Of a stretch of 64,000 nucleotides of DNA, positions 1 to 64,000 are shown in pieces. The translations under genes and the position numbers were made by a program. The stretch's first letter is position 1; every line of letters begins with the position of its first letter. The stretch is from Mytilus californianus (Eukaryota), in contig NW_026262690.1 of NCBI RefSeq assembly GCF_021869535.1, positions 94,922,001 through 94,986,000 of the forward strand, read 5' to 3'. The notes under the pieces are model-generated. The model was not told the origin of the DNA. It did no database searches and was given only the letters and a program-made list of their open reading frames with translations.

Positions 1-185
1 CCTGATTTTGACGATAACAAACAAAATACTGATGGAATATAATGTCTATTCTTAAAGCCATGTATAGTATAGAGTTGTTTGAAATATTTTGGACAACTTT
101 TATAAGTACCATCAGCAAATAATTCTTCTGAAACTGTACACAGAAATCTCAAATTGGTCTAGCATCCAAATAAAATTATCCCACT
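1..185 (-). mobile_element. MULE (Mutator-like) transposase fragment, disrupted, inside the intron of receptor 1
   Basis: Manual minus-strand translation: GIILFGC*TNLRFLCTVSEELFADGTYKSCPKYFKQLYTIHGFKNRHYIPSVFCLLSSKS. The DGT(F/Y)K..P..F.QLYTIHG...P..F.LL pattern is the MULE DDE domain around the first catalytic Asp. In-frame TAG at 161-159; runs off the window start. Confidence 0.78.
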
Positions 186-239
186 AATATAATTATAGTA
201 CATGTTACATGTATAATATAGGTAAAACAATTAACAGGT

Positions 240-385
240 AAACGTGGCGCAATTTGATTCCATTTATTGGCGCAATTAATACCATCAGAAAAATAGAGAG
301 TGGCGTAATTGATACATCAGAAAAATAGAGAGTGGAGCAATTGATACCTTTTTAAATGGGTAATTAGCGCAAATTGATTCTGGTC
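240..385. repeat. Short tandem array of (T)GGCGCAATTGAT-like motifs, including a duplicated ATCAGAAAAATAGAGAGTGG unit
   Basis: About five degenerate GGCGCAATT(T)GAT copies seen directly. Possibly the subterminal repeats of the adjacent MULE (inference). Confidence 0.6.
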
Positions 386-1704
386 GATAAATTTTTATAA
401 TATACGTAATTTGAGGCGTATATAGTAGTAATAACATAAATAGTAGCAGTTTTACTGCACCAGATGCGCATTTGGACCTTTAAACCTAAATATTTTAACC
501 TCTATAAATGTATCGTTTTCAATACAAGGGTTTGATATTTTACTTCAAGACCCCAATTTTCAACATTCTGTGTTTTTATTTGAAAATATTTCGCTCAAAA
601 CCGTGATTAATTATGTTTTTTTTTTCACTAACTGTAATGGTAAAATTAAGTTCGCTTAATCTAACAAAAGACCGAATTCACAACCTTAAACAGCAGAACA
701 TTTAAAAAAATGGTTTTCCTACCTATCATGTGACACTACTTTAAATCATTTTCAATTACATTTCTACTACTAATCTATTTTTAAGGCCAAACGCAAACAA
801 CAAGTTTAACCACAAAGGCTTCAATCAGAAAATAAGCATTCCAGAAATAAACTATTTTTCAATGATATGTAGTAAGATTTTTCTTTGTTTAGCTAGGGCC
901 ATTTTTGGCACAAGAAATGTGCACATTTAGTTGCAAAATTAAGATAAAGACATCATAAATCTATTGTTTTAATACTAATTCATAATTAGTTTTACAAACA
1001 TTTCAGCGTTTATGTAATGTGTTGATGAAATCATATTTACGTCTTCAGCCCACTGTTATGACGATATTTTTTTGTAAGTTGCCAAAAATATAATTTTAAA
1101 AAGACGCGCGGAAGCAAAGACAAGATTTAAATGTATTTGTAAGTGTCACACATCTCATTTTTCGACTATCAATTTAATGATTTTGTATCTTTATCTTTTA
1201 AACAACTTCCGATGTTAGTTATGTACATTTTTTTTTATTTCTCATTCTTGCTTTTGATTTAACTGCTCTAGCATGTGTAGAGTTATAAACTTTAAATATA
1301 AAAAAAAATATTTTGCTCGACGAAATCATTTTTGAATTTAATCTTCATTAAGAACGAGTATAATCATTGATTCGCAACATTGGAAGAAAGAAGATGGAAA
1401 AGTAAGACTTACAAAAACATCTAAGGTCTACATGGTACCCTGAATATCGTTATGAGTTATTTTTACCAAAGATACAAAACTTATAAACTTTAACTGAAAA
1501 TTTGAAAAAAATCACTGAAAATTGAATAAAAAAATTTTTCAACTCGTTTTCTTTTAAATTTAATCAATTAATTTGTAAGCTTTTTAAGTAAAAACAAGGC
1601 TTATGCGTTATGCATTATTCATTTTGGTTTAGCTACTATGTTAACATATACATATTAATATGTATATCAAATATATTAAATTTTCTTTCAGACGTTAAAC
1701 TTAC

Positions 1705-2207
1705 AAAGAGCCATTTGGTCCCATCTGATCAAGAGCTATCCCGATAATTCCTCCAACTGTCGGAACTGCAAATATGTATGTTAAAAGTCTCCAGTCATTT
1801 TTCCCAAAATTAATCTGCTTGCGAAAAAAGATCAACATAAAGGCGTTGATGGCTACGATGTTGACCATTAAAGTTTGTGCTGTTATAAACACGGCAAGCA
1901 TGAACCCATAAAAGATACAGATACCTTTTGGATGCGGGTGATCCTTTGTAATAGCAATATGCATGTGATCCATCGTATGAGCAACGTTAAACAGACAGTC
2001 GCAAATCGCCATATAAACTACGAATCTTTCGCTTCTTGACCATGAGAAAAATGTTTTGTAGCTCTTTTTCTTGAATGATACTACTATTACACAAATAGCT
2101 GATATAAAGCTCAAAAATATACATGTTAATGCTGGGACATGTATAATATAGAACTGGCCATTGTCCAAACCGGCCAGATCCAAACTGTAACCATCTTTGC
2201 CGCCCAT
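1705..2207 (-). CDS. cAMP-receptor-like / GPR157-like 7TM receptor, paralog 1, exon 1 (TM1-TM4); exon 2 lies outside the window
   Basis: ATG at 2207 (MGGKDGYSLDLAGLDNGQFYIIHVPAL...ERFVVYMAICD...HTMDHMH...CIFYGF...GPNGS). Ends TT|GTAAGT, a canonical donor at 1704, at the same phase-2 position as in the other four paralogs. The TTG start in the ORF track is probably not used. Confidence 0.88.
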
Positions 2208-3255
2208 TGTGTATCTTATGAATGAAGAAATATAACTGTGCAACAGTATCTGGAACAATATGTAGGATATTATCTATGTCTCCATGCCGATATATATACA
2301 TATGAATATTTACCAATCAATGTAAACCTTCATACCAACGGAAGCCGTAGCCATAGCAAATTAAGTAAATTGAAGTAATCTTGGAACTGGTACACAAGTT
2401 CAGGAGTCTATTTACTAGTTCTAATTTTGATTAACAGCATTACGCGTGATTCTAAAATAGATTTTATTTGATGCTCTCGATGCAAATATTTGGAAGGCGG
2501 AATGCATACAGTATATAACTAGTCATAGGGAATGGGAGCCAAAACAGTAGAGTCAAAACCGTCTATAGAAGGATATGAACTTTATTTGTATCACATAAAA
2601 ATCTTAAAAATTCAAACTTTTAATTGAGGTATGAATATGTACTAAACCTATACCAAATAACTATCAGTTTAAAAGAAAAACAAAGTATATGGGGTATCCA
2701 TCCATGACACAAAATCAGTACATGCACAGTTTGCCAATGATGACTGTTTGACAATGATGTCATGCTACAAACGTAGTCGCCCTATTGCATAGTCCCTCTT
2801 GTATATAAAACTTCTTTCAAGAGTGATAAAATTAAGAATTATTTCAAACGCCTCTCGTTATTCTTATTTAGTAGAGTACAGATTATGTATTATGATTTTT
2901 CAGTGAATAACATTGCTGTGATTCCAGCTGATTTCGTTTTCTGTTTAGGGTTTGTAGTTTGTTGTTCTCTTTTGGTCGTGGTGCAGTCTTTCTTTCTTCG
3001 ACTCGTAGTTCTATCAAGATAACACTACTATTGGGAGTACGAGTACCGCTTACGAAGCCTTTTAAAACTTCCGGAGTACAAAATTGATAGGAATATGGTA
3101 TTTTCTGTTAGAGTTAATTATTGTTTACAGTTTCATTTTAAATGTTCTCTGCTTGTATTCATTCCCCTCTTCTTCTATTTTCCTGTCTGGTTTTTTGCTT
3201 GTGTATTGTCGTGTAAAGTAATTAATAATTTTCTTTCTTTAACTGCATTAGAAAG

Positions 3256-3366
3256 AAAAAAGTAAAATAACAAAAATACCAAACACCAAGGAAAATTCAA
3301 AACGGAAAGTCCTTTATCAAATGCAAATCAAAAGCTCAAACACATCAAACAAATAGAAAACAATAA
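3256..3366 (-). repeat. Dispersed repeat family C, 3'-end fragment
   Basis: AAAAAGTAAAATAACAAAAATACC(G/A)AAC.CCAAGGAAAATTCAAAACGGAAAGTC... matches the copies at 28022, 35262 (inverted) and 61483. Confidence 0.75.
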
Positions 3367-5419
3367 AGTGTACTTATTGAAAAAATATATATGCTCTATC
3401 CTTATATCATTAGGTTTGTCGTCTTCTATCTCTTATGTATCCTCTTTTCAATATGAATATAATGAGACAAAGAGTACACATCAATCCATGTACATCGTCT
3501 ACAAATGCCTACTTTAAAAATATTCAACTTGGGTACTTCCAATATTGAGGACGAACAATTTACCAAATAATTTGATTAAAGGCCAGTGACATTAACTGCT
3601 CTTTCAATTGCTTGGTAGCCATACTTTGGTTTCAGGCTAAAATGGCTGAATAATAATTGATTAGTTGCTACTGGGCAATACTGTTTCACTGTTTTCATGA
3701 CATAATTTTGCATTTCTTGCATTTTATTTGCTACTTTAGTATCTCCCCCTTTTTTAATGCGGTATTGACAATAACGTGCTTATTTTTTTCAGTTTCCTTT
3801 TTATAATACCTTTAAAAGAGAGGTGGGAGATACAAATGTACTAAAGAAATATTCAAAGTCATAAATCGAAAACGAACTGAAAATTAATGAATAATTCGGT
3901 AGGTCAAATTTGATTATTTATTATCATTTGCTTTCGTATATTCGTCCTGCTTATTTTCGGACCAGTCTTTTTATAACAAATTATTGTAATCCGCCAAAAA
4001 TAAAAAAAAGTTGCTCCCTAAAATGTTTATTTTGGTTTGAAATGTTTTATAAGATGCAACTGTAAATTCATTAACATGTTATTTTTTCACAAATGTGACC
4101 AAATTTGCTATAGTCTTACCAGCAAGTGTATTTTATCACAGTACAGGGAAATTTGGTATTATAACCGAATGATCATTTTATCAATCTCTGATAGTATTTT
4201 GATATTTATCCGTTTTCCAGTGTATTTTTTGCCGTACCGAATCGTTGTATCTAGCCATTCGAAAGGGGGTTCCAACCCCCCGGAACACCATGAAACGTTC
4301 ACATAATAAAAAAAAAAATAACAGAAAAACAAAAAATCGAAAAGGGGGGGTGGGGAGTCAACCCCTGGAATATCCCCTGGATCTGCCAATGGTATCGGTT
4401 AGAATAACATATAAGGATTATTTTTTGGGAAAAAATACGTGTACTATTGTCTGTGTTTTATGTACATGGAATTTTATTGACTTTGCACGGGGAGAAACTG
4501 GAAATAAAGTTAGTAATGAAGGAGGACCACACATTCGTTGCATACAAATTTTACAATCGCTTGCATGAGTTTAGGTAAAGTTATTTTGAACGATTATCAT
4601 AACTTTAATAGGATCGATACATTAGGGATAGAGCATATCTATACTATTAAATGATCACTATACAAATCCTTGCTCTGTATAATGTATATCAATCAGTGAC
4701 CGCCGTGGATAGTAAACTTTGAATTGATAGTAAATAGCAAATGCACTTTATTCATAGTATATGTATGATCATAGTATACAGAAAAACGCGAAAATAATTG
4801 AAATTAACAGAAAACAAAAAATTAACGGACTTTGGAAAAAAGGGGGAGGGCTAAAAAAAATTGATCTGTCCCCAAGTACCTGTGACTTTTGATGCCTTTC
4901 CTGAAATACTCCAGTCATAAAATCAGTTACAAAATTCATCCTACAACAAAAGGGGGGAGCAAGGGGTTTAACTGTTATGCTGTTATGGGGTAATTTAATT
5001 CTTTGTTATCTGTTATTCTGAAAATATATTTGCTGTTAGCTGTTATTGTCTTATTCATTGTTAGCTGTTATAGGACCATTATTTTTATTGTTATCTGTTA
5101 TTGTGAGATTGTATTTGCTGTTAACTGTTATTGAAAATTGGAATGTTAGCATTTTGACAGCCAATCTTAAGTAGAAATTGAAGATAATTGAACATTGTGA
5201 CTTAGATAGAGAGTTGTCTCATTGCCCGTGGCACTCATACCACATCTACTTATATCTATTGTGGGTCTTTCCACTGGTGATATGGAGGTCACGTATTTGC
5301 AGAAGATTCCAGTACATCACATAAACATATTAAAAACAGTCGGGTCCAGGACCATTCCAGTATACATTATTATTATTATTCTTTGTAATAAATTCCATTG
5401 TCAGTGAACATGTTTTTAG

Positions 5420-6905
5420 ATGTATAATTTTGTACAAATTATAATTTGTACAAAAAATGTGTACAAATTATATTTGTATTTTGACTTTGTACACATTTTT
5501 CTTACAAATTATAATTTGTACAAATTTGACTAAAATTCACTTATAACTTTTACAATAACTTATCGTATGGATTTTGTTATAAAAAAAAGCATTGGTACAC
5601 CGTATAGAATTTTAATTCAATGAACACATAATAAACCTTATGTTGTACTGTTACACCACTGTCCAAGGTTAGGGGAGGGTTGGGCGCCAACTAACATGTT
5701 TAACCCCGCCACTCTCTGTATGTACCTGTTCAAAGTCAGGAGCCTGTAATTCAGTAGTTGTTATTTGTTGATAAGTTTTTCGTTCATTATTTTGTAAATA
5801 AATTAGGCTATTAGCTTTCTCGTTTGAATTGTTTATCGTATGTAATTTCAAGGCCTTTTATATCTGACTATGCGGTATGGGTTTGCTCATAGTCGAAGGC
5901 GGTATGATGAGCTATAGTTGTTAATTTCTGTGTCTTTTTGTCTCTTTTGAAGAGTTGTCTCATTGGCAATCATACCACATCTCCTTTTATACTTATTTAC
6001 AAAATACAAAAATAATTAGGTATCATTTGTTTGAGCATGTGAGTGAAATATTGCCTTTGGGAATTACACAACATCTTTTGCTTTTAGCATTTACATTTAG
6101 AAGTGCTACTCCTCCTCTTTGTATTTACATGAAAGAGAGCCCTGACCACCAGTTTTTTAAAAGCTTTTTAACTGCTTCACATAGTGAAAGTTGAAGCTCA
6201 GAAACTGTTGCTGCAAATAAAGATGCGTCTTTAACAGCTTCAATTTAATTTCTCAACAAAATATCCTTTTAAAAATCCAACAGCTGTTCCAATGCCGTAC
6301 CCAAATTCTCCATATTCCATAATTTCACAGTAGATGCATGATTGGTGTTCACTTGGTGTCATCCAAATTGTCACTCGGACCAATTTCTATTCTGCTATCA
6401 GAATAGTCACTTGAGCCAATTTCTGTTATATTATCATAATTAACTGTATGCATTACATTTCCTGTCTCCATCTGGGTATTTTTTGTTTTATAACTACATG
6501 AACTAAGGTTTATTATGCGGTCATTGAATAAAAATTCTACGGTGTGCATCAATGTTTTTTTCTATAACAAAATCCCCACGAGAAAAAAAAGTTCTAAATA
6601 TCAAATTAATATAAGGTGTCACTGGCTTCATTTTCTTGAAAAATTAAAAAAAAAAAAAGAAAACCACAAAAATTTATCTATCAAATGCTCTTGATTTTTA
6701 AATATTCCTTAAACAAAAACAGAAACTAGTAATTTTGTTCAGTTTGAAGTGAATTTAAGTAGAAATTTGTACATGGATTTTTTTGTACAAATTACAATTT
6801 GTATTTTTACAAATTACAATTGTACAAAGTAAAATTAAAAATTATAATTTGTACATTTTTTTGTTACAAATCACAATTTGCACAAAATCAAAACTTGTAC
6901 ACAAT
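5420..6905. mobile_element. Foldback-like element with about 150-bp imperfect inverted arms built of TTTGTACAAA motifs
   Basis: Left arm 5420-5545 aligns by eye to the reverse complement of the right arm 6745-6900 (TTTTGT(A/G)CAAATT...GTACAAATT...AAATTCACTT). No coding capacity seen inside. Confidence 0.65.
5634..5990 (+). mobile_element. 3'-UTR fragment of Penelope-like family A
   Basis: Collinear with 23485-23843, which is physically attached to an RT C-terminus. Ends in ...ATACCACATCTCCTTTT. Confidence 0.75.
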
Positions 6906-6929
6906 ATATATAAAAGGTGTTTCTGTTAA

Positions 6930-7198
6930 GGTCGTATGGACCTAGGCCTATCCTCATCAGGTATCCCTAGCCATATGTTTTCCTTTTTTGTAATATTAAG
7001 AATTGTTCGAATTTGAATTTTACATATATATGGGGATAATGTTCCTTGTACCCCCATGCGTACATGTATATTAAATTCAAATCAATTATTAAAATAACAA
7101 AAAGGAAAACATATGGCCAAGGAAACCTGATGAGGATCATAATTAAAATGAATATATATCATATGTCTCTGTTAAGGCGTAGCTAGGTCCATACAACC
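6930..7198. mobile_element. Small MITE with 16-bp TIRs and a second, inner inverted repeat
   Basis: GGTCGTATGGACCTAG (6930-6945) vs CTAGGTCCATACAACC (7183-7198), 15/16 match. Inner IR ATCCTCATCAGGT.TCC.T.GCCATATGTTTTCCTTTT at about 6950-6988 and 7101-7138. No clean TSD. Confidence 0.7.
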
Positions 7199-7388
7199 AG
7201 TTATATAATAAGATCTACTGTATTGGTCCTTGACCGGACTGATTTTAAGATTTCATTTACTGTTATCTGTTATTGTCCCTTTTGAATTCCTTGTTATGTG
7301 TTTTAAGCCAAATCAATTTACTGTTTTGCTGTTATTGGAACCCCCTTTGCCCCCCTCAACAAACATACTTTCAACAACGCTCTAAATG

Positions 7389-7414
7389 CCCGCGATTTCG
7401 CGGGTGTGTTCTAG
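7389..7414 (+). mobile_element. Helitron-type 3' terminus (GC hairpin + CTAG)
   Basis: CCCGCG-ATTT-CGCGGG perfect hairpin (7389-7404), then CTAG (7411-7414) followed by T. 5' end not identified. Confidence 0.62.
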
Positions 7415-8464
7415 TATATATATTCAATAAGTACAATTTATTGTATATTATTTGATGCAAAAAAGGATAAAAAAAGGTCGTCGTATCTTTGAACTTTCCC
7501 GAAGTCTTCCGGAAGATTGTCGAGTTTACTAGCTTCGATCCTTGCTTGGAAGTTGAAGGGAAAACAAAACTAACCTTAAAGAACGGGAATCATACGATTG
7601 TTTGATTTCACAATATATCCTTGCAGATAATCCTTTAATGATTTTTTTAAAAATTTTCATCTGTAAAATCGATTTATTAGTGAATAGTGAAAAAAAAATA
7701 CCTGATTTCAACTTGAAGTTATTTCTGCTAACAATAATCAATCATATTGATAAGACATTCAAACCATCAATGAACTTATATCAAAAAAAAGTATAATATT
7801 GATCAAAAACTACTTTTGGATGACCTACTATCCTGATGTTAATACAGACCCAGCAACGTATTTGCTGACACGTTTAAATTCATCAAAATCATAACAAAAT
7901 CATAACCCCTTTAATGCAAGCACACGCTTTAATTTAGACTATTTGTGAAATCATTTCTTACCCAAGATATTAGTACACATAGTTCATACTTACACTGACT
8001 TCTGGTGCCTTACTTTCTAACAAGTTTTTAATATCTGAATTCGGAAAGATAAATACCCGTTTAAACCAGATTTAAATTGGAATACACGTGAAGGCCAACC
8101 TTATTTGAAATGAAGAGCAATCCAAATTTCTTATCAGCAGGTTAAGTATTTTATTTTAGCTTGTTTTTGATCACTGGTAGCATTCTTTTTATGCGGTATG
8201 TTGAAGATAAACAGACAAAACGATGTCAAAAAAGAATAATAAACAAAAAGAAAACAAATCAGTCTACAAAACTCTGCACAAAAAAAAAAAAACAACTAAA
8301 GATTGAGCAACAGGAACCCCGCCAAAAGCAGGTGATGATCTCATTCAGATACTCCGAAATTGTAAGCATTTCTTGCTCCATTAGTGACACCCGTTGTGTT
8401 GTTTATGACAAGTAAGATCTAAAAGAATTAAAAGTTTAACTCTTCTTCATTTTCATATGTATGT

Positions 8465-8655
8465 TCTAAGTATAGTGTGACGTCCATTTTCACTGAACTA
8501 GTACACAATTTTATTTAGGGGCCAGCTGAGGACCACCTCCGGGTGCGGGATTTTCTCGCTTCATTGAAGACCCATTGGCGGCCTTCGGCTGTTGTCTGCT
8601 CTTTGGTGGGGTTGTTGTCTCTTTGATATATTCCCCATTTCCATTCTCAATTTTA
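8465..8655 (+). repeat. Dispersed GC-richer repeat (family E) ending in a T-rich tail
   Basis: GC-rich block GGGGCCAGCTGAGG...TTCCCCATTTCCATTCTCAATTTTA that I recognise as a common mussel interspersed repeat. Single copy in this window, so class is uncertain. Confidence 0.45.
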
Positions 8656-9171
8656 TCTTAGTCAAGAACCTGATCAGTAGTTATCATATTTAATACTTAT
8701 CTTTGTCGTTATTTGGAGAATTGAGTTTAAATGGTCGATCTTTGATTTTTAAATCTTTTTTTGCTATTTTTTATCACTTGTTTAAATTAATAGACTTGTG
8801 ACGCTTCAGAGCTTGACATAACGTGTAAACACCCGTTTATTGTTGAATTCTACAAGTTGACCTCTAAAGGTATCATTTTGCTATTTGTGTCGTTGGGTTG
8901 CTGTCCCATTGACGTATTATCTATATCTCGCTTTATTCATATTAGATTTGATAATCTGAATCTAAAAGATACATTGTTGTTTATGACAGGACATGTATGA
9001 CACTCTGTTTATCAGAAGTTTTGTTAAGTTCAAGGTTGTTGTTCGACTAAATTTGAGAGTGTTTGGCGGTCTTTGGGCAATTTGGTGTAGGTCTATATTT
9101 TCTGTTGAATTCATTCACACCTCATCGGGGTACAGGGCAAGTTTAACATTGACTCTGAAGACCGTATTTAA

Positions 9172-9450
9172 AACTAAGGAGATGATGTATGATTGCCATT
9201 GATACAACTGTACACCCTAGACCAATGAAAGGGAATGTATACAACTATAAGGCACTGTACCGCTTTCAACAATGAGCAAATCTCGCACCGTATAGATAGC
9301 TATAAAAATGTGAAAAAAATCAAAAGAGAAAACCAGTGGTGTTATAATTAACAAACGAAAAACAATAATGGCAGACCACAATCACGGACAACCATTGAGT
9401 TACAGGCTCCTGACTTAGAATAGACACTTAAAGAATATGGCGAGGTTAAT
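9172..9450 (-). mobile_element. Degenerate 3'-UTR fragment of Penelope-like family A
   Basis: GAGATG.TGTATGATTGCCA.TGA...GGCTCCTGACTT..., antisense to 23560-23843. Confidence 0.65.
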
Positions 9451-11439
9451 GCTGATGTTTCATTTATTATGTCTTGGCGGGTGGGCTGTCCATTGGATTT
9501 TATTTAAGATATCAGTGCTAAATTTATGTGAACGGCAAACATTATATATGAAAAGTAGTTTCTTGTGAATTTATGTAAAGAAATATAATGGATAAATTGC
9601 AAAATAAAGCGAGGTAAATTTGCAATCAACATTAAAAAAGTGACACTAACCTGTCAATGAAAAAATAGACTTGATATGTTTTGGGTAAGGAACGTTATTG
9701 GTTACCAATAACGTAAACCTGTACATATGGTTACAGTTACCAGTTAGTCAAACTACTGTACCATCTGAAGTAAAAAAAAAACAAAACTGTTTTCATCACT
9801 TGTTCAGACAAGACACAGGTTAACCAAGTTATCTAATTATATACTCACTAGAGATCTTTATCAAGAGATGGAATATAAGAACTATTTACCCATTTTTTAT
9901 AGTTTACTAGTAGAATATTTTCAACCTTTGCTCAACGTTTGACTCATGGAATAAAAGCATGACTTTACGTTCCCTAAAACGACAATAAATGGGGAATTAA
10001 ACTTTTTTTTAATAACCCAAAAGATTAAGAATTGTACTTATTAATTACAATTTGAATCAACATTTAAAGTATTACATGTAAACGTGACATAGCCGTCACG
10101 GTGTTGTTTTAATTAATATTTCAGCTTACAAAGTAAGCAGGACTAAAACTTTTTTTCTATATCTAATAGATTCTAGATCCGAACGGAATCTAACAAACTG
10201 ATGGCCCAGTTTTACTAAATCATACTATCAGAAAAGTTTATAAATTCAAATTTCAATCACACACAATATCCGTATGTGCTTTGTCTCAACTAGTTTGTGT
10301 TAAAATATAGGCTCATTTGAAAAGTCAAGAACGTGGGAAAAGTCAATAACCTAGATATATTTTTTTTATTTTAACACGATTGATGTATTTACAAAATTTG
10401 AAAAGTAAATGAATCAATCGAATAAACAAGTAAAAACAAACATCTAAGGCTTTATGCTACACTTCTCATATTGTAAGCGGAAGTGATTTTAGATTTGAGG
10501 TGGGATTAATAAAACATAAAACAAACAAAATACAAAAGCAACTACAAAATAACCACCACCCCCAAAAAAGAAATAAAATATAAAGACACAACAATGACAA
10601 ACAACAAAAAGCCAATAAAAGCCCCACCGACTTTCCGAAAAATTATTCCACCTATGCTGATTTATAGGGTCTTAAGCTTTTCAAGCATCTTTGTGAAAGA
10701 TTTGAATAAAATGTATGTGTGTGCGGTTTGTGTGTGCGTGGTGTCATGGTGGAGACGGTTGCCACCAATTCCTGTTATGCCGCCTATTGCATCATCTTTT
10801 CTTATTTTATATTATCATATAAGCTTCACTGTTGTTTATAAAATTGTCCGTTGGATTAAACTAGAGATTTTACGAGCACTGACCTTTTGGGTTTTGCCTT
10901 GTCTTTTTCGGGTATATAAACAATATACATATATTGCCGGGAAGATCTAAAATTCATTTGTACGACTTCAGAAACAAGAACAAGAAAAAAAAAGTATAGT
11001 AAAATGGTAGACAACAGTATACTATCTTTTTACATATATCATGTTGTACTGGTACTGAAAATGAATTCGAATATGGTTAATAAATCCAGTCTTCCAAGGA
11101 TCTTCCAAGAAAGTTTTGGTCATTAAAAAACACAAGATTTTATTTGATCGTTGTTCGCTCAACTGTCAGTGGTAAAAATATCATGCATATTCATGAGGGG
11201 CATGAAGAATAACAAGAAATTTGGTTTAGGTCAAAAACTTAATTTAAGAAAGGAAAGAATAATTTCTTGGTCAGGTAGGTTGAATATGATAAACTTGAAT
11301 AATGATGAATACGTGTTTAACGCCTAGTGACAAATATTGTATGCACACCTGGACGATATCTTGACTACATCGACGTATGTATCCGGATGTTCAACTCTTT
11401 TTCTTGTAGTGACGGTCCGCAAGAAGACATGTTATCCTA

Positions 11440-11620
11440 CCCGGACACATTATTCTGACTGCGAGCCGATTAGTCTTGTTATAACTTCTAAATGCCGTGT
11501 GTTTGGTAGAAATTCAGCAAACATCAATTTCAAATATTTGTTTTGACCTTGTTAGGTATCTTACCCACATCCTTTCACTCTCGAGGTTCTGACGCTTCCA
11601 CTAGATAACAGAGGCAGATC
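11440..11620 (-). mobile_element. Degenerate tRNA-derived SINE
   Basis: CCGGACACATTATTCTGACTGCGAGCCGATTAGTCTT...TTTTGACC...CACTCTCGAGG resembles the antisense body and head of mollusc tRNA-SINEs. A and B boxes are decayed. Confidence 0.4.
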
Positions 11621-12787
11621 CTTGGAGCTTGAAGAAATACAATTTAGTTTGTAATAAATGACAAACAAGTGCACTTCTGAATTGGTATGCTCGTTTATAA
11701 CCTTTAAAAATTTTAAAAGAATGTATACGATATATAAACATGGAATGATATGAATGTGTTATTATTCTTGCTTTGGATAGTATATTAGCTTTTTGAAATT
11801 CGGTATTTTTGAAGTGGAAAAAGAAGTCTTTGGATTTTTCAATGAACTGTTTTGAAAGAAAGAAATGTTTAACTGAATGAAAATCGAAATTGAAATATTC
11901 TGAAAATATTTGTCTGAAATATTATTCTGATATATTAGATTAATTGATGAGTATGTTTTAACAAATATTGAAAAATCAAAAGACCGCAATAAATCTTGAG
12001 AATCTAAAATAAAGAAGTTTCTCCTTCCTAACGCAGTTTTTTGAATGAAATAAACGAGGTGCTTATATATGAATTATCGGGTTTATATGTCCTTTGAGAA
12101 CATAAAAAAATTGGGACAAAATCATGAATGTAAAGCAAAAAAAAAATATGACAAAAATAAGGAGATGTGGTATGATTGCAAATGAGACAACTATCCACCA
12201 AAGTTCAAATGAAGTGGATGTAAGCAATTATAGGCAACCGTACGGCCTTCAACAATGAAAAAAACCCATACTGTGTGGTCGGACCCTGCATTTTGAAGGA
12301 GGCGAATGTTGGTTGTTAGTTTGGTCTGTTGTAATGTCAAATATTTTTTGTGTCAAAATAATAGAATATTACGTATTAAACTTTTTAATGACATCGCAAT
12401 AGATAATCCTATATTCCCAACTCTATCTGATACTGAAAAACTAGTATTCCCGCTAAATCCTTCATATATAAACCAAGTAAAAAAAAACAGGTTCCTTTAT
12501 AAAACAGTCATTAGAGCTGAGGACAGGGGACTCTTAGTTATTTTTGCTTGTATATATATATACGTATTCAAATCAGTTTGTTTTTTGTTGTTAGATAAAA
12601 TTATTTGTATTTATCACAAGTATCATGTTTTACTTATCTAACAATAAAGGATTATTATATATGTTACATGTAAACCTTATGTATTTTTCATTTAATAAAT
12701 CGTTTAAAAAAGTCCATGCTGTTGCTTTATTCAATGCGTAATGCAATGTATATTAACTCACCATAGATATCAGGCTTAAACCTTAGT

Positions 12788-12890
12788 ACGCCATACTCGC
12801 GTTTCGTCTACAAAAGACTCGCCAGTGACGCTTGAATCAAAAACATTAATCAGGCCAAAGAAAGTACGAAGTTGAAGAGCATTGAGGTAT
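12788..12890 (-). ncRNA. Retrozyme-type fragment with a variant type I hammerhead ribozyme
   Basis: Minus strand: GCGUCA CUGGCGA GUCU-UUUGU-AGAC GAAA CGCGAG UA UGGCGU. Stems I and II are intact; the core deviates from CUGANGA. Confidence 0.75.
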
Positions 12891-13863
12891 GAGCATTCAC
12901 GCACACTTTTCGTCGAATCGATAGAATTACTTTTGTAACGTAACATATCTACCAATGTTCTCAATAGTCTTTATTTTCCTTTTTGGTAAATTGAGGACTG
13001 AAAATAAAATCTGCAATGATATGCAACGTATTGTGTGTTTTTTGCAATGAAGCAATAAGGATAAAAATATTCATAATTATAAAATGAAATATCATGCAGA
13101 TAAGCTATCTTTTTTATAATGTGATTACAGAATTTGATGTTCTGCAAGATACTTAAATGACTAATGTCATCGTTTCTATTCTTCTCCAGACTGACGGGAT
13201 TTGTAGCACAAACCGCTATTTGAGCATTGTTTTATTTTTTTTTTAAGTACACAAAAAATAGATTAATACATTGCACCCTTTTGGATTAAAAAAAATCGCA
13301 ACCATCTTTAGAGGATAAATATATTGTCCTCCGGGGAGTGGATAACGGCTTTATATATATATAGCCATTACTTTTTCGTTCACCTCTATCTTCCTTATTA
13401 TTTTGTAAACAGCCGATTAAACTTCTCATAATTTTGCAGCTCATTTGGCTTTTTTTCTGAATGATATACATTTGGCCACTTCATGGTTTTTGTTATCATG
13501 ACCTTCAAGCTTTCTGATTTTTTGTTTTAACTTAGGACCTTATGTGAACTCAGACTTGATGAACACTTTCTAGCAAGTTTTCACTCCGTCCTTATATGGG
13601 GGACCTTAAAAAAATGTACAAATCTTGACAAAGGCCTGTTAGGAAGAAATTTTAGGAAGAAGATAACAATTTAAGTCACCGTACGGCCTCCGAAATTAGC
13701 AAAACCCATTATGATACAGTATAGTAAGCTATAAAAGGCCAAAGGCATGATCAAATGTAAAACAATTCAAACGATAAAACAAACGGCCTGTTATATGCGT
13801 AAACCATCAACGAAACATTATTATGACATACATGAAAAGAGAGAAAGAGAAAAAAAACAACTA

Positions 13864-14070
13864 CTGTAAATTCAGAAATTATTGCGAGGTTTTTATTAAT
13901 GCGAATAATGCGACTCGAATAGTATCGCAATAATAAGAACTCGCATTTTGATAAATAAAACGTTGATCTAAACCTAGATTGTTCTGAAATCGCATTAATT
14001 AAACTCGCATTCTTGTCCATTTTTGAAAAATCGCAATAATAAATGCCCGCAATAATTTCTGAATTTACAG
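13864..14070. mobile_element. 207-bp MITE with perfect 23-bp TIRs and TA target-site duplication (Tc1/mariner-type)
   Basis: TA|CTGTAAATTCAGAAATTATTGCG...CGCAATAATTTCTGAATTTACAG|TA. It interrupts a family A tail (ACAAC-TA-CTGAATTACAGGCTC is rejoined on removal). Confidence 0.92.
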
Positions 14071-15722
14071 TACTGAATTACAGGCTCTTAAAACTCGAGA
14101 ATGGCACATACAGAATATGACAGGGTTAAACAATGTTTGCGAGAACCGTTTAACCATTTCTTTATTCTAGTATTTTATTCTTTTTACCACTTCGTAAAAT
14201 CTAGCTTTCTAATGTGTTTCTTTCCTCCTTTTTAATATTTTAAAAATCAGTATGATGTGTTGTGTAAATTTATTAAAAGGTCAATAAGGAAAGCTCTTCT
14301 TAATATTTTTAGTTGAAGTAGATTGGATGGAAATAAACAACTTTATCGTTTTGGTATTTTTCTTTATCATTATCAAAATGAAACATATGATTAACAATCC
14401 AGAAAACTAGAAACATTTGGTATTTGAAAACATATAGTTTATTAAAGAGAGTTCTAATGTATAAGGGGAAACAATTCCACTGATTTCATGATCACCTATC
14501 GATGTATTATTTTCAGTGAATATATTAGTTTGTGTTAAGTGTAATGTTAGTTTTAAGATAAAAAAAAAAGGTCGGAATATGCCAAAGGGGCATTCAAAAC
14601 CAATAAGTCGAAAGGAAAACTGCTATAACTGGAATATATGACACAACCTTGATATTAAGAACATAAAATGCAGCGGCTAAATATTCAAATGCGCTCAGTT
14701 AAGGAGTTAAATGAATCAAAAGAACGCACACCTGGACATGTTTTAAAATGAAAGAATAGATGGCAATCGTATTGGTTAAACATGCCTTAAGAAAATCGTA
14801 TGGTCTGTGCAGCGTAAAATGGCTTTTTAGTGTTTTGCAGTTTATACAACTAAAATCACGGATACACTAAAATGATTACCCTTTTCTACGAATCACAACA
14901 TCCATGCTAAATTTGAACATGCAAATGTAAGAATAAGTAATTAATTGTAAAAAACATGACATCAAAACAATTAAGAACAGCCAATTATACTTTAAATAAT
15001 TGCGAGATGAAAGAGACAAGGTTTAAACTTATGATTCCTATTTTATTTACGTACGCGGCTTGTTTCTTTTTAACTAATTTAGAAAATTTTCAAACCGAAA
15101 TTTACAACGAAAATGTATCATTTAAATCATGCCATACCAAACAAATTGCCACTACGCGGTTGCTACCGCCTATTCTACCAGCATCGATACAAACCAGAGA
15201 AAATATTAACGAATAAGGGTGTACGATGTGATTTTTATTATCCATCAAGTTACGTTGAATACCGACATTCAGGGGATCCGAAATACATAGAAGCATTTTC
15301 AACATGATATATTTAAATTAATTCAGGTAAAAGTAAATAAACTGAAAGCTTAATACATTTTTAATATCTTTCTTTTTGTACAGACATTTGCACAATGTGT
15401 GGAACACTTAATGACGACAAGGGTTTCACTTTTCGGTTGTATCATCATTTTTTACTTTTTTGTTTACAGGAAATGAACCAAACAAAAACAAAAATGAAAA
15501 CGCATCTTTGTCCTTTCACACTTGAAGATGTCGTGACAATTTAACCACGTGACAATTTAACCACATATAGTGAATAACATTTATTGTTATTGTAAAAGCT
15601 GATAAAAAAAGATGTAAATTACTTATAGGATGTTCATATAGGGTTCCTTCCGCCGGATAATTGTCCTTTTTACGATGATACTATTCATTTGAAGTGTGAA
15701 AAAAATCAGTTAAGTAGAAAGA

Positions 15723-16285
15723 ATGTCCAACATGACAAGCTTTTTCGTTGAGAATTCTACAAGACCCTCTATTGGGGAAGTTAAAGCACCAGTTGATGGC
15801 TATGATATAGCCGTGTACGGAATAGCAGAGGGAACATTTTATAACATTCACGTGCCAGCGCTGATATGTATTTGCATAAGTTTTATATGCGCGTTGACAA
15901 TTATTGGATATTCTTTCTATCATCAACATTATTCAACTTTTTTCCAGTGGACAAAAAGCGAGAGATTTGTAGTATACATGGCACTGTGTGACGCTCTTTT
16001 TAACGTTGCACATTTTACTGACCATTTGCACATTGCTGTAACAAAAACATTACCAAGACCAAAATCGCTTTGTGCATTTTATGGATTCATGCTGACTGAG
16101 TTCATAACAGCACAAAATTTGATGGTGAATATTGTCGCCATTAATGTTTTTATATTAGTTTTCTACCGTAAGCATTTATATTTTGGAAAATGCGACTACC
16201 GACTGTTGGTCTACATATTTGGTGCTCCAGCACTAGGGGGACTCATTGCAGGTGCCTTTGGACAGCTTGGACCAAATGGATCATT
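15723..16285 (+). CDS. cAMP-receptor-like / GPR157-like 7TM receptor, paralog 2, exon 1
   Basis: ATG 15723, MSNMTSFF...DGYDIAVYGIAEGTFYNIHVPAL...HFTDHLH...GPNGS; ends TT|GTATGT (donor 16286). Confidence 0.92.
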
Positions 16286-16947
16286 GTATGTATTTTCTTA
16301 ATTTTACCGAATCAGTCACACGTATCTTTTTGCTGCGTCTGGATCGCTTTTATGAAGAAAAAATATCAATTTTTAAAAATTATTTGAAATTTTTTTTTAA
16401 TTTGAATGACGTTAGAGATTTATATTATTACACAATTTCATTCTTTAGAGATCTTCAGCAATATTAATGGAATACATAAACTTAAATACTTTCATATCCA
16501 ATGAAGAGAACATGTGAGACAGAAATCAGTTAATGGGTGTATGCGAAACAATAAAATGGTTGATTTATGTTCCTTGTGAACCGATAAAACGTTGCTTTTT
16601 TTGTTTTTTTGTTTTTTTAAACACAATTAAATCATCTTTATTGCACTAAATGCTGTTTAACAATTTACTTAGCTTACAGCATTGAGCTAAGTTTCCCTGT
16701 GTGTTAATAATTAGATATCCTAATACTAACATTTATATATATTTTATTAGATATTCTCCCTGGATATCTATGATTAACGTTGCTTTTTTGTGCTGCCACA
16801 ATTAACACCACTATATTAATTTATTGGTTGCCAAACACCAATCAGCAATGTTTCGGTTCGCATTTCGTACATGGACCTACAATCTTCAATGTTATGATTC
16901 CGTTTGTTTAAAATGTATAATAAAAAATATTCTCATTTTCTTTTTAG

Positions 16948-17434
16948 CTGTTATTTTGATGGAGTTAAGGGGAAATGGACGGGTGTTTTCTTCACAACAG
17001 TACCACTTTTGCTGGTTTTGGTCATAAACACGATTCTTTACATTTTAAGTTGGTTAAGGATCTACAAAGAAGCCAAAGAAATTAAAGATTCACTCGGAAA
17101 GTCCTCTAGAGTTTTAAGAGCTTCACATAAAGCTGCGAAAACAATGTCATTATTTGTCACAGCATTCTTTGTTCAATGGTGGGCAATGGCGTTATATGGC
17201 GTTTGGCAGTTGGTTGATGATGTTCCATTTCTTTTATTCAATTTTGTGACAACATTTTCCAACGTGGGTGGTATTTTGAATGGAATAGTTTTTATCATCA
17301 TAATGCGTAGAAAACGTGAGAAGGCAGAACCAAGTACTAAAGCCTCCGACGACAAAGTGGGATCTGGACATACCGCAACTACACCAATGCACTCAATCGT
17401 ACATTCAAACGGTCATTCTGCAAATGTTGTTTAA
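16948..17434 (+). CDS. Paralog 2, exon 2 (ECL2 Cys to C-tail); spliced product 349 aa, intact
   Basis: Acceptor TTTTCTTTTTAG|C TGT TAT (16947/16948). 563+487 nt = 350 codons including TAA. TM5-TM7 (HKAAKTMSLFVTAFFVQWW; SNVGGILNGIVF), basic RRKREK and a Ser/Thr/His-rich tail. Confidence 0.92.
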
Positions 17435-18805
17435 AGCAATAACGACACGGAACATATTTTATTTCTTTTTGATACCATTATTGAAATATACTGGAATTTG
17501 TTATTGCCATGTATAAATAAGAGAACTAATAATTCGTGAATTTTTGTTATAACTTTGATTGTGGGTGTGCGCATTTATTTGTGTCTGATATGAAAGATAG
17601 ATTACATTTTGAACATGTAACGACACCTTATATAACGGAGTAATTATATACTATGGTACATATATGCATTTAAGAGAACGACAATCATATTTTAACATTT
17701 CAAATGTCAAATGCACGAATTGATAATGATTGATTCAGTAAATACAATCGATTCAGTCTTCAACTAAAAATGTAATTTCTGCCTTTATTTCGGTTTAAAA
17801 GTAAGCCACATCTCCAGAAAGGGATGCAGGCGTTAAGACACCACAGAAACATTAATTGGCCAATCCGATAGATTAGTACTAAATAAAAACCATTTTAAAT
17901 ATGTAACACGCAACTCAACCTTGTGCAAAACGAAATTCAGTTAATAAAGTGCTCCGGGAGCGTACTTATGTCCCTTAAAGCATGTATCGTCAGTCAAATT
18001 GCCTCGTTGTAAATGCTGGTTATTGTCGTATTCGATTTTAGATCATAAATGAGGAAAGGTGAATGGAATAGTTGCTTAGGTGAATACAGATTTTCCTTCA
18101 AGGTCAAATTTATCGCGAGGGTCCATAAATGGAGGTGACTCAATTTTTACTATTAAGAACCATTGATTACTTAGCTTGTTTGTAAGCAGTTATTCTCTAC
18201 CAGAGAAATCCTTATAGGGAACACGAATTTTGTTGCACTTTATCAACTATGAGATTTATACTGCAATCGTTATATTTGAGCAGTCAAAATGCGTTGTATA
18301 AATTCATGTTATATACAGTCACTGAACTTATAAAGCACTAAACCACAATTACCGCTATCATTCGTATTGAAAGGTTACAGTACATACTTCCGCGAGGTGG
18401 TCACCGTTTCCTACAAAAAATGAGCCAAAAATGTTGTTCTTGTTCTTATTTGTAAATAAAATTGTATAAATTATTACGTTTTTTCCTTATGGTATATATT
18501 TTATTCTGTAATCAGGGACAATCATTATTCTGACTGGTTTGAACAAGATACATGTTGAGTTTGACTCCAGCAAAGTCAGAGGGAAAATTTTAAAAGTAGT
18601 TTTGAAAAAAAAAAAATTCCCAAAAAACAACTTAATTGGTGTAAAAAGGTATAACAAAAATATAAATTCAAAAAAAAAGGGAGAAAATCTGTAAAAACTC
18701 ACAATATCAAACGTTAGACTTTATCAACCAACGGGACGAATGGAAACAACCTTAGTACAGGCATTTTCCGAAGAAAATGGTGGCTTAAACTTGGTTTTAC
18801 AGCTA

Positions 18806-19383
18806 CAGTAGTGTCCGGTAATTCCGCCCGTCCGGTAAACCCGCCCACTCCAATTTCTTCCGTAATTGTCACTTCCATGAATATTTCGTCTGCTATTTTA
18901 TTCATAGAAACTGTACATATCATCACTGCATGTCAAATTTTAAAGAAAAATCCTTTATTACGAAAAATTTCAAGTGATATATATTTAATACAGTTCATAA
19001 AGCTAAATATAATCAGATTATTGCTTACAAAACTCATTTCTGACTTGAAATTATTTTTTTGATTATCTGGAATCTCGCTATAAGTGGTCTATTAATAAAT
19101 AGAACACCTTTTCCTTTCACAATTTTGTGATAAACTGACCCACCATACATATTTACTGCGCATGGGCGGAATTACCGGACAAACACATTTCCGATAAAAA
19201 CACGGATGACCCACTTGTTTTGTTGATTTTAAAATTTATTTCAGATATTTTTTGGGAAATGAGATAAACTACTCAAAGTTGATTTGTCAGTGAATCGATT
19301 TATATTAAATTTGATACAATTTGTATATAATTAAGCAGAAATACATACGATCAAAGCCTTATGTGGGCGGATTTACCGGACTG
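18806..19383. mobile_element. MITE with repeated GTCCGGTAA.TCCGCCC terminal motifs (Tc1/mariner-like)
   Basis: Two direct motif copies at the left end (18812-18848) and two inverted copies (about 19163-19180 and 19363-19383). Left flank TA|CAGT. It truncates a family C fragment at 18745-18805. Confidence 0.65.
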
Positions 19384-20654
19384 CATCGTACCTAAAACTC
19401 TTATGACAGTTGTTCATAGCTCCGTTATATTCACAAAATTTGGTGAGCAACCAAAACAGACATAATATGTTAATATGACATAACATTTGTGTCAGATTGC
19501 AGTATAGTGGGAACATAGTGCTTTGTAAGAAATTAATTGTATTGGTTACATCATGATAACAATACATGGATTCGGCACGAAACAGATAAAATCTCGACAG
19601 AGCCTTGCACTTACCCCGTTTCTTAGCCTTATTCTTATATTATTGATTTGCCAAGTCAGTATCTTTCAATTGTCTATATATATTCACTATGCGGTTTTTG
19701 CCAGAGTGTTTCTACATAAAAAAAAGGCGAGTTCACAATGAAAACATTGAAGTTATCACCCTGGTAGCAAAGTTTTGTTTTGAACTGACACTCACACTGT
19801 GTTGACAAATGTTCTTCTTTTGAAATGGAAATTGTCAGCGTTTACACATCCTCTGCTAAGACACTGTCGATTATAAATTCAGTAGAAAATGTTTTGGTAA
19901 TAGCAAAAATGATACAAACAAAAATAGAAACCATGAAACCATAAAATATTATCATTATTGTTTTAACATGTCACACTTTGACATCATCATAATATGTCAC
20001 TAACATGAATGTACAGGGACTTTTTTAACCACTTTTATTAGAACCCATCAAATAAATCGAGGAGATGGTATTGACATGTACAATAGTTTAGACCTTCACT
20101 TACGAATGTTGAAAAAAGATGCCTTAATTTTTGAAATGATAGTTTTTTTTAAACGTTTGGTTTTCTTAACCTGAACACATAGAACTTACATTTACACAAT
20201 AAGCTCATAAGACAGTTTCTATGCAACGGTTGTATTCGAATTTTTCCAGATATTTCAGATCGAAGCTGCATAACAAATATAAGATAAAGAAAAGTAATTT
20301 TATGCAATTTTAATCAGATATCACGAAAGTAATGCACTGTTTTATTCATAATTTCGAAAGTAATGCAATGTACATCTGCAGGTAAGTATACTTCAAGTTA
20401 CACAGTTAAATAATAATAATAATAATAATGAATAATTTATAAAGCACCCTATATAAAAAATAAAAATTACTCTAAGGCGCTGTACATGCAGCAGGGTAAT
20501 TAAAACAAATCTAAGACTAAAACATAAAACATACACTGTGTTAGATATCTGAAGATCAAACAATTGTTTTTCGACATTTCTTTTATCCTTCAAATACACC
20601 TACAATGCATAAATTGTGCCAATAGATGAACTTTGCAACTCGTTGTATGCATAG

Positions 20655-21070
20655 TTATGATTAGCGTGGAAAGAAGCAATTTATGAACAAGCTAAATTTA
20701 GAAGTATAATCTCTAAAAAGAACCTTCAACTATAATAACAGAGTGAAAGGATAAAGGTATTACCTAATAAGGAATAAAGGTAAATTTCTCATTTCCAAAA
20801 TAGTTAAGGATATTTGTCTTTTATTTCATAAGAAAAGAGGTAATCATATACTTATGATTAGCATGGATAACAATTTTCTCTCTAGGAAAGACGTAGTTTA
20901 TATACAAGCTAAATTTAGAGATTATAATTTCCAAAAAAGAACCTTCAATTTTAATAAGAACAGGGTGAAAGGATAAAGGGATTACCAAATAAGGATTAAA
21001 GGTAAATTTCTCATTTCCAAAATATTTAAGAATATTTGTCTTTTATTCTATAAGAATATACTTATGATTG
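20655..21070. repeat. Tandem duplication, two units of about 200 bp
   Basis: TTATGATT(A/G) restarts at 20655, 20852 and 21062. Internal blocks CAAGCTAAATTTAGA, AAAGAACCTTCAA and AAAGGTAAATTTCTCATTTCCAAAATA occur in both units. Confidence 0.85.
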
Positions 21071-21793
21071 ATTTTATTTAAAACCAATTTCTACAACAAT
21101 CAGATTGTTTACGTTTGGAACATGTTGTGTCGTCATTCAAAGGCATTGTATTTTTTTTATTTCGGAAATAGTATTTAAACTGAAAATATAATAAAAATTG
21201 AAGAACAATCCTTAGGGCTCCTGTATTATTTATTTACCTTGATTTATTAAGAACGGTGTAATCTTTGATATATACGAGTATGATATCTTAAATTGGCAGC
21301 GAAATCAGTTGAAGGGGCGAATTAAGAGAAATTAGGGGTAGACGGTGATGGTTCCTATTTTAGTACCAATATATCTGTGAAAACAATAATATACTCAAGA
21401 TTATGTCCGTTATGAAGCTAAAAAGATAAATAGTACACGGAACTTCAAACTTGAAAACAAATGAACATTTTTTTTTTAAATTTCATTTCATAGTGTCAAT
21501 AATGTTTATTTTCTGCTTTTAAAGTTTAAAGCATAGGATAACATCTTAGTTGTTTTTTTTCTTCTTTTTTTCACAAATTTTCACATATTTGGTCAGATGA
21601 TCGCTTTATTTAAAATGATCTCATGAAAACTTTGACAGAAATTTCCTATATACGAACTTTAATGTTTTTTTATCAGTTAATTTTGACTCTCCCTTTCTAC
21701 TGCAAAGTTTGTTCCATCAATTCAAGATCTTTGTATATTTTTTCCTAAATGGAAATTGATGATATGTACAGACATACTCAAGTTCATCTGTAT

Positions 21794-22452
21794 AAATAAA
21801 GGCAACAGTAGTATACCGCTGTTCGAAATTCATAAATCGATTGAGAAAAAAACAAATCCGGGTTACAAACTAAAACTGAGGGAAACAAATATAAGAGGAG
21901 AACTACGACACAACAGAAACACAACATTAAAATGTAACACACACAGAAACGAACTATAATATAACAATGGCCATTTTCCTGACTTGGTACAGGACATTTT
22001 AAGAAAAAAATGGAGGGTTGAACCTGGTTTTGTGGCTAGCCAAACATCTCGCTTTTATGGCAATGTTAAATATAGCATCACAATGACAACATTACATGAC
22101 AGGACTACAATACAAATAAATTGGAGAACATATAGGACAGAGAAACATACGAATAATAGCTAACAAAAGGTACCAGGTTTAAAATTTAATACGCAAGACG
22201 CGCGTTTCGTCCACACAAGACTAACCAGTGACGCTCAGATCAAAAAAGTTCAAAAGCCAACACAAGTACAAAGTTGAAGAGCATTGAGGACCAAAAGTTC
22301 CAAAAAGTTGTGCCAAATACGGCCAAGGTTATATGTCTGGGATAAGAAAATCCTTAGTATTTAGAATAATTCATACTTTTGCAAACAGTAAATTTATAAA
22401 AATGACTATATAATAGATATACATGATAACACCGAAGTGGTGACTAACTACA
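21794..22452 (-). mobile_element. Repeat family B: retrozyme-type body + hammerhead (22191-22237) + about 400-bp 3' tail
   Basis: Minus strand: GCGUCA CUGGUUA GUCU-UGUGU-GGAC GAAA CGCGCG UC UUGCGU. Body 22240-22452 matches the units at 61145-61367 and 47930-47998. The tail carries the CCTGACTTGGTACAGG core. Confidence 0.75.
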
Positions 22453-22529
22453 GAATAAAAACGGATACATAAAACAACATAAACAAAAAAATACACATAA
22501 ATGAAATACACAGTTACAGGCATCTAAAC

Positions 22530-23843
22530 TTTTTATCTAGAGTAGTCTTACTTTAAATCAATTATAAACGGTAATAACTGTCCTTTCCTAGATTTAGATA
22601 TTTCTGTTTTACACGGGAAACTCTACACTAAAATTTACGACAAAAGGGACGATTTTTCGTTCCCTATTGTTAAGTTTCCTTTTTTGGATGGGGATGTTCC
22701 TTTGGCACCATCTAACGGTGTTTATATATCACAACTCGTTTGCTATGCCTGTGTCTGTTTTGACGTTTTGGATTTTAATGGACGTAATCTATGTATTACT
22801 GGTAAATTATTAAGTCAGGGATTTCGTTACCACAAATTACTTAAAACCTTTACTAAATTCTTCCATAGATATGAAGATTTGGTTTTGAAGTTTAGTTGTA
22901 CTTGTAGAAAACTCATTTCAAACGGGATAGCACATCCTCATTTTTACGGAGATGTTGTTTACCGAGCCCGGAAATTTAGAAATGATCCGGGTAAACTTAT
23001 CGGCCCTTTAAATAAACTTATTCTAAAAGGATACCAATTCACCACCGTATTTAGATCATTGATTATTGTTTTTATTGGTATTAATATTGATTTTGTTATC
23101 AATAAATTAAAAGCAAACTAAATATTATTGTTATATACATATGCACATTCATGGCTCTACAATCTGTCGATACCTGTATCTTGGCATTGCACAAGGTCAT
23201 GTTTTTCTCTGACTGTTTATGACGTCTTTATACTAAATCCATTGGATGTTGGATGTGTACTGATTGATAATTTAGTCTAAGATGCATGATTTGTTTATTA
23301 GTTGTTATTGGCTTTGAACAAGCTGTCAGTAACTGCGAGTACTTTCAGATCAGTACTTAGTGTAATTTTATTGTTGGGATGTACAAGTACCCGTCCATGT
23401 CCACTCTGTGTTTTTTTTAGATGTATTTCTATTTGTATCCATCTGATGAGTTAAGCCTTTTTCAACTGATTTTTATAGTTTGTTCTTATGTTGTACTGTA
23501 ACACCACTGCCCCAGGTTAGGGGGAGGGTTTGGCGCCCGCTAACATGTTTAACCCCGCCACATTCTGTATGTGACGGTCCCACGTCAGGAGCCTGTAATT
23601 CAGTGGTTGTCGTTTGTTCCTGTGTTAAAAATTTGTTTTTCGTTCATTATTTTGTACATAAGTTAGGCCGTTAATTTTCTCGTTTGAATTGTTTTACATT
23701 TGTCATTTCGGAGCATTTTATAGCTGATTATGCGGTATGGGCTTTGCGTACGGTGATCTATAGTTGTTAATTTTCTGTGTCATTTGGTCTTTTGTTGAGA
23801 GTTGTCTCATTGGCAATCATGCCACATCTTCTTTTTTATATTT
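22530..23843 (+). mobile_element. 5'-truncated Penelope-like retroelement, family A: RT thumb / C-terminus (stop at 23121) plus about 720-bp 3' UTR
   Basis: CPFLDLDISVLHGKLYTKIYDKRDDFSFPIVKFPFLDGDVPLAPSNGVYISQL... is homologous to the RT at 59295-60680. No C-terminal GIY-YIG domain. The 3' UTR is the source of the many family A fragments. Confidence 0.85.
23206..23282 (+). promoter_or_regulatory. Candidate SECIS element (selenocysteine insertion hairpin) in the retroelement 3' UTR
   Basis: Helix I GACUG/UAGUC; AUGAC core (23219-23223) opposite UGAU (23265-23268); 10-bp helix II with 8 WC/GU pairs; apical AAA (23235-23237); UCCA/UGGA mini-stem. Folded by hand only. Confidence 0.65.
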
Positions 23844-24194
23844 ACTTATTTCTAAAGTCTCCTTCAAGGTGACAAAGATAGTTTGAAATCCTTGTGTTAC
23901 CCTTTTTTCTTTTCTGGTCAATGTTCAAAATGGGTATTGACTTGTAAACAATTTTCTTATTACAAGTGGTTGGTTTCCTTGTCAAATATATGCAATAAAA
24001 TCTGGAAGGTAAACAAAGTAGCAAATTATGACAGTGTTTGAAATTAAAAATCAAGATGCCCTTTATTAAGAGAAAGCAAACAAGGGCAAACACACGGACA
24101 GTTGTTAACCACTAAAACAATGGATACGTGTCAGCGATCAACATCATTAAAGGAGTACTTTGAAAACGTATTGTTTTTCATTCGTCCCCTTGCT

Positions 24195-24590
24195 TGATTT
24201 GATTTTTGGTGTTTTAATAGATATAGGAAGATGTGGTATGAGTGCCAATGAGACAACTCTCAATCCAAGTAACAATTTATAAAAGTAAACCATTATAGGT
24301 CAAGGTACGGCCTTCAACACGGAGCATTGGCTCACACCGAACAGCAAGCTATAAACGCCACTTTTAAGCACCGCTTTTGCGCTATTTCGTGGCGGACAGT
24401 TTTTATTGGTGGAGGAAGCCGGAGTGCCCGGAGAAAACCACCGACCTTCGATAGGAAAACTGACAATCCTAGTCAATTACGATTGGAGTCGAGTGCACCC
24501 GCACGAGCGGGGTTCGAACTCACAACCTCAGTGTTGACTGGCTAGTGTTTACAGTAGTAACTACTTAGACCACTCGGCCACCGAGGCTCC
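24195..24590 (-). mobile_element. tRNA-derived SINE (V/Meta-type central domain), tail interrupted by a family A fragment (24218-24355)
   Basis: A box TGGCCGAGTGG (24580-24570), B box GAGTTCGAACCC (24521-24510), central GGTGGTTTTCTCCGGGCACTCCGGCTTCCTCC motif. Confidence 0.85.
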
Positions 24591-25333
24591 TCCCCTTTGT
24601 TGATAAAGTTTGATTAAATCAGTTTTTATGGACTTCCCCTTTTTGAATTTACTAGAGAGTTCGGTATTTTTGTTATTATTTTTTTTTAATAGAATTACCT
24701 CAAGTCTATAACAAGAATTTCAACAAAACAGTGAACACTGGCGAGAATCATCTTTCTGTTTTATATAATCTGTTTCTGATTTTTCTAGAACAAACGTTTA
24801 TTCATGCAAACTAAGCTTTTTATTATTGAAAATTGTAAGGGTGCTTTTTATGCTTAAAACTTTTCAAAGCGTAAAACATCGGGGTTATAAACATAGAAGC
24901 TAAACAACGTGATATCCTTCGTTATGACAGAACGGAAGGATACGATTGACATTTATTTGTAGCAAATTTATTATCTTGAACAATTTCTTGTCGATCTACA
25001 TGTAAAATTTTCTGCCAAAAATAGACAATGCTTTACGGTGTAGGAAAAAATCAAATGTTCATTAATAATGTCAACAATCCGAAGAAGCAAATATACCAAG
25101 GATAATTTTCAAAGCGGGTTTCTCAAATTTCAAAAAGTTAATCTTAATCGTAAGGATAATAATAACAATACTAGCAAAATAAAAGTAAATAGAAGGTTCG
25201 CTCAGTCTGTAGTTTCAATGTTTTGTTTTGTATACTGTTAACGTTGTTTGTCTTTTGGTCTTTTTCATTTTTTTTTTGACATGGTGTTGTCAATTTATTT
25301 TCGATTTTTGAGTTTGAATGTCCCTTAAGTATA

Positions 25334-26753
25334 AGAGAGGGACGAAAGATACCAGAGGGACAGTCAAACTCATAGATCGAAAACAAAATGACAACGCCAT
25401 GGCCAAAAACAAAAAGACAAACAGACAAATAATAGTACAGATGACACAACATAGAAAACTAAAGACTAAGCAACACGAACCCCACGAAAAACTGGGGGTG
25501 ATCTCAGGTGCTCCGGAAGGGTAAGCAGATCCTGCTCCACATGTGGCACCCGTCGTGTTGCTTATGTTATTACAAATCCGGTAAATAGTCTAATTCGGTA
25601 GGTCACATTCGTGAAAAGGGAAGGGTTTGTAGTTACGACATGAGGAACATATCCGATATCATCTGTGAAACGGTTATTCCATAACGGTCAACGATGGCGT
25701 CCGTAAAATTTACGAAGGGATGATTTCAACTTCACCATTTGGAACTCTTGGTTTAATAGCATCCTTGTGAGCAGCAATCCTCTATCAAGGAAATCATGAT
25801 AGGAAATACAAGCCCGGGAATATCGTATCAATTGGGAGATATATACTCCGTATGCAGGCGCTGCTGGAATGTTGCTACATAGAAATGGAAAGTTCACAAT
25901 TGGGAAGCTGAAATCATCTCTTTTGTCGTAAAGTTTTGTTTTCAACCGACCCTCATTGTCAATTTCTAGATGTAAGTCAAGATATGAGGCAGACTTAACT
26001 GTATCGGTAGTATCCTTTATCTCTAGTTCGATGGGATAGATTCGTTCAACATAGTCACCAAATTTTGTATTATTTAGTGAGAGAAAATCATCTATATAGC
26101 GGAACGTAAAGTTAAAGGATATTGCTAACTTCTTAACTTTCTTCCTAAGAAGTTCCTGTATGAAGTCAGCCTCATAATAATAAAGAAACAAGGCGGCAAG
26201 AAGAGGGGCACAACTGGTTCCCATTGGAATTCCGACAGTCTGTTGAAAAACACGTCCTCCAAACGTAACAAATATGTTGTCAATCAAGAAATCAAGCATC
26301 TTGATAATGTCAGTTTCAGAGAATTTTTTGTTATAATCAGACTGATTCTTTACAAAGTAGGATTTATCCCTCCCCAAGACAAGATACTTGTATCTACGTT
26401 TGCCATTCTTTTTAATGAAACAAAGTAATACCAACTCTTTCAATTTGTCTTTTAGTTTGGAATGGGGAATACTTGTGTAAAGTGTAGAAAAGTCAAATGT
26501 TTTAATACTATTGCAAGATGAGAGAGTCTTAGATTGTATGTACTCTAAAAGATCTTTGGAATTTTTTAGTATCCACATCTGATTCACGCCACCTCTAGAA
26601 TAGGCAGTTTCACAATAACTTTGGAACTTTGGCTTTGATTGCTGATAAAATAGATGTTAATAATTTCGAAAGAGGTTTCTTGGAGCACTTGGAAGACCCA
26701 GCAATATACCGTTGTTTGTAAGGACACTTATGTAGTTTAGGTATCCAATACAG
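25334..26753 (-). mobile_element. 5'-truncated Penelope-like retroelement, family D, copy 1 (RT disrupted)
   Basis: ORF 25688-26587 with FDFSTLYT, GIPMGTSCAP, FRYIDD, YLDL and TKLYDKRDD motifs. An 8-nt deletion near the C-terminus and a +1 shift at about 26625 relative to copy 2 (58994-60891), to which it is otherwise nearly identical. Confidence 0.92.
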
Positions 26754-28021
26754 TTATTGTATCTTTCGCCTCTTAATTACTAGAGGTGTTTTATCGAAAT
26801 CCATCTGTATCAATGACTCAAATCTATTAAAGATAAAATTCATACCAATTAATGAAAGGACAATAAATGTTACAACTTTTCATAAAAAGTTGCTTTTTAA
26901 TTTGTTTATAGACAATTATAATCGGATTGAGAAATTAAAAAAATATATGAAACTATCCATTTTATATTTAAAAGTATTTGATATTTGTGTTGTTCTTTTC
27001 ACCATTAAATATGTTATCAAATCATTTTTTTTCATTTTGGTATCCTTTCTTAATAAATTGATTAATTTGGAAGATGACAATTTTCACCCGTTAGGAAACC
27101 TACTAATTGAAATTTAAACAGCCGATTATTTATATATTTTGAAATTATTTAAACATTAAGGTTTCAACACCCTCAGGCAAAGTTGACTTTATATGGATTT
27201 GGCTACCATTTTTAGGTTCCTTTTGGTCATATAGCACATCACGTAATTCGGTACTGAAACATCTTCGGCTATTAAGGTAGCAGGACTGGTAACCACTCTA
27301 CTCCGTCCGTCATTCACTCTTTCCGTCTTTTCGTCATTTCGTCCATTTGACTATAAATAGCAAACTTTTCGTCAAATTGTTCTTGGCTTCTAATGAAAGG
27401 AAATGGTTTTATATCTGGTCTGCAGCTTGATAATGTTGTGTTGTAACATGCAGGTCAATTTTACATCTGCCGTGCTGCCACTTTCTGTTTGCCGATAGTT
27501 ATATTATTATATATTATGAGTTATTGCACTTATTATATAAGGCAAATTTTGTCAAACTTTCTTAGCATCTATACAAGGCACATGATTTTATATTTGGTGT
27601 GCAGTTTGATAATATAAAAATAAAAAGATGTGGTATGATTGCCAATGAGACACCTATCCACCAAAGTTAAAATGAAGTGGATCTAAGAAATTATAGACAA
27701 CCATACAGCCTTCAACAATGAGAATAACCCATACGTATAGATGGTTATAAAAGGCCCCGACATCAAAAAATATGAAACAATTCAATGCTGACTTGTAGCG
27801 TATGAGTAATTTTTACATCTGCTTTGCAGCCGCTTTCAGTTTTCCAAAATTTTACACCTTCACTGTTTTCTTGGCTTCAATCTAAGGGACTGAAAAGTTA
27901 TGCTTCATTTTAGGTATAGCATTCAGCGACGCAAGTCTAGACACGGTATTGGTCTTACTTGGATTGCTGCGTACTGATTAAGGTAAGTCAAGAAAAGCGC
28001 TTTGAAAACATTACATCTATG

Positions 28022-28510
28022 AAAAAAGTAAAATATCAAAAATACCGAACTCCAAGGAAAATTCTAGTCGGAAAGTCTCTTATAAAATGGCAAAATCAAA
28101 AGCTCAAACACATCAAATGAATGGAAAACAACTTTCAGATTCCTGACTTGGCACAGGCATTTCCTTATGTAGAAAATGGTGGATTTAACCTGGTTTTATA
28201 GCAAGCTAAACCTCTCACTTGTATGACAGTCGCATAAAATATCATTATATTGACAACAATGTGTGAACAAAACAGACACAATAGGTGAAAATGTCAAAAA
28301 TGGGGATACAGCAGTCAACATTGTGATGTAATCCTAATCACTATAAAAACAAACAAATATGTCGACAAAGAAAAACAAAAAGGCATGTAGACATAGCACA
28401 TAAGCAAAAATGAAAGACAAGACTACTAAAAATGAGCACAGCACAACAACACATTGGCGTGATGCATAAGTACCGAGCCACGCCAAAAAAAGCCATAATG
28501 TGCTATTTTC
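28022..28510 (-). repeat. Dispersed repeat family C, longest copy in the window
   Basis: Shares its 3' end with 3256, 35262 and 61483; contains CCTGACTTGGCACAGG at 28142-28157. Confidence 0.8.
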
Positions 28511-29256
28511 ATTTTTCTCCATACTCAAACAATCGGTAAATTGATAGAGCTTGTCATTTTTTGTTTTCTGTTTAAAATAGTTTTTTTTTTATTCATTTGA
28601 CATTCTTACTGATCTGTTTATGCTCTTGAGTTTTAAACTTTTAAACTACTTCATTTACCTTTTAGAATTTTTCTTCAGAGGTTCCATGTATAATACGATA
28701 CGGTAACTCTGTGAACGTACCAAGTCTCACTGCATGCGTTGCATCAAATTTCTGTATTGTCCACTCTCCTGCTCGTATTTTTATAACTGACTTGTGGTAT
28801 TTCAAATGACAACTGTTTACAATCTTCATATTGTTTACTAAGAAGTGTTGACCACTTTTGTGGCTGTAACGTCCAAACCTGTGGCGAATTGTAAAAATAT
28901 TATTCAATCCTTACTTTTATGCAAAATTGGACATACACATATGTATGTTTGTTATTGTGGTGTAACAGTATGTTTTGCCTAGCATGTAATGACATTATTT
29001 GCAGAAAATACGCCACAGTTTAATATGATTCATTAATAATTTCCTCCTTATATACGTATCTTGACAAAATAGTTGTTATCAAATTATTGCAAAAAATTAC
29101 ACAACTGGTCGTTTTTATCCTGATTGAAAGCACGTTATAGAAGACTTTCTAACCTATTCCCTATTCTATCATCTATTTTATTGTCAAATAATTGTCCAAT
29201 AGTGATGAAAATAATAATTTTCCACTAAAACCAGATTTAAAAATACTGATAACATA

Positions 29257-30673
29257 ATGAACGATCGTATTTTCTTGGTGATAGGCATAATTTTATACTT
29301 TTTAAATAAAAATAAAAATTTTATAATTTTAAACTTTTCATAGTTCACGTCCAAGTTATAGCATGCATATGTATAAGTTCCATATGTACAGTAGCAGTAA
29401 TTGGTTCTTTCTATCACCAAAGCTGTCCTACGTTCTTCCAATGGCCTAAAAGTTAAATATTTGTTGTGTACATGGCACTATGTGATGCTTTGTTTAGCAT
29501 TTCACTTATTTCTGATCACACACACATTGTTGTTACAAAAACATTTCCAAGGCCGAAATCTCTGTGTGCTTTTTACGGATTCATACTATATTATATATAT
29601 ATATATATATATATAGCAGAATTCGTACCAGCTCAAAATTTAATGGTCAATATTGTTGCGATAAATGTGCTTGTATTAATATATTTTCAAAAACAAATAG
29701 ACTTCGGTCGATGGGACTATCGACTTTTGGTATATATTTACCATGTTCCTGCAGTAGGAGCTACGATTGCAGCTACGCTAGGAAAATTTGGCCCGAGCGG
29801 AGCATTGTTAGTGTTGTTTTTTTATTTCAAAATAGTATTTCAAATGAGAACCACGCAATTTAACATTTGTTAGATATAATGGTAAACATTCCGTTATAAA
29901 TTATTTTCGATTTGCAAATTTTAATTATCAAAGAACGTAAGCCCTCATTAAAATAGAATACGTAAAAGTTATACAAAATTCAGTTTATTGAAAAATCTAG
30001 TCAATTCAGTATGAACGGCCCATGTGAGCTAAGGAGATAAAAATTTGACAAAGGAAATAATAATATCATTGCAATAAAGTTGTTATATACCATTGTAGAA
30101 AATCGACCAAATCATAAACATAAAGTGACATTAGTTCATTTAACTGTTTTCTTCGATTTTTAAAGTATTATTTACAATGTTTATTTTTCTTCTAGTTGTT
30201 ACATCGACACAGTAAAAGGGCAAATGACATATATTTTCTTCTTCAGAGTACCTTTACTACTCATTTTAGTGAGTAATACAATCATGTATGTAGTCAGTTT
30301 GTTTCGTATATATACAGAAACACATGAAATTAAAAGCTTGCTTGCAAAATCATCAAGAGCTATACGAGCATCACATAAAGCTGCAAAAACAATGTCTTTG
30401 TTTGTATCTGCTTTCTTTGTCCAATGATGAGCTCTTGCTGTTTATGGCGTATGGCAACTGATAGGAAGCGTACCAGCAACAATGGTTAATCTAGTCACAA
30501 TATTTTCAAACATTAGAGGTCTTCTAAATGGAATTGTGTTTATAAATATAATACGAAGGAAAAGAGAGAAATCAGAAGAGAAAGGATCAAGCGATAAAGC
30601 AGGGTCCGGTGCTTCGAACAGTTCACATATCAATTCTACAGCTCATTCGACACATACATCTAGTGCCGTTTGA
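29257..30673 (+). pseudogene. cAMP-receptor-like 7TM paralog 3, pseudogene (exon 1 about 29257-29806, exon 2 30196-30673)
   Basis: Decayed, frameshifted N-terminus; TAA at 29454-29456 (E of the ERF motif); 27-nt (TA)n insertion at 29589-29615; donor GTTAGT at 29807; acceptor CTAG|T TGT at 30195/30196; the conserved QWW is read CAA TGA TGA (30422-30430). Confidence 0.92.
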
Positions 30674-33133
30674 ATTGTTGAAGTCTAACATAATTTATCT
30701 AGTTTATTACGTTTTTATAATATAACTTTTGTTTAATATCTAGCTAATATGGTTACCTGTCTATCAAAATATAACATCGAGTAGAACCGGAAATGTTCTT
30801 TTGATAAAGTTACAAACTCTCCGACAACTTGAATAAAGCTAGATATAGTGGGCTGCCTTTAACATTTGGACAGACACATTTCAAAACTTATATTTTGTGA
30901 TACTCAAGCTTATTATTTAATTTATAAATTGCTATTTCGTATTGTTTTAAAAGAATTATGAAACATAGTTCATTTAAATAAAATTACAAGTTGGACAGCG
31001 TCAATAAGACAGCAACCCATCAGCAATAATTACAAAAAGGCAACTAGAGATCAATATTCAGTCTCAAACTATAGAGGTTGTGGTTGATTCCCCCGATCGA
31101 TTTTTATACCTTAAATTTTCATAATTTATAAGTGAGATGGATAAAGAACGTCATAACAAAATTTCAGAAGTAGGGGACGATTTGGTCCTGAGGGTTTTAC
31201 TCATTGATGTTTTTGAATGACTAAGGGCATATCCGTTCAAAATATTTTATTAATATAAAAAAGTCAACAAGCATTAAAATTTTAGCTCTTTAAATATGCT
31301 CGTTTATATAAACAACAACTCAGTAGTCCGTGATTCAGTACTAATATGAGTAATATAAAAATTCAAAACATCTTTAATAGGACTGCTCTGCAAATTGGGT
31401 AGACCAAATGCCACATCTATGTATGCCAGCTAACATTTCTGTAAAGTTTTATTAAGTTTGGAGCATTTTGAAATTTTTGACAATTTTGCCATTTCCATTG
31501 CTACTGTTGCAAAAGTAAAAAAAAAAAATCCTTGCACCATCTTTGAATAATCAGTAGCAGTGAATATTTAACATTCCCAAAAACCGAACCTGTGCACTCG
31601 TATTCAGTTAAACACTTATAGTGTTTATGTCACAATACTTTTGCCATTTTGCATTATTTAAAACTTATTCCACTAATATGAGTATAACATATCTTTCTAA
31701 TATTATCCGTTGATAAATAATGGTTCCATATTTCTCAGGCTTTGTAGCCATTATATTGATTTGATTATTATTCTTTTTATGTCCCCTTATGTCATATCTT
31801 AAAAAGCGCTTTCGAACTCACGAAATAAACTATTTGTTATTTTTGTTGTTATATGTTGCTTTTTGGCTTTTAGGGAAGAGAAATTTTACGTTTTCAAAAA
31901 CATTTTCCAGAACTCAAAACTCAAAACAGAGATAATTATCTGAGAAATTGAGACAATTTATTGTGTATATTTTTCTTCACTCATTTCTAGTAATAAATGA
32001 TTTTTCACACTTGCGTAGAAGAAGCGTATATTTTAGATTTTAAAAATCATTTATCAATTTGTATACCTGAGACTAATATTGGTCTCTTGTATATCTATAT
32101 ATAGTGCATTTATCAAATTCAAAAAGTATGTAATAACTTATCATAAAACATGTTAGATTAATATTTACCGTTGACAATTTAGAGTCGTAAGTCTAAATTT
32201 GAGATATTTAAATAAGTGATCTCAAAAGTATAAATTTAATTGTGATTTAAATTTATCACACCCATATATTTTCTGACACTTCTACCATTGAATACCAAAG
32301 CATTGTGAGTGACGGTCCTTCCAACCTAACTAACATGATTATTAGTTGGTTGGCTGGTTGATAAAATATTTGCATAACATCATAAAGATTGGTAGGTTTG
32401 AATATTTCATATTGTTTCATTTATTGATTGATTGTTACTGTGTCATCAAGTGACAAATTGAAAATAAAATGCCCCTTCCTCGAAATAATGGGATAGGCCT
32501 GGATTCAGCTCATTGATGAATAAAGAGGGATGGGTTGCTAGGAACAAAACGAAAGAGTTAGGGTCTAAATGCCCTTACATTATTATACTCTTCGGTTTGT
32601 GCAGCATGTTTTATATTTGTATCCAAATGATTGTATTTCAATGAACACGCAAGGATTTAACACCCTCTTCGGTTCCCCTCCCAACAAATATCCTAACTTT
32701 ATCAATTATGATGGGAATATGCAACGATTAACACCGCCTCCAAAACAAAATCCTTACACTTATCTTTATAGACTTCAATTTTTCTAGAGATTCACGAAAT
32801 TGATCTTTTAATTATGTGTGCATTGTTTTAATTGTAATTTAAATCGGACCTGGATCTTAACTTTTGTTTTTTGTTTTTTCACGGATATATGTGAGTCTAA
32901 AATTACCTTTTATTTTCTTTTTTGCTTGTTCTCCGAGACCCATACCCGTGTATTTAATTTCGGACGTTTTCCATGTCCTGTCTCGTTTTTATAGTAAGGG
33001 GTTGGTCATTTATCTTATTCTTCTGAGTAAAGATTTTTTTTTAAAAATGGTCACAGGACCTTACATATACAATCAATTAGTGAATAAATTATACAAAATA
33101 AGTGTCTCTTTACGTTATGCAAGCTGAAAATTT

Positions 33134-33157
33134 ATCAATCAATCAATCAATCAATCA
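33134..33157. repeat. (ATCA)6 microsatellite
   Basis: Seen directly. Confidence 0.9.
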
Positions 33158-34929
33158 TAAATTTATTCAACAATAAATCAATACTCCTACCGACAAATCA
33201 ACCCATCGATATGAAGACCTTGTCACTTGATTTTATGCAAACATTTCATTAACCACCCATTTGACCAATCTCCAAATAGCATGTTTAACTTGGAAAAGAT
33301 GGAATGATTTTCAGCAAAAATTGTTTACTATTCGTTCCGATGGTTGATATACGTTTGATTTTGTCAATTTTTCTTGGAGTTCGGTATTTTTGTTACCACA
33401 TTTTTGTTAAATGATAACTATTTGCTAAATACATATTTTTATACATATTGGTAGCAATATTATAAAAGCTAATAATGTACCAAGTAAATCAATATTGAAA
33501 TTAATGCTTTTGAGATGATCCCTCATTTAAAAGTCTCACGCTAGACTATCGTCTTTAAATAGTCAACGGTCAATATTTATCTAACATGTCTATTAATAAC
33601 ATTTGCATAATACAAAAAGGAACTTATAAATTTTATCCATCCGAAGATGTATCCTGGATTAACCATCATCAGAAAATGCACAAGCAAATATTTGAAAGCC
33701 ACTAATGTTTAAGAACCAAAGCATGTGAAGAGAAGAGATATATGCCAAAATGGATCTAAAATGATATTCAAATCATTCTAAATTCAACTTTGCCTGATGA
33801 AGTTGGAACCTTAGTTTCTGAATAATTAAAAACTTCTAGATAAACAGACAATTTGAGACAAGTGCGTTATAAATCATGCGAGTACTGAAGAACAGACTAC
33901 TGTGCTGACGATATCCTCAGGGGGTCTCTTTACATCAGATGTATTTTGAAAATTTTCACAATAGACGAAATTGTAGAAGTGAATATTCATTTTGAAATAT
34001 AATTTACTTTTATAATGAAAAATGTCATCTAATTAACATTATGATTTTCAATCTGGTAGACATTTTTGATCTAAGAAACATCATACAATACATAAAAGAG
34101 TAATCATTGCTTTAAAAAAAATCAAAATAGTACATTTTTGGATTTTTTACATTCTTTGTTTTTTGGTTCAAATATTTATCGAGTACTTCTATATTTGTGA
34201 TGTTAAAACAACTCCGACATCAATTTATTTAGTATTTTGATAAAAGTTATATCATTGCATTTAACAATTTTAAATTACCAAATTAAAGGACATTCAAACT
34301 CATAAGTATATGAATATGACATTTCTTAATTTTTCCGTGTATTTTGACCTTAATTATATCGATTGAATGGTAACGTGCTGTGGCATAATATGACAACGAA
34401 ACTTCATTTGTTCTTTTATAAACGTTCCCAAAATTAACATTGATATCAAGCATCAAATTCTAAATCACATTTCATACATACTTCAAAATTATTCTCAAAA
34501 AATAAAGAAAATAATGATAACATTTTTTTCTGGATAATTTAAAATATGTTGACGTATAAATGCTTTTTGTTTGCTTTGTTGTTGTTTCATTGCCAGTATA
34601 CCTCACATTTCCTGTAATATATACCCCTCGTTTTTGTTTTTTTATTTATATCTGCTTAATCGGATTATTAGGCCTGAACATCGGTTAACTACTGTAGCCT
34701 TAAAACTGGTGTATTTATTGTCTCAGTGAAGTACCATTTTAATCATAGATATAAATCTTTTTCCGTTCAAATAGACATAAGGTTAAATTTCTTTATTATT
34801 CGTGTGACATGTATAGCTTATAAAATTCAATACAATTAAGTAAGGTAAATAGATTATCTACCCAATGGTACTGCTTAAAAGTACAGCGTTGTATTTAATA
34901 TGTAACTCAGTTCCCAAAATGTACTTTCA

Positions 34930-35262
34930 CAACCACATTCCTTTCTAAATCATAAACACAATGTTGACCTCTGTACCCCTATTTTGATATTTTTACATAT
35001 TATGTCTGTTTGGTTTGTTCACACATTGTTGTCAATATCATGGAATTTTATGCGACTGTCATACAAGAGAAAGGTTTAGCTAGCTATAAAACCAGGTTTA
35101 ATCCACCATTTCTACATAAAGAAATGCCTGTACCAGGTCAGGAATATGACAGTTGATTTCCATTCGTTTAATGTGTTTGAGCTTTTGATTTTGCCGTTTG
35201 ATAAGGGATTTTCCGTTTTGAATTTCCCTTGGAGTTCGGTATTTTTGTTATTTTACTTTTTT
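34930..35262 (+). repeat. Dispersed repeat family C, inverted relative to 28022
   Basis: Reverse complement of about 28022-28350; core CCTGTACCAGGTCAGG at 35127-35142. Confidence 0.8.
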
Positions 35263-36796
35263 CATATATGTAAATTTAGAATTTCAAAACAAAATCTTAA
35301 AGTTTTGTTTTCGGTACATGGTATTGTCTTCTTTTCTTGGTCGTTTTGTAGCTGCTTAATTCTACGTCTTTTGAAACAAAAGTTACCTATTAAAATTATA
35401 TTTGATTTTGCATATTGTATTTTGCTAAGTGAAGTGTATCAAATTCGACCTTTATATACTATTACACATTCAAAAATGGGGTGATATATAATATGCACAT
35501 TTTTATATTTCTACTTTACAGATGAATGTATATCAATGAAGATGTGAGAGTTGTGTAGATGAGACAGCAAACATCAAACACAAATAGGAACAAGATATTA
35601 AGAGGTCAACAGTATTTTTGCGGTTTATGAAATATAAATAATCACTAAATTGATATCATTTAACATCATGTCAATATCATACTTCATATGCTACATGTTT
35701 GTATTGTTTTCTGTCTATTGTGTTGTTATTTATATGTTTTTCTTATATCACAATCCTTTTGTTTAGAGTTTAAACAATAAAATTCTTATTTTTATTCTTA
35801 TGTGTAAATTTATATTTTTTCATTATTTTCATAGATGTAATTTAAAAGTTCAAACATATGAAACGGGAAAATAACTTTATCGATATATGTCGGATACGAA
35901 ACAAATATCCAGTACAACATTTAGGCTGGGTTTTTTTTTCGGAGAAAAAGATTTATATCAGAATAGGAAATTAAAATGTGAACTCCTACGTAAATGCGAT
36001 GAGTAAAATAAAGAGTTATGATTGCCACAGAGACAACCATCTATCAAAGACCAGATGAAAGATCTGTCGCTTGAAAATAAGCAGACTGATTAAATAACAA
36101 ACGTTAATGTGAGATTATTAATGCAATTAAAGGATTTATATTATGTATTATGATTTAGTTTTATTTCATTTGTTATATCGATGCAGTGAAAGAGCAAATT
36201 AGATATATTTTTTCACAACATTTTTTCTCCAATAAACTTACAGTTATTTATGTAGTAAGTGTTTGAAAGCGTTTAAACAAAATTAATCAAAGTACAACTG
36301 CCAAAACAGTTTGAGGAATACCACACTAATTTTAAACGGAATTACACAATAATCAATTGGAGATTTGTTCAGAGCTCGCGAGGGCACATTCAATTTATTG
36401 CTTATTCTGAATTAATGACTAAATTGCAAATGCCTTATAATAGCTCAACTGTTAATTGGTTTGACTTTGACAGATTTTGAATATTTATAGAAAAAAAAGA
36501 AGTTATGGAAGGATATTCTAAATGGAGAACAAATAAATAAGGAATTAATTGTCTGCATTGTCTTTCAGTCTTGTTTTGTTGATCTTTTTTCGCGTTCGAT
36601 GCAACATTTTATAAAGTATTAAAATATGCAATAGGATACAAAAAATAAATTCAAAAGAAGAACGAACACTGATAAAACATTTTATAAATCTTGTATTTAT
36701 TTATATAAAGATATCATATCATATCATATAAACTATTTGAGATTAAAAGCTTTGTTTCTTCTGACAACTTCCTGATTTTACTGTTGATGAACGAAT

Positions 36797-37108
36797 CGAG
36801 TGTATCACCAATCCCGTGGCCAGCACACCTATGTTGACATAGAATATCCTTTATACGGTCATTTTCTGTAAATTAACTATTTATAAAAATTTAAATAATA
36901 CGAAAAACAAGCGGTTTTATACTGCATGGCATAGTTGACCTAAGTCATAAGCAACCTTTCGGAATATTTGTCGTTTATTCTTTGCTACTTAATTTTTTGT
37001 TTAAATTTGATTCTAACTATTTTGGTTCGAGATCAAAAGATGTCTTATTTGACGAAACACGTGTCAGGTATACCAAATTATAAGCTATGCATCCTTAATG
37101 AGTTATTA
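36797..37108 (+). mobile_element. Old, degenerate retrozyme-type monomer; hammerhead core destroyed
   Basis: Collinear with the reverse complement of 61060-61367. Remnant TTCGAGATCA...GTCTTATTTGACGAAACACGTGTCAGG at 37026-37068 lacks CTGATGA. Confidence 0.6.
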
Positions 37109-37885
37109 CTCCTATGATTTATGATAGATATTAATATTTTTCTATATCATTTTTAGAAAATGTACACCGTTAAAATCTAGTACTTGTAAGTGTTGTAAAA
37201 TATATTTTTTCTAGACCTCATATTGTTTAGAGAAATTTTATTAGCAGAATGAGAGGAGATTTCACCATATTCACTGTGAATAAACTGAATAATGGATTCA
37301 AAAAAGGAGAACTAAATACACAGAGCACATCGCGCCTATATTATCAAATGAATTATAAAATAACTGTCACTGAAATTTCTAATATATTACCAAAATCAAT
37401 GTGAAGAATCGAAATAAGCGATTCAATATACAGACTGAAAAACTGTTATCATTTTATGAATATCTCATCAAAAACATATTTAGCTTTTTTGATACTCGAC
37501 GACTTGAAACTTCCGCTTGTGAAGTATATACTCATTGTACATAAAAATCTTTATTTTTGGTAAAACCTTTTTAGATTAACGAGATTATGATTTCGCAATG
37601 TCGTAGCGACAGTAAAACTCCGGCTTTTGAATAACTTTCTTAAACACCAATGGAACTTATAACAGTGAAACTAAAGTAAAAATGACAATTTTATTTTAAA
37701 GTGATACCGAATGAAAAAACATTCCCATAACAGATAACAAATCTTCGAACAAGGAAGTACTTAATACTACCTAATTTATATCGATAGTACCATGAATTAG
37801 AACAATATACAGCTATATTCATAAAACTGATAATGATTTTTTCGTGATAACGAAAAACAATTGTGCTGTTTGAAAAGGATCAAAC

Positions 37886-38436
37886 ATGACGAACAGTTCT
37901 TATAATGTGGTCAAATATGTAATTTCAACTTCAAAAGAACTAAATGATGGTTATGATTTACCTGTATATGGACTTGCTAATGGCACGTTTTACAACCTCC
38001 ACGTGCCAGCACTGGTTTGCATATTGTTAAGTTTAATTAGCGCTGTGTCGGTCATTAGTTACTCATTTTACCATCAGCGCATATCTACATTCTTTGAGTG
38101 GACAAGAAGTGAAAGATTCGCTGTTTACATGGCAATATGTGATGGCCTTTTTAACATTTCTCATTTTGCTGACCATCTGCATATTGTTCTTACGAAGAGT
38201 CTACCAACTCCAAAAGTTTTGTGTGCTTTCTATGGATATTTGTTGGCGGAATTCATAACAGCTCAGAACTTATTGGTCAGTAACGTTGCCATTAATGTTT
38301 TTGTATTGGTATATTTTCGGAAAAAGCTGAACTTTGGGTATAGAGATTACCGACTTCTTTGTATCATTTTTTTAGTTCCTGCATTAGTATTTACAGTGGT
38401 TGCTGCCTCAGGACAGCACGGTCCAAATGGAAGCTT
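37886..38436 (+). CDS. cAMP-receptor-like 7TM paralog 4, exon 1
   Basis: ATG 37886, MTNSSYNVV...DGYDLPVYGLANGTFYNLHVPAL...HFADHLH...GPNGS; ends TT|GTAAGT (donor 38437). Confidence 0.92.
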
Positions 38437-39429
38437 GTAAGTATAAATACAAAACCTTTGTAAACTTTTGACGAAGTGTCAGGGTAAAAGTATTCGAATA
38501 CTTCCAAGTCTAGCTTATTTAATAATTGTTGTTTGTTTGATTTCTAAAAGCAAATATTTCAAGCATATTCAGGGCGAGAACACATAAAACATAAACAATT
38601 TAATCGGTAAACTATGCAAATTAGATCGAACGAAATAACGATCATGTAATGTGAAATGTCACTAGAAAAAGAGGGTGTTTGATAGGGACAGAAATGATGC
38701 CTATCAAAAGTCAAGACCAGGACACCTACGGACATCACAAATAAATATTGGAGTAATTTTTAATGTCAACCGAACGTAGATACAGATTTGTACATCGAAG
38801 TCAGTCGGATGCAACCCTCATCCCAGTAAGTTTTTTTTTTGTTATACGACTTGAAGGATTTAGATAACCGTGTTTATATACCTTTGAGCCAAGTGTATTC
38901 TTATATTGAAAAACAAATTGTATGGTCTTACAAACTGTGTTGATGATGTTATCTAAGTATCGTAGTTCAAAATAGGGGTGGAAGATACCAAGGGAATATC
39001 CAAAAAGTCATAAGTCGATGAAAAACTGACAACGCCATGATAGAAAATTAAAATACGACGAATAAATGAACAAGTCTACAAACACTACGTAGAAAACTAA
39101 AAACAGAGTAACACCCAACCAAAACCGGGGATAAAATCAGGTTCTCTCGAAGAGTAGGCAGCTTCTGCTTCACATGTAATACCCATCGTGTCGTTTGTTA
39201 AAAGAATATTGATGTGAATTAAAACGATTTTTGTCTTTTTAGGCCAATTTAGATTGGTACCGTTAATGTTATGATTTATCATGACGTATTCAGATATGTC
39301 AGCATAACAACAACCGTAAACCATTTCAAAAGCGAAACATGCACCAACATTTTTTACTTTTTATCTTTTTAAAAGCTGACTTAAATAGTATACCGATGGT
39401 TATGTGTCAAAAACGCGTTTGTTGAATAC

Positions 39430-39870
39430 AAATAAGCGGAAAATACCAAGGGGACATTCAAAACTTATAAGCAAAAACATCCTGACAATATTATTTACAT
39501 GGCAGAAAACGGAAGACGACGAAAAGACAATAATACCACAAAACACTAAATAGAAAACTAGAGACAAAGCATAACGAAACCCATTAAGAACTTGATATGA
39601 TCTTATGTCCTCCGGTAAGGTGAGCAGATCCTGCAAAACAAGTGGCAACCACCATGATGCTCATGCTCACTACAGATTTGGAGATAAGTCTTATTCGGTG
39701 ATGTCTCAATCGAGAAAAAGAGAAAAGATTGTTGTTATAACAATTTTAACATATCTGTTATACTATTAATCTGTGACACAGATATTTGTTAACAGTCAAC
39801 CAACTCGTTATTGAGCTTGTAAAACTTACGAAAAAAAATTTGAGCAACTTTCATCAATTACGCTCAAGAC
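39430..39870 (-). mobile_element. Degenerate family D Penelope-like 3' end (tail + ORF end) in the paralog 4 intron
   Basis: ATACCAAGGGGACATTCAAAAC...GGTAAGGTGAGCAGATCCTGC...AGTCAACCAACTCGT...GTAAAACTTACGAA is collinear with about 59000-59400. A second shorter tail lies at about 38985-39200. Confidence 0.65.
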
Positions 39871-39928
39871 CAAATTAGAGAAGCAAATTTCACAAAACAT
39901 TTTTTGAGTAATTTAAACACAACAGGCC

Positions 39929-40895
39929 TAATGCAGGTTTCACACTGTCCCAAAATTGACACCAGATGGCCACACGAATATGGATATGGGTTTTGATTTT
40001 CGCGCAAAGATGGTCCGGAACTTATTCACAAGCCTATCATCAGCCGAAGCAAGTACGATACATACAGAAATTCACACGATGGCACCCGAACCACACAAGA
40101 AGGCAACACAAAGATGTGAATTTTTATTACGATATTTATACGCAGGACACACGAAGGCAAAACGATGACTAAACGATGCGTTCGACTTTGGTCACGAAGC
40201 CATCACGAGACCTCCCGATGGTATAAAACATTCGGCCGACGGTGGGAAACTTAACTCAGTAACCTAATTTTTTGGTCCTTTATCTTTACTTTACAAGTTA
40301 TTTGAATTTCTATATTAAAGTTGTTTTCAATCAAACTGAATTCTGAAGAATTGTGATTGAAGCTTTGAGAGTTACACGCTCCTCTGTTCTGTACAGCTAC
40401 TAACGACTGTCCGCGAAAGATGCTCTGAGACTGGCGTATTATATGTCCACGTTACCATGACACATGTGAAACACTTGAGCTTCTAAAATTGGGTTGTCTT
40501 CGTCGACACCGTGGTCTCATCTCGATGTCATCGTACTATAAAATGATGCTTACACGACGGCATTGCAAGGGCTTCGCGTAGTCATGTTGACTTCCTAAGA
40601 CAACACTTCTTGTTTCTTGTTTCTTGTTGACCTTACGAAGAGCAAAATGGACATACGAATTCAACACAAAAATGATCCTTCGTAAGGTCTTTTGGACATT
40701 TTTTGGCATGCCAAATATTTTGCCACCGCTCACGAAGTTGCTGCGGAAGCCTGAAAACTTAATCGGGGGTCTAACGATGGCCTAAGATGCTCTCAAGAAT
40801 GGTCCGATGTTTTTACGATCACACCCAATATTAGACATTTCCTTTACCGTGTGTCCATCTGGTGTCGATTACGGGACAGTGTGACGCCTGCATTA
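39929..40895. mobile_element. 967-bp non-autonomous DNA transposon with about 41-bp TIRs (PIF/Harbinger-like TCACACTG motif)
   Basis: Left TAATGCAGGTTTCACACTGTCCCAAAATTGACACCAGATGG; right end reverse complement TAATGCAGGCGTCACACTGTCCCGTAATCGACACCAGATGG. GC-richer interior. Superfamily uncertain (TA or TWA flanks). Confidence 0.8.
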
Positions 40896-41297
40896 TATAA
40901 CACCCACTACTTATCTATATTATCAATCTTTTGGGTTGTCTTTTAGGGATAAACCCAGGTTAAACTAAATAACTCTTTAAATGAGTAATGTTTTTGTAAT
41001 AGAAAATGTCCACACTATCGGTTATGCATTCCTGTGAAACAAAGCTGAAATAATCTGTGTAACTGTGATGCTTATGATATAATAATGAAAGAGATTGATA
41101 CATAAGTTATTTTTACGAACTTTGTTCCTTGACCTAGGTCTACTGTCTTCACTTTGTATCTGTTGTCATATTTGCCCAGTTTGTTTGATTGAAATTAAAG
41201 CAAATAGACGGTATTCCAATGTGTACTAATTGTGCACCACTGCTGACTTGTTTTTGTACTCATATATAGCAAGAATAATACTGAACCTTCTCAAAGA

Positions 41298-41330
<33 letters not shown>

Positions 41331-41362
41331 ATTTGCATTAGTTCTTAACTTCATTTTCATTT

Positions 41363-41480
41363 TATATTGATAATGTTCTGTCACTCAATTACACACAATA
41401 TAATGTGTGCTTGAATTTCATATATCCCGATGAACTTGAGATTAAGGATACTACCGATATTAGAAAGTTAACTTCATAAA
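41363..41480 (+). mobile_element. Tiny Penelope-like RT remnant in the paralog 4 intron
   Basis: Translates YIDNVLSLNY...IYPDELEIKDTTD, matching YIDDVLSLNN...IYPIELEIKDTTD of family D. Confidence 0.7.
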
Positions 41481-41791
41481 TTGCCTTTACATATCTCAGT
41501 TAATATGTTATAATAGTTTATGTTTACACTACGGACGTCAGTAAAAGGGGTGTGCGCCTTACAAGAAAAGCTTCACACTATAGAGTTATGAGGAGGAACG
41601 ACTGCAATAGACACATCATAAGTTTTACTGTCACCATCACAAATATATCGATCAATACGATGTATCGTGGGTTCAACTCACTAGCGACATTTTTTCGCGG
41701 TCTTTGATCTTTAAATAACAGTTGTCTGATTTGATTTTTACCAAGAGTGACATTTCTACCATTGAATAACTTTGACGTATTCCTATTTCAG

Positions 41792-42179
41792 CTGCTACTT
41801 TGATGGTGTAACTGGACAGATATCCAACATTATCTTTACAACAATATTACTTTGTTTCATTTTGATAAGCAATATAATTCTTTACGTCATGAGCTTGGTA
41901 CGTATCTATAAAGAAGCACAAGCAATCAAAAAGAGTCTTGGAAAATCTTACAAAGCTTTGGAAGCATCACACAGAGCTGCCAAAACCATGTCTTTATTCG
42001 TTGCGGCATTTCTTGTACAGTGGTGGGCCATGGCGATGTATGGTATTTGGCAGTGGATTACGGATGTCCCGCAACTTTTGTTTAATTTCGTAACAACATT
42101 TTCAAATGTTGGTGGTATACTTAATGGAATAGTATTTATTATTATTATGAGAAGGAAACGTGTTGAGCTGGGCACTTAA
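41792..42179 (+). CDS. Paralog 4, exon 2; spliced product 312 aa, ORF intact but C-tail short
   Basis: Acceptor TTCCTATTTCAG|C TGC TAC (41791/41792). 551+388 nt = 313 codons including TAA. Intron 3355 nt. Confidence 0.9.
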
Positions 42180-43282
42180 AAAAAGCAGGACATCAAGGAA
42201 TTGGCAATTAAGCATGCAGTCATAATGCAACAATTAAGTAATCAATTGTAGACCCGTCTTAACTTTCAAGATAATTAATACGTGAATAATGAAGTTTTGA
42301 AATCATATTTTTTTTTATCATATATTGCAGTAATTAAAATCTGGGATAGTATACTATTTATATAGCATGAGTCCATGTATAAACAGACTTATAAGGTAGC
42401 GAAAGCAATCGATATCTCATTAACTCCAAACTGGGTGAGATCACGTGTGTCGGCAAAGAAAGTCTTTTATAATGTGCATACGTCGGTATGGCTATTTGTT
42501 GCAAACTGTCGAGTTATTGTTCATATGTACGTCCATTGGTCTTTCGTTGATAATTGTCTCATTGTGAGTCATACTACATATCATTGTTTTACATGCATCA
42601 CTCATCATACGATTTTAAAAGCAACATAGGGTACCAAAATGTTACAAATAGTGAAATTTGAAATAAACTTCTATCCCAATTAACTGTTTTAATACCAATT
42701 CCTTAATTTAAAGATACGACTGGTCATCATCTGCTGTTACAAACCATTTTGAATGAATGGCCCTTCTGAACACATCTATAAAAAAAGTATAAAGATACAA
42801 AGGGTCAATAAAAAAAAATACCAAGCCAAAGAATTTTAAAACAATATCATAACAAAAAGAAAAAAAAATACCAATAGAAAAACAATAGTCTACAAAACAG
42901 TTAACAGAATAACTTAAGATTATAGACAAAAACAACCATAAGTCGGTTTTAAATTAGTAAATCTAGAGGAATGAGCATATTTCTCCAATTATAGCCTTGA
43001 ATATAACTTAGAATGAACAAGGAATGTAAATTTGTGGAAATTGCATGAAATTCGTTCTGGGTTTGTATTGGGAACGACGCCAGGATACGGAACACATGCA
43101 TAAATCCTTCATTATACTTTACATTTTTGAATGGGTTTTATGTTGCTAAGTCTTTGCTTTTGTTTTGTAGACTATTATCCTGATTAAATGTCGGTTTGTT
43201 GTTTATCTTTTTTGCCATGATATTGCCGCTTTTTCCTACGACTTATAATTTTTAATGTCCCTTTTGTATCTTCTACATAAAT

Positions 43283-43770
43283 AAGAAGATGTGGTATGAG
43301 TGCCAATGAGACAACTCTCCATCCAAGTCACAATGTATAAAAAGTTAACAATTTTAGGTCAAAGTACGGCCTTCAACATGGAGCATTGGCTCACACCGAA
43401 CAGCAAGCTATAAAGGTCCCCAAAATGACTAGTGTAAAACAATTTGAACAGAAAAACCAACGGTCTAATCTATATAAAAAACGAGAAACGAGAAACACCA
43501 ATGAACCACACCAACAAACGACAACCACTGAACAACAGGTTCCTGACTTAGGACAAGTGCATAAAAATGCAGCGGGTTTAAACGTTTTAACAGGAGCCTA
43601 CCTTCGCCCTAACCTGAGACAGTAGTGTAACATTACAGCATAAAAATACACACTATAAAATATCAAATGGCTTAACTCGATCAAATGGCTTAACTCGATC
43701 AAAAGGACGTTTAAACAAAAACAATTAAACATACACTGAACGAATAATTTGATCTATGACACAATATAAA
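43283..43770 (-). mobile_element. Family A-related 3'-UTR fragment, with an 18-bp tandem duplication
   Basis: Near-identical to 24218-24355 over their overlap; ATCAAATGGCTTAACTCG x2 at about 43662-43697. Confidence 0.75.
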
Positions 43771-45569
43771 TACAATATTAAAACCTAGCTCTTATTTTTA
43801 TCTAGAATCTAATTTTTAAAAAGAATCTCGTATACTTTGTCAAGGACGAGATAGAACTTTTCGAAATATTGTTGTATCATTTTGGGACAAATGATTTTCT
43901 TTGAATATCTTATTAAAATCACGTGTATTCTTTGCTTTATATTCTTAATGTTAATGTTTTAACAAGTTTTTATCGTCCATTATTGATTAACAGAAAAACA
44001 CGTGATATAGCTTTCAAAACATATGTCAAATGATAACGAACAACAGAAACCTAAAATGAAATGAAATGCGGTATGATTGCCAAAGTGGCAAACATCCAAT
44101 AAAGACCAGAAGATAAATATTCTAATAGTTCATGTAATACTTTAACCAGCAGTTAACTTTCGAAGTTAGATACAACCTGTCAGTTCCACACTCTCATGTA
44201 AAAATAATTAATTAACTTTTAAGATTTTTAAACGATTATGGTAAAATTCTGTGATTCAGGAAAAAAACCATCAATTTCGACATAATTACTTAGGAACATA
44301 ATCAAGATAAGTTTAACTTACAATGGGGGTGTAAATAAGATGATGACCGTAAGCCAAACGTCGTACAAACACACACTCTTCACAGCCTATAAAAATGTCA
44401 GATATAGTTACTGACATACATAACAAAAAACTCATCAAAGATACCAGGCTTAGTCCTGAAAACATAACCTGGCTATTGCCACAAGAACATGTGCAACAGT
44501 CGGCCATAAAAATATTTTAACGCACGTTTATACTTTAATACCAAACGTCATAAAACAGACATACCGAATCCTCATTCATAGTTATTGTGGTGAAAAGCTC
44601 ATTCTGAAAACAGTCCACTGGTGCGTGAAATTTGCATTCAAGTTAGGCGACAATGACTATTTGACAAGATATCATAAACAACATCTCTACATTTTGATAA
44701 CCTATGTTAATCTTGGGATAGAAGGTCATTTTCCAAATCACAAAGCAACTGCGCTGCAATGAAATCAAACGTAAGTCTTGCCTACAGTAAAGCAAAGTCG
44801 AAGGCGAGACAAAGATTCAATAACAAATACTATCGGAACAACTGAATACCAATCGTCATATTTCTGAGTCGGTACATGCTTTTTGCAGAAAAAATTGTAT
44901 GATAAGACATATTTTACGGTCACTAGCATATCACATGCTTGATTACAGTTCCTTAAAAAGTCCCTCTTATGTAAGCGTTCGAAATAAAAAGAAAACTCCG
45001 ACAAAAATTTCAAAAAAGTCAGTTTTGCCCACGCTAGTCAGGAGAAGTATTATTCATGATTAAACAAATAATTTTGCTGTATTCATTGAGGGAACAAAGC
45101 TAAGAAAAATCGGGCAGCCAATCTCTTCCCTTTCCCTGCAAACGTAAACAACAAATTAAAAACACGAATGTTTCCTGTGTGAATTTTTATTTAATAAAGC
45201 TATGTAGATTTAAAGTATAAATTATAATTGCGTAAAACGTAGTGTGGATTTCTGAAAAAATTAGTCAAGGTTAAATGTGTACAACATGAAAATGATCACA
45301 GTGTCATTTGTTGTTGTTGTTTATGGAAATAACCGAGCAGTCCTTTAGAAACTGTATTGCTGCAACGACATTATTTTTAAATGTCAGATGTTAAAGGAGT
45401 CTAAGGATGGATATCCACCAATCACTTGTCAGGATATTTTTAAAAACTACGTCTTGAGAAGACAACCAAAAACTATATATAAGCTTTTCCCCCGTATTTG
45501 TACCGACATGTTAATATAGGAACATAACTTATAAGCGTTTTATCACAACAAAAGTTTTACATTACAATA

Positions 45570-46120
45570 ATGAATACAAGTAGTCTTGGAGAGGAAACAA
45601 CCACTTATGAAAACAGAATACAGATGAAAGATGGTTATGATTTACCAGTGTACGGAATCGCCGAAGGTACCTTTTACAAACTTCATGTACCAGCAATGGC
45701 ATGCATTTGTATAAGTTTTATATGCGCAATGTCAGTTATTTTTTATTCATTCTATCATCAAAATTGCTCTAAATTTTTCGAATGGTCAAAAAGTGAAAGA
45801 TTTGTGGTTTACATGGCGCTCTGTGACGCTCTTTTTAATGTGTCGCATTTTAGTGACCATCTTCACATTGTTGTAACAAAATCGTTCCCAACACCGAAAG
45901 GACTATGCGCTTTCTATGGATTTATGCTTGCTGAGTTTATAACAGCTCAAAGTTTGATGGTCAATATCGTTGCTATCAATGTTTTTGTCTTAATTTACTT
46001 TCGAAAACATTTGTATTTTGGAAGATGGGATTATCGGCTGTTGGTTTATATTTTTGGCGTCCCTGCAGTCGGTGGCATCATCGCTGGAACGTTGGACCAG
46101 TTTGGTCCAAGTGGAGCGTT
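45570..46120 (+). CDS. cAMP-receptor-like 7TM paralog 5, exon 1 (open)
   Basis: ATG 45570, MNTSSLGEE...DGYDLPVYGIAEGTFYKLHVPAM...HFSDHLH...GPSGA; ends TT|GTAAAT (weaker donor at 46121). Confidence 0.88.
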
Positions 46121-47103
46121 GTAAATAGATAACATTATTAATTGATTAAACAGCTTTATTTAGATTGAATACTTGACAACATTGTTTAGAATTAAGCAGA
46201 TGATTATTATTTAAATACGGTTGACAACTTCCTAAAATTTACATACACATTTAGTATTCATGCCTATTTTCGGTTCTGGTTCCATTTTTCTGGACGCCTA
46301 CTCGTTACTCTTTAATCTAGAATACCCAAACATTAAATAAAAAAAAACAATTGAAAGAAAGCAGAAAGAAATCCATACTAGCAATGATTCAATTCAAGTT
46401 TGTAATTAAGCTGTCAATTGATTTATTTTATCATTATTTTTCCTACTTTATTGATGAGTTCAAATATAAAAAAATTCAATAAAGAAAATTAAATTTTCTA
46501 AAACATTTAGAAGTACAAAATTTAACTCTTGCCATTAAAAAAAATATACTTTGATAAAAAATAATTAATTACGATTTATGTCTTCCGTAAGTAGAAATCT
46601 CGATAAAAGTGTTCTTAATACTAAGAGACATTTAGCATTACTTCACATTTTACATAAAGCATAACATCATATGACCGTTTGTCAAATCCACGTTTTTAGC
46701 TGATCATAGCAGTTTTTTGTTTAGTAAATACCAAATGTCGACTAAATTGCTTACGCACACAAGTTTTAGGATGATTTACTTTTAAGTAAATCGTACTTAA
46801 TATTTCCATGCAAAAAGTAAAATAACACAAACTCCAAGGAAAATTCAAAAGTGATACATCCTGTATGTATAAAAGGCAGTTTGATTTTTTTTTTATGAAA
46901 TAACGTATTAATAAGTCCAATGATTTGCACACTGTCAGCAATAAACACCATCATCCCGCCATAAACTGGATATTACGATAGCTAGTTCTTACTGTTAATC
47001 GTAAGTTTTCGAAAATCAGATATACATAACATAGATATACATAAACGGAGATTTATCCGTTTTCATACTTGTGAAAATAAAAGCACAATTATTTATTTTT
47101 CAG

Positions 47104-47581
47104 CTGCATGTTTGATGCTATAAAAGGGAAAACTACATACATATTCTTCACAACTGTACCGTTACTTTTAATCTTAGTTATAGATATTGGTTTGTACACT
47201 TTAAGCTGGGGTCGAATTTATCGAGAGACGCATGAAATGGAGGATTCTCTCGGGAAATCCTCAAGAGCGTTACAAGCTTCGCACAAGGCTGCAAAGACTA
47301 TGTCTCTTTTTGTAACAGCTTTCTTTATACAATGGTGGGCTTTGGCTGTGTTTGGGGTATGCCAGTTGATCGGAAATACTGCCACTGTTACTTAGTTTTG
47401 TGACGACTTTCTCAAATATCGGAGGTTTGCTAAATGGAATTGTTTCATTTTTATTGTTAAAAGAAAAAGCGAGAAAGTGGGTACTAATGGTTCGCTCAAA
47501 TCAGGATCTGGAGGAACTGGAAGTACCCCGATCCATTCAATTAGTCATTCAACACAGGCGATAAAAAATAGTGAAGTCTGA
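47104..47581 (+). pseudogene. Paralog 5, exon 2: frameshifted (pseudogene allele or assembly error)
   Basis: Acceptor TTTTCAG|C TGC (47103/47104). Net -2 nt at about 47377-47390 gives TAG at 47393-47395. TM7 (FVTTFSNIGGLLNGIV) continues in the shifted frame; a -1 nt at about 47443 restores the original frame to TGA 47579-47581. Confidence 0.8.
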
Positions 47582-47998
47582 AAAATAGTGAAAAGATGAA
47601 AGAGTTAACGAAAAGTTTTGAAGTTAACACTTTTGAATAGATTCATGATTCATATGTTTTAAACAAACTATTTTATAACCTATGATTTATATATAAGTTA
47701 AATGATATGACCATCTTTTACTATAACTTGAAGTCTACAGCTGAAGTATTATTTTAAAACGATAATGAAAAACAGCACTTTATCTACAAACATATAATTA
47801 AGTGCTAAACAGTAATCTTGGATTTTTTAAGGAATGAGTGTTTTTCTAAATGCTTAAAGAATGTAGATAGAGGTTCAATTTGAGAATATTCCTTTGATTA
47901 ACTTTACTAGGAGTAGATTAGCTGACCTCTCGGAATTTTGGGTCCTCCATGCCTTTCAACTTCGTACTTTATTTGGATTTAAAACAAATTTTATTCGA

Positions 47999-48041
47999 GC
48001 GTCACTGATGAGTCTTTGAAGACGAAACGCGCGTCTGGCGT
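47999..48041 (+). ncRNA. Type I hammerhead ribozyme with a fully canonical core (retrozyme-type fragment about 47925-48070)
   Basis: GCGUCA / CUGAUGA (48005-48011) / GUCU-UUGA-AGAC / GAAA (48024-48027) / CGCGCG palindromic helix III / UC, cleavage after 48035 / UGGCGU pairing with GCGUCA. Confidence 0.88.
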
Positions 48042-49169
48042 ATAAAATTGTAATCCTGGAATCTATAAGGAGTTTTTTTTTTTTTCAGTTTGTTCTTGTA
48101 TTGTTCATTCAAATCCCTTGCCAAGGATAGATGATCTGTTGAGCGTTTACTACATGTTAAATCAAACCGCTTTTTGCGTGTACTTGTCCAAAGACAGGGC
48201 TTGTAGTTCAGTGGTTGCCGTTGGTTGCTTTCTGACAGATTTATTTTTCGTTAATTGTTTTGTCATAAATCAAGCGCGGTGACCTACAGTTGATCACCAT
48301 CTACGTCATTTTGACTCTTGTTGCATAATTGTCTCATTGGTAATCATACTGCATCACCTTGTTTTTAAATCTAGATAACCAGAGTTTAGATATATTAATT
48401 TTAAGAGTCACAAAGTCACGTGATCTCAATAGTTAAATACGATATACTACAAGTTAGAGTTTGATTATAAGAAATCTTTGATACAATCAAGGTATAAACT
48501 TGACCGTAAAAAAGTTTCAAAGTTCTGCTCTGTTTTTTTAGTTATTAAAATAAAATTTCCGTATTCAAAATTAATCTTTTTCAAGATATAACTAACAAAT
48601 AGTAAGTTTGTAAGGTCATATGAAATGATTTGGATTATATTTCGAAATGTCATCTACTTGAAGGATTTCTTCCGGGTTATTACATAAGTTTATTTTTCAA
48701 AACACAAACAAAAGATTTAATTCAAAAGCATTTATAACAAAAGCGCAATAGTTTGAAGGACAATATTATAATAGTGGAAACCAAACAAAAGAACATCCTA
48801 TTGTAAACAATGGTGTAAACGAGAGAAATCTGACAAATGTCACTTGATTCCTATTTGAATAGATGTTTAAATATTATTGATATTCGCATATTACATTTCG
48901 AAAATAGTTTAGAAATGAATAAAAGAATAAGTAATACGCCCATTTTTTTGAATAAATACAAGTTCAAATACTCGCAAAGCGTTTTGTGTTTGTACCGGCC
49001 GACAAAGCAACCAACAATGTGGTGGTGGTATGAGCGTAAATACTACACGGAAGTCCTTAGGAATGAAATTATACATTCAACTACATTCAAGGCCGTACCC
49101 TCCACAGGGAGTAAATAGTAAATAATCATGGCACAACCACAGCTCAGCTTAAGGCCTCTTCTGAACATT

Positions 49170-49800
49170 TGAAGGTTCCCACTATGTATTGGTTACCTAA
49201 ACTACACACAAAAAAAAACTATAAAATGTCGTTTCATCTCGACCTCTAGTAAGTGTCCTACTACTAGAATTCACTACTTTTAACGAGTTCCTTAAAGAAC
49301 TGATAAATAATTTCTGTGATAAAACATGTGAAAAGAGTGGAATTTACCATTTTTGGAGTGTAAAAAATTCTTTGGATGTTTTAGATAAATGACGTGATTT
49401 TGATTCGGTTGACAGTTTTGACTTTTCCACTCTTTACACTACAATTCTAAACAATCTTATCAAACAAAAGTTTTTCTATTCAATTAAATGGTTGTTCGAT
49501 AGATCTACTTGCAAATTTATTTGCCGCAACTCATATAAAGCCTTTTACTCAAACGAGAAAGGTAAATATGCTTGATATACTGGAGATGTGATGAGATGAT
49601 TAAAGCCATAAATTTTCTCCTTGACAACATTTATGTACTTTTCGACAATAAAGTTTATCGGCAAATTGTTGGTATTCCTATGGGCACCAATTGAGCCCTT
49701 TTAATAGCAGACTTGTTCCTGTACTGTTATGAATCACAGTTCATGGCCAAACTCAGTAAAGACCTGTCTAAATTCCATTTAATTGATAAATTCAACAACC
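49170..49800 (+). mobile_element. Degraded internal Penelope-like RT fragment
   Basis: Manual translation: LKVPTMYWLPKLH...FWSVKNS...SFDFSTLYT...FLLDNIYV...QIVGIPMGTN*ALLIADLFLYCYE; several stops and frameshifts; ends just before the YxDD motif. Not in the ORF track. Confidence 0.85.
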
Positions 49801-51354
49801 GTTAAGAATTTAATAGAAAAACAAAGGATATGGGGGTATCCATCCATGACACAAAATCAGTACATGCACAGCAAAAAACACACAATAATAGCATATAATA
49901 ACTTTGATCCGATTTTCAATTTCCTACGAGTTTATTTCGATTAAATGTTCATGCATATTTTCGGCAATGCATGTTTCCCATTTTACTTAATGCATTTTCT
50001 CAAACAAGCAAAAAATTTAATTCATTGAAAAAACGAAGCAAAGCATAAAGATATCCATACTTACAATGATTAACATTTATCTTATAGAGTTTTTTGTTTG
50101 AGTTGCTTACATCATTTTGTTTCTTTTCTACTTATCTTTTATCCTTTTCAAAGTCGAGTGCATATAACAAATTTATCAATAAGATAGGTAGATTTAAAAA
50201 TATCAATTAATCTGTTGAAAGTTCATGGCTTACGATTTATGTCTTGAATACGAATCAATCTCGCACGATATATATTTTTTCACACCAGTCTTTCATAAAA
50301 CATAATATCACGTGACCGTTTGCTAAATCATAAAGCATGCTGTTACCAAAACTTGTCAATTTTTTTCAGCAAATACCAAAAAATGTCAAAATTGCTTACA
50401 ATCACAAAACGTCTTGCATTCAAAAGTTCGTCATTTGTTCAAAATATTATTACGATTATTTAGTTAAACAACATTCGTGTACTATAATATTATGCTGAAT
50501 ATGGGCTCTTGGTTCCAAAAAATGATCATTTAACAGCACATATAACGATTGATACATCCTCACTTCGAGAATATTTAAACGATATTTGAAATACTAAGCG
50601 TATTATAAAAACCATATGGATTAATCCAATAATTTGCAAAGTGGCAGCTATCAACACTTTGCTTGCATTCGAGAAAATCCTTGACCCTCAACTTTTTTAC
50701 TCTAACCGTTTGGTAAAGTATAAAACAGTTTAACAAAATTGTGTTTGTTAAACTCTTTTCTAAAGTACTTAATCAAAAATGCCTTCCTCCATAAACTAGC
50801 TTGTAAAATATCAAGTTTATTCACGAAAAGCGATGATTTTAAATAAGTTTAATTATTTATTTATTTTAATTATTAATATATGATAAATGTACATGAAATA
50901 AGTTGTATTCATATCCAAATTTGTTAAAACTCTTTATTTTCCAGCTTCACTTTAGATTTATTGAAAAGAGATTCATGTATGACATCGAATCATCGCGGAT
51001 ATACTATATTTTTTTTAAGAGAGTATATTTCAAAGCAGGAAAAAAAATTATAACAAGGATATATCTTTAATGGACATTTGAAGATTTCTTGTTTAATTAG
51101 TTATTTGCATTGTAACGACTGCTTTAATTTGTATCCGTTTTACTAGTTTTCTTTGATAAGCTCAATGTGCATGTTAACACACTTGTTTCTTTGTTTGCTA
51201 CAGGTAAGTTACGCCGCGAATCAGAATATTCGCATTTATAAACCTAATCGATCTTTTTAAAATTTATACCTTACGTCTTTCTGCAGTTCATAATAGAGTG
51301 ATTTTCAGAGCTCCTAAAAGATTTATGTGCAACATATACAGGCTGTACCATAAT

Positions 51355-53311
51355 CAGGCATGGGGCGAATTACATTGCAATGTAATGCATTACATTACAA
51401 TTACTTTGACAAAACCATGCATTATATTACAATTACCATAACATGAATTTATCAAAGTAATGCATTACATCACAATTACTTTTGCAAAGTAATGCATTGA
51501 ATTACACATTACATTTGTAAATTTTATTATCAAGTGAAAAGAAAATTCAAACATTTGAAAAACAATTAAAGTCACAAAGGCATATTCAGTAACTGTTCCA
51601 TGCATTGAATATAAGTATATATGTAAAAAGTCTATTCAATATGACTATTGCATTTCAGCATCATTAGGGTTTCAAATGTGTCATCCTTCATTCGCATTCT
51701 ATCAGGCCTGAATACTTTACCGACTATACTGAACAGACGTTCAACCGGTGCTGAGGAGGCCGGATCAGACAAGTACTTCAATGCTAATTTAGAAATCATG
51801 GATATTTAGTGTCATTGTCTTTCCAATACTGTAGAGGATTGGCATTAGAGTCATCACAATCTGTTTCCAAATAACTGTCAACACAATGAGTAGAGCCTGA
51901 AACATGCCTTTTTTTCTTAGGAGTGCTTTTGGGTAGAAAGCTAAAAAAAATCATCTGTTTTTCCCTTTTTAGCAGGTGGGGAAATAATATCATCATCATC
52001 ATCATCATCTGATTTCAAAGACTCAACTGAAGACACTTTCTTTTTCAAACTCGAAATAAGAGCCTCTACATTTTCAGATTTACTCCACAATAATTTAAAT
52101 CTGGTATCAAGCATTGATGCAGTTTTATAAACCTCATCATCCTCATACTGAGATAACCTTTTCGAAAGTGAGGCCATTAGAGCAGATATAAGTTTATTGC
52201 TGTAGTCACACTTAACAGATTGTAAATGTGTTTTCAGACCTAGTGTCACTGGTATCACCATACTGCCACTGACATTTTTTTCTCTCTGTACAAGAAGAAT
52301 TGCATCTTCAAAAGGTTTTAAAATTTTGCAAATTTCAATGAGCACCTTTCTGTCATATGCAGTAATATTTGCACAATCTAATTTATCAAGTTTTTCTTCA
52401 GGAATTTCTAAAATCGAGCGAATCATATGCATTTGGCTGTTCCATCTAGTAGCATTAGATGCTTGTAATCTCTTTTCATCTTCAAGAAATTCAGATGCAA
52501 ATATTGACTTTCGAACATGGGAAACAATCTTAGAAACCTTAGCAATAACCTTTTGAATGCCTTGACCACACTCCTCAAAAGCATCCTTTATAACCAACTG
52601 CAAACTGTGTGCATAACACCGTTTATGCTGAGGAAAAGGATTTTCTATCTCTATTGTTCCCTGTTCAAAATCACCATCTAAATTATCCTCATTGAGAGAA
52701 TTTTGATCATCAGGTTCAGTATATCCAGGTACTGAGAAATTAAAGGCCTTAACCATGTTCGAAGCATTGTCACTGATCTCGCAGAAAATCTTATCATTAA
52801 TATCAAAAGATGTTATACACTCTTCATACTCATGTAAGATATTCTCAGCAGTGTGTCTACCTTTGAACCGTTTACAAGCAATCATTGCAGATTTCATTTC
52901 CCAGTTTAATACATAATGAGCTGTTATGCCAAGAAATCCTTTCATTGACCTGTTAGACCATAGGTCAACAGTGAGACAGATGTGACCAGCTTTTTTAAGA
53001 TTGTCGTGCAATAATTGACGTACTTCCTTGTCTTTAGTATGAATAAGTTTAGACGAGAGATGTTTTCTGCTTGGAAGGTTAAATTTTGGGTCAAGTTTTT
53101 CAACAAAGTTCCTAAAGCTTTGGCTTTCAACTGTAGCAAACTGAAGTAAATCACCGGCAATAAACTGAATTAATGCATCTGTAGCCTCTTTTTGCTTAGG
53201 ATCATTTATATGATATTTCTGATTTCCAGTCTGTTTAACAAAACCTATCAAAGTTGATTGCTCTTCTGTCTTTGGTTTTAAGTTATCAATGTATACATCT
53301 CTGTGTTTTCT
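51355..53311 (-). mobile_element. hAT DNA transposon (ZBED-like): 3' TIR, subterminal repeats and near-complete transposase exon; 5' end and BED-finger exon not found
   Basis: Terminus CAGGCATGGGGCGAATTAC at 51355 with GTAATGCATTAC/CAATTAC repeats to about 51510. Exon starts after TTTAG| at 53311 (RKHRDVY...). Motifs LTVDLWS, SDNASNM, CYAHSLQL, ATRWNS and PASSAPVERLFS. Stop at 51632-51634. Frameshifts at about 51945 (+1) and about 51798 (-1). Confidence 0.9.
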
Positions 53312-55194
53312 CTAAATAGAAATTACAGAGATGTAGTTTAATACATATTTTAACTTAATGTTAACTTTTCGTTTATAAAAATACATTTGTTTTTGTTTTT
53401 GTTTTTTAATTTCAATCAAAATATTTACCAATCTTTCCTAATTATGTAATAAACATAGAGCTTAATTTATGACAAATGGAGAAAAGATTGATTGTAAAAC
53501 AAACAAATTAGTGTTTTATGGCAATGTTCAATTATCTGTTAATTAATCAAGACGAGATATTCATTCATCTTTTGACAACAATGGAAAACTTTTAAAGTAT
53601 AGCTTTTCATATATAATTTTTGTTTATGCAGGAAAATGCTGGAAATAGAATGAAATAAAAAGACATTAAAAAAGATAACTCAGTCTATCTGATATACAGT
53701 GTTGTGTTATTCTTTTAAAATTGTAATTTGGACATTCTAGTATTTATACAAATTTTATTTTTATTTTTTATTTATATATTTGTGAAATATTTCTTACATA
53801 TTAATACAATAATAATCCATAATTACACATACCGAAGTCGTAATCATTGCATGTCAAAAATATTTTTTTAACATCTTCTGAGTTAAGGATGTTCGCTACT
53901 CTGTTTCAAAATAACAAGCTTTTTAAAAGACTGTTATAAATTGATAGTAAATAAATATTGGAACTAAAAAAGAAGAAAAATATGAAGGGTCTGTGTGCTT
54001 GTTTTCGAAATATAAGCCACTGAAAATTTGGCGGGAAATGATTTTCTCTAGATTTTTCATACATTTAACATTGGCACCTTTTTCTTTCAAAAAGTATGAA
54101 AAAATAACAAGGATTTTATAGGATTTTCAAATGTGGGTATCTTAACTATATGTAATAAAATTATGATAAGAAAAGCAAGGGTTAGCGGGCAAAATATACT
54201 CAGTCTTTAGTTTTCTATATTGTGTAGTGCGTGCTGTTGTTTGTCTGTTTGTCTTTTTCTATTTATAAGTCCATTTCAACTGGAAAAGAACTGTTTGAAG
54301 ATCTTAATTTGGGACAATTTGTTATGAAAGGAGAAAATCTCCGGTAAGTTCGTTTATTTCGTTAACTGTTCAACTTGTAAGAATTTTAAACTAACTGCTG
54401 TACAAAACCACCATCAAGTCGTCAAGGTACAAGCTGATCAAATTAATCATAGTTACAACCCTATAAAGATTTTTTATTCCACTTTAATACGAAATACTAC
54501 CAAAAAACAAACAACTGTATACAACATATACCATATAATCAAATGATAACGAAACACGAACACCTTACAAACGGGGTGGGGAGAGGTCTCAGGTGCTCCG
54601 GAAGGATAAACAAATCCTACAACATACTTATAAAATAAGTTATATCAAGTGATTAAATAGAACGCAATAGCGGATTGGTAATTGATCGAAATGATTCCAT
54701 TTCCATTAGGGTTTGTTTGTTACCTTGCTTCGTCGTCTGAATCAATTTGTGAGATTTGAACTAGAGTGTGGCCTAAATTTATACATCTTTGGAATTCAAT
54801 CTTTGGTGTTTGAGCGTTCCTGGTGATAGTAAATCTAGGGAAGCACTTCAGGCTCACTAAATTTATAACGTGAGTGGAAACAAACAAAATGAAGAGAACA
54901 TACACTGGGCTTAAAAGCAAACAAGCAATATAGTCAAATTTTACGGAAAAAATGGACAACCCAAATAAAAGATAAAAGTGTTTGAAATTGTTTAACACAC
55001 ATCAGCATCAAAAACAGCGATCAAAAACGAAAGAAATAAAACAAAATAGTTTGACAAATTTTCGGACTTGATTCGACATTGGCCAAAAAACGTGTTGAGT
55101 ATAAATGGCTACGAAAAAATTGTGCCAATATAACACAATTATACACTCTGCTCAATTGATTCAACAATATTTCTATTTAATGACAACAACATAA

Positions 55195-55520
55195 AATAGA
55201 AGATGTGGTGTGACTGTTAATGAGACAACTGTCAAACCGAGACTGACTGATTAAGATATTAGCAACTATATGTCACCGTATGGCCTTCAACACTGAATAA
55301 AACCCATTCTGAATAGCAAGCTATAAAAGGCCTCGACATTACAAAATGTAACTCAAGTCAAACTAGAAACCAACGACCTGTACAAGACAATAAACGACAC
55401 ACAACTAGAATATGAAACACAGCAATTAACGACCACCACTGAATTACAGTCTCCTGACTTGAGACAGGCACAATAAGAATGAGGCGGGGTTAAACTTTTT
55501 GCGAGAACCCAACCCTTCCT
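55195..55520 (-). mobile_element. Family A 3'-UTR fragment
   Basis: GAAGATGTGGTGTGA...CCTGACTTGAGACAGG (55453-55468)...GGCGGGGTTAAAC. Confidence 0.7.
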
Positions 55521-56542
55521 AAATTTTGACATGTTGTTTTCAAGTCAAATCAAATGATAACAACGTTAATTTGTAAATTTGATTAGACAGAAACAATGAC
55601 AATGTCGCACGCTTTTCTAATTCAATATATTAATCAACGCTCCTTTTAACAATATTCTTACATTTAGGATGAACTTTTTTTGTACTATATTAAATCTATC
55701 CATTAAGAAGACATCTGAATGCAATACAGACTAAACCATAATTGTAATGTACACGTGTAGTATTTTGATATAATTTAGCCAAAAGGGTTGAGTAGTAAGA
55801 ACTATACTAATGTTCCGTCCGTTTAGCTGTGCGGAATGTTGAAATCCACAGACAGATACGGACGTAATGGAGACGTTTAATCTAATACCCATTTTTGAAA
55901 AATGCAATAATCTCTACCTCAAAATAAAGCCTTTTCTAAACAATTATTGGCCCTCTCGTGACTTTTTTTAACGTAAAATATATGCCAAATTTTCTTCTCT
56001 GTTCACTCAAAATATCCCGCGCTTTCTCCTGGTTGATCAACCTTTAAGAAATTATTGAATTGATTATATATATTTGTTCACCCGAATATGCATGAAATAT
56101 CTGTCTCTCGATGGAATTACGACCAATCAATTAACATTAATATCTGTTAAAGATATAAGTTACAGAAATAACTTTTATTCAAAATGAGACGAGAATACTA
56201 AAAAGTAAACAAAAGCAACAGATTCGCCGCAATATGCTAGAACAAAGAACAAGTCCCTGATAAAAACCTAACAAATAGACAATAGAAACAAAGTATTTTT
56301 AACTTTAAAAAGTGACGATTACCATTAATTTATCACATTTACTATCGTCATCCAGCTATATACAAATGCAAAACACCGAACAGACATCCTTTGTAAAGAA
56401 TAATCTCGGCTCAATTTCTGTACAGAACAAAGAGTAACACTGGAACAAATTAAAATTTTCCCTAAATAATAATTTAACAGTGCTTAACTGTAATACATAC
56501 ATTCAAATGAAAAGAAACATTTGTTAAAGTGGAAGTAAAAAT

Positions 56543-56787
56543 TTATTTCTCGCAAATATAACCTCCAAGTAAACCATTGGGTGCGCACCAGACAGCATGG
56601 AACCTATATCCTCTAGAGGCATAAAAGAACATACAATCTTGGGGTTTTTGAAATGTTCCATTTGGTTCTCCATTATCAAATGCAAAGTACGTGATCTTGG
56701 CCATCTCTCCGTCCTTCTTGATCCATCTCCAATCACCACCGGTCTTGTATCTATTGATGTTACGTCCGCCGATATAATAATGCACAC
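56543..56787 (-). CDS. C-type lectin (perlucin-like), terminal exon
   Basis: Acceptor TTTTATTTCAAAG| at 56788, phase 1. (G)VHYYIGG...GDWRW...FAFDNGEPNG...QDCMFF...FHAVWC...GYICEK*: WIG-like, EPN and C-terminal Cys/YICE motifs. Upstream exons not confidently located. Confidence 0.82.
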
Positions 56788-58993
56788 CTTTGAAATAAAA
56801 ATAAAACACAATTACAAGTACATAGCAGGTAATATGGATTTTGAAACAATCGCTTATGTTTAACAGAAAAAGTTCAATCCTAAAAATGTTTCGATTCCAC
56901 ATCAATTAGTGTTCAGACATTTTATTTGTAGTCAATTAAGATTTGTTTAAATAACTTCTCTTGCACTTTAGGAGTTAAGCACAGTTAAGAAACAAAAACT
57001 TTACGTTGTACACATTGGCTGATTTATCTAGAAACAATGGTTTCGAGTTAATTCGTTTACGGGAAAAAAACTTTATTTTAGACACCAGTGTGTTATTATC
57101 TACTGTTATCATAGAAATAACACTTCTAGTTCATAGATTCATTGCTTTCCATTTTTGAATCTGCAATTTCAAGCAGTTACAGCTATTTTGTCTTAAATTT
57201 TAATAAAGTGACAGTCATTTCATATCAACAAAATACCTTGGCTTATGCTGAAAAAATGAACATACCTTTCATTTGCATTTAAGAGCGCACTGGTTCTTGG
57301 AAGTTGGTAGCGTAAAAATATGTACTTCTGACTTTAGCAACAGGCAACATATGCTCTGATGTATCAGTTTCAATCTTTTTTTTTTATTTTTCGCAAAAAA
57401 AAACTTTCAACAAGTGTTCTACAGCAATCGCAAGTCCTTACGTTTTCATTTAATAAAAACATTACCCAAATGATATATATTATTCTTAAAGTAACAGCAT
57501 TGCGTAGGAACTATTTTGTTGTTTTTTTAACGTAACTAATATATTTTATTGCACACTATTGCTGTTAACAATTTATTTAGTGTACAGCATTGCATTAAGT
57601 ATCCCTGACATATTAGTTATTATGTATCCAGGGAGAATATCTAATAAGAGTAAGTTGATATTACATTACAATATTACAATATTTTAAATAATTTCATGTT
57701 TACAGGAGTATTCCATTTCTATCCGATAATGGTTTTTTATATTAGTTAATATACAGCGTGTAAACTTGCCATCATCATCTTTGATTTTAATGTTCTGGAT
57801 TATTTTAACTGAATTCGAATAACTACGGAATATAATATTTAGACAAATTGTTCTTTGTTAACAGGTAAGTTGACAATAATCTTCTTGATTTTTGTATCAT
57901 AAGCAAAGTTTGTACTTATTTGAACTTTGTGTGCAGTTCTGACTAAAATATAAACAAACTACTCAGGTAGACATGATTATACACAGCATCAGAATATACA
58001 ACACAAAGTTACAATAAAAAAAAAAGATAAAGAAACAAAAAAGAAGAAAACAAAAAGTGTGTATTATACAATAATATATCTTTTAAACACGTGTTAGGTA
58101 TGGGAAAGAACATTAAAGTCACCTGATCATGACATGCTCGCATCATGTGACTTCAGGGATATTGGTTGGGTATTATGTAAATATGTTTAAAGTTAAAACT
58201 TTAGTGATTGTTTTATGTAGTTGAGGGTTTTCATAATTAATTTGCTATTTTTTTCTTTTATTTTCTTTTTACGTTATTGACTGCAATAATATACTGTATT
58301 TCTGCTTTAAATATTTTAAAGGTATCTATTTTTGTTCTTCTTGACTCAGAGATATAATATGATTTATAGATAGAAAAAAATATTAGAGTCAAAAGGTAAT
58401 TAATTTCATAGTAAGCTTCATCGTTTGTTTTATATCCTACTATAAGATTTTCCATATTTAGAATGGTTTCAGTGAAACCTAAGAAGTTAAGTAGGCTTTA
58501 TATTTTTGATATAAAATTATATTTTGTTTACAATATGTACTACTTTCTTGTTTGGACAGGACCGAATTGATGGTTCTTTACCTATAACTAGCATAGATTC
58601 ATGTACACTTCAAGGTATGTCCAGAAAGATATGTATTCCTAAACAGATAAGTGCTGAAATAATTAATCATTTAAATTATAAAAATTACCTGTATTCATTT
58701 TAAGGAGTTCGTACTTCATTAACATTGCTTCATTAAGAGTTTCAAAGTTCGCCAGGTATGCACCTCGTCGTAAGCATTTTGCCGGAAACCATAAAACATT
58801 TTGTGCAAAAAACGTTCGATATTTAACACAATATAAAATCGGTTAATCATAAAACATCGAATTATGCACGTGATTCGAAAATATTGTAAAAGAGATATGG
58901 TTAAATATACTCTGGAAGACAATAACATGATTCCTTTGGACAATTCAGTTGCCTATTAAAGAAATATGAAGCATTAATACAAAAATAATATAC

Positions 58994-60891
58994 AAAAGAG
59001 GGACGAAAGATACCAGAGGGACAGTCAAACTCATAGATCGAAAACAAACTGACAACGCCATGGCCAAAAATAAAAAGACAAACAGACAGATAATAGTACA
59101 GATGACACAACATAGAAAACTAAAGACTAAGCAACACGAACCCCACCAAAAACTGGGGGTGATCGCAGGTGCTCCGGAAGGGTAAGCAGATCCTGCTCCA
59201 CATGTGGCACCCGTCGTGTTGCTTATGTTATTACAAATCCGGTAAATAGTCTAATTCGGTAAGTCACATTCGTGAAAAGGGAAAGGTAATGTAGTTACGA
59301 CATAAGGAACATATCCGATATCATCTGTGAAACGGTTATTCCATAACGGTCAACCAACTCGTGATGGCGTCCGTAAAATTTACGAAGGGATGATTTCAAC
59401 TTCACCATTTGGAACTCTTGGCTTAATAGCTTCCTTGTGAGCAGCAATTCTCTCTCAAGGAAATCATGATAAGAAATACAAGCCCGGGAATATCGTATCA
59501 ATTGGGAGATATATACTCCGTATGTAGGCGCTGCTGGAATGTTGCTACATAGAAATGGAAAGTTCACAATTGGGAAGCTGAAATCATCTCTTTTGTCGTA
59601 AAGTTTTGTTTTCAACCGACCCTCATTGTCAATTTCTAGATGTAAGTCAAGATATGAGGCAGACTTAACTGTATCTGTAGTATCCTTTATCTCTAGTTCG
59701 ATGGGATAGATTCGTTCAACATAGTCACCAAATTTTGTATTATTTAGTGAGAGAACATCATCTATATAGCGGAACGTAGAGTTAAAGGATATTGCTAACT
59801 TCTTATCTTTCTTCCTAAGAAGTTCCTGTATGAAGTCAGCCTCATAATAATAAAGAAACAAGTCGGCAAGAAGAGGGGCACAATTGGTTCCCATTGGAAT
59901 TCCGACAGTCTGTTGAAAAACACGTCCTCCAAACGTAACAAATATGTTGTCAATCAAGAAATCAAGCATTTCGATAATGTCAGTTTCAGAGAATTTTTTG
60001 TTTGAATCAGAGTGGTTCTTTACAAAGTAGGATTTATCCCTCCCCAAGACAAGATACTTGTATCTACGTTCTCCATTCTTTTTAATGAAACAAAGTAATA
60101 CCAACTCTTTCAATTTGTCTTTTAGTTTGGAATGGGGAATACTTGTGTAAAGTGTGGAAAAGTCAAATGTTTTAATACTATTGCAAGATGAAAGAGTCTT
60201 AGATTGTATGTACTCTAAAATATCTTTGGAATTTTTTAGTATCCACATCTGATTCACGCCACCTCTAGAATAGGCAGTTCCACAATAACTTTGGAGCCCG
60301 GCTTTGATTGCTGATAAAATAGATGTTAATAATTTAGAAAGAGGTTTCGTGGAGCACTTGGAAGACCCAGCAATATACCGTTGTTTGTAAGGACACTTAT
60401 GTAGTTTAGGTATCCAATACAGTGATGGAAGATCCAGTTCTTCATCTTTGGTTGAAATTCCAAAGGAACATAGAACAGACCTATGATTATCCAGGATTTC
60501 CTCTTTGGTAAGTGTCGTGAGGGTATATGTTGAGTTTCCAAGTGAATTGTCACTACCTAATTCATTTATCAAGCAGTTTATGTAATGATATTTACACACA
60601 AAAACGATGTTGTTTTGGGGCTTTATCTGCGGGGACAACAACATATTTGTCATGGAGGTAGGACAAGTGTTTTGCAACATTTAGGTCTTTAAAAATTGAT
60701 GTAGCGTGGGTATTGATATGCCCATTTAGTTTCTTAATTCGGATTTGTATCAACGACCTCACAGCCTTAATCCATTCGGAAAGAGTATCTACGTCTTCTT
60801 TCTCGCGTTTAGCCCATTGCCTGGCATAATCCTCGACTGAATCCACCAGTATTTTGAAGTTGTATTTCCAATTGATGGATTTAGGCTCACG
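58994..60891 (-). mobile_element. 5'-truncated Penelope-like retroelement, family D, copy 2 (RT with a single frameshift)
   Basis: REPKSINW...PADKAP|NNIVFVCK...YWIPKLHK...GIPMGTNCAP...FRYIDD...SQLIRYSRAC...MFLMS*. +1 in a T4 run at 60613-60616 joins ORFs 60592-60948 and 59295-60680. 300-bp 3' UTR; no C-terminal endonuclease. Confidence 0.93.
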
Positions 60892-61059
60892 ATTATTATG
60901 AAGAGAATTTTTAACTTTATAGAGCCACCTTAGTTTTGAACTATCCATTAATTTTTGAAACAGATCTTCTCATTTCTATTGGTTCATTGTTTATCACACT
61001 TACTCCTGAGTTCTAATAAGAATCACCTCGTTTTCAAAAAATTAAAAAACGGGGTAGAT

Positions 61060-61367
61060 ATACTCATCATAGATACCAGGATTGAAATTTTGTATTTGCG
61101 CCAGACGCGCGTTCCGTCTACAAAAGACTCACCAGTGACGCTCGAAACAAACAAAGTTAAAATGGCCAAATAAAGTACGAAGTTGAAGAGAATTGAGGAC
61201 CAAAAATTCCTAAAAGTTTTGCCAAATACAGCTAAGGTAATCTATTTCTGAGGTAGAAAAGCCTTAGTATTTCAAAAATTCAAAGTTTTGTAAACAGTTA
61301 ATTTATAATTATGACCATATCAATGATAACTCATGTCAACACAGAAGTGCTGACTACTGGGCTGGTG
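61060..61367 (-). mobile_element. Near-complete retrozyme-type monomer with hammerhead (61099-61144)
   Basis: Minus strand: GCGUCA CUGGUGA GUCU-UUUGU-AGAC GGAA CGCGCG UC UGGCGC; the GAAA box is mutated to GGAA. Confidence 0.8.
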
Positions 61368-61482
61368 AATTTTGATATTATTCGGTATATAGGAGAGTCC
61401 TTTCGTTAGTTAAATACACGCTGACGAAAGGGTAACTAGTTAAAAACAATTCAGTGAAATGTGAGATCACGTAATATCTTGT

Positions 61483-61640
61483 AAAAAGTAAAATAACAAA
61501 AATACCGAACTCCAAGGAATATTACAAACGGAAAGTCTCTTATCAAATGGCAAAATCAAAAGCTCAAACACATCAAACGAATGGAAAACAACTTTCAAAT
61601 TCCTGACTTGGTACAGGCATTTACTTATGTAGAAAATGTT
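61483..61640 (-). repeat. Dispersed repeat family C, 3'-end fragment
   Basis: Matches 28022-28175; core CCTGACTTGGTACAGG at 61602-61617. Confidence 0.8.
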
Positions 61641-62265
61641 TAATTTAACTGGTAATAGTATGCTACTCCTCGTTTACAGATCACCAGTCCTGTCTTCCTC
61701 ACATTTTCGACGTCACTACAGTGACTCTTTGCCTAACACTTGATGAGTGTGTACAATATGATATATATATATTTTTAATAACTTACAAAAGCAGCATCAC
61801 CGGATACACGATCCTTTACCGACTCGTCGGTATGGATAACTGCATCCATCTGTAAAAATAAAATACTCCCAGATGCAAAGGTTTAAAAAGGATAGACTAA
61901 CCAATCAGAGTTTCATAAAATTGATATGAATTGATACAAGGTGTCCTGATTTATCCAGCTACATGGTTTTCAGGTAGGTCTGTCTAATGAATTTTAATCC
62001 TCTATTGACTTTTTTCTATGTTATGCACACAACATTTTGTCCAAAGAACCTCTTTATTTATCAACATAAACGTCAAATACTTGGTAATTCCTATTATTTC
62101 TATTATATATTTCTAACTGTCCAATTACACTAAATTCTTCATCAACATTTCATTCAAAACATTACTGCGACATCTTTTCTTTAAAAACAAGAACAATGAC
62201 ATGTCTTTTTTTCATAATTCTAATCTTTATACATTATATATTTCTGAAAAGAATAAGAGTTGTAA

Positions 62266-62398
62266 AAGAGGGGCGAAAGATACCAGAGGGACAATCAAAC
62301 TCATAAATCGAAAATAAACTGACAACGCCATGGCTAAAAAAGAAAAAGACAAACAGAAAATTAATATTACACAAAACAAAACATAGAAAACTAAACTG
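62266..62398 (-). mobile_element. Family D Penelope-like extreme 3' tail
   Basis: AAAAGAGGGGCGAAAGATACCAGAGGGACAATCAAACTCATA... is nearly identical to 58994-59125. Confidence 0.85.
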
Positions 62399-63723
62399 AT
62401 CAGCAATTATCCTTTACCAAATAAAATGTACTGGTAAATATGTATTTAATAATTGTGAAATGATCACAGGAGAAAATTAATACAAATCGCAATATTTCAA
62501 TATAAATAGTGGACACAATTCATATATTATTTGTAGAAAAAAAAAACAGAAAAAAATGTTACCATACCAGCATGACAATAAACCAAAACTAGTCCAAATA
62601 GTACAAACAAACAATACATGGCAAATATCGTCCTAAAAAGTACGGGTATTTCCAAAATGATAGTCGATATTAACAGTAGTTTTTATTCTTATATATCTGA
62701 TTAAATTTCATTTTAATGATGGTAACAGATGTTTTTCTAAAATTGATATTCTTTTCTTATAGCACGATTTGGTTTGTAAATTGATAGCATGCAATTATAG
62801 TTACGTAAAAAATAAATACTGGACCGTTTCATAAGCAATACAATTTAGCATTAGATTTTGTTTTACAAATGATTATTTAAATAGACACTTAGAACAATAT
62901 GTGTTTGTTTTATTATCTCATTCATTGCAATTATGGTAGTAAAGCATTTATATTAACATGTTCCGGTCTGTCTTAAAAAGAAATTTAACAGGCCTTAAAC
63001 ATATCTTAGTATTTTAGTAGCATTAGTTGATAGTGTTGACATGTGTTTGGATGTCCAAATTTCTTCTGGTTTGTCTCATTCGTGATTTTTCCCCCCTTAA
63101 CACACTTAATGCGATATCTTGTACGACAAAATCAATATGTTTATGCTTTCGAATATCCTGTCTTGACGTACATGCAAGTGTATTGCCAAAAGTAAAGTAT
63201 TGGCTAAACCGTTCGATGGTTTGGTTTTTTGATTAGGTCCAAATCAATAGTCCGAGTTCTTCAAATTGTATTCAACAATAAGCATAATATTTCAAAAAAA
63301 CATCATGTGTATAAAATTTTACCGTTTGAAATAGTGGTTCAGTGAATTAAATTTTGTTATAAAAAATTTGTATCTTTATAACATTTAAGTTAGCCTCCAA
63401 ATGTGATAAGGATGAAACCAAACAGTTTGATCAACAACGAAACATAAATATAAATTCAACTTCTTCAAAAATCTATGTCTATAGATTATTCTTCTTTTAG
63501 GACCCGAGGGTAATTCAATCTATGAAGCTGTGTTTCGAATTAGCATGAAAATAAGACTTCTACCATTGTTTTATTGTAATTTGCTATAGCAAAATTACGG
63601 AATGTATCTCCCATATGCTTATTGATTCCTTGCCTAGTTTAATCTTTCCTTTGTTGTCATTTTCGATTATATCAGCTCAGCAACGATTCGATTAATTGTT
63701 GGTGTTTAATATTTTTGCATTGA

Positions 63724-63770
63724 GGATCACTGAAGAGACTTTATATGGCAAAGTGCGCATATTGGCGCAT
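63724..63770 (+). ncRNA. Degenerate hammerhead of a second family (CUGAAGA core)
   Basis: AUCA CUGAAGA GAC...GGC AAAG UGCGCA UA UUGG; GAAA box decayed. A half-site (GCACCAGATGCGCATTT) lies on the minus strand at about 456-472. Confidence 0.45.
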
Positions 63771-64000
63771 TAACATTTATACCGTTAAATGAACATATGT
63801 CTTAGTCAGCTAATCTCAAGCATTATTATCGTTTTATAAGGATTGTTTCACAGCCACAACGATTCCAAATCACTGGGAATCGGGTAATTTTCTTTAAATA
63901 CAAAATTTGTTGTATTTGGCACAATATTTCTTATTTTTCGGTTCTTCAACTTGGTAATATTTGATTTGGCTTTGGAGTTGTTAAGATTCCAGCGCTACTA

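What the first reader, a model, noticed from the sequence alone, without database searches (positions are those of the whole stretch)
1705..47581. Tandem birth-and-death cluster of five cAMP-receptor-like (class E / GPR157-type) 7TM receptors
Seen: five paralogs with identical two-exon architecture (1705-2207 minus; 15723-17434, 29257-30673, 37886-42179 and 45570-47581 plus), two intact, one partial in the window, two disabled. They lack the rhodopsin DRY and NPxxY motifs, and have TM2 ERF(V/A)VYMA.CD, TM3 C.FYG, TM6 H(K/R)AAKTMSLFV.AF..QWW and TM7 SN.GG.LNGIVF. Established: this pattern resembles the Dictyostelium CAR / GCR1 / Git3 / GPR157 group, which is usually low-copy in vertebrates, while tandem expansion with pseudogenisation is typical of chemosensory and immune receptor families. 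Inference: a lineage-specific bivalve chemosensory or environmental-sensing receptor array with unknown ligands; the best candidate here for an undescribed system.
Basis: partly seen in the sequence, partly recalled or inferred. Interest (0 to 1): 0.8.

Follow-up and report, generated by a model that had tools for sequence, protein, structure and literature searches.

The report
Old tandem array of orphan receptors
This California-mussel window holds five neighbouring copies (two intact, one cut by the window edge, two dead) of an uncharacterised seven-helix receptor gene. The family is old and strongly conserved from hydrozoans to bivalves and barnacles, so it looks more like a set of sensors for one fixed signal than a fast-changing smell-receptor array.

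Summary
Five paralogs lie at the stated places. All share one phase-2 GT..AG intron at the same codon, and all lack DRY and NPxxY. Copies 2 and 4 are intact and equal the Mytilus californianus RefSeq proteins LOC127698892 and LOC127737158. Copy 1 runs off the window. Copies 3 and 5 are pseudogenes. RNA reads show copy 2 spliced exactly as modelled.

- Class: none of 79 family members hits Pfam Dicty_CAR. About half hit Git3 weakly, half hit 7tm_1 weakly, and 11 hit 7tm_2. Profile hits to solved structures are all class A and weak; the best is GPR84. The predicted fold ties with every GPCR class. Distant kin from unknown organisms do hit Dicty_CAR and 7tm_2 and carry the GPR157 ECL2 motif, so the class stays open.
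- "Bivalve-specific, chemosensory": the family also occurs in hydrozoans, barnacles, annelids and a nemertean.
- Age and selection: the window paralogs are old (dS saturated, dN/dS about 0.1) and have one-to-one orthologs in M. galloprovincialis.
- Extracellular parts are as conserved as the helices.

I read this as an old, bivalve-expanded array of an undescribed orphan GPCR family with a fixed ligand.

The parts
1705..2207 (-). Copy 1, exon 1 (Met to the split Phe codon); exon 2 lies beyond the window start
   Evidence: tblastn E 1.5e-67. The reading frame is open and the donor is TT|GTAAGT. It is 97% identical to M. galloprovincialis P0134.
15723..16285 (+). Copy 2, exon 1 (N-terminus to TM4/ECL2); LOC127698892
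   Evidence: Open frame. Together with exon 2 it equals RefSeq protein P0115. RNA coverage is shown.
16286..16947 (+). Copy 2 intron (662 nt, GT..AG, phase 2)
   Evidence: The joint 16285->16948 is seen in 10 raw RNA reads at 8 starts. It is also seen in spliced contigs of three further runs.
16948..17434 (+). Copy 2, exon 2 coding part (ECL2 Cys to stop). The 3' UTR continues to at least about 17650.
16011..16031 (+). Copy 2 codons for H97-x-x-D100-H101-x-H103 at the outer end of TM2
   Evidence: H97, D100 and H101 are at least 90% conserved in 79 members. The motif is invariant in the 13-sequence set and kept in distant kin.
29343..29806 (+). Copy 3, exon-1 remnant (pseudogene)
   Evidence: The start and N-terminus are lost. 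There is an in-frame stop in ERF and a 9-codon insertion in TM3.
30196..30673 (+). Copy 3, exon-2 remnant (pseudogene)
   Evidence: Two stops replace the WW of QWW.
37886..38436 (+). Copy 4, exon 1; LOC127737158
   Evidence: Open frame; equals P0138 with exon 2.
41792..42179 (+). Copy 4, exon 2, after a 3.35-kb intron. The stop falls early in the C-tail, with homology running on to 42239.
45570..46120 (+). Copy 5, exon 1 (still open)
   Evidence: It is 90% identical to the intact M. galloprovincialis P0137. The donor is TT|GTAAAT.
47104..47581 (+). Copy 5, exon 2 with two frameshifts (near 47390 and near 47455): pseudogene
   Evidence: Three-frame translation.

Best explanation
The window carries an old tandem array of five paralogs of an uncharacterised seven-transmembrane receptor family, in Mytilus californianus.

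Shown:
- Each gene has two coding exons split by a phase-2 intron in ECL2.
- Copy 2 is transcribed and spliced.
- Two copies are dead.
- The paralogs diverged long ago and stayed under purifying selection.
- The family is shared with hydrozoans, barnacles, annelids and a nemertean, and is multiplied in bivalves.

Inferred:
- The protein is a G-protein-coupled receptor. It has a confident 7TM fold with a further helix directly after TM7 (helix-8-like) and an ECL2 hairpin. It keeps D2.50, Q3.39, W6.48 and N7.49, and has a class-A-like H-K-A-A-K-T base of TM6.
- It lacks R3.50, P6.50 and P7.50. It sits between rhodopsin-like, Git3 and cAR/GPR157-like receptors without fitting any of them.
- The outer face is as conserved as the membrane core. 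This covers the ordered G-Y-D-L-P-V-Y-G segment before TM1, the His/Asp cluster H-x-x-D-H-x-H at the top of TM2 with a His in TM1, and the G-P-N-G-x-F-C-Y-F-D-G-V hairpin.
- I therefore think each paralog senses the same or a very similar small invariant ligand (a proton, a metal ion or a small polar or lipid metabolite), not a varied set of odorants.
- The paralogs probably differ in where and when they are expressed or in affinity, with occasional loss of a copy.
For: - Array and gene models.
- Expression and splice joint.
- Old paralogs under selection: dS is saturated or at least 1.5, dN is 0.16-0.37, and dN/dS is about 0.08-0.13.
- 1:1 orthologs in M. galloprovincialis at 97%, 88% and 90% identity for copies 1, 4 and 5.
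- Wide distribution: Hydractinia, Clytia, Pollicipes, Amphibalanus, Owenia, Capitella and Tubulanus.
- The intron position is shared with Hydractinia.
- Bivalve monophyly is not rejected and is in fact preferred, so the expansion lies within bivalves.
- Conservation by region: N-terminal motif 0.76, ECL1 0.69 and ECL2 0.68, against TM 0.59-0.79 and ICL3/H8/tail 0.23-0.36.
- AF2 model of copy 2: pLDDT 89, pTM 0.84.
- Class-level tests.
Against: - No ligand, G protein or tissue is known; function is inferred from conservation only.
- Conserved loops could also serve folding, a partner protein or a built-in agonist rather than an external ligand.
- Coordinates of the model were not available, so I could not show that the His and Asp residues face one pocket.
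- Expression of copy 4 was not tested.
- The copy 5 frameshifts were not checked against DNA reads.
- Absence from gastropods, cephalopods, anthozoans and deuterostomes rests on incomplete hit lists.
Confidence: 0.55

Rival explanations
1. One reading: a lineage-specific bivalve chemosensory or environment-sensing array of class E / GPR157-type receptors, evolving by rapid birth and death to meet varied ligands.
For: - Tandem layout with two pseudogenes.
- Many paralogs per bivalve genome, for example at least 11 in Saccostrea cucullata.
- Tandem class-A expansions with pseudogenes are the rule in bivalves (PMC11886862).
- The expansion seems to lie inside bivalves.
- There is partial motif agreement with GPR157.
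Against: - The family predates bivalves.
- Paralogs are old, with dN/dS about 0.1.
- 1:1 orthologs exist between Mytilus species.
- Extracellular segments are among the best conserved parts.
- No Dicty_CAR hit in 79 members.
Confidence: 0.15
2. Classification rival: the family is a diverged branch of the ancient cAR/GPR157-like group, not a rhodopsin offshoot. The class A hits reflect only the shared GPCR core.
For: - Distant kin P0273 and P0283 are homologous at profile E 1e-32 to 1e-35 and hhalign E 4e-41. P0283 hits 7tm_2, Dicty_CAR and 7tm_1 and P0273 hits 7tm_2, each above the Pfam cut-off.
- These kin carry the GPR157 ECL2 motif W-C-W-I.
- The TM7 motif G-G-x-L-N-x-[IV]-V-[FY] matches Q-G-x-x-N-x-I-x-F of GPR157 except for the Q (PMC12716839).
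- 11 of 79 members hit 7tm_2.
- UniProt flags the Owenia members with the family-2 profile.
Against: - 0 of 79 core members hit Dicty_CAR.
- All significant solved-structure hits are class A; none of the 60 best listed is adhesion, secretin or Frizzled.
- The window copies have F-C-Y-F, not W-C-W-I.
- No bona fide GPR157 sequence could be compared.
Confidence: 0.3
3. The patchy spread (bivalves, hydrozoans, barnacles at 50-58% identity, while annelid and nemertean members are only about 25-30% identical) reflects horizontal transfer among co-habiting sessile marine animals, not descent.
For: - Hydrozoan and barnacle proteins are as close to bivalve proteins as bivalve paralog groups are to each other.
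- The Pollicipes gene P0161 is intronless.
Against: - Hydrozoa (Clytia plus Hydractinia) and Cirripedia are each one clade.
- A tree with bivalves as one clade is better than the free tree (p-AU 0.98).
- The genes sit on chromosome-scale contigs, in tandem, with the same intron position in Hydractinia.
- Long annelid and nemertean branches can be fast evolution.
Confidence: 0.08

Closest known systems
Rhodopsin-like (class A) GPCRs, Pfam 7tm_1; nearest solved relative GPR84
   Same: - The 7TM fold, with a further helix directly after TM7 (helix-8-like) and an ECL2 beta-hairpin.
- D2.50, and C3.25 exactly 24 residues before the DRY position.
- An ECL2 Cys, W6.48, N7.49, and a K-A-A-K-T base of TM6.
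- 39 of 79 members hit 7tm_1; copy 2 scores 30.7 bits against a cut-off of 30.5.
- The 60 best solved-structure profile hits listed are all class A (140 reach E <= 10). GPR84 has E 1.7e-6 and a shared C-x-F-D-x-x-x-G in ECL2; rhodopsin aligns over the full length at E 2e-4.
   Different: - No R3.50 (N-V/A-F replaces DRY).
- No N1.50 visible, no P6.50 (Q-W-W-A/T), no P7.50 (N-G-x-V-F/Y).
- Scores are at or below the curated cut-off for half of the members.
- There is no orthology to any named class A receptor.
Git3/Gpr1 fungal glucose receptors, Pfam Git3 (PF11710)
   Same: 40 of 79 members match the Git3 model over TM1-5 (best E 2e-8). Several are above the 24.2-bit cut-off.
   Different: - Only one faint match to the C-terminal Git3 model GPR_Gpa2_C (E 0.27).
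- ICL3 is short.
- The window copies themselves score below the cut-off on exon 1 alone (11.9-22.9 bits).
- The hosts are animals.
GPR157 and Dictyostelium cAMP receptors (class E, Pfam Dicty_CAR)
   Same: - No DRY or NPxxY, and short N- and C-termini.
- The TM2 and TM7 motifs partly fit the GPR157 signatures of PMC12716839.
- Distant kin of the family hit Dicty_CAR and 7tm_2 and carry W-C-W-I in ECL2.
   Different: - 0 of 79 core members hit Dicty_CAR.
- ECL2 is F-C-Y-F, and TM7 starts G-G, not Q-G.
- The family is multi-copy and patchy, not a near-universal gene. The window's own array holds only five copies, though the family has many more copies across bivalve genomes.
- No direct comparison with a true GPR157 was possible.
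Lineage-specific tandem expansions of class A GPCRs in bivalves (PMC11886862)
   Same: Tandem clusters with full-length, truncated and pseudogene members, and expansion within bivalves.
   Different: Those sets are defined by a lack of orthologs between taxa and by variable ligand pockets. This family is 50-58% identical between phyla, has 1:1 orthologs within Mytilus, and has conserved outer loops. It also has an intron.

Membership tests
Class E cAMP receptors (Dicty_CAR) | Match to Pfam PF05462 at or above its cut-off | tested here: not met
   No hit at E <= 1 in 10 full-length members. None at E <= 0.01 in 79 members. Only the distant relative P0283 hits it, at 35.5 bits.
GPR157 | TM2 motif L-L-x-x-L-S-[LVI]-x-D (PMC12716839) | tested here: inconclusive
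   The family consensus is F-V-V-Y-L-A-I-C-D. L, [I] and D fit, and S is A. The class A TM2 pattern fits equally well.
GPR157 | ECL2 motif W-C-W-[IVL] | tested here: not met
   Window copies and core members have F-C-Y-F. Owenia has W-C-L-I, and the distant kin have W-C-W-I.
GPR157 | TM7 motif Q-G-x-x-N-x-I-x-F | tested here: inconclusive
   Copies 2 and 4 have G-G-I-L-N-G-I-V-F. G, N, I and F are at the right spacing, and Q is replaced by G.
GPR157 | Significant sequence or profile similarity to bona fide GPR157 proteins | not testable with these tools
   No GPR157 sequence could be obtained by reference. The supplements of PMC12716839 are not held.
Git3 (fungal class III) | Match to Pfam PF11710 at or above 24.2 bits | tested here: inconclusive
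   40 of 79 members match at E <= 0.01. In the 10-member sample, scores run from 13.9 to 31.1 bits. Exon 1 of the window copies scores 11.9-22.9 bits.
Git3 (fungal class III) | C-terminal module GPR_Gpa2_C (PF11970) on TM6-7 | tested here: not met
   Absent from all scans except one faint hit at E 0.27 in P0215.
Rhodopsin-like class A | Significant match to Pfam 7tm_1 | tested here: inconclusive
   Copy 2 protein P0115 scores 30.7 bits against a cut-off of 30.5. 39 of 79 members match at E <= 0.01, best 4e-11.
Rhodopsin-like class A | E/DRY in TM3, CWxP in TM6, NPxxY in TM7 | tested here: not met
   The corresponding motifs are N-V/A-F, Q-W-W-A/T and N-G-x-V-F/Y. Only W6.48 and N7.49 are kept.
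Rhodopsin-like class A | Asp in TM2, a TM3-ECL2 disulfide pair, helix 8 | tested here: met
   D90, C117 and C189 are invariant in 79 members. The model shows an ECL2 hairpin and a helix spanning 295-314, which covers the end of TM7 and continues beyond it.
Chemosensory lineage-specific expansion (sense of PMC11886862) | No orthologs between taxa; variable ligand-facing parts | tested here: not met
   1:1 orthologs at 88-97% identity in M. galloprovincialis. 50-58% identity to hydrozoan and barnacle proteins. The outer loops are as conserved as the helices. dN/dS is about 0.1.
Chemosensory lineage-specific expansion (sense of PMC11886862) | Tandem clustering with pseudogenes | tested here: met
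   Five copies lie within 46 kb, and two are disabled.

The most novel reading that the evidence does not exclude
This is a so far unnamed, ancient animal GPCR family outside the GRAFS classes. Its invariant extracellular His/Asp cluster (TM1 His, H-x-x-D-H-x-H at the top of TM2, ECL2 Asp) would make it a proton or metal-ion sensor kept by sessile marine invertebrates. The bivalve paralogs would be tuned to different ranges or tissues.
Probability: 0.12. Interest if true: 0.75.

Novelty: new variant of a known kind. Interest (0 to 1): 0.45.

Why it matters
Bivalve genomes hold hundreds of orphan receptors, and most tandem arrays are assumed to be chemoreceptors. This family is a counter-example. 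It is multiplied, yet its outward-facing parts are frozen from hydrozoans to mussels, which points to one fixed ligand. It also sits in the poorly mapped zone between rhodopsin-like, Git3 and cAR/GPR157-like receptors. Placing it would therefore help the classification of early animal GPCRs. The conserved His/Asp cluster gives a direct handle for mutagenesis and for pH or metal assays.

Tried and rejected
- Exon-wise Pfam scans gave only sub-threshold Git3 and 7tm_1 hits, and exon 1 alone found nothing in the PDB.
I used RefSeq proteins P0115 and P0138, returned by the search, which equal the spliced models.
- The first AF2 model from 13 sequences was mediocre (pLDDT 70), and its Foldseek list was generic class A.
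- The better model gave Z scores tied across Frizzled/Smoothened, GPR155, class A and adhesion receptors. Fold therefore does not assign a class.
- A word search with the distant W-C-W kin found only five unnamed proteins. Their contigs are short metatranscriptome pieces of unknown organisms.
- Searches for the gene names and for Git3 or GPR157 in bivalves found no paper on this family.
- Horizontal transfer was considered and is not supported by topology.
- Pfam gave only weak reverse-transcriptase hits for two transposon ORFs and nothing for four other ORFs.

Full report
**What is in the window**

Nothing similar lies elsewhere in the window.

Every copy ends exon 1 with TT followed by a GT donor at the same codon. 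Every exon 2 starts after a (C/T)AG acceptor with the third base of that Phe codon. So one phase-2 intron in ECL2 is shared by all copies.

The state of each copy:
- Copy 2 (349 aa) and copy 4 (312 aa) are open. They equal the RefSeq proteins LOC127698892 and LOC127737158 of Mytilus californianus, on a 126.9-Mb contig.
- Copy 4 has a 3.35-kb intron and a stop about 25 codons earlier in the tail than its relatives.
- Copy 1 has an open exon 1, and its exon 2 lies off the window.
- Copy 3 is dead. It has no start, a stop in E-R-F, a TA-rich 9-codon insertion in TM3, and two stops in Q-W-W.
- Copy 5 has two frameshifts in exon 2.

Full-length work used P0115 and P0138 as returned by the database search.

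**Expression**

I laid one raw stranded RNA run and contigs of three other runs on 14800-18300. Coverage falls on both exons and a 3' UTR and not on the intron. The joint 16285->16948 (GT..AG, 662 nt skipped) appears in 10 raw reads at 8 starts and in three spliced contigs. Copy 2 is therefore a transcribed, spliced gene.

**Which receptor class**

Pfam results:
- Exon-wise scans gave only sub-threshold Git3 (N half) and 7tm_1 (C half) hits.
- Across 79 full-length members, 40 hit Git3, 39 hit 7tm_1, 11 hit 7tm_2 and none hit Dicty_CAR.
- Copy 2 scores 30.7 bits on 7tm_1 against a cut-off of 30.5.

Solved structures and fold:
- A 79-sequence profile against all solved structures gave 140 hits at E <= 10, and the 60 best listed are all class A. 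GPR84 is best at E 1.7e-6 with a shared C-x-F-D-x-x-x-G in ECL2. Bovine rhodopsin aligns end to end at E 2e-4. No adhesion, secretin, Frizzled or Ste2 chain is among those 60.
- The AF2 model of copy 2 is confident (pLDDT 89, pTM 0.84). It shows seven helices, an ECL2 beta-hairpin, a helix spanning the end of TM7 and continuing beyond it, and an ordered N-terminal segment at residues 21-38.
- Its structural neighbours are tied across classes: Smoothened/Frizzled Z 24-23, GPR155 22.9, GPR84 22.5, prostanoid receptors about 22, adhesion about 20.5. Fold does not decide the class.

Hallmark residues:
- Counting from C3.25, the DRY position holds N-V/A-F.
- TM6 has Q-W-W-A/T and TM7 has N-G-x-V-F/Y.
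- D2.50, Q3.39, W6.48 and N7.49 are kept.

On the other side:
- The full-library profile search found distant kin from unknown organisms (P0273, P0283, P0322) at E 1e-27 to 1e-35. hhalign gives probability 100 and E 4e-41.
- These keep the TM1 His, the H-x-x-D-H motif and the G-G-x-L-N motif, but have W-C-W-I in ECL2. P0283 scores above the cut-offs on 7tm_2, Dicty_CAR and 7tm_1 alike, and P0273 on 7tm_2 alone.
- W-C-W-[IVL], together with L-L-x-x-L-S-x-x-D and Q-G-x-x-N-x-I-x-F, is how PMC12716839 characterises GPR157. The window proteins fit these only in part.

I conclude that the family is an orphan lying between rhodopsin-like, Git3 and cAR/GPR157-like receptors. "Class E" is not shown, and "plain class A" is not shown either. 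A true GPR157 and the unclassified family GPRch3 of the same paper could not be compared, because I had no sequences by reference.

**Distribution and age**

Named members come from all major bivalve orders, often with many copies per genome. They also come from Hydractinia symbiolongicarpus (at least 4, in tandem), Clytia hemisphaerica, the barnacles Pollicipes and Amphibalanus, the annelids Owenia and Capitella, and the nemertean Tubulanus. The full-library search counts 882 cluster representatives at E <= 1e-3 and 127 at E <= 1e-30, many of them single exons from short contigs.

Hydractinia genes have the intron at the same codon, whereas Pollicipes P0161 is intronless.

Trees:
- Copies 2, 4 and 5 form a Mytilus clade, with copy 1 beside it.
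- Copy 1 pairs with M. galloprovincialis P0134 (97%), copy 4 with P0130 (88%), and copy 5 with the intact P0137 (90%).
- Hydrozoa and Cirripedia are each one clade. Annelid and nemertean genes are long-branched and basal. The backbone among bivalve groups is unresolved.
- Forcing all 73 bivalve rows into one clade gives a better likelihood than the free quick search (p-AU 0.98).

So an older animal family was expanded inside bivalves, and topology gives no support for horizontal transfer. I left five rows out of the second tree and the AU test: P0183 (a fusion), P0192, P0215 and P0316 (extreme branches), and P0042 (an odd gene model).

**Selection**

Between window paralogs, synonymous sites are saturated (dS at least 1.5 or not computable), while dN is 0.16-0.37. 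That gives dN/dS of about 0.08-0.13 where it is defined.

By region over 74 members, the fraction of the commonest residue is:
- 0.76 for the N-terminal G-Y-D-L-P-V-Y-G-L-x-N-G-x-F-Y motif
- 0.69 for the top of TM2 and ECL1
- 0.68 for ECL2
- 0.59-0.79 for the helices
- 0.23-0.36 for ICL3, helix 8 and the tail

This is the reverse of what diversifying chemoreceptors show. It argues for a fixed ligand or a fixed extracellular interaction.

**Mechanism**

Shown: a spliced, expressed 7TM gene in an old tandem array, with two losses.

Inferred: signalling through G proteins, from the GPCR fold, the further helix after TM7, the class-A-like TM6 base and the polar core. Also inferred is recognition of a small invariant ligand in a pocket roofed by the N-terminal segment and the ECL2 hairpin and lined by H43, H97, D100, H101, H103 and D192 (copy 2 numbering). 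Candidate ligands are protons, metal ions, or a small polar or lipid metabolite, the last on the weak GPR84 lead. I could not check the geometry, because model coordinates are not returned.

**Novelty**

The genes are annotated only as "uncharacterized protein" or "family 1 profile domain". I found no paper on them. Tandem GPCR arrays with pseudogenes are ordinary in bivalves (PMC11886862). The unusual points are the cross-phylum conservation, the frozen outer face with its His/Asp cluster, and the unresolved class.

Noticed in passing
window 47999-48041 (+): A full-length match to the type I hammerhead ribozyme (Rfam RF00163) scores 32.6 bits, just under the 34-bit cut-off, with E 3.9e-6. It lies about 420 nt downstream of the copy 5 remnant. 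Nothing in the whole window reaches any Rfam gathering score.
   Followed up: partly
window 25688-26587 (-) and 59295-60680 (-), with 60592-60948 (-): Two related ORFs of 299 and 461 aa give weak reverse-transcriptase (RVT_1) hits of 25.5 bits, below the cut-off. They look like copies of one retroelement, one lying between copies 2 and 3 of the array.
   Followed up: partly
window 51941-53251 (-): A 436-aa ORF ending in an acidic run has no Pfam hit at E <= 0.01. It was not examined further.
   Followed up: no
L001 (Hydractinia symbiolongicarpus CM055241.1) 2837-4079, 10001-11665, 17189-18076: Three receptor genes lie in tandem within 21 kb. The first two are family members with the same intron position as in the mussel. 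The third (295 aa, intronless, 7tm_1) did not match the family queries in tblastn.
   Followed up: partly
L002 (Pollicipes pollicipes) 10001-11032: The barnacle family member P0161 is encoded without an intron, unlike the bivalve and hydrozoan genes.
   Followed up: no
protein P0183 (Mytilus californianus LOC127706548, another chromosome): The RefSeq model fuses an N-terminal UDP-glucuronosyl-transferase-like part (Pfam PF00201) to a diverged member of this receptor family lacking TM1. It is probably a merged gene model.
   Followed up: no
window 38437-41791: The intron of copy 4 is 3.35 kb, against 0.39-0.98 kb in copies 2, 3 and 5. Its content was not examined.
   Followed up: no
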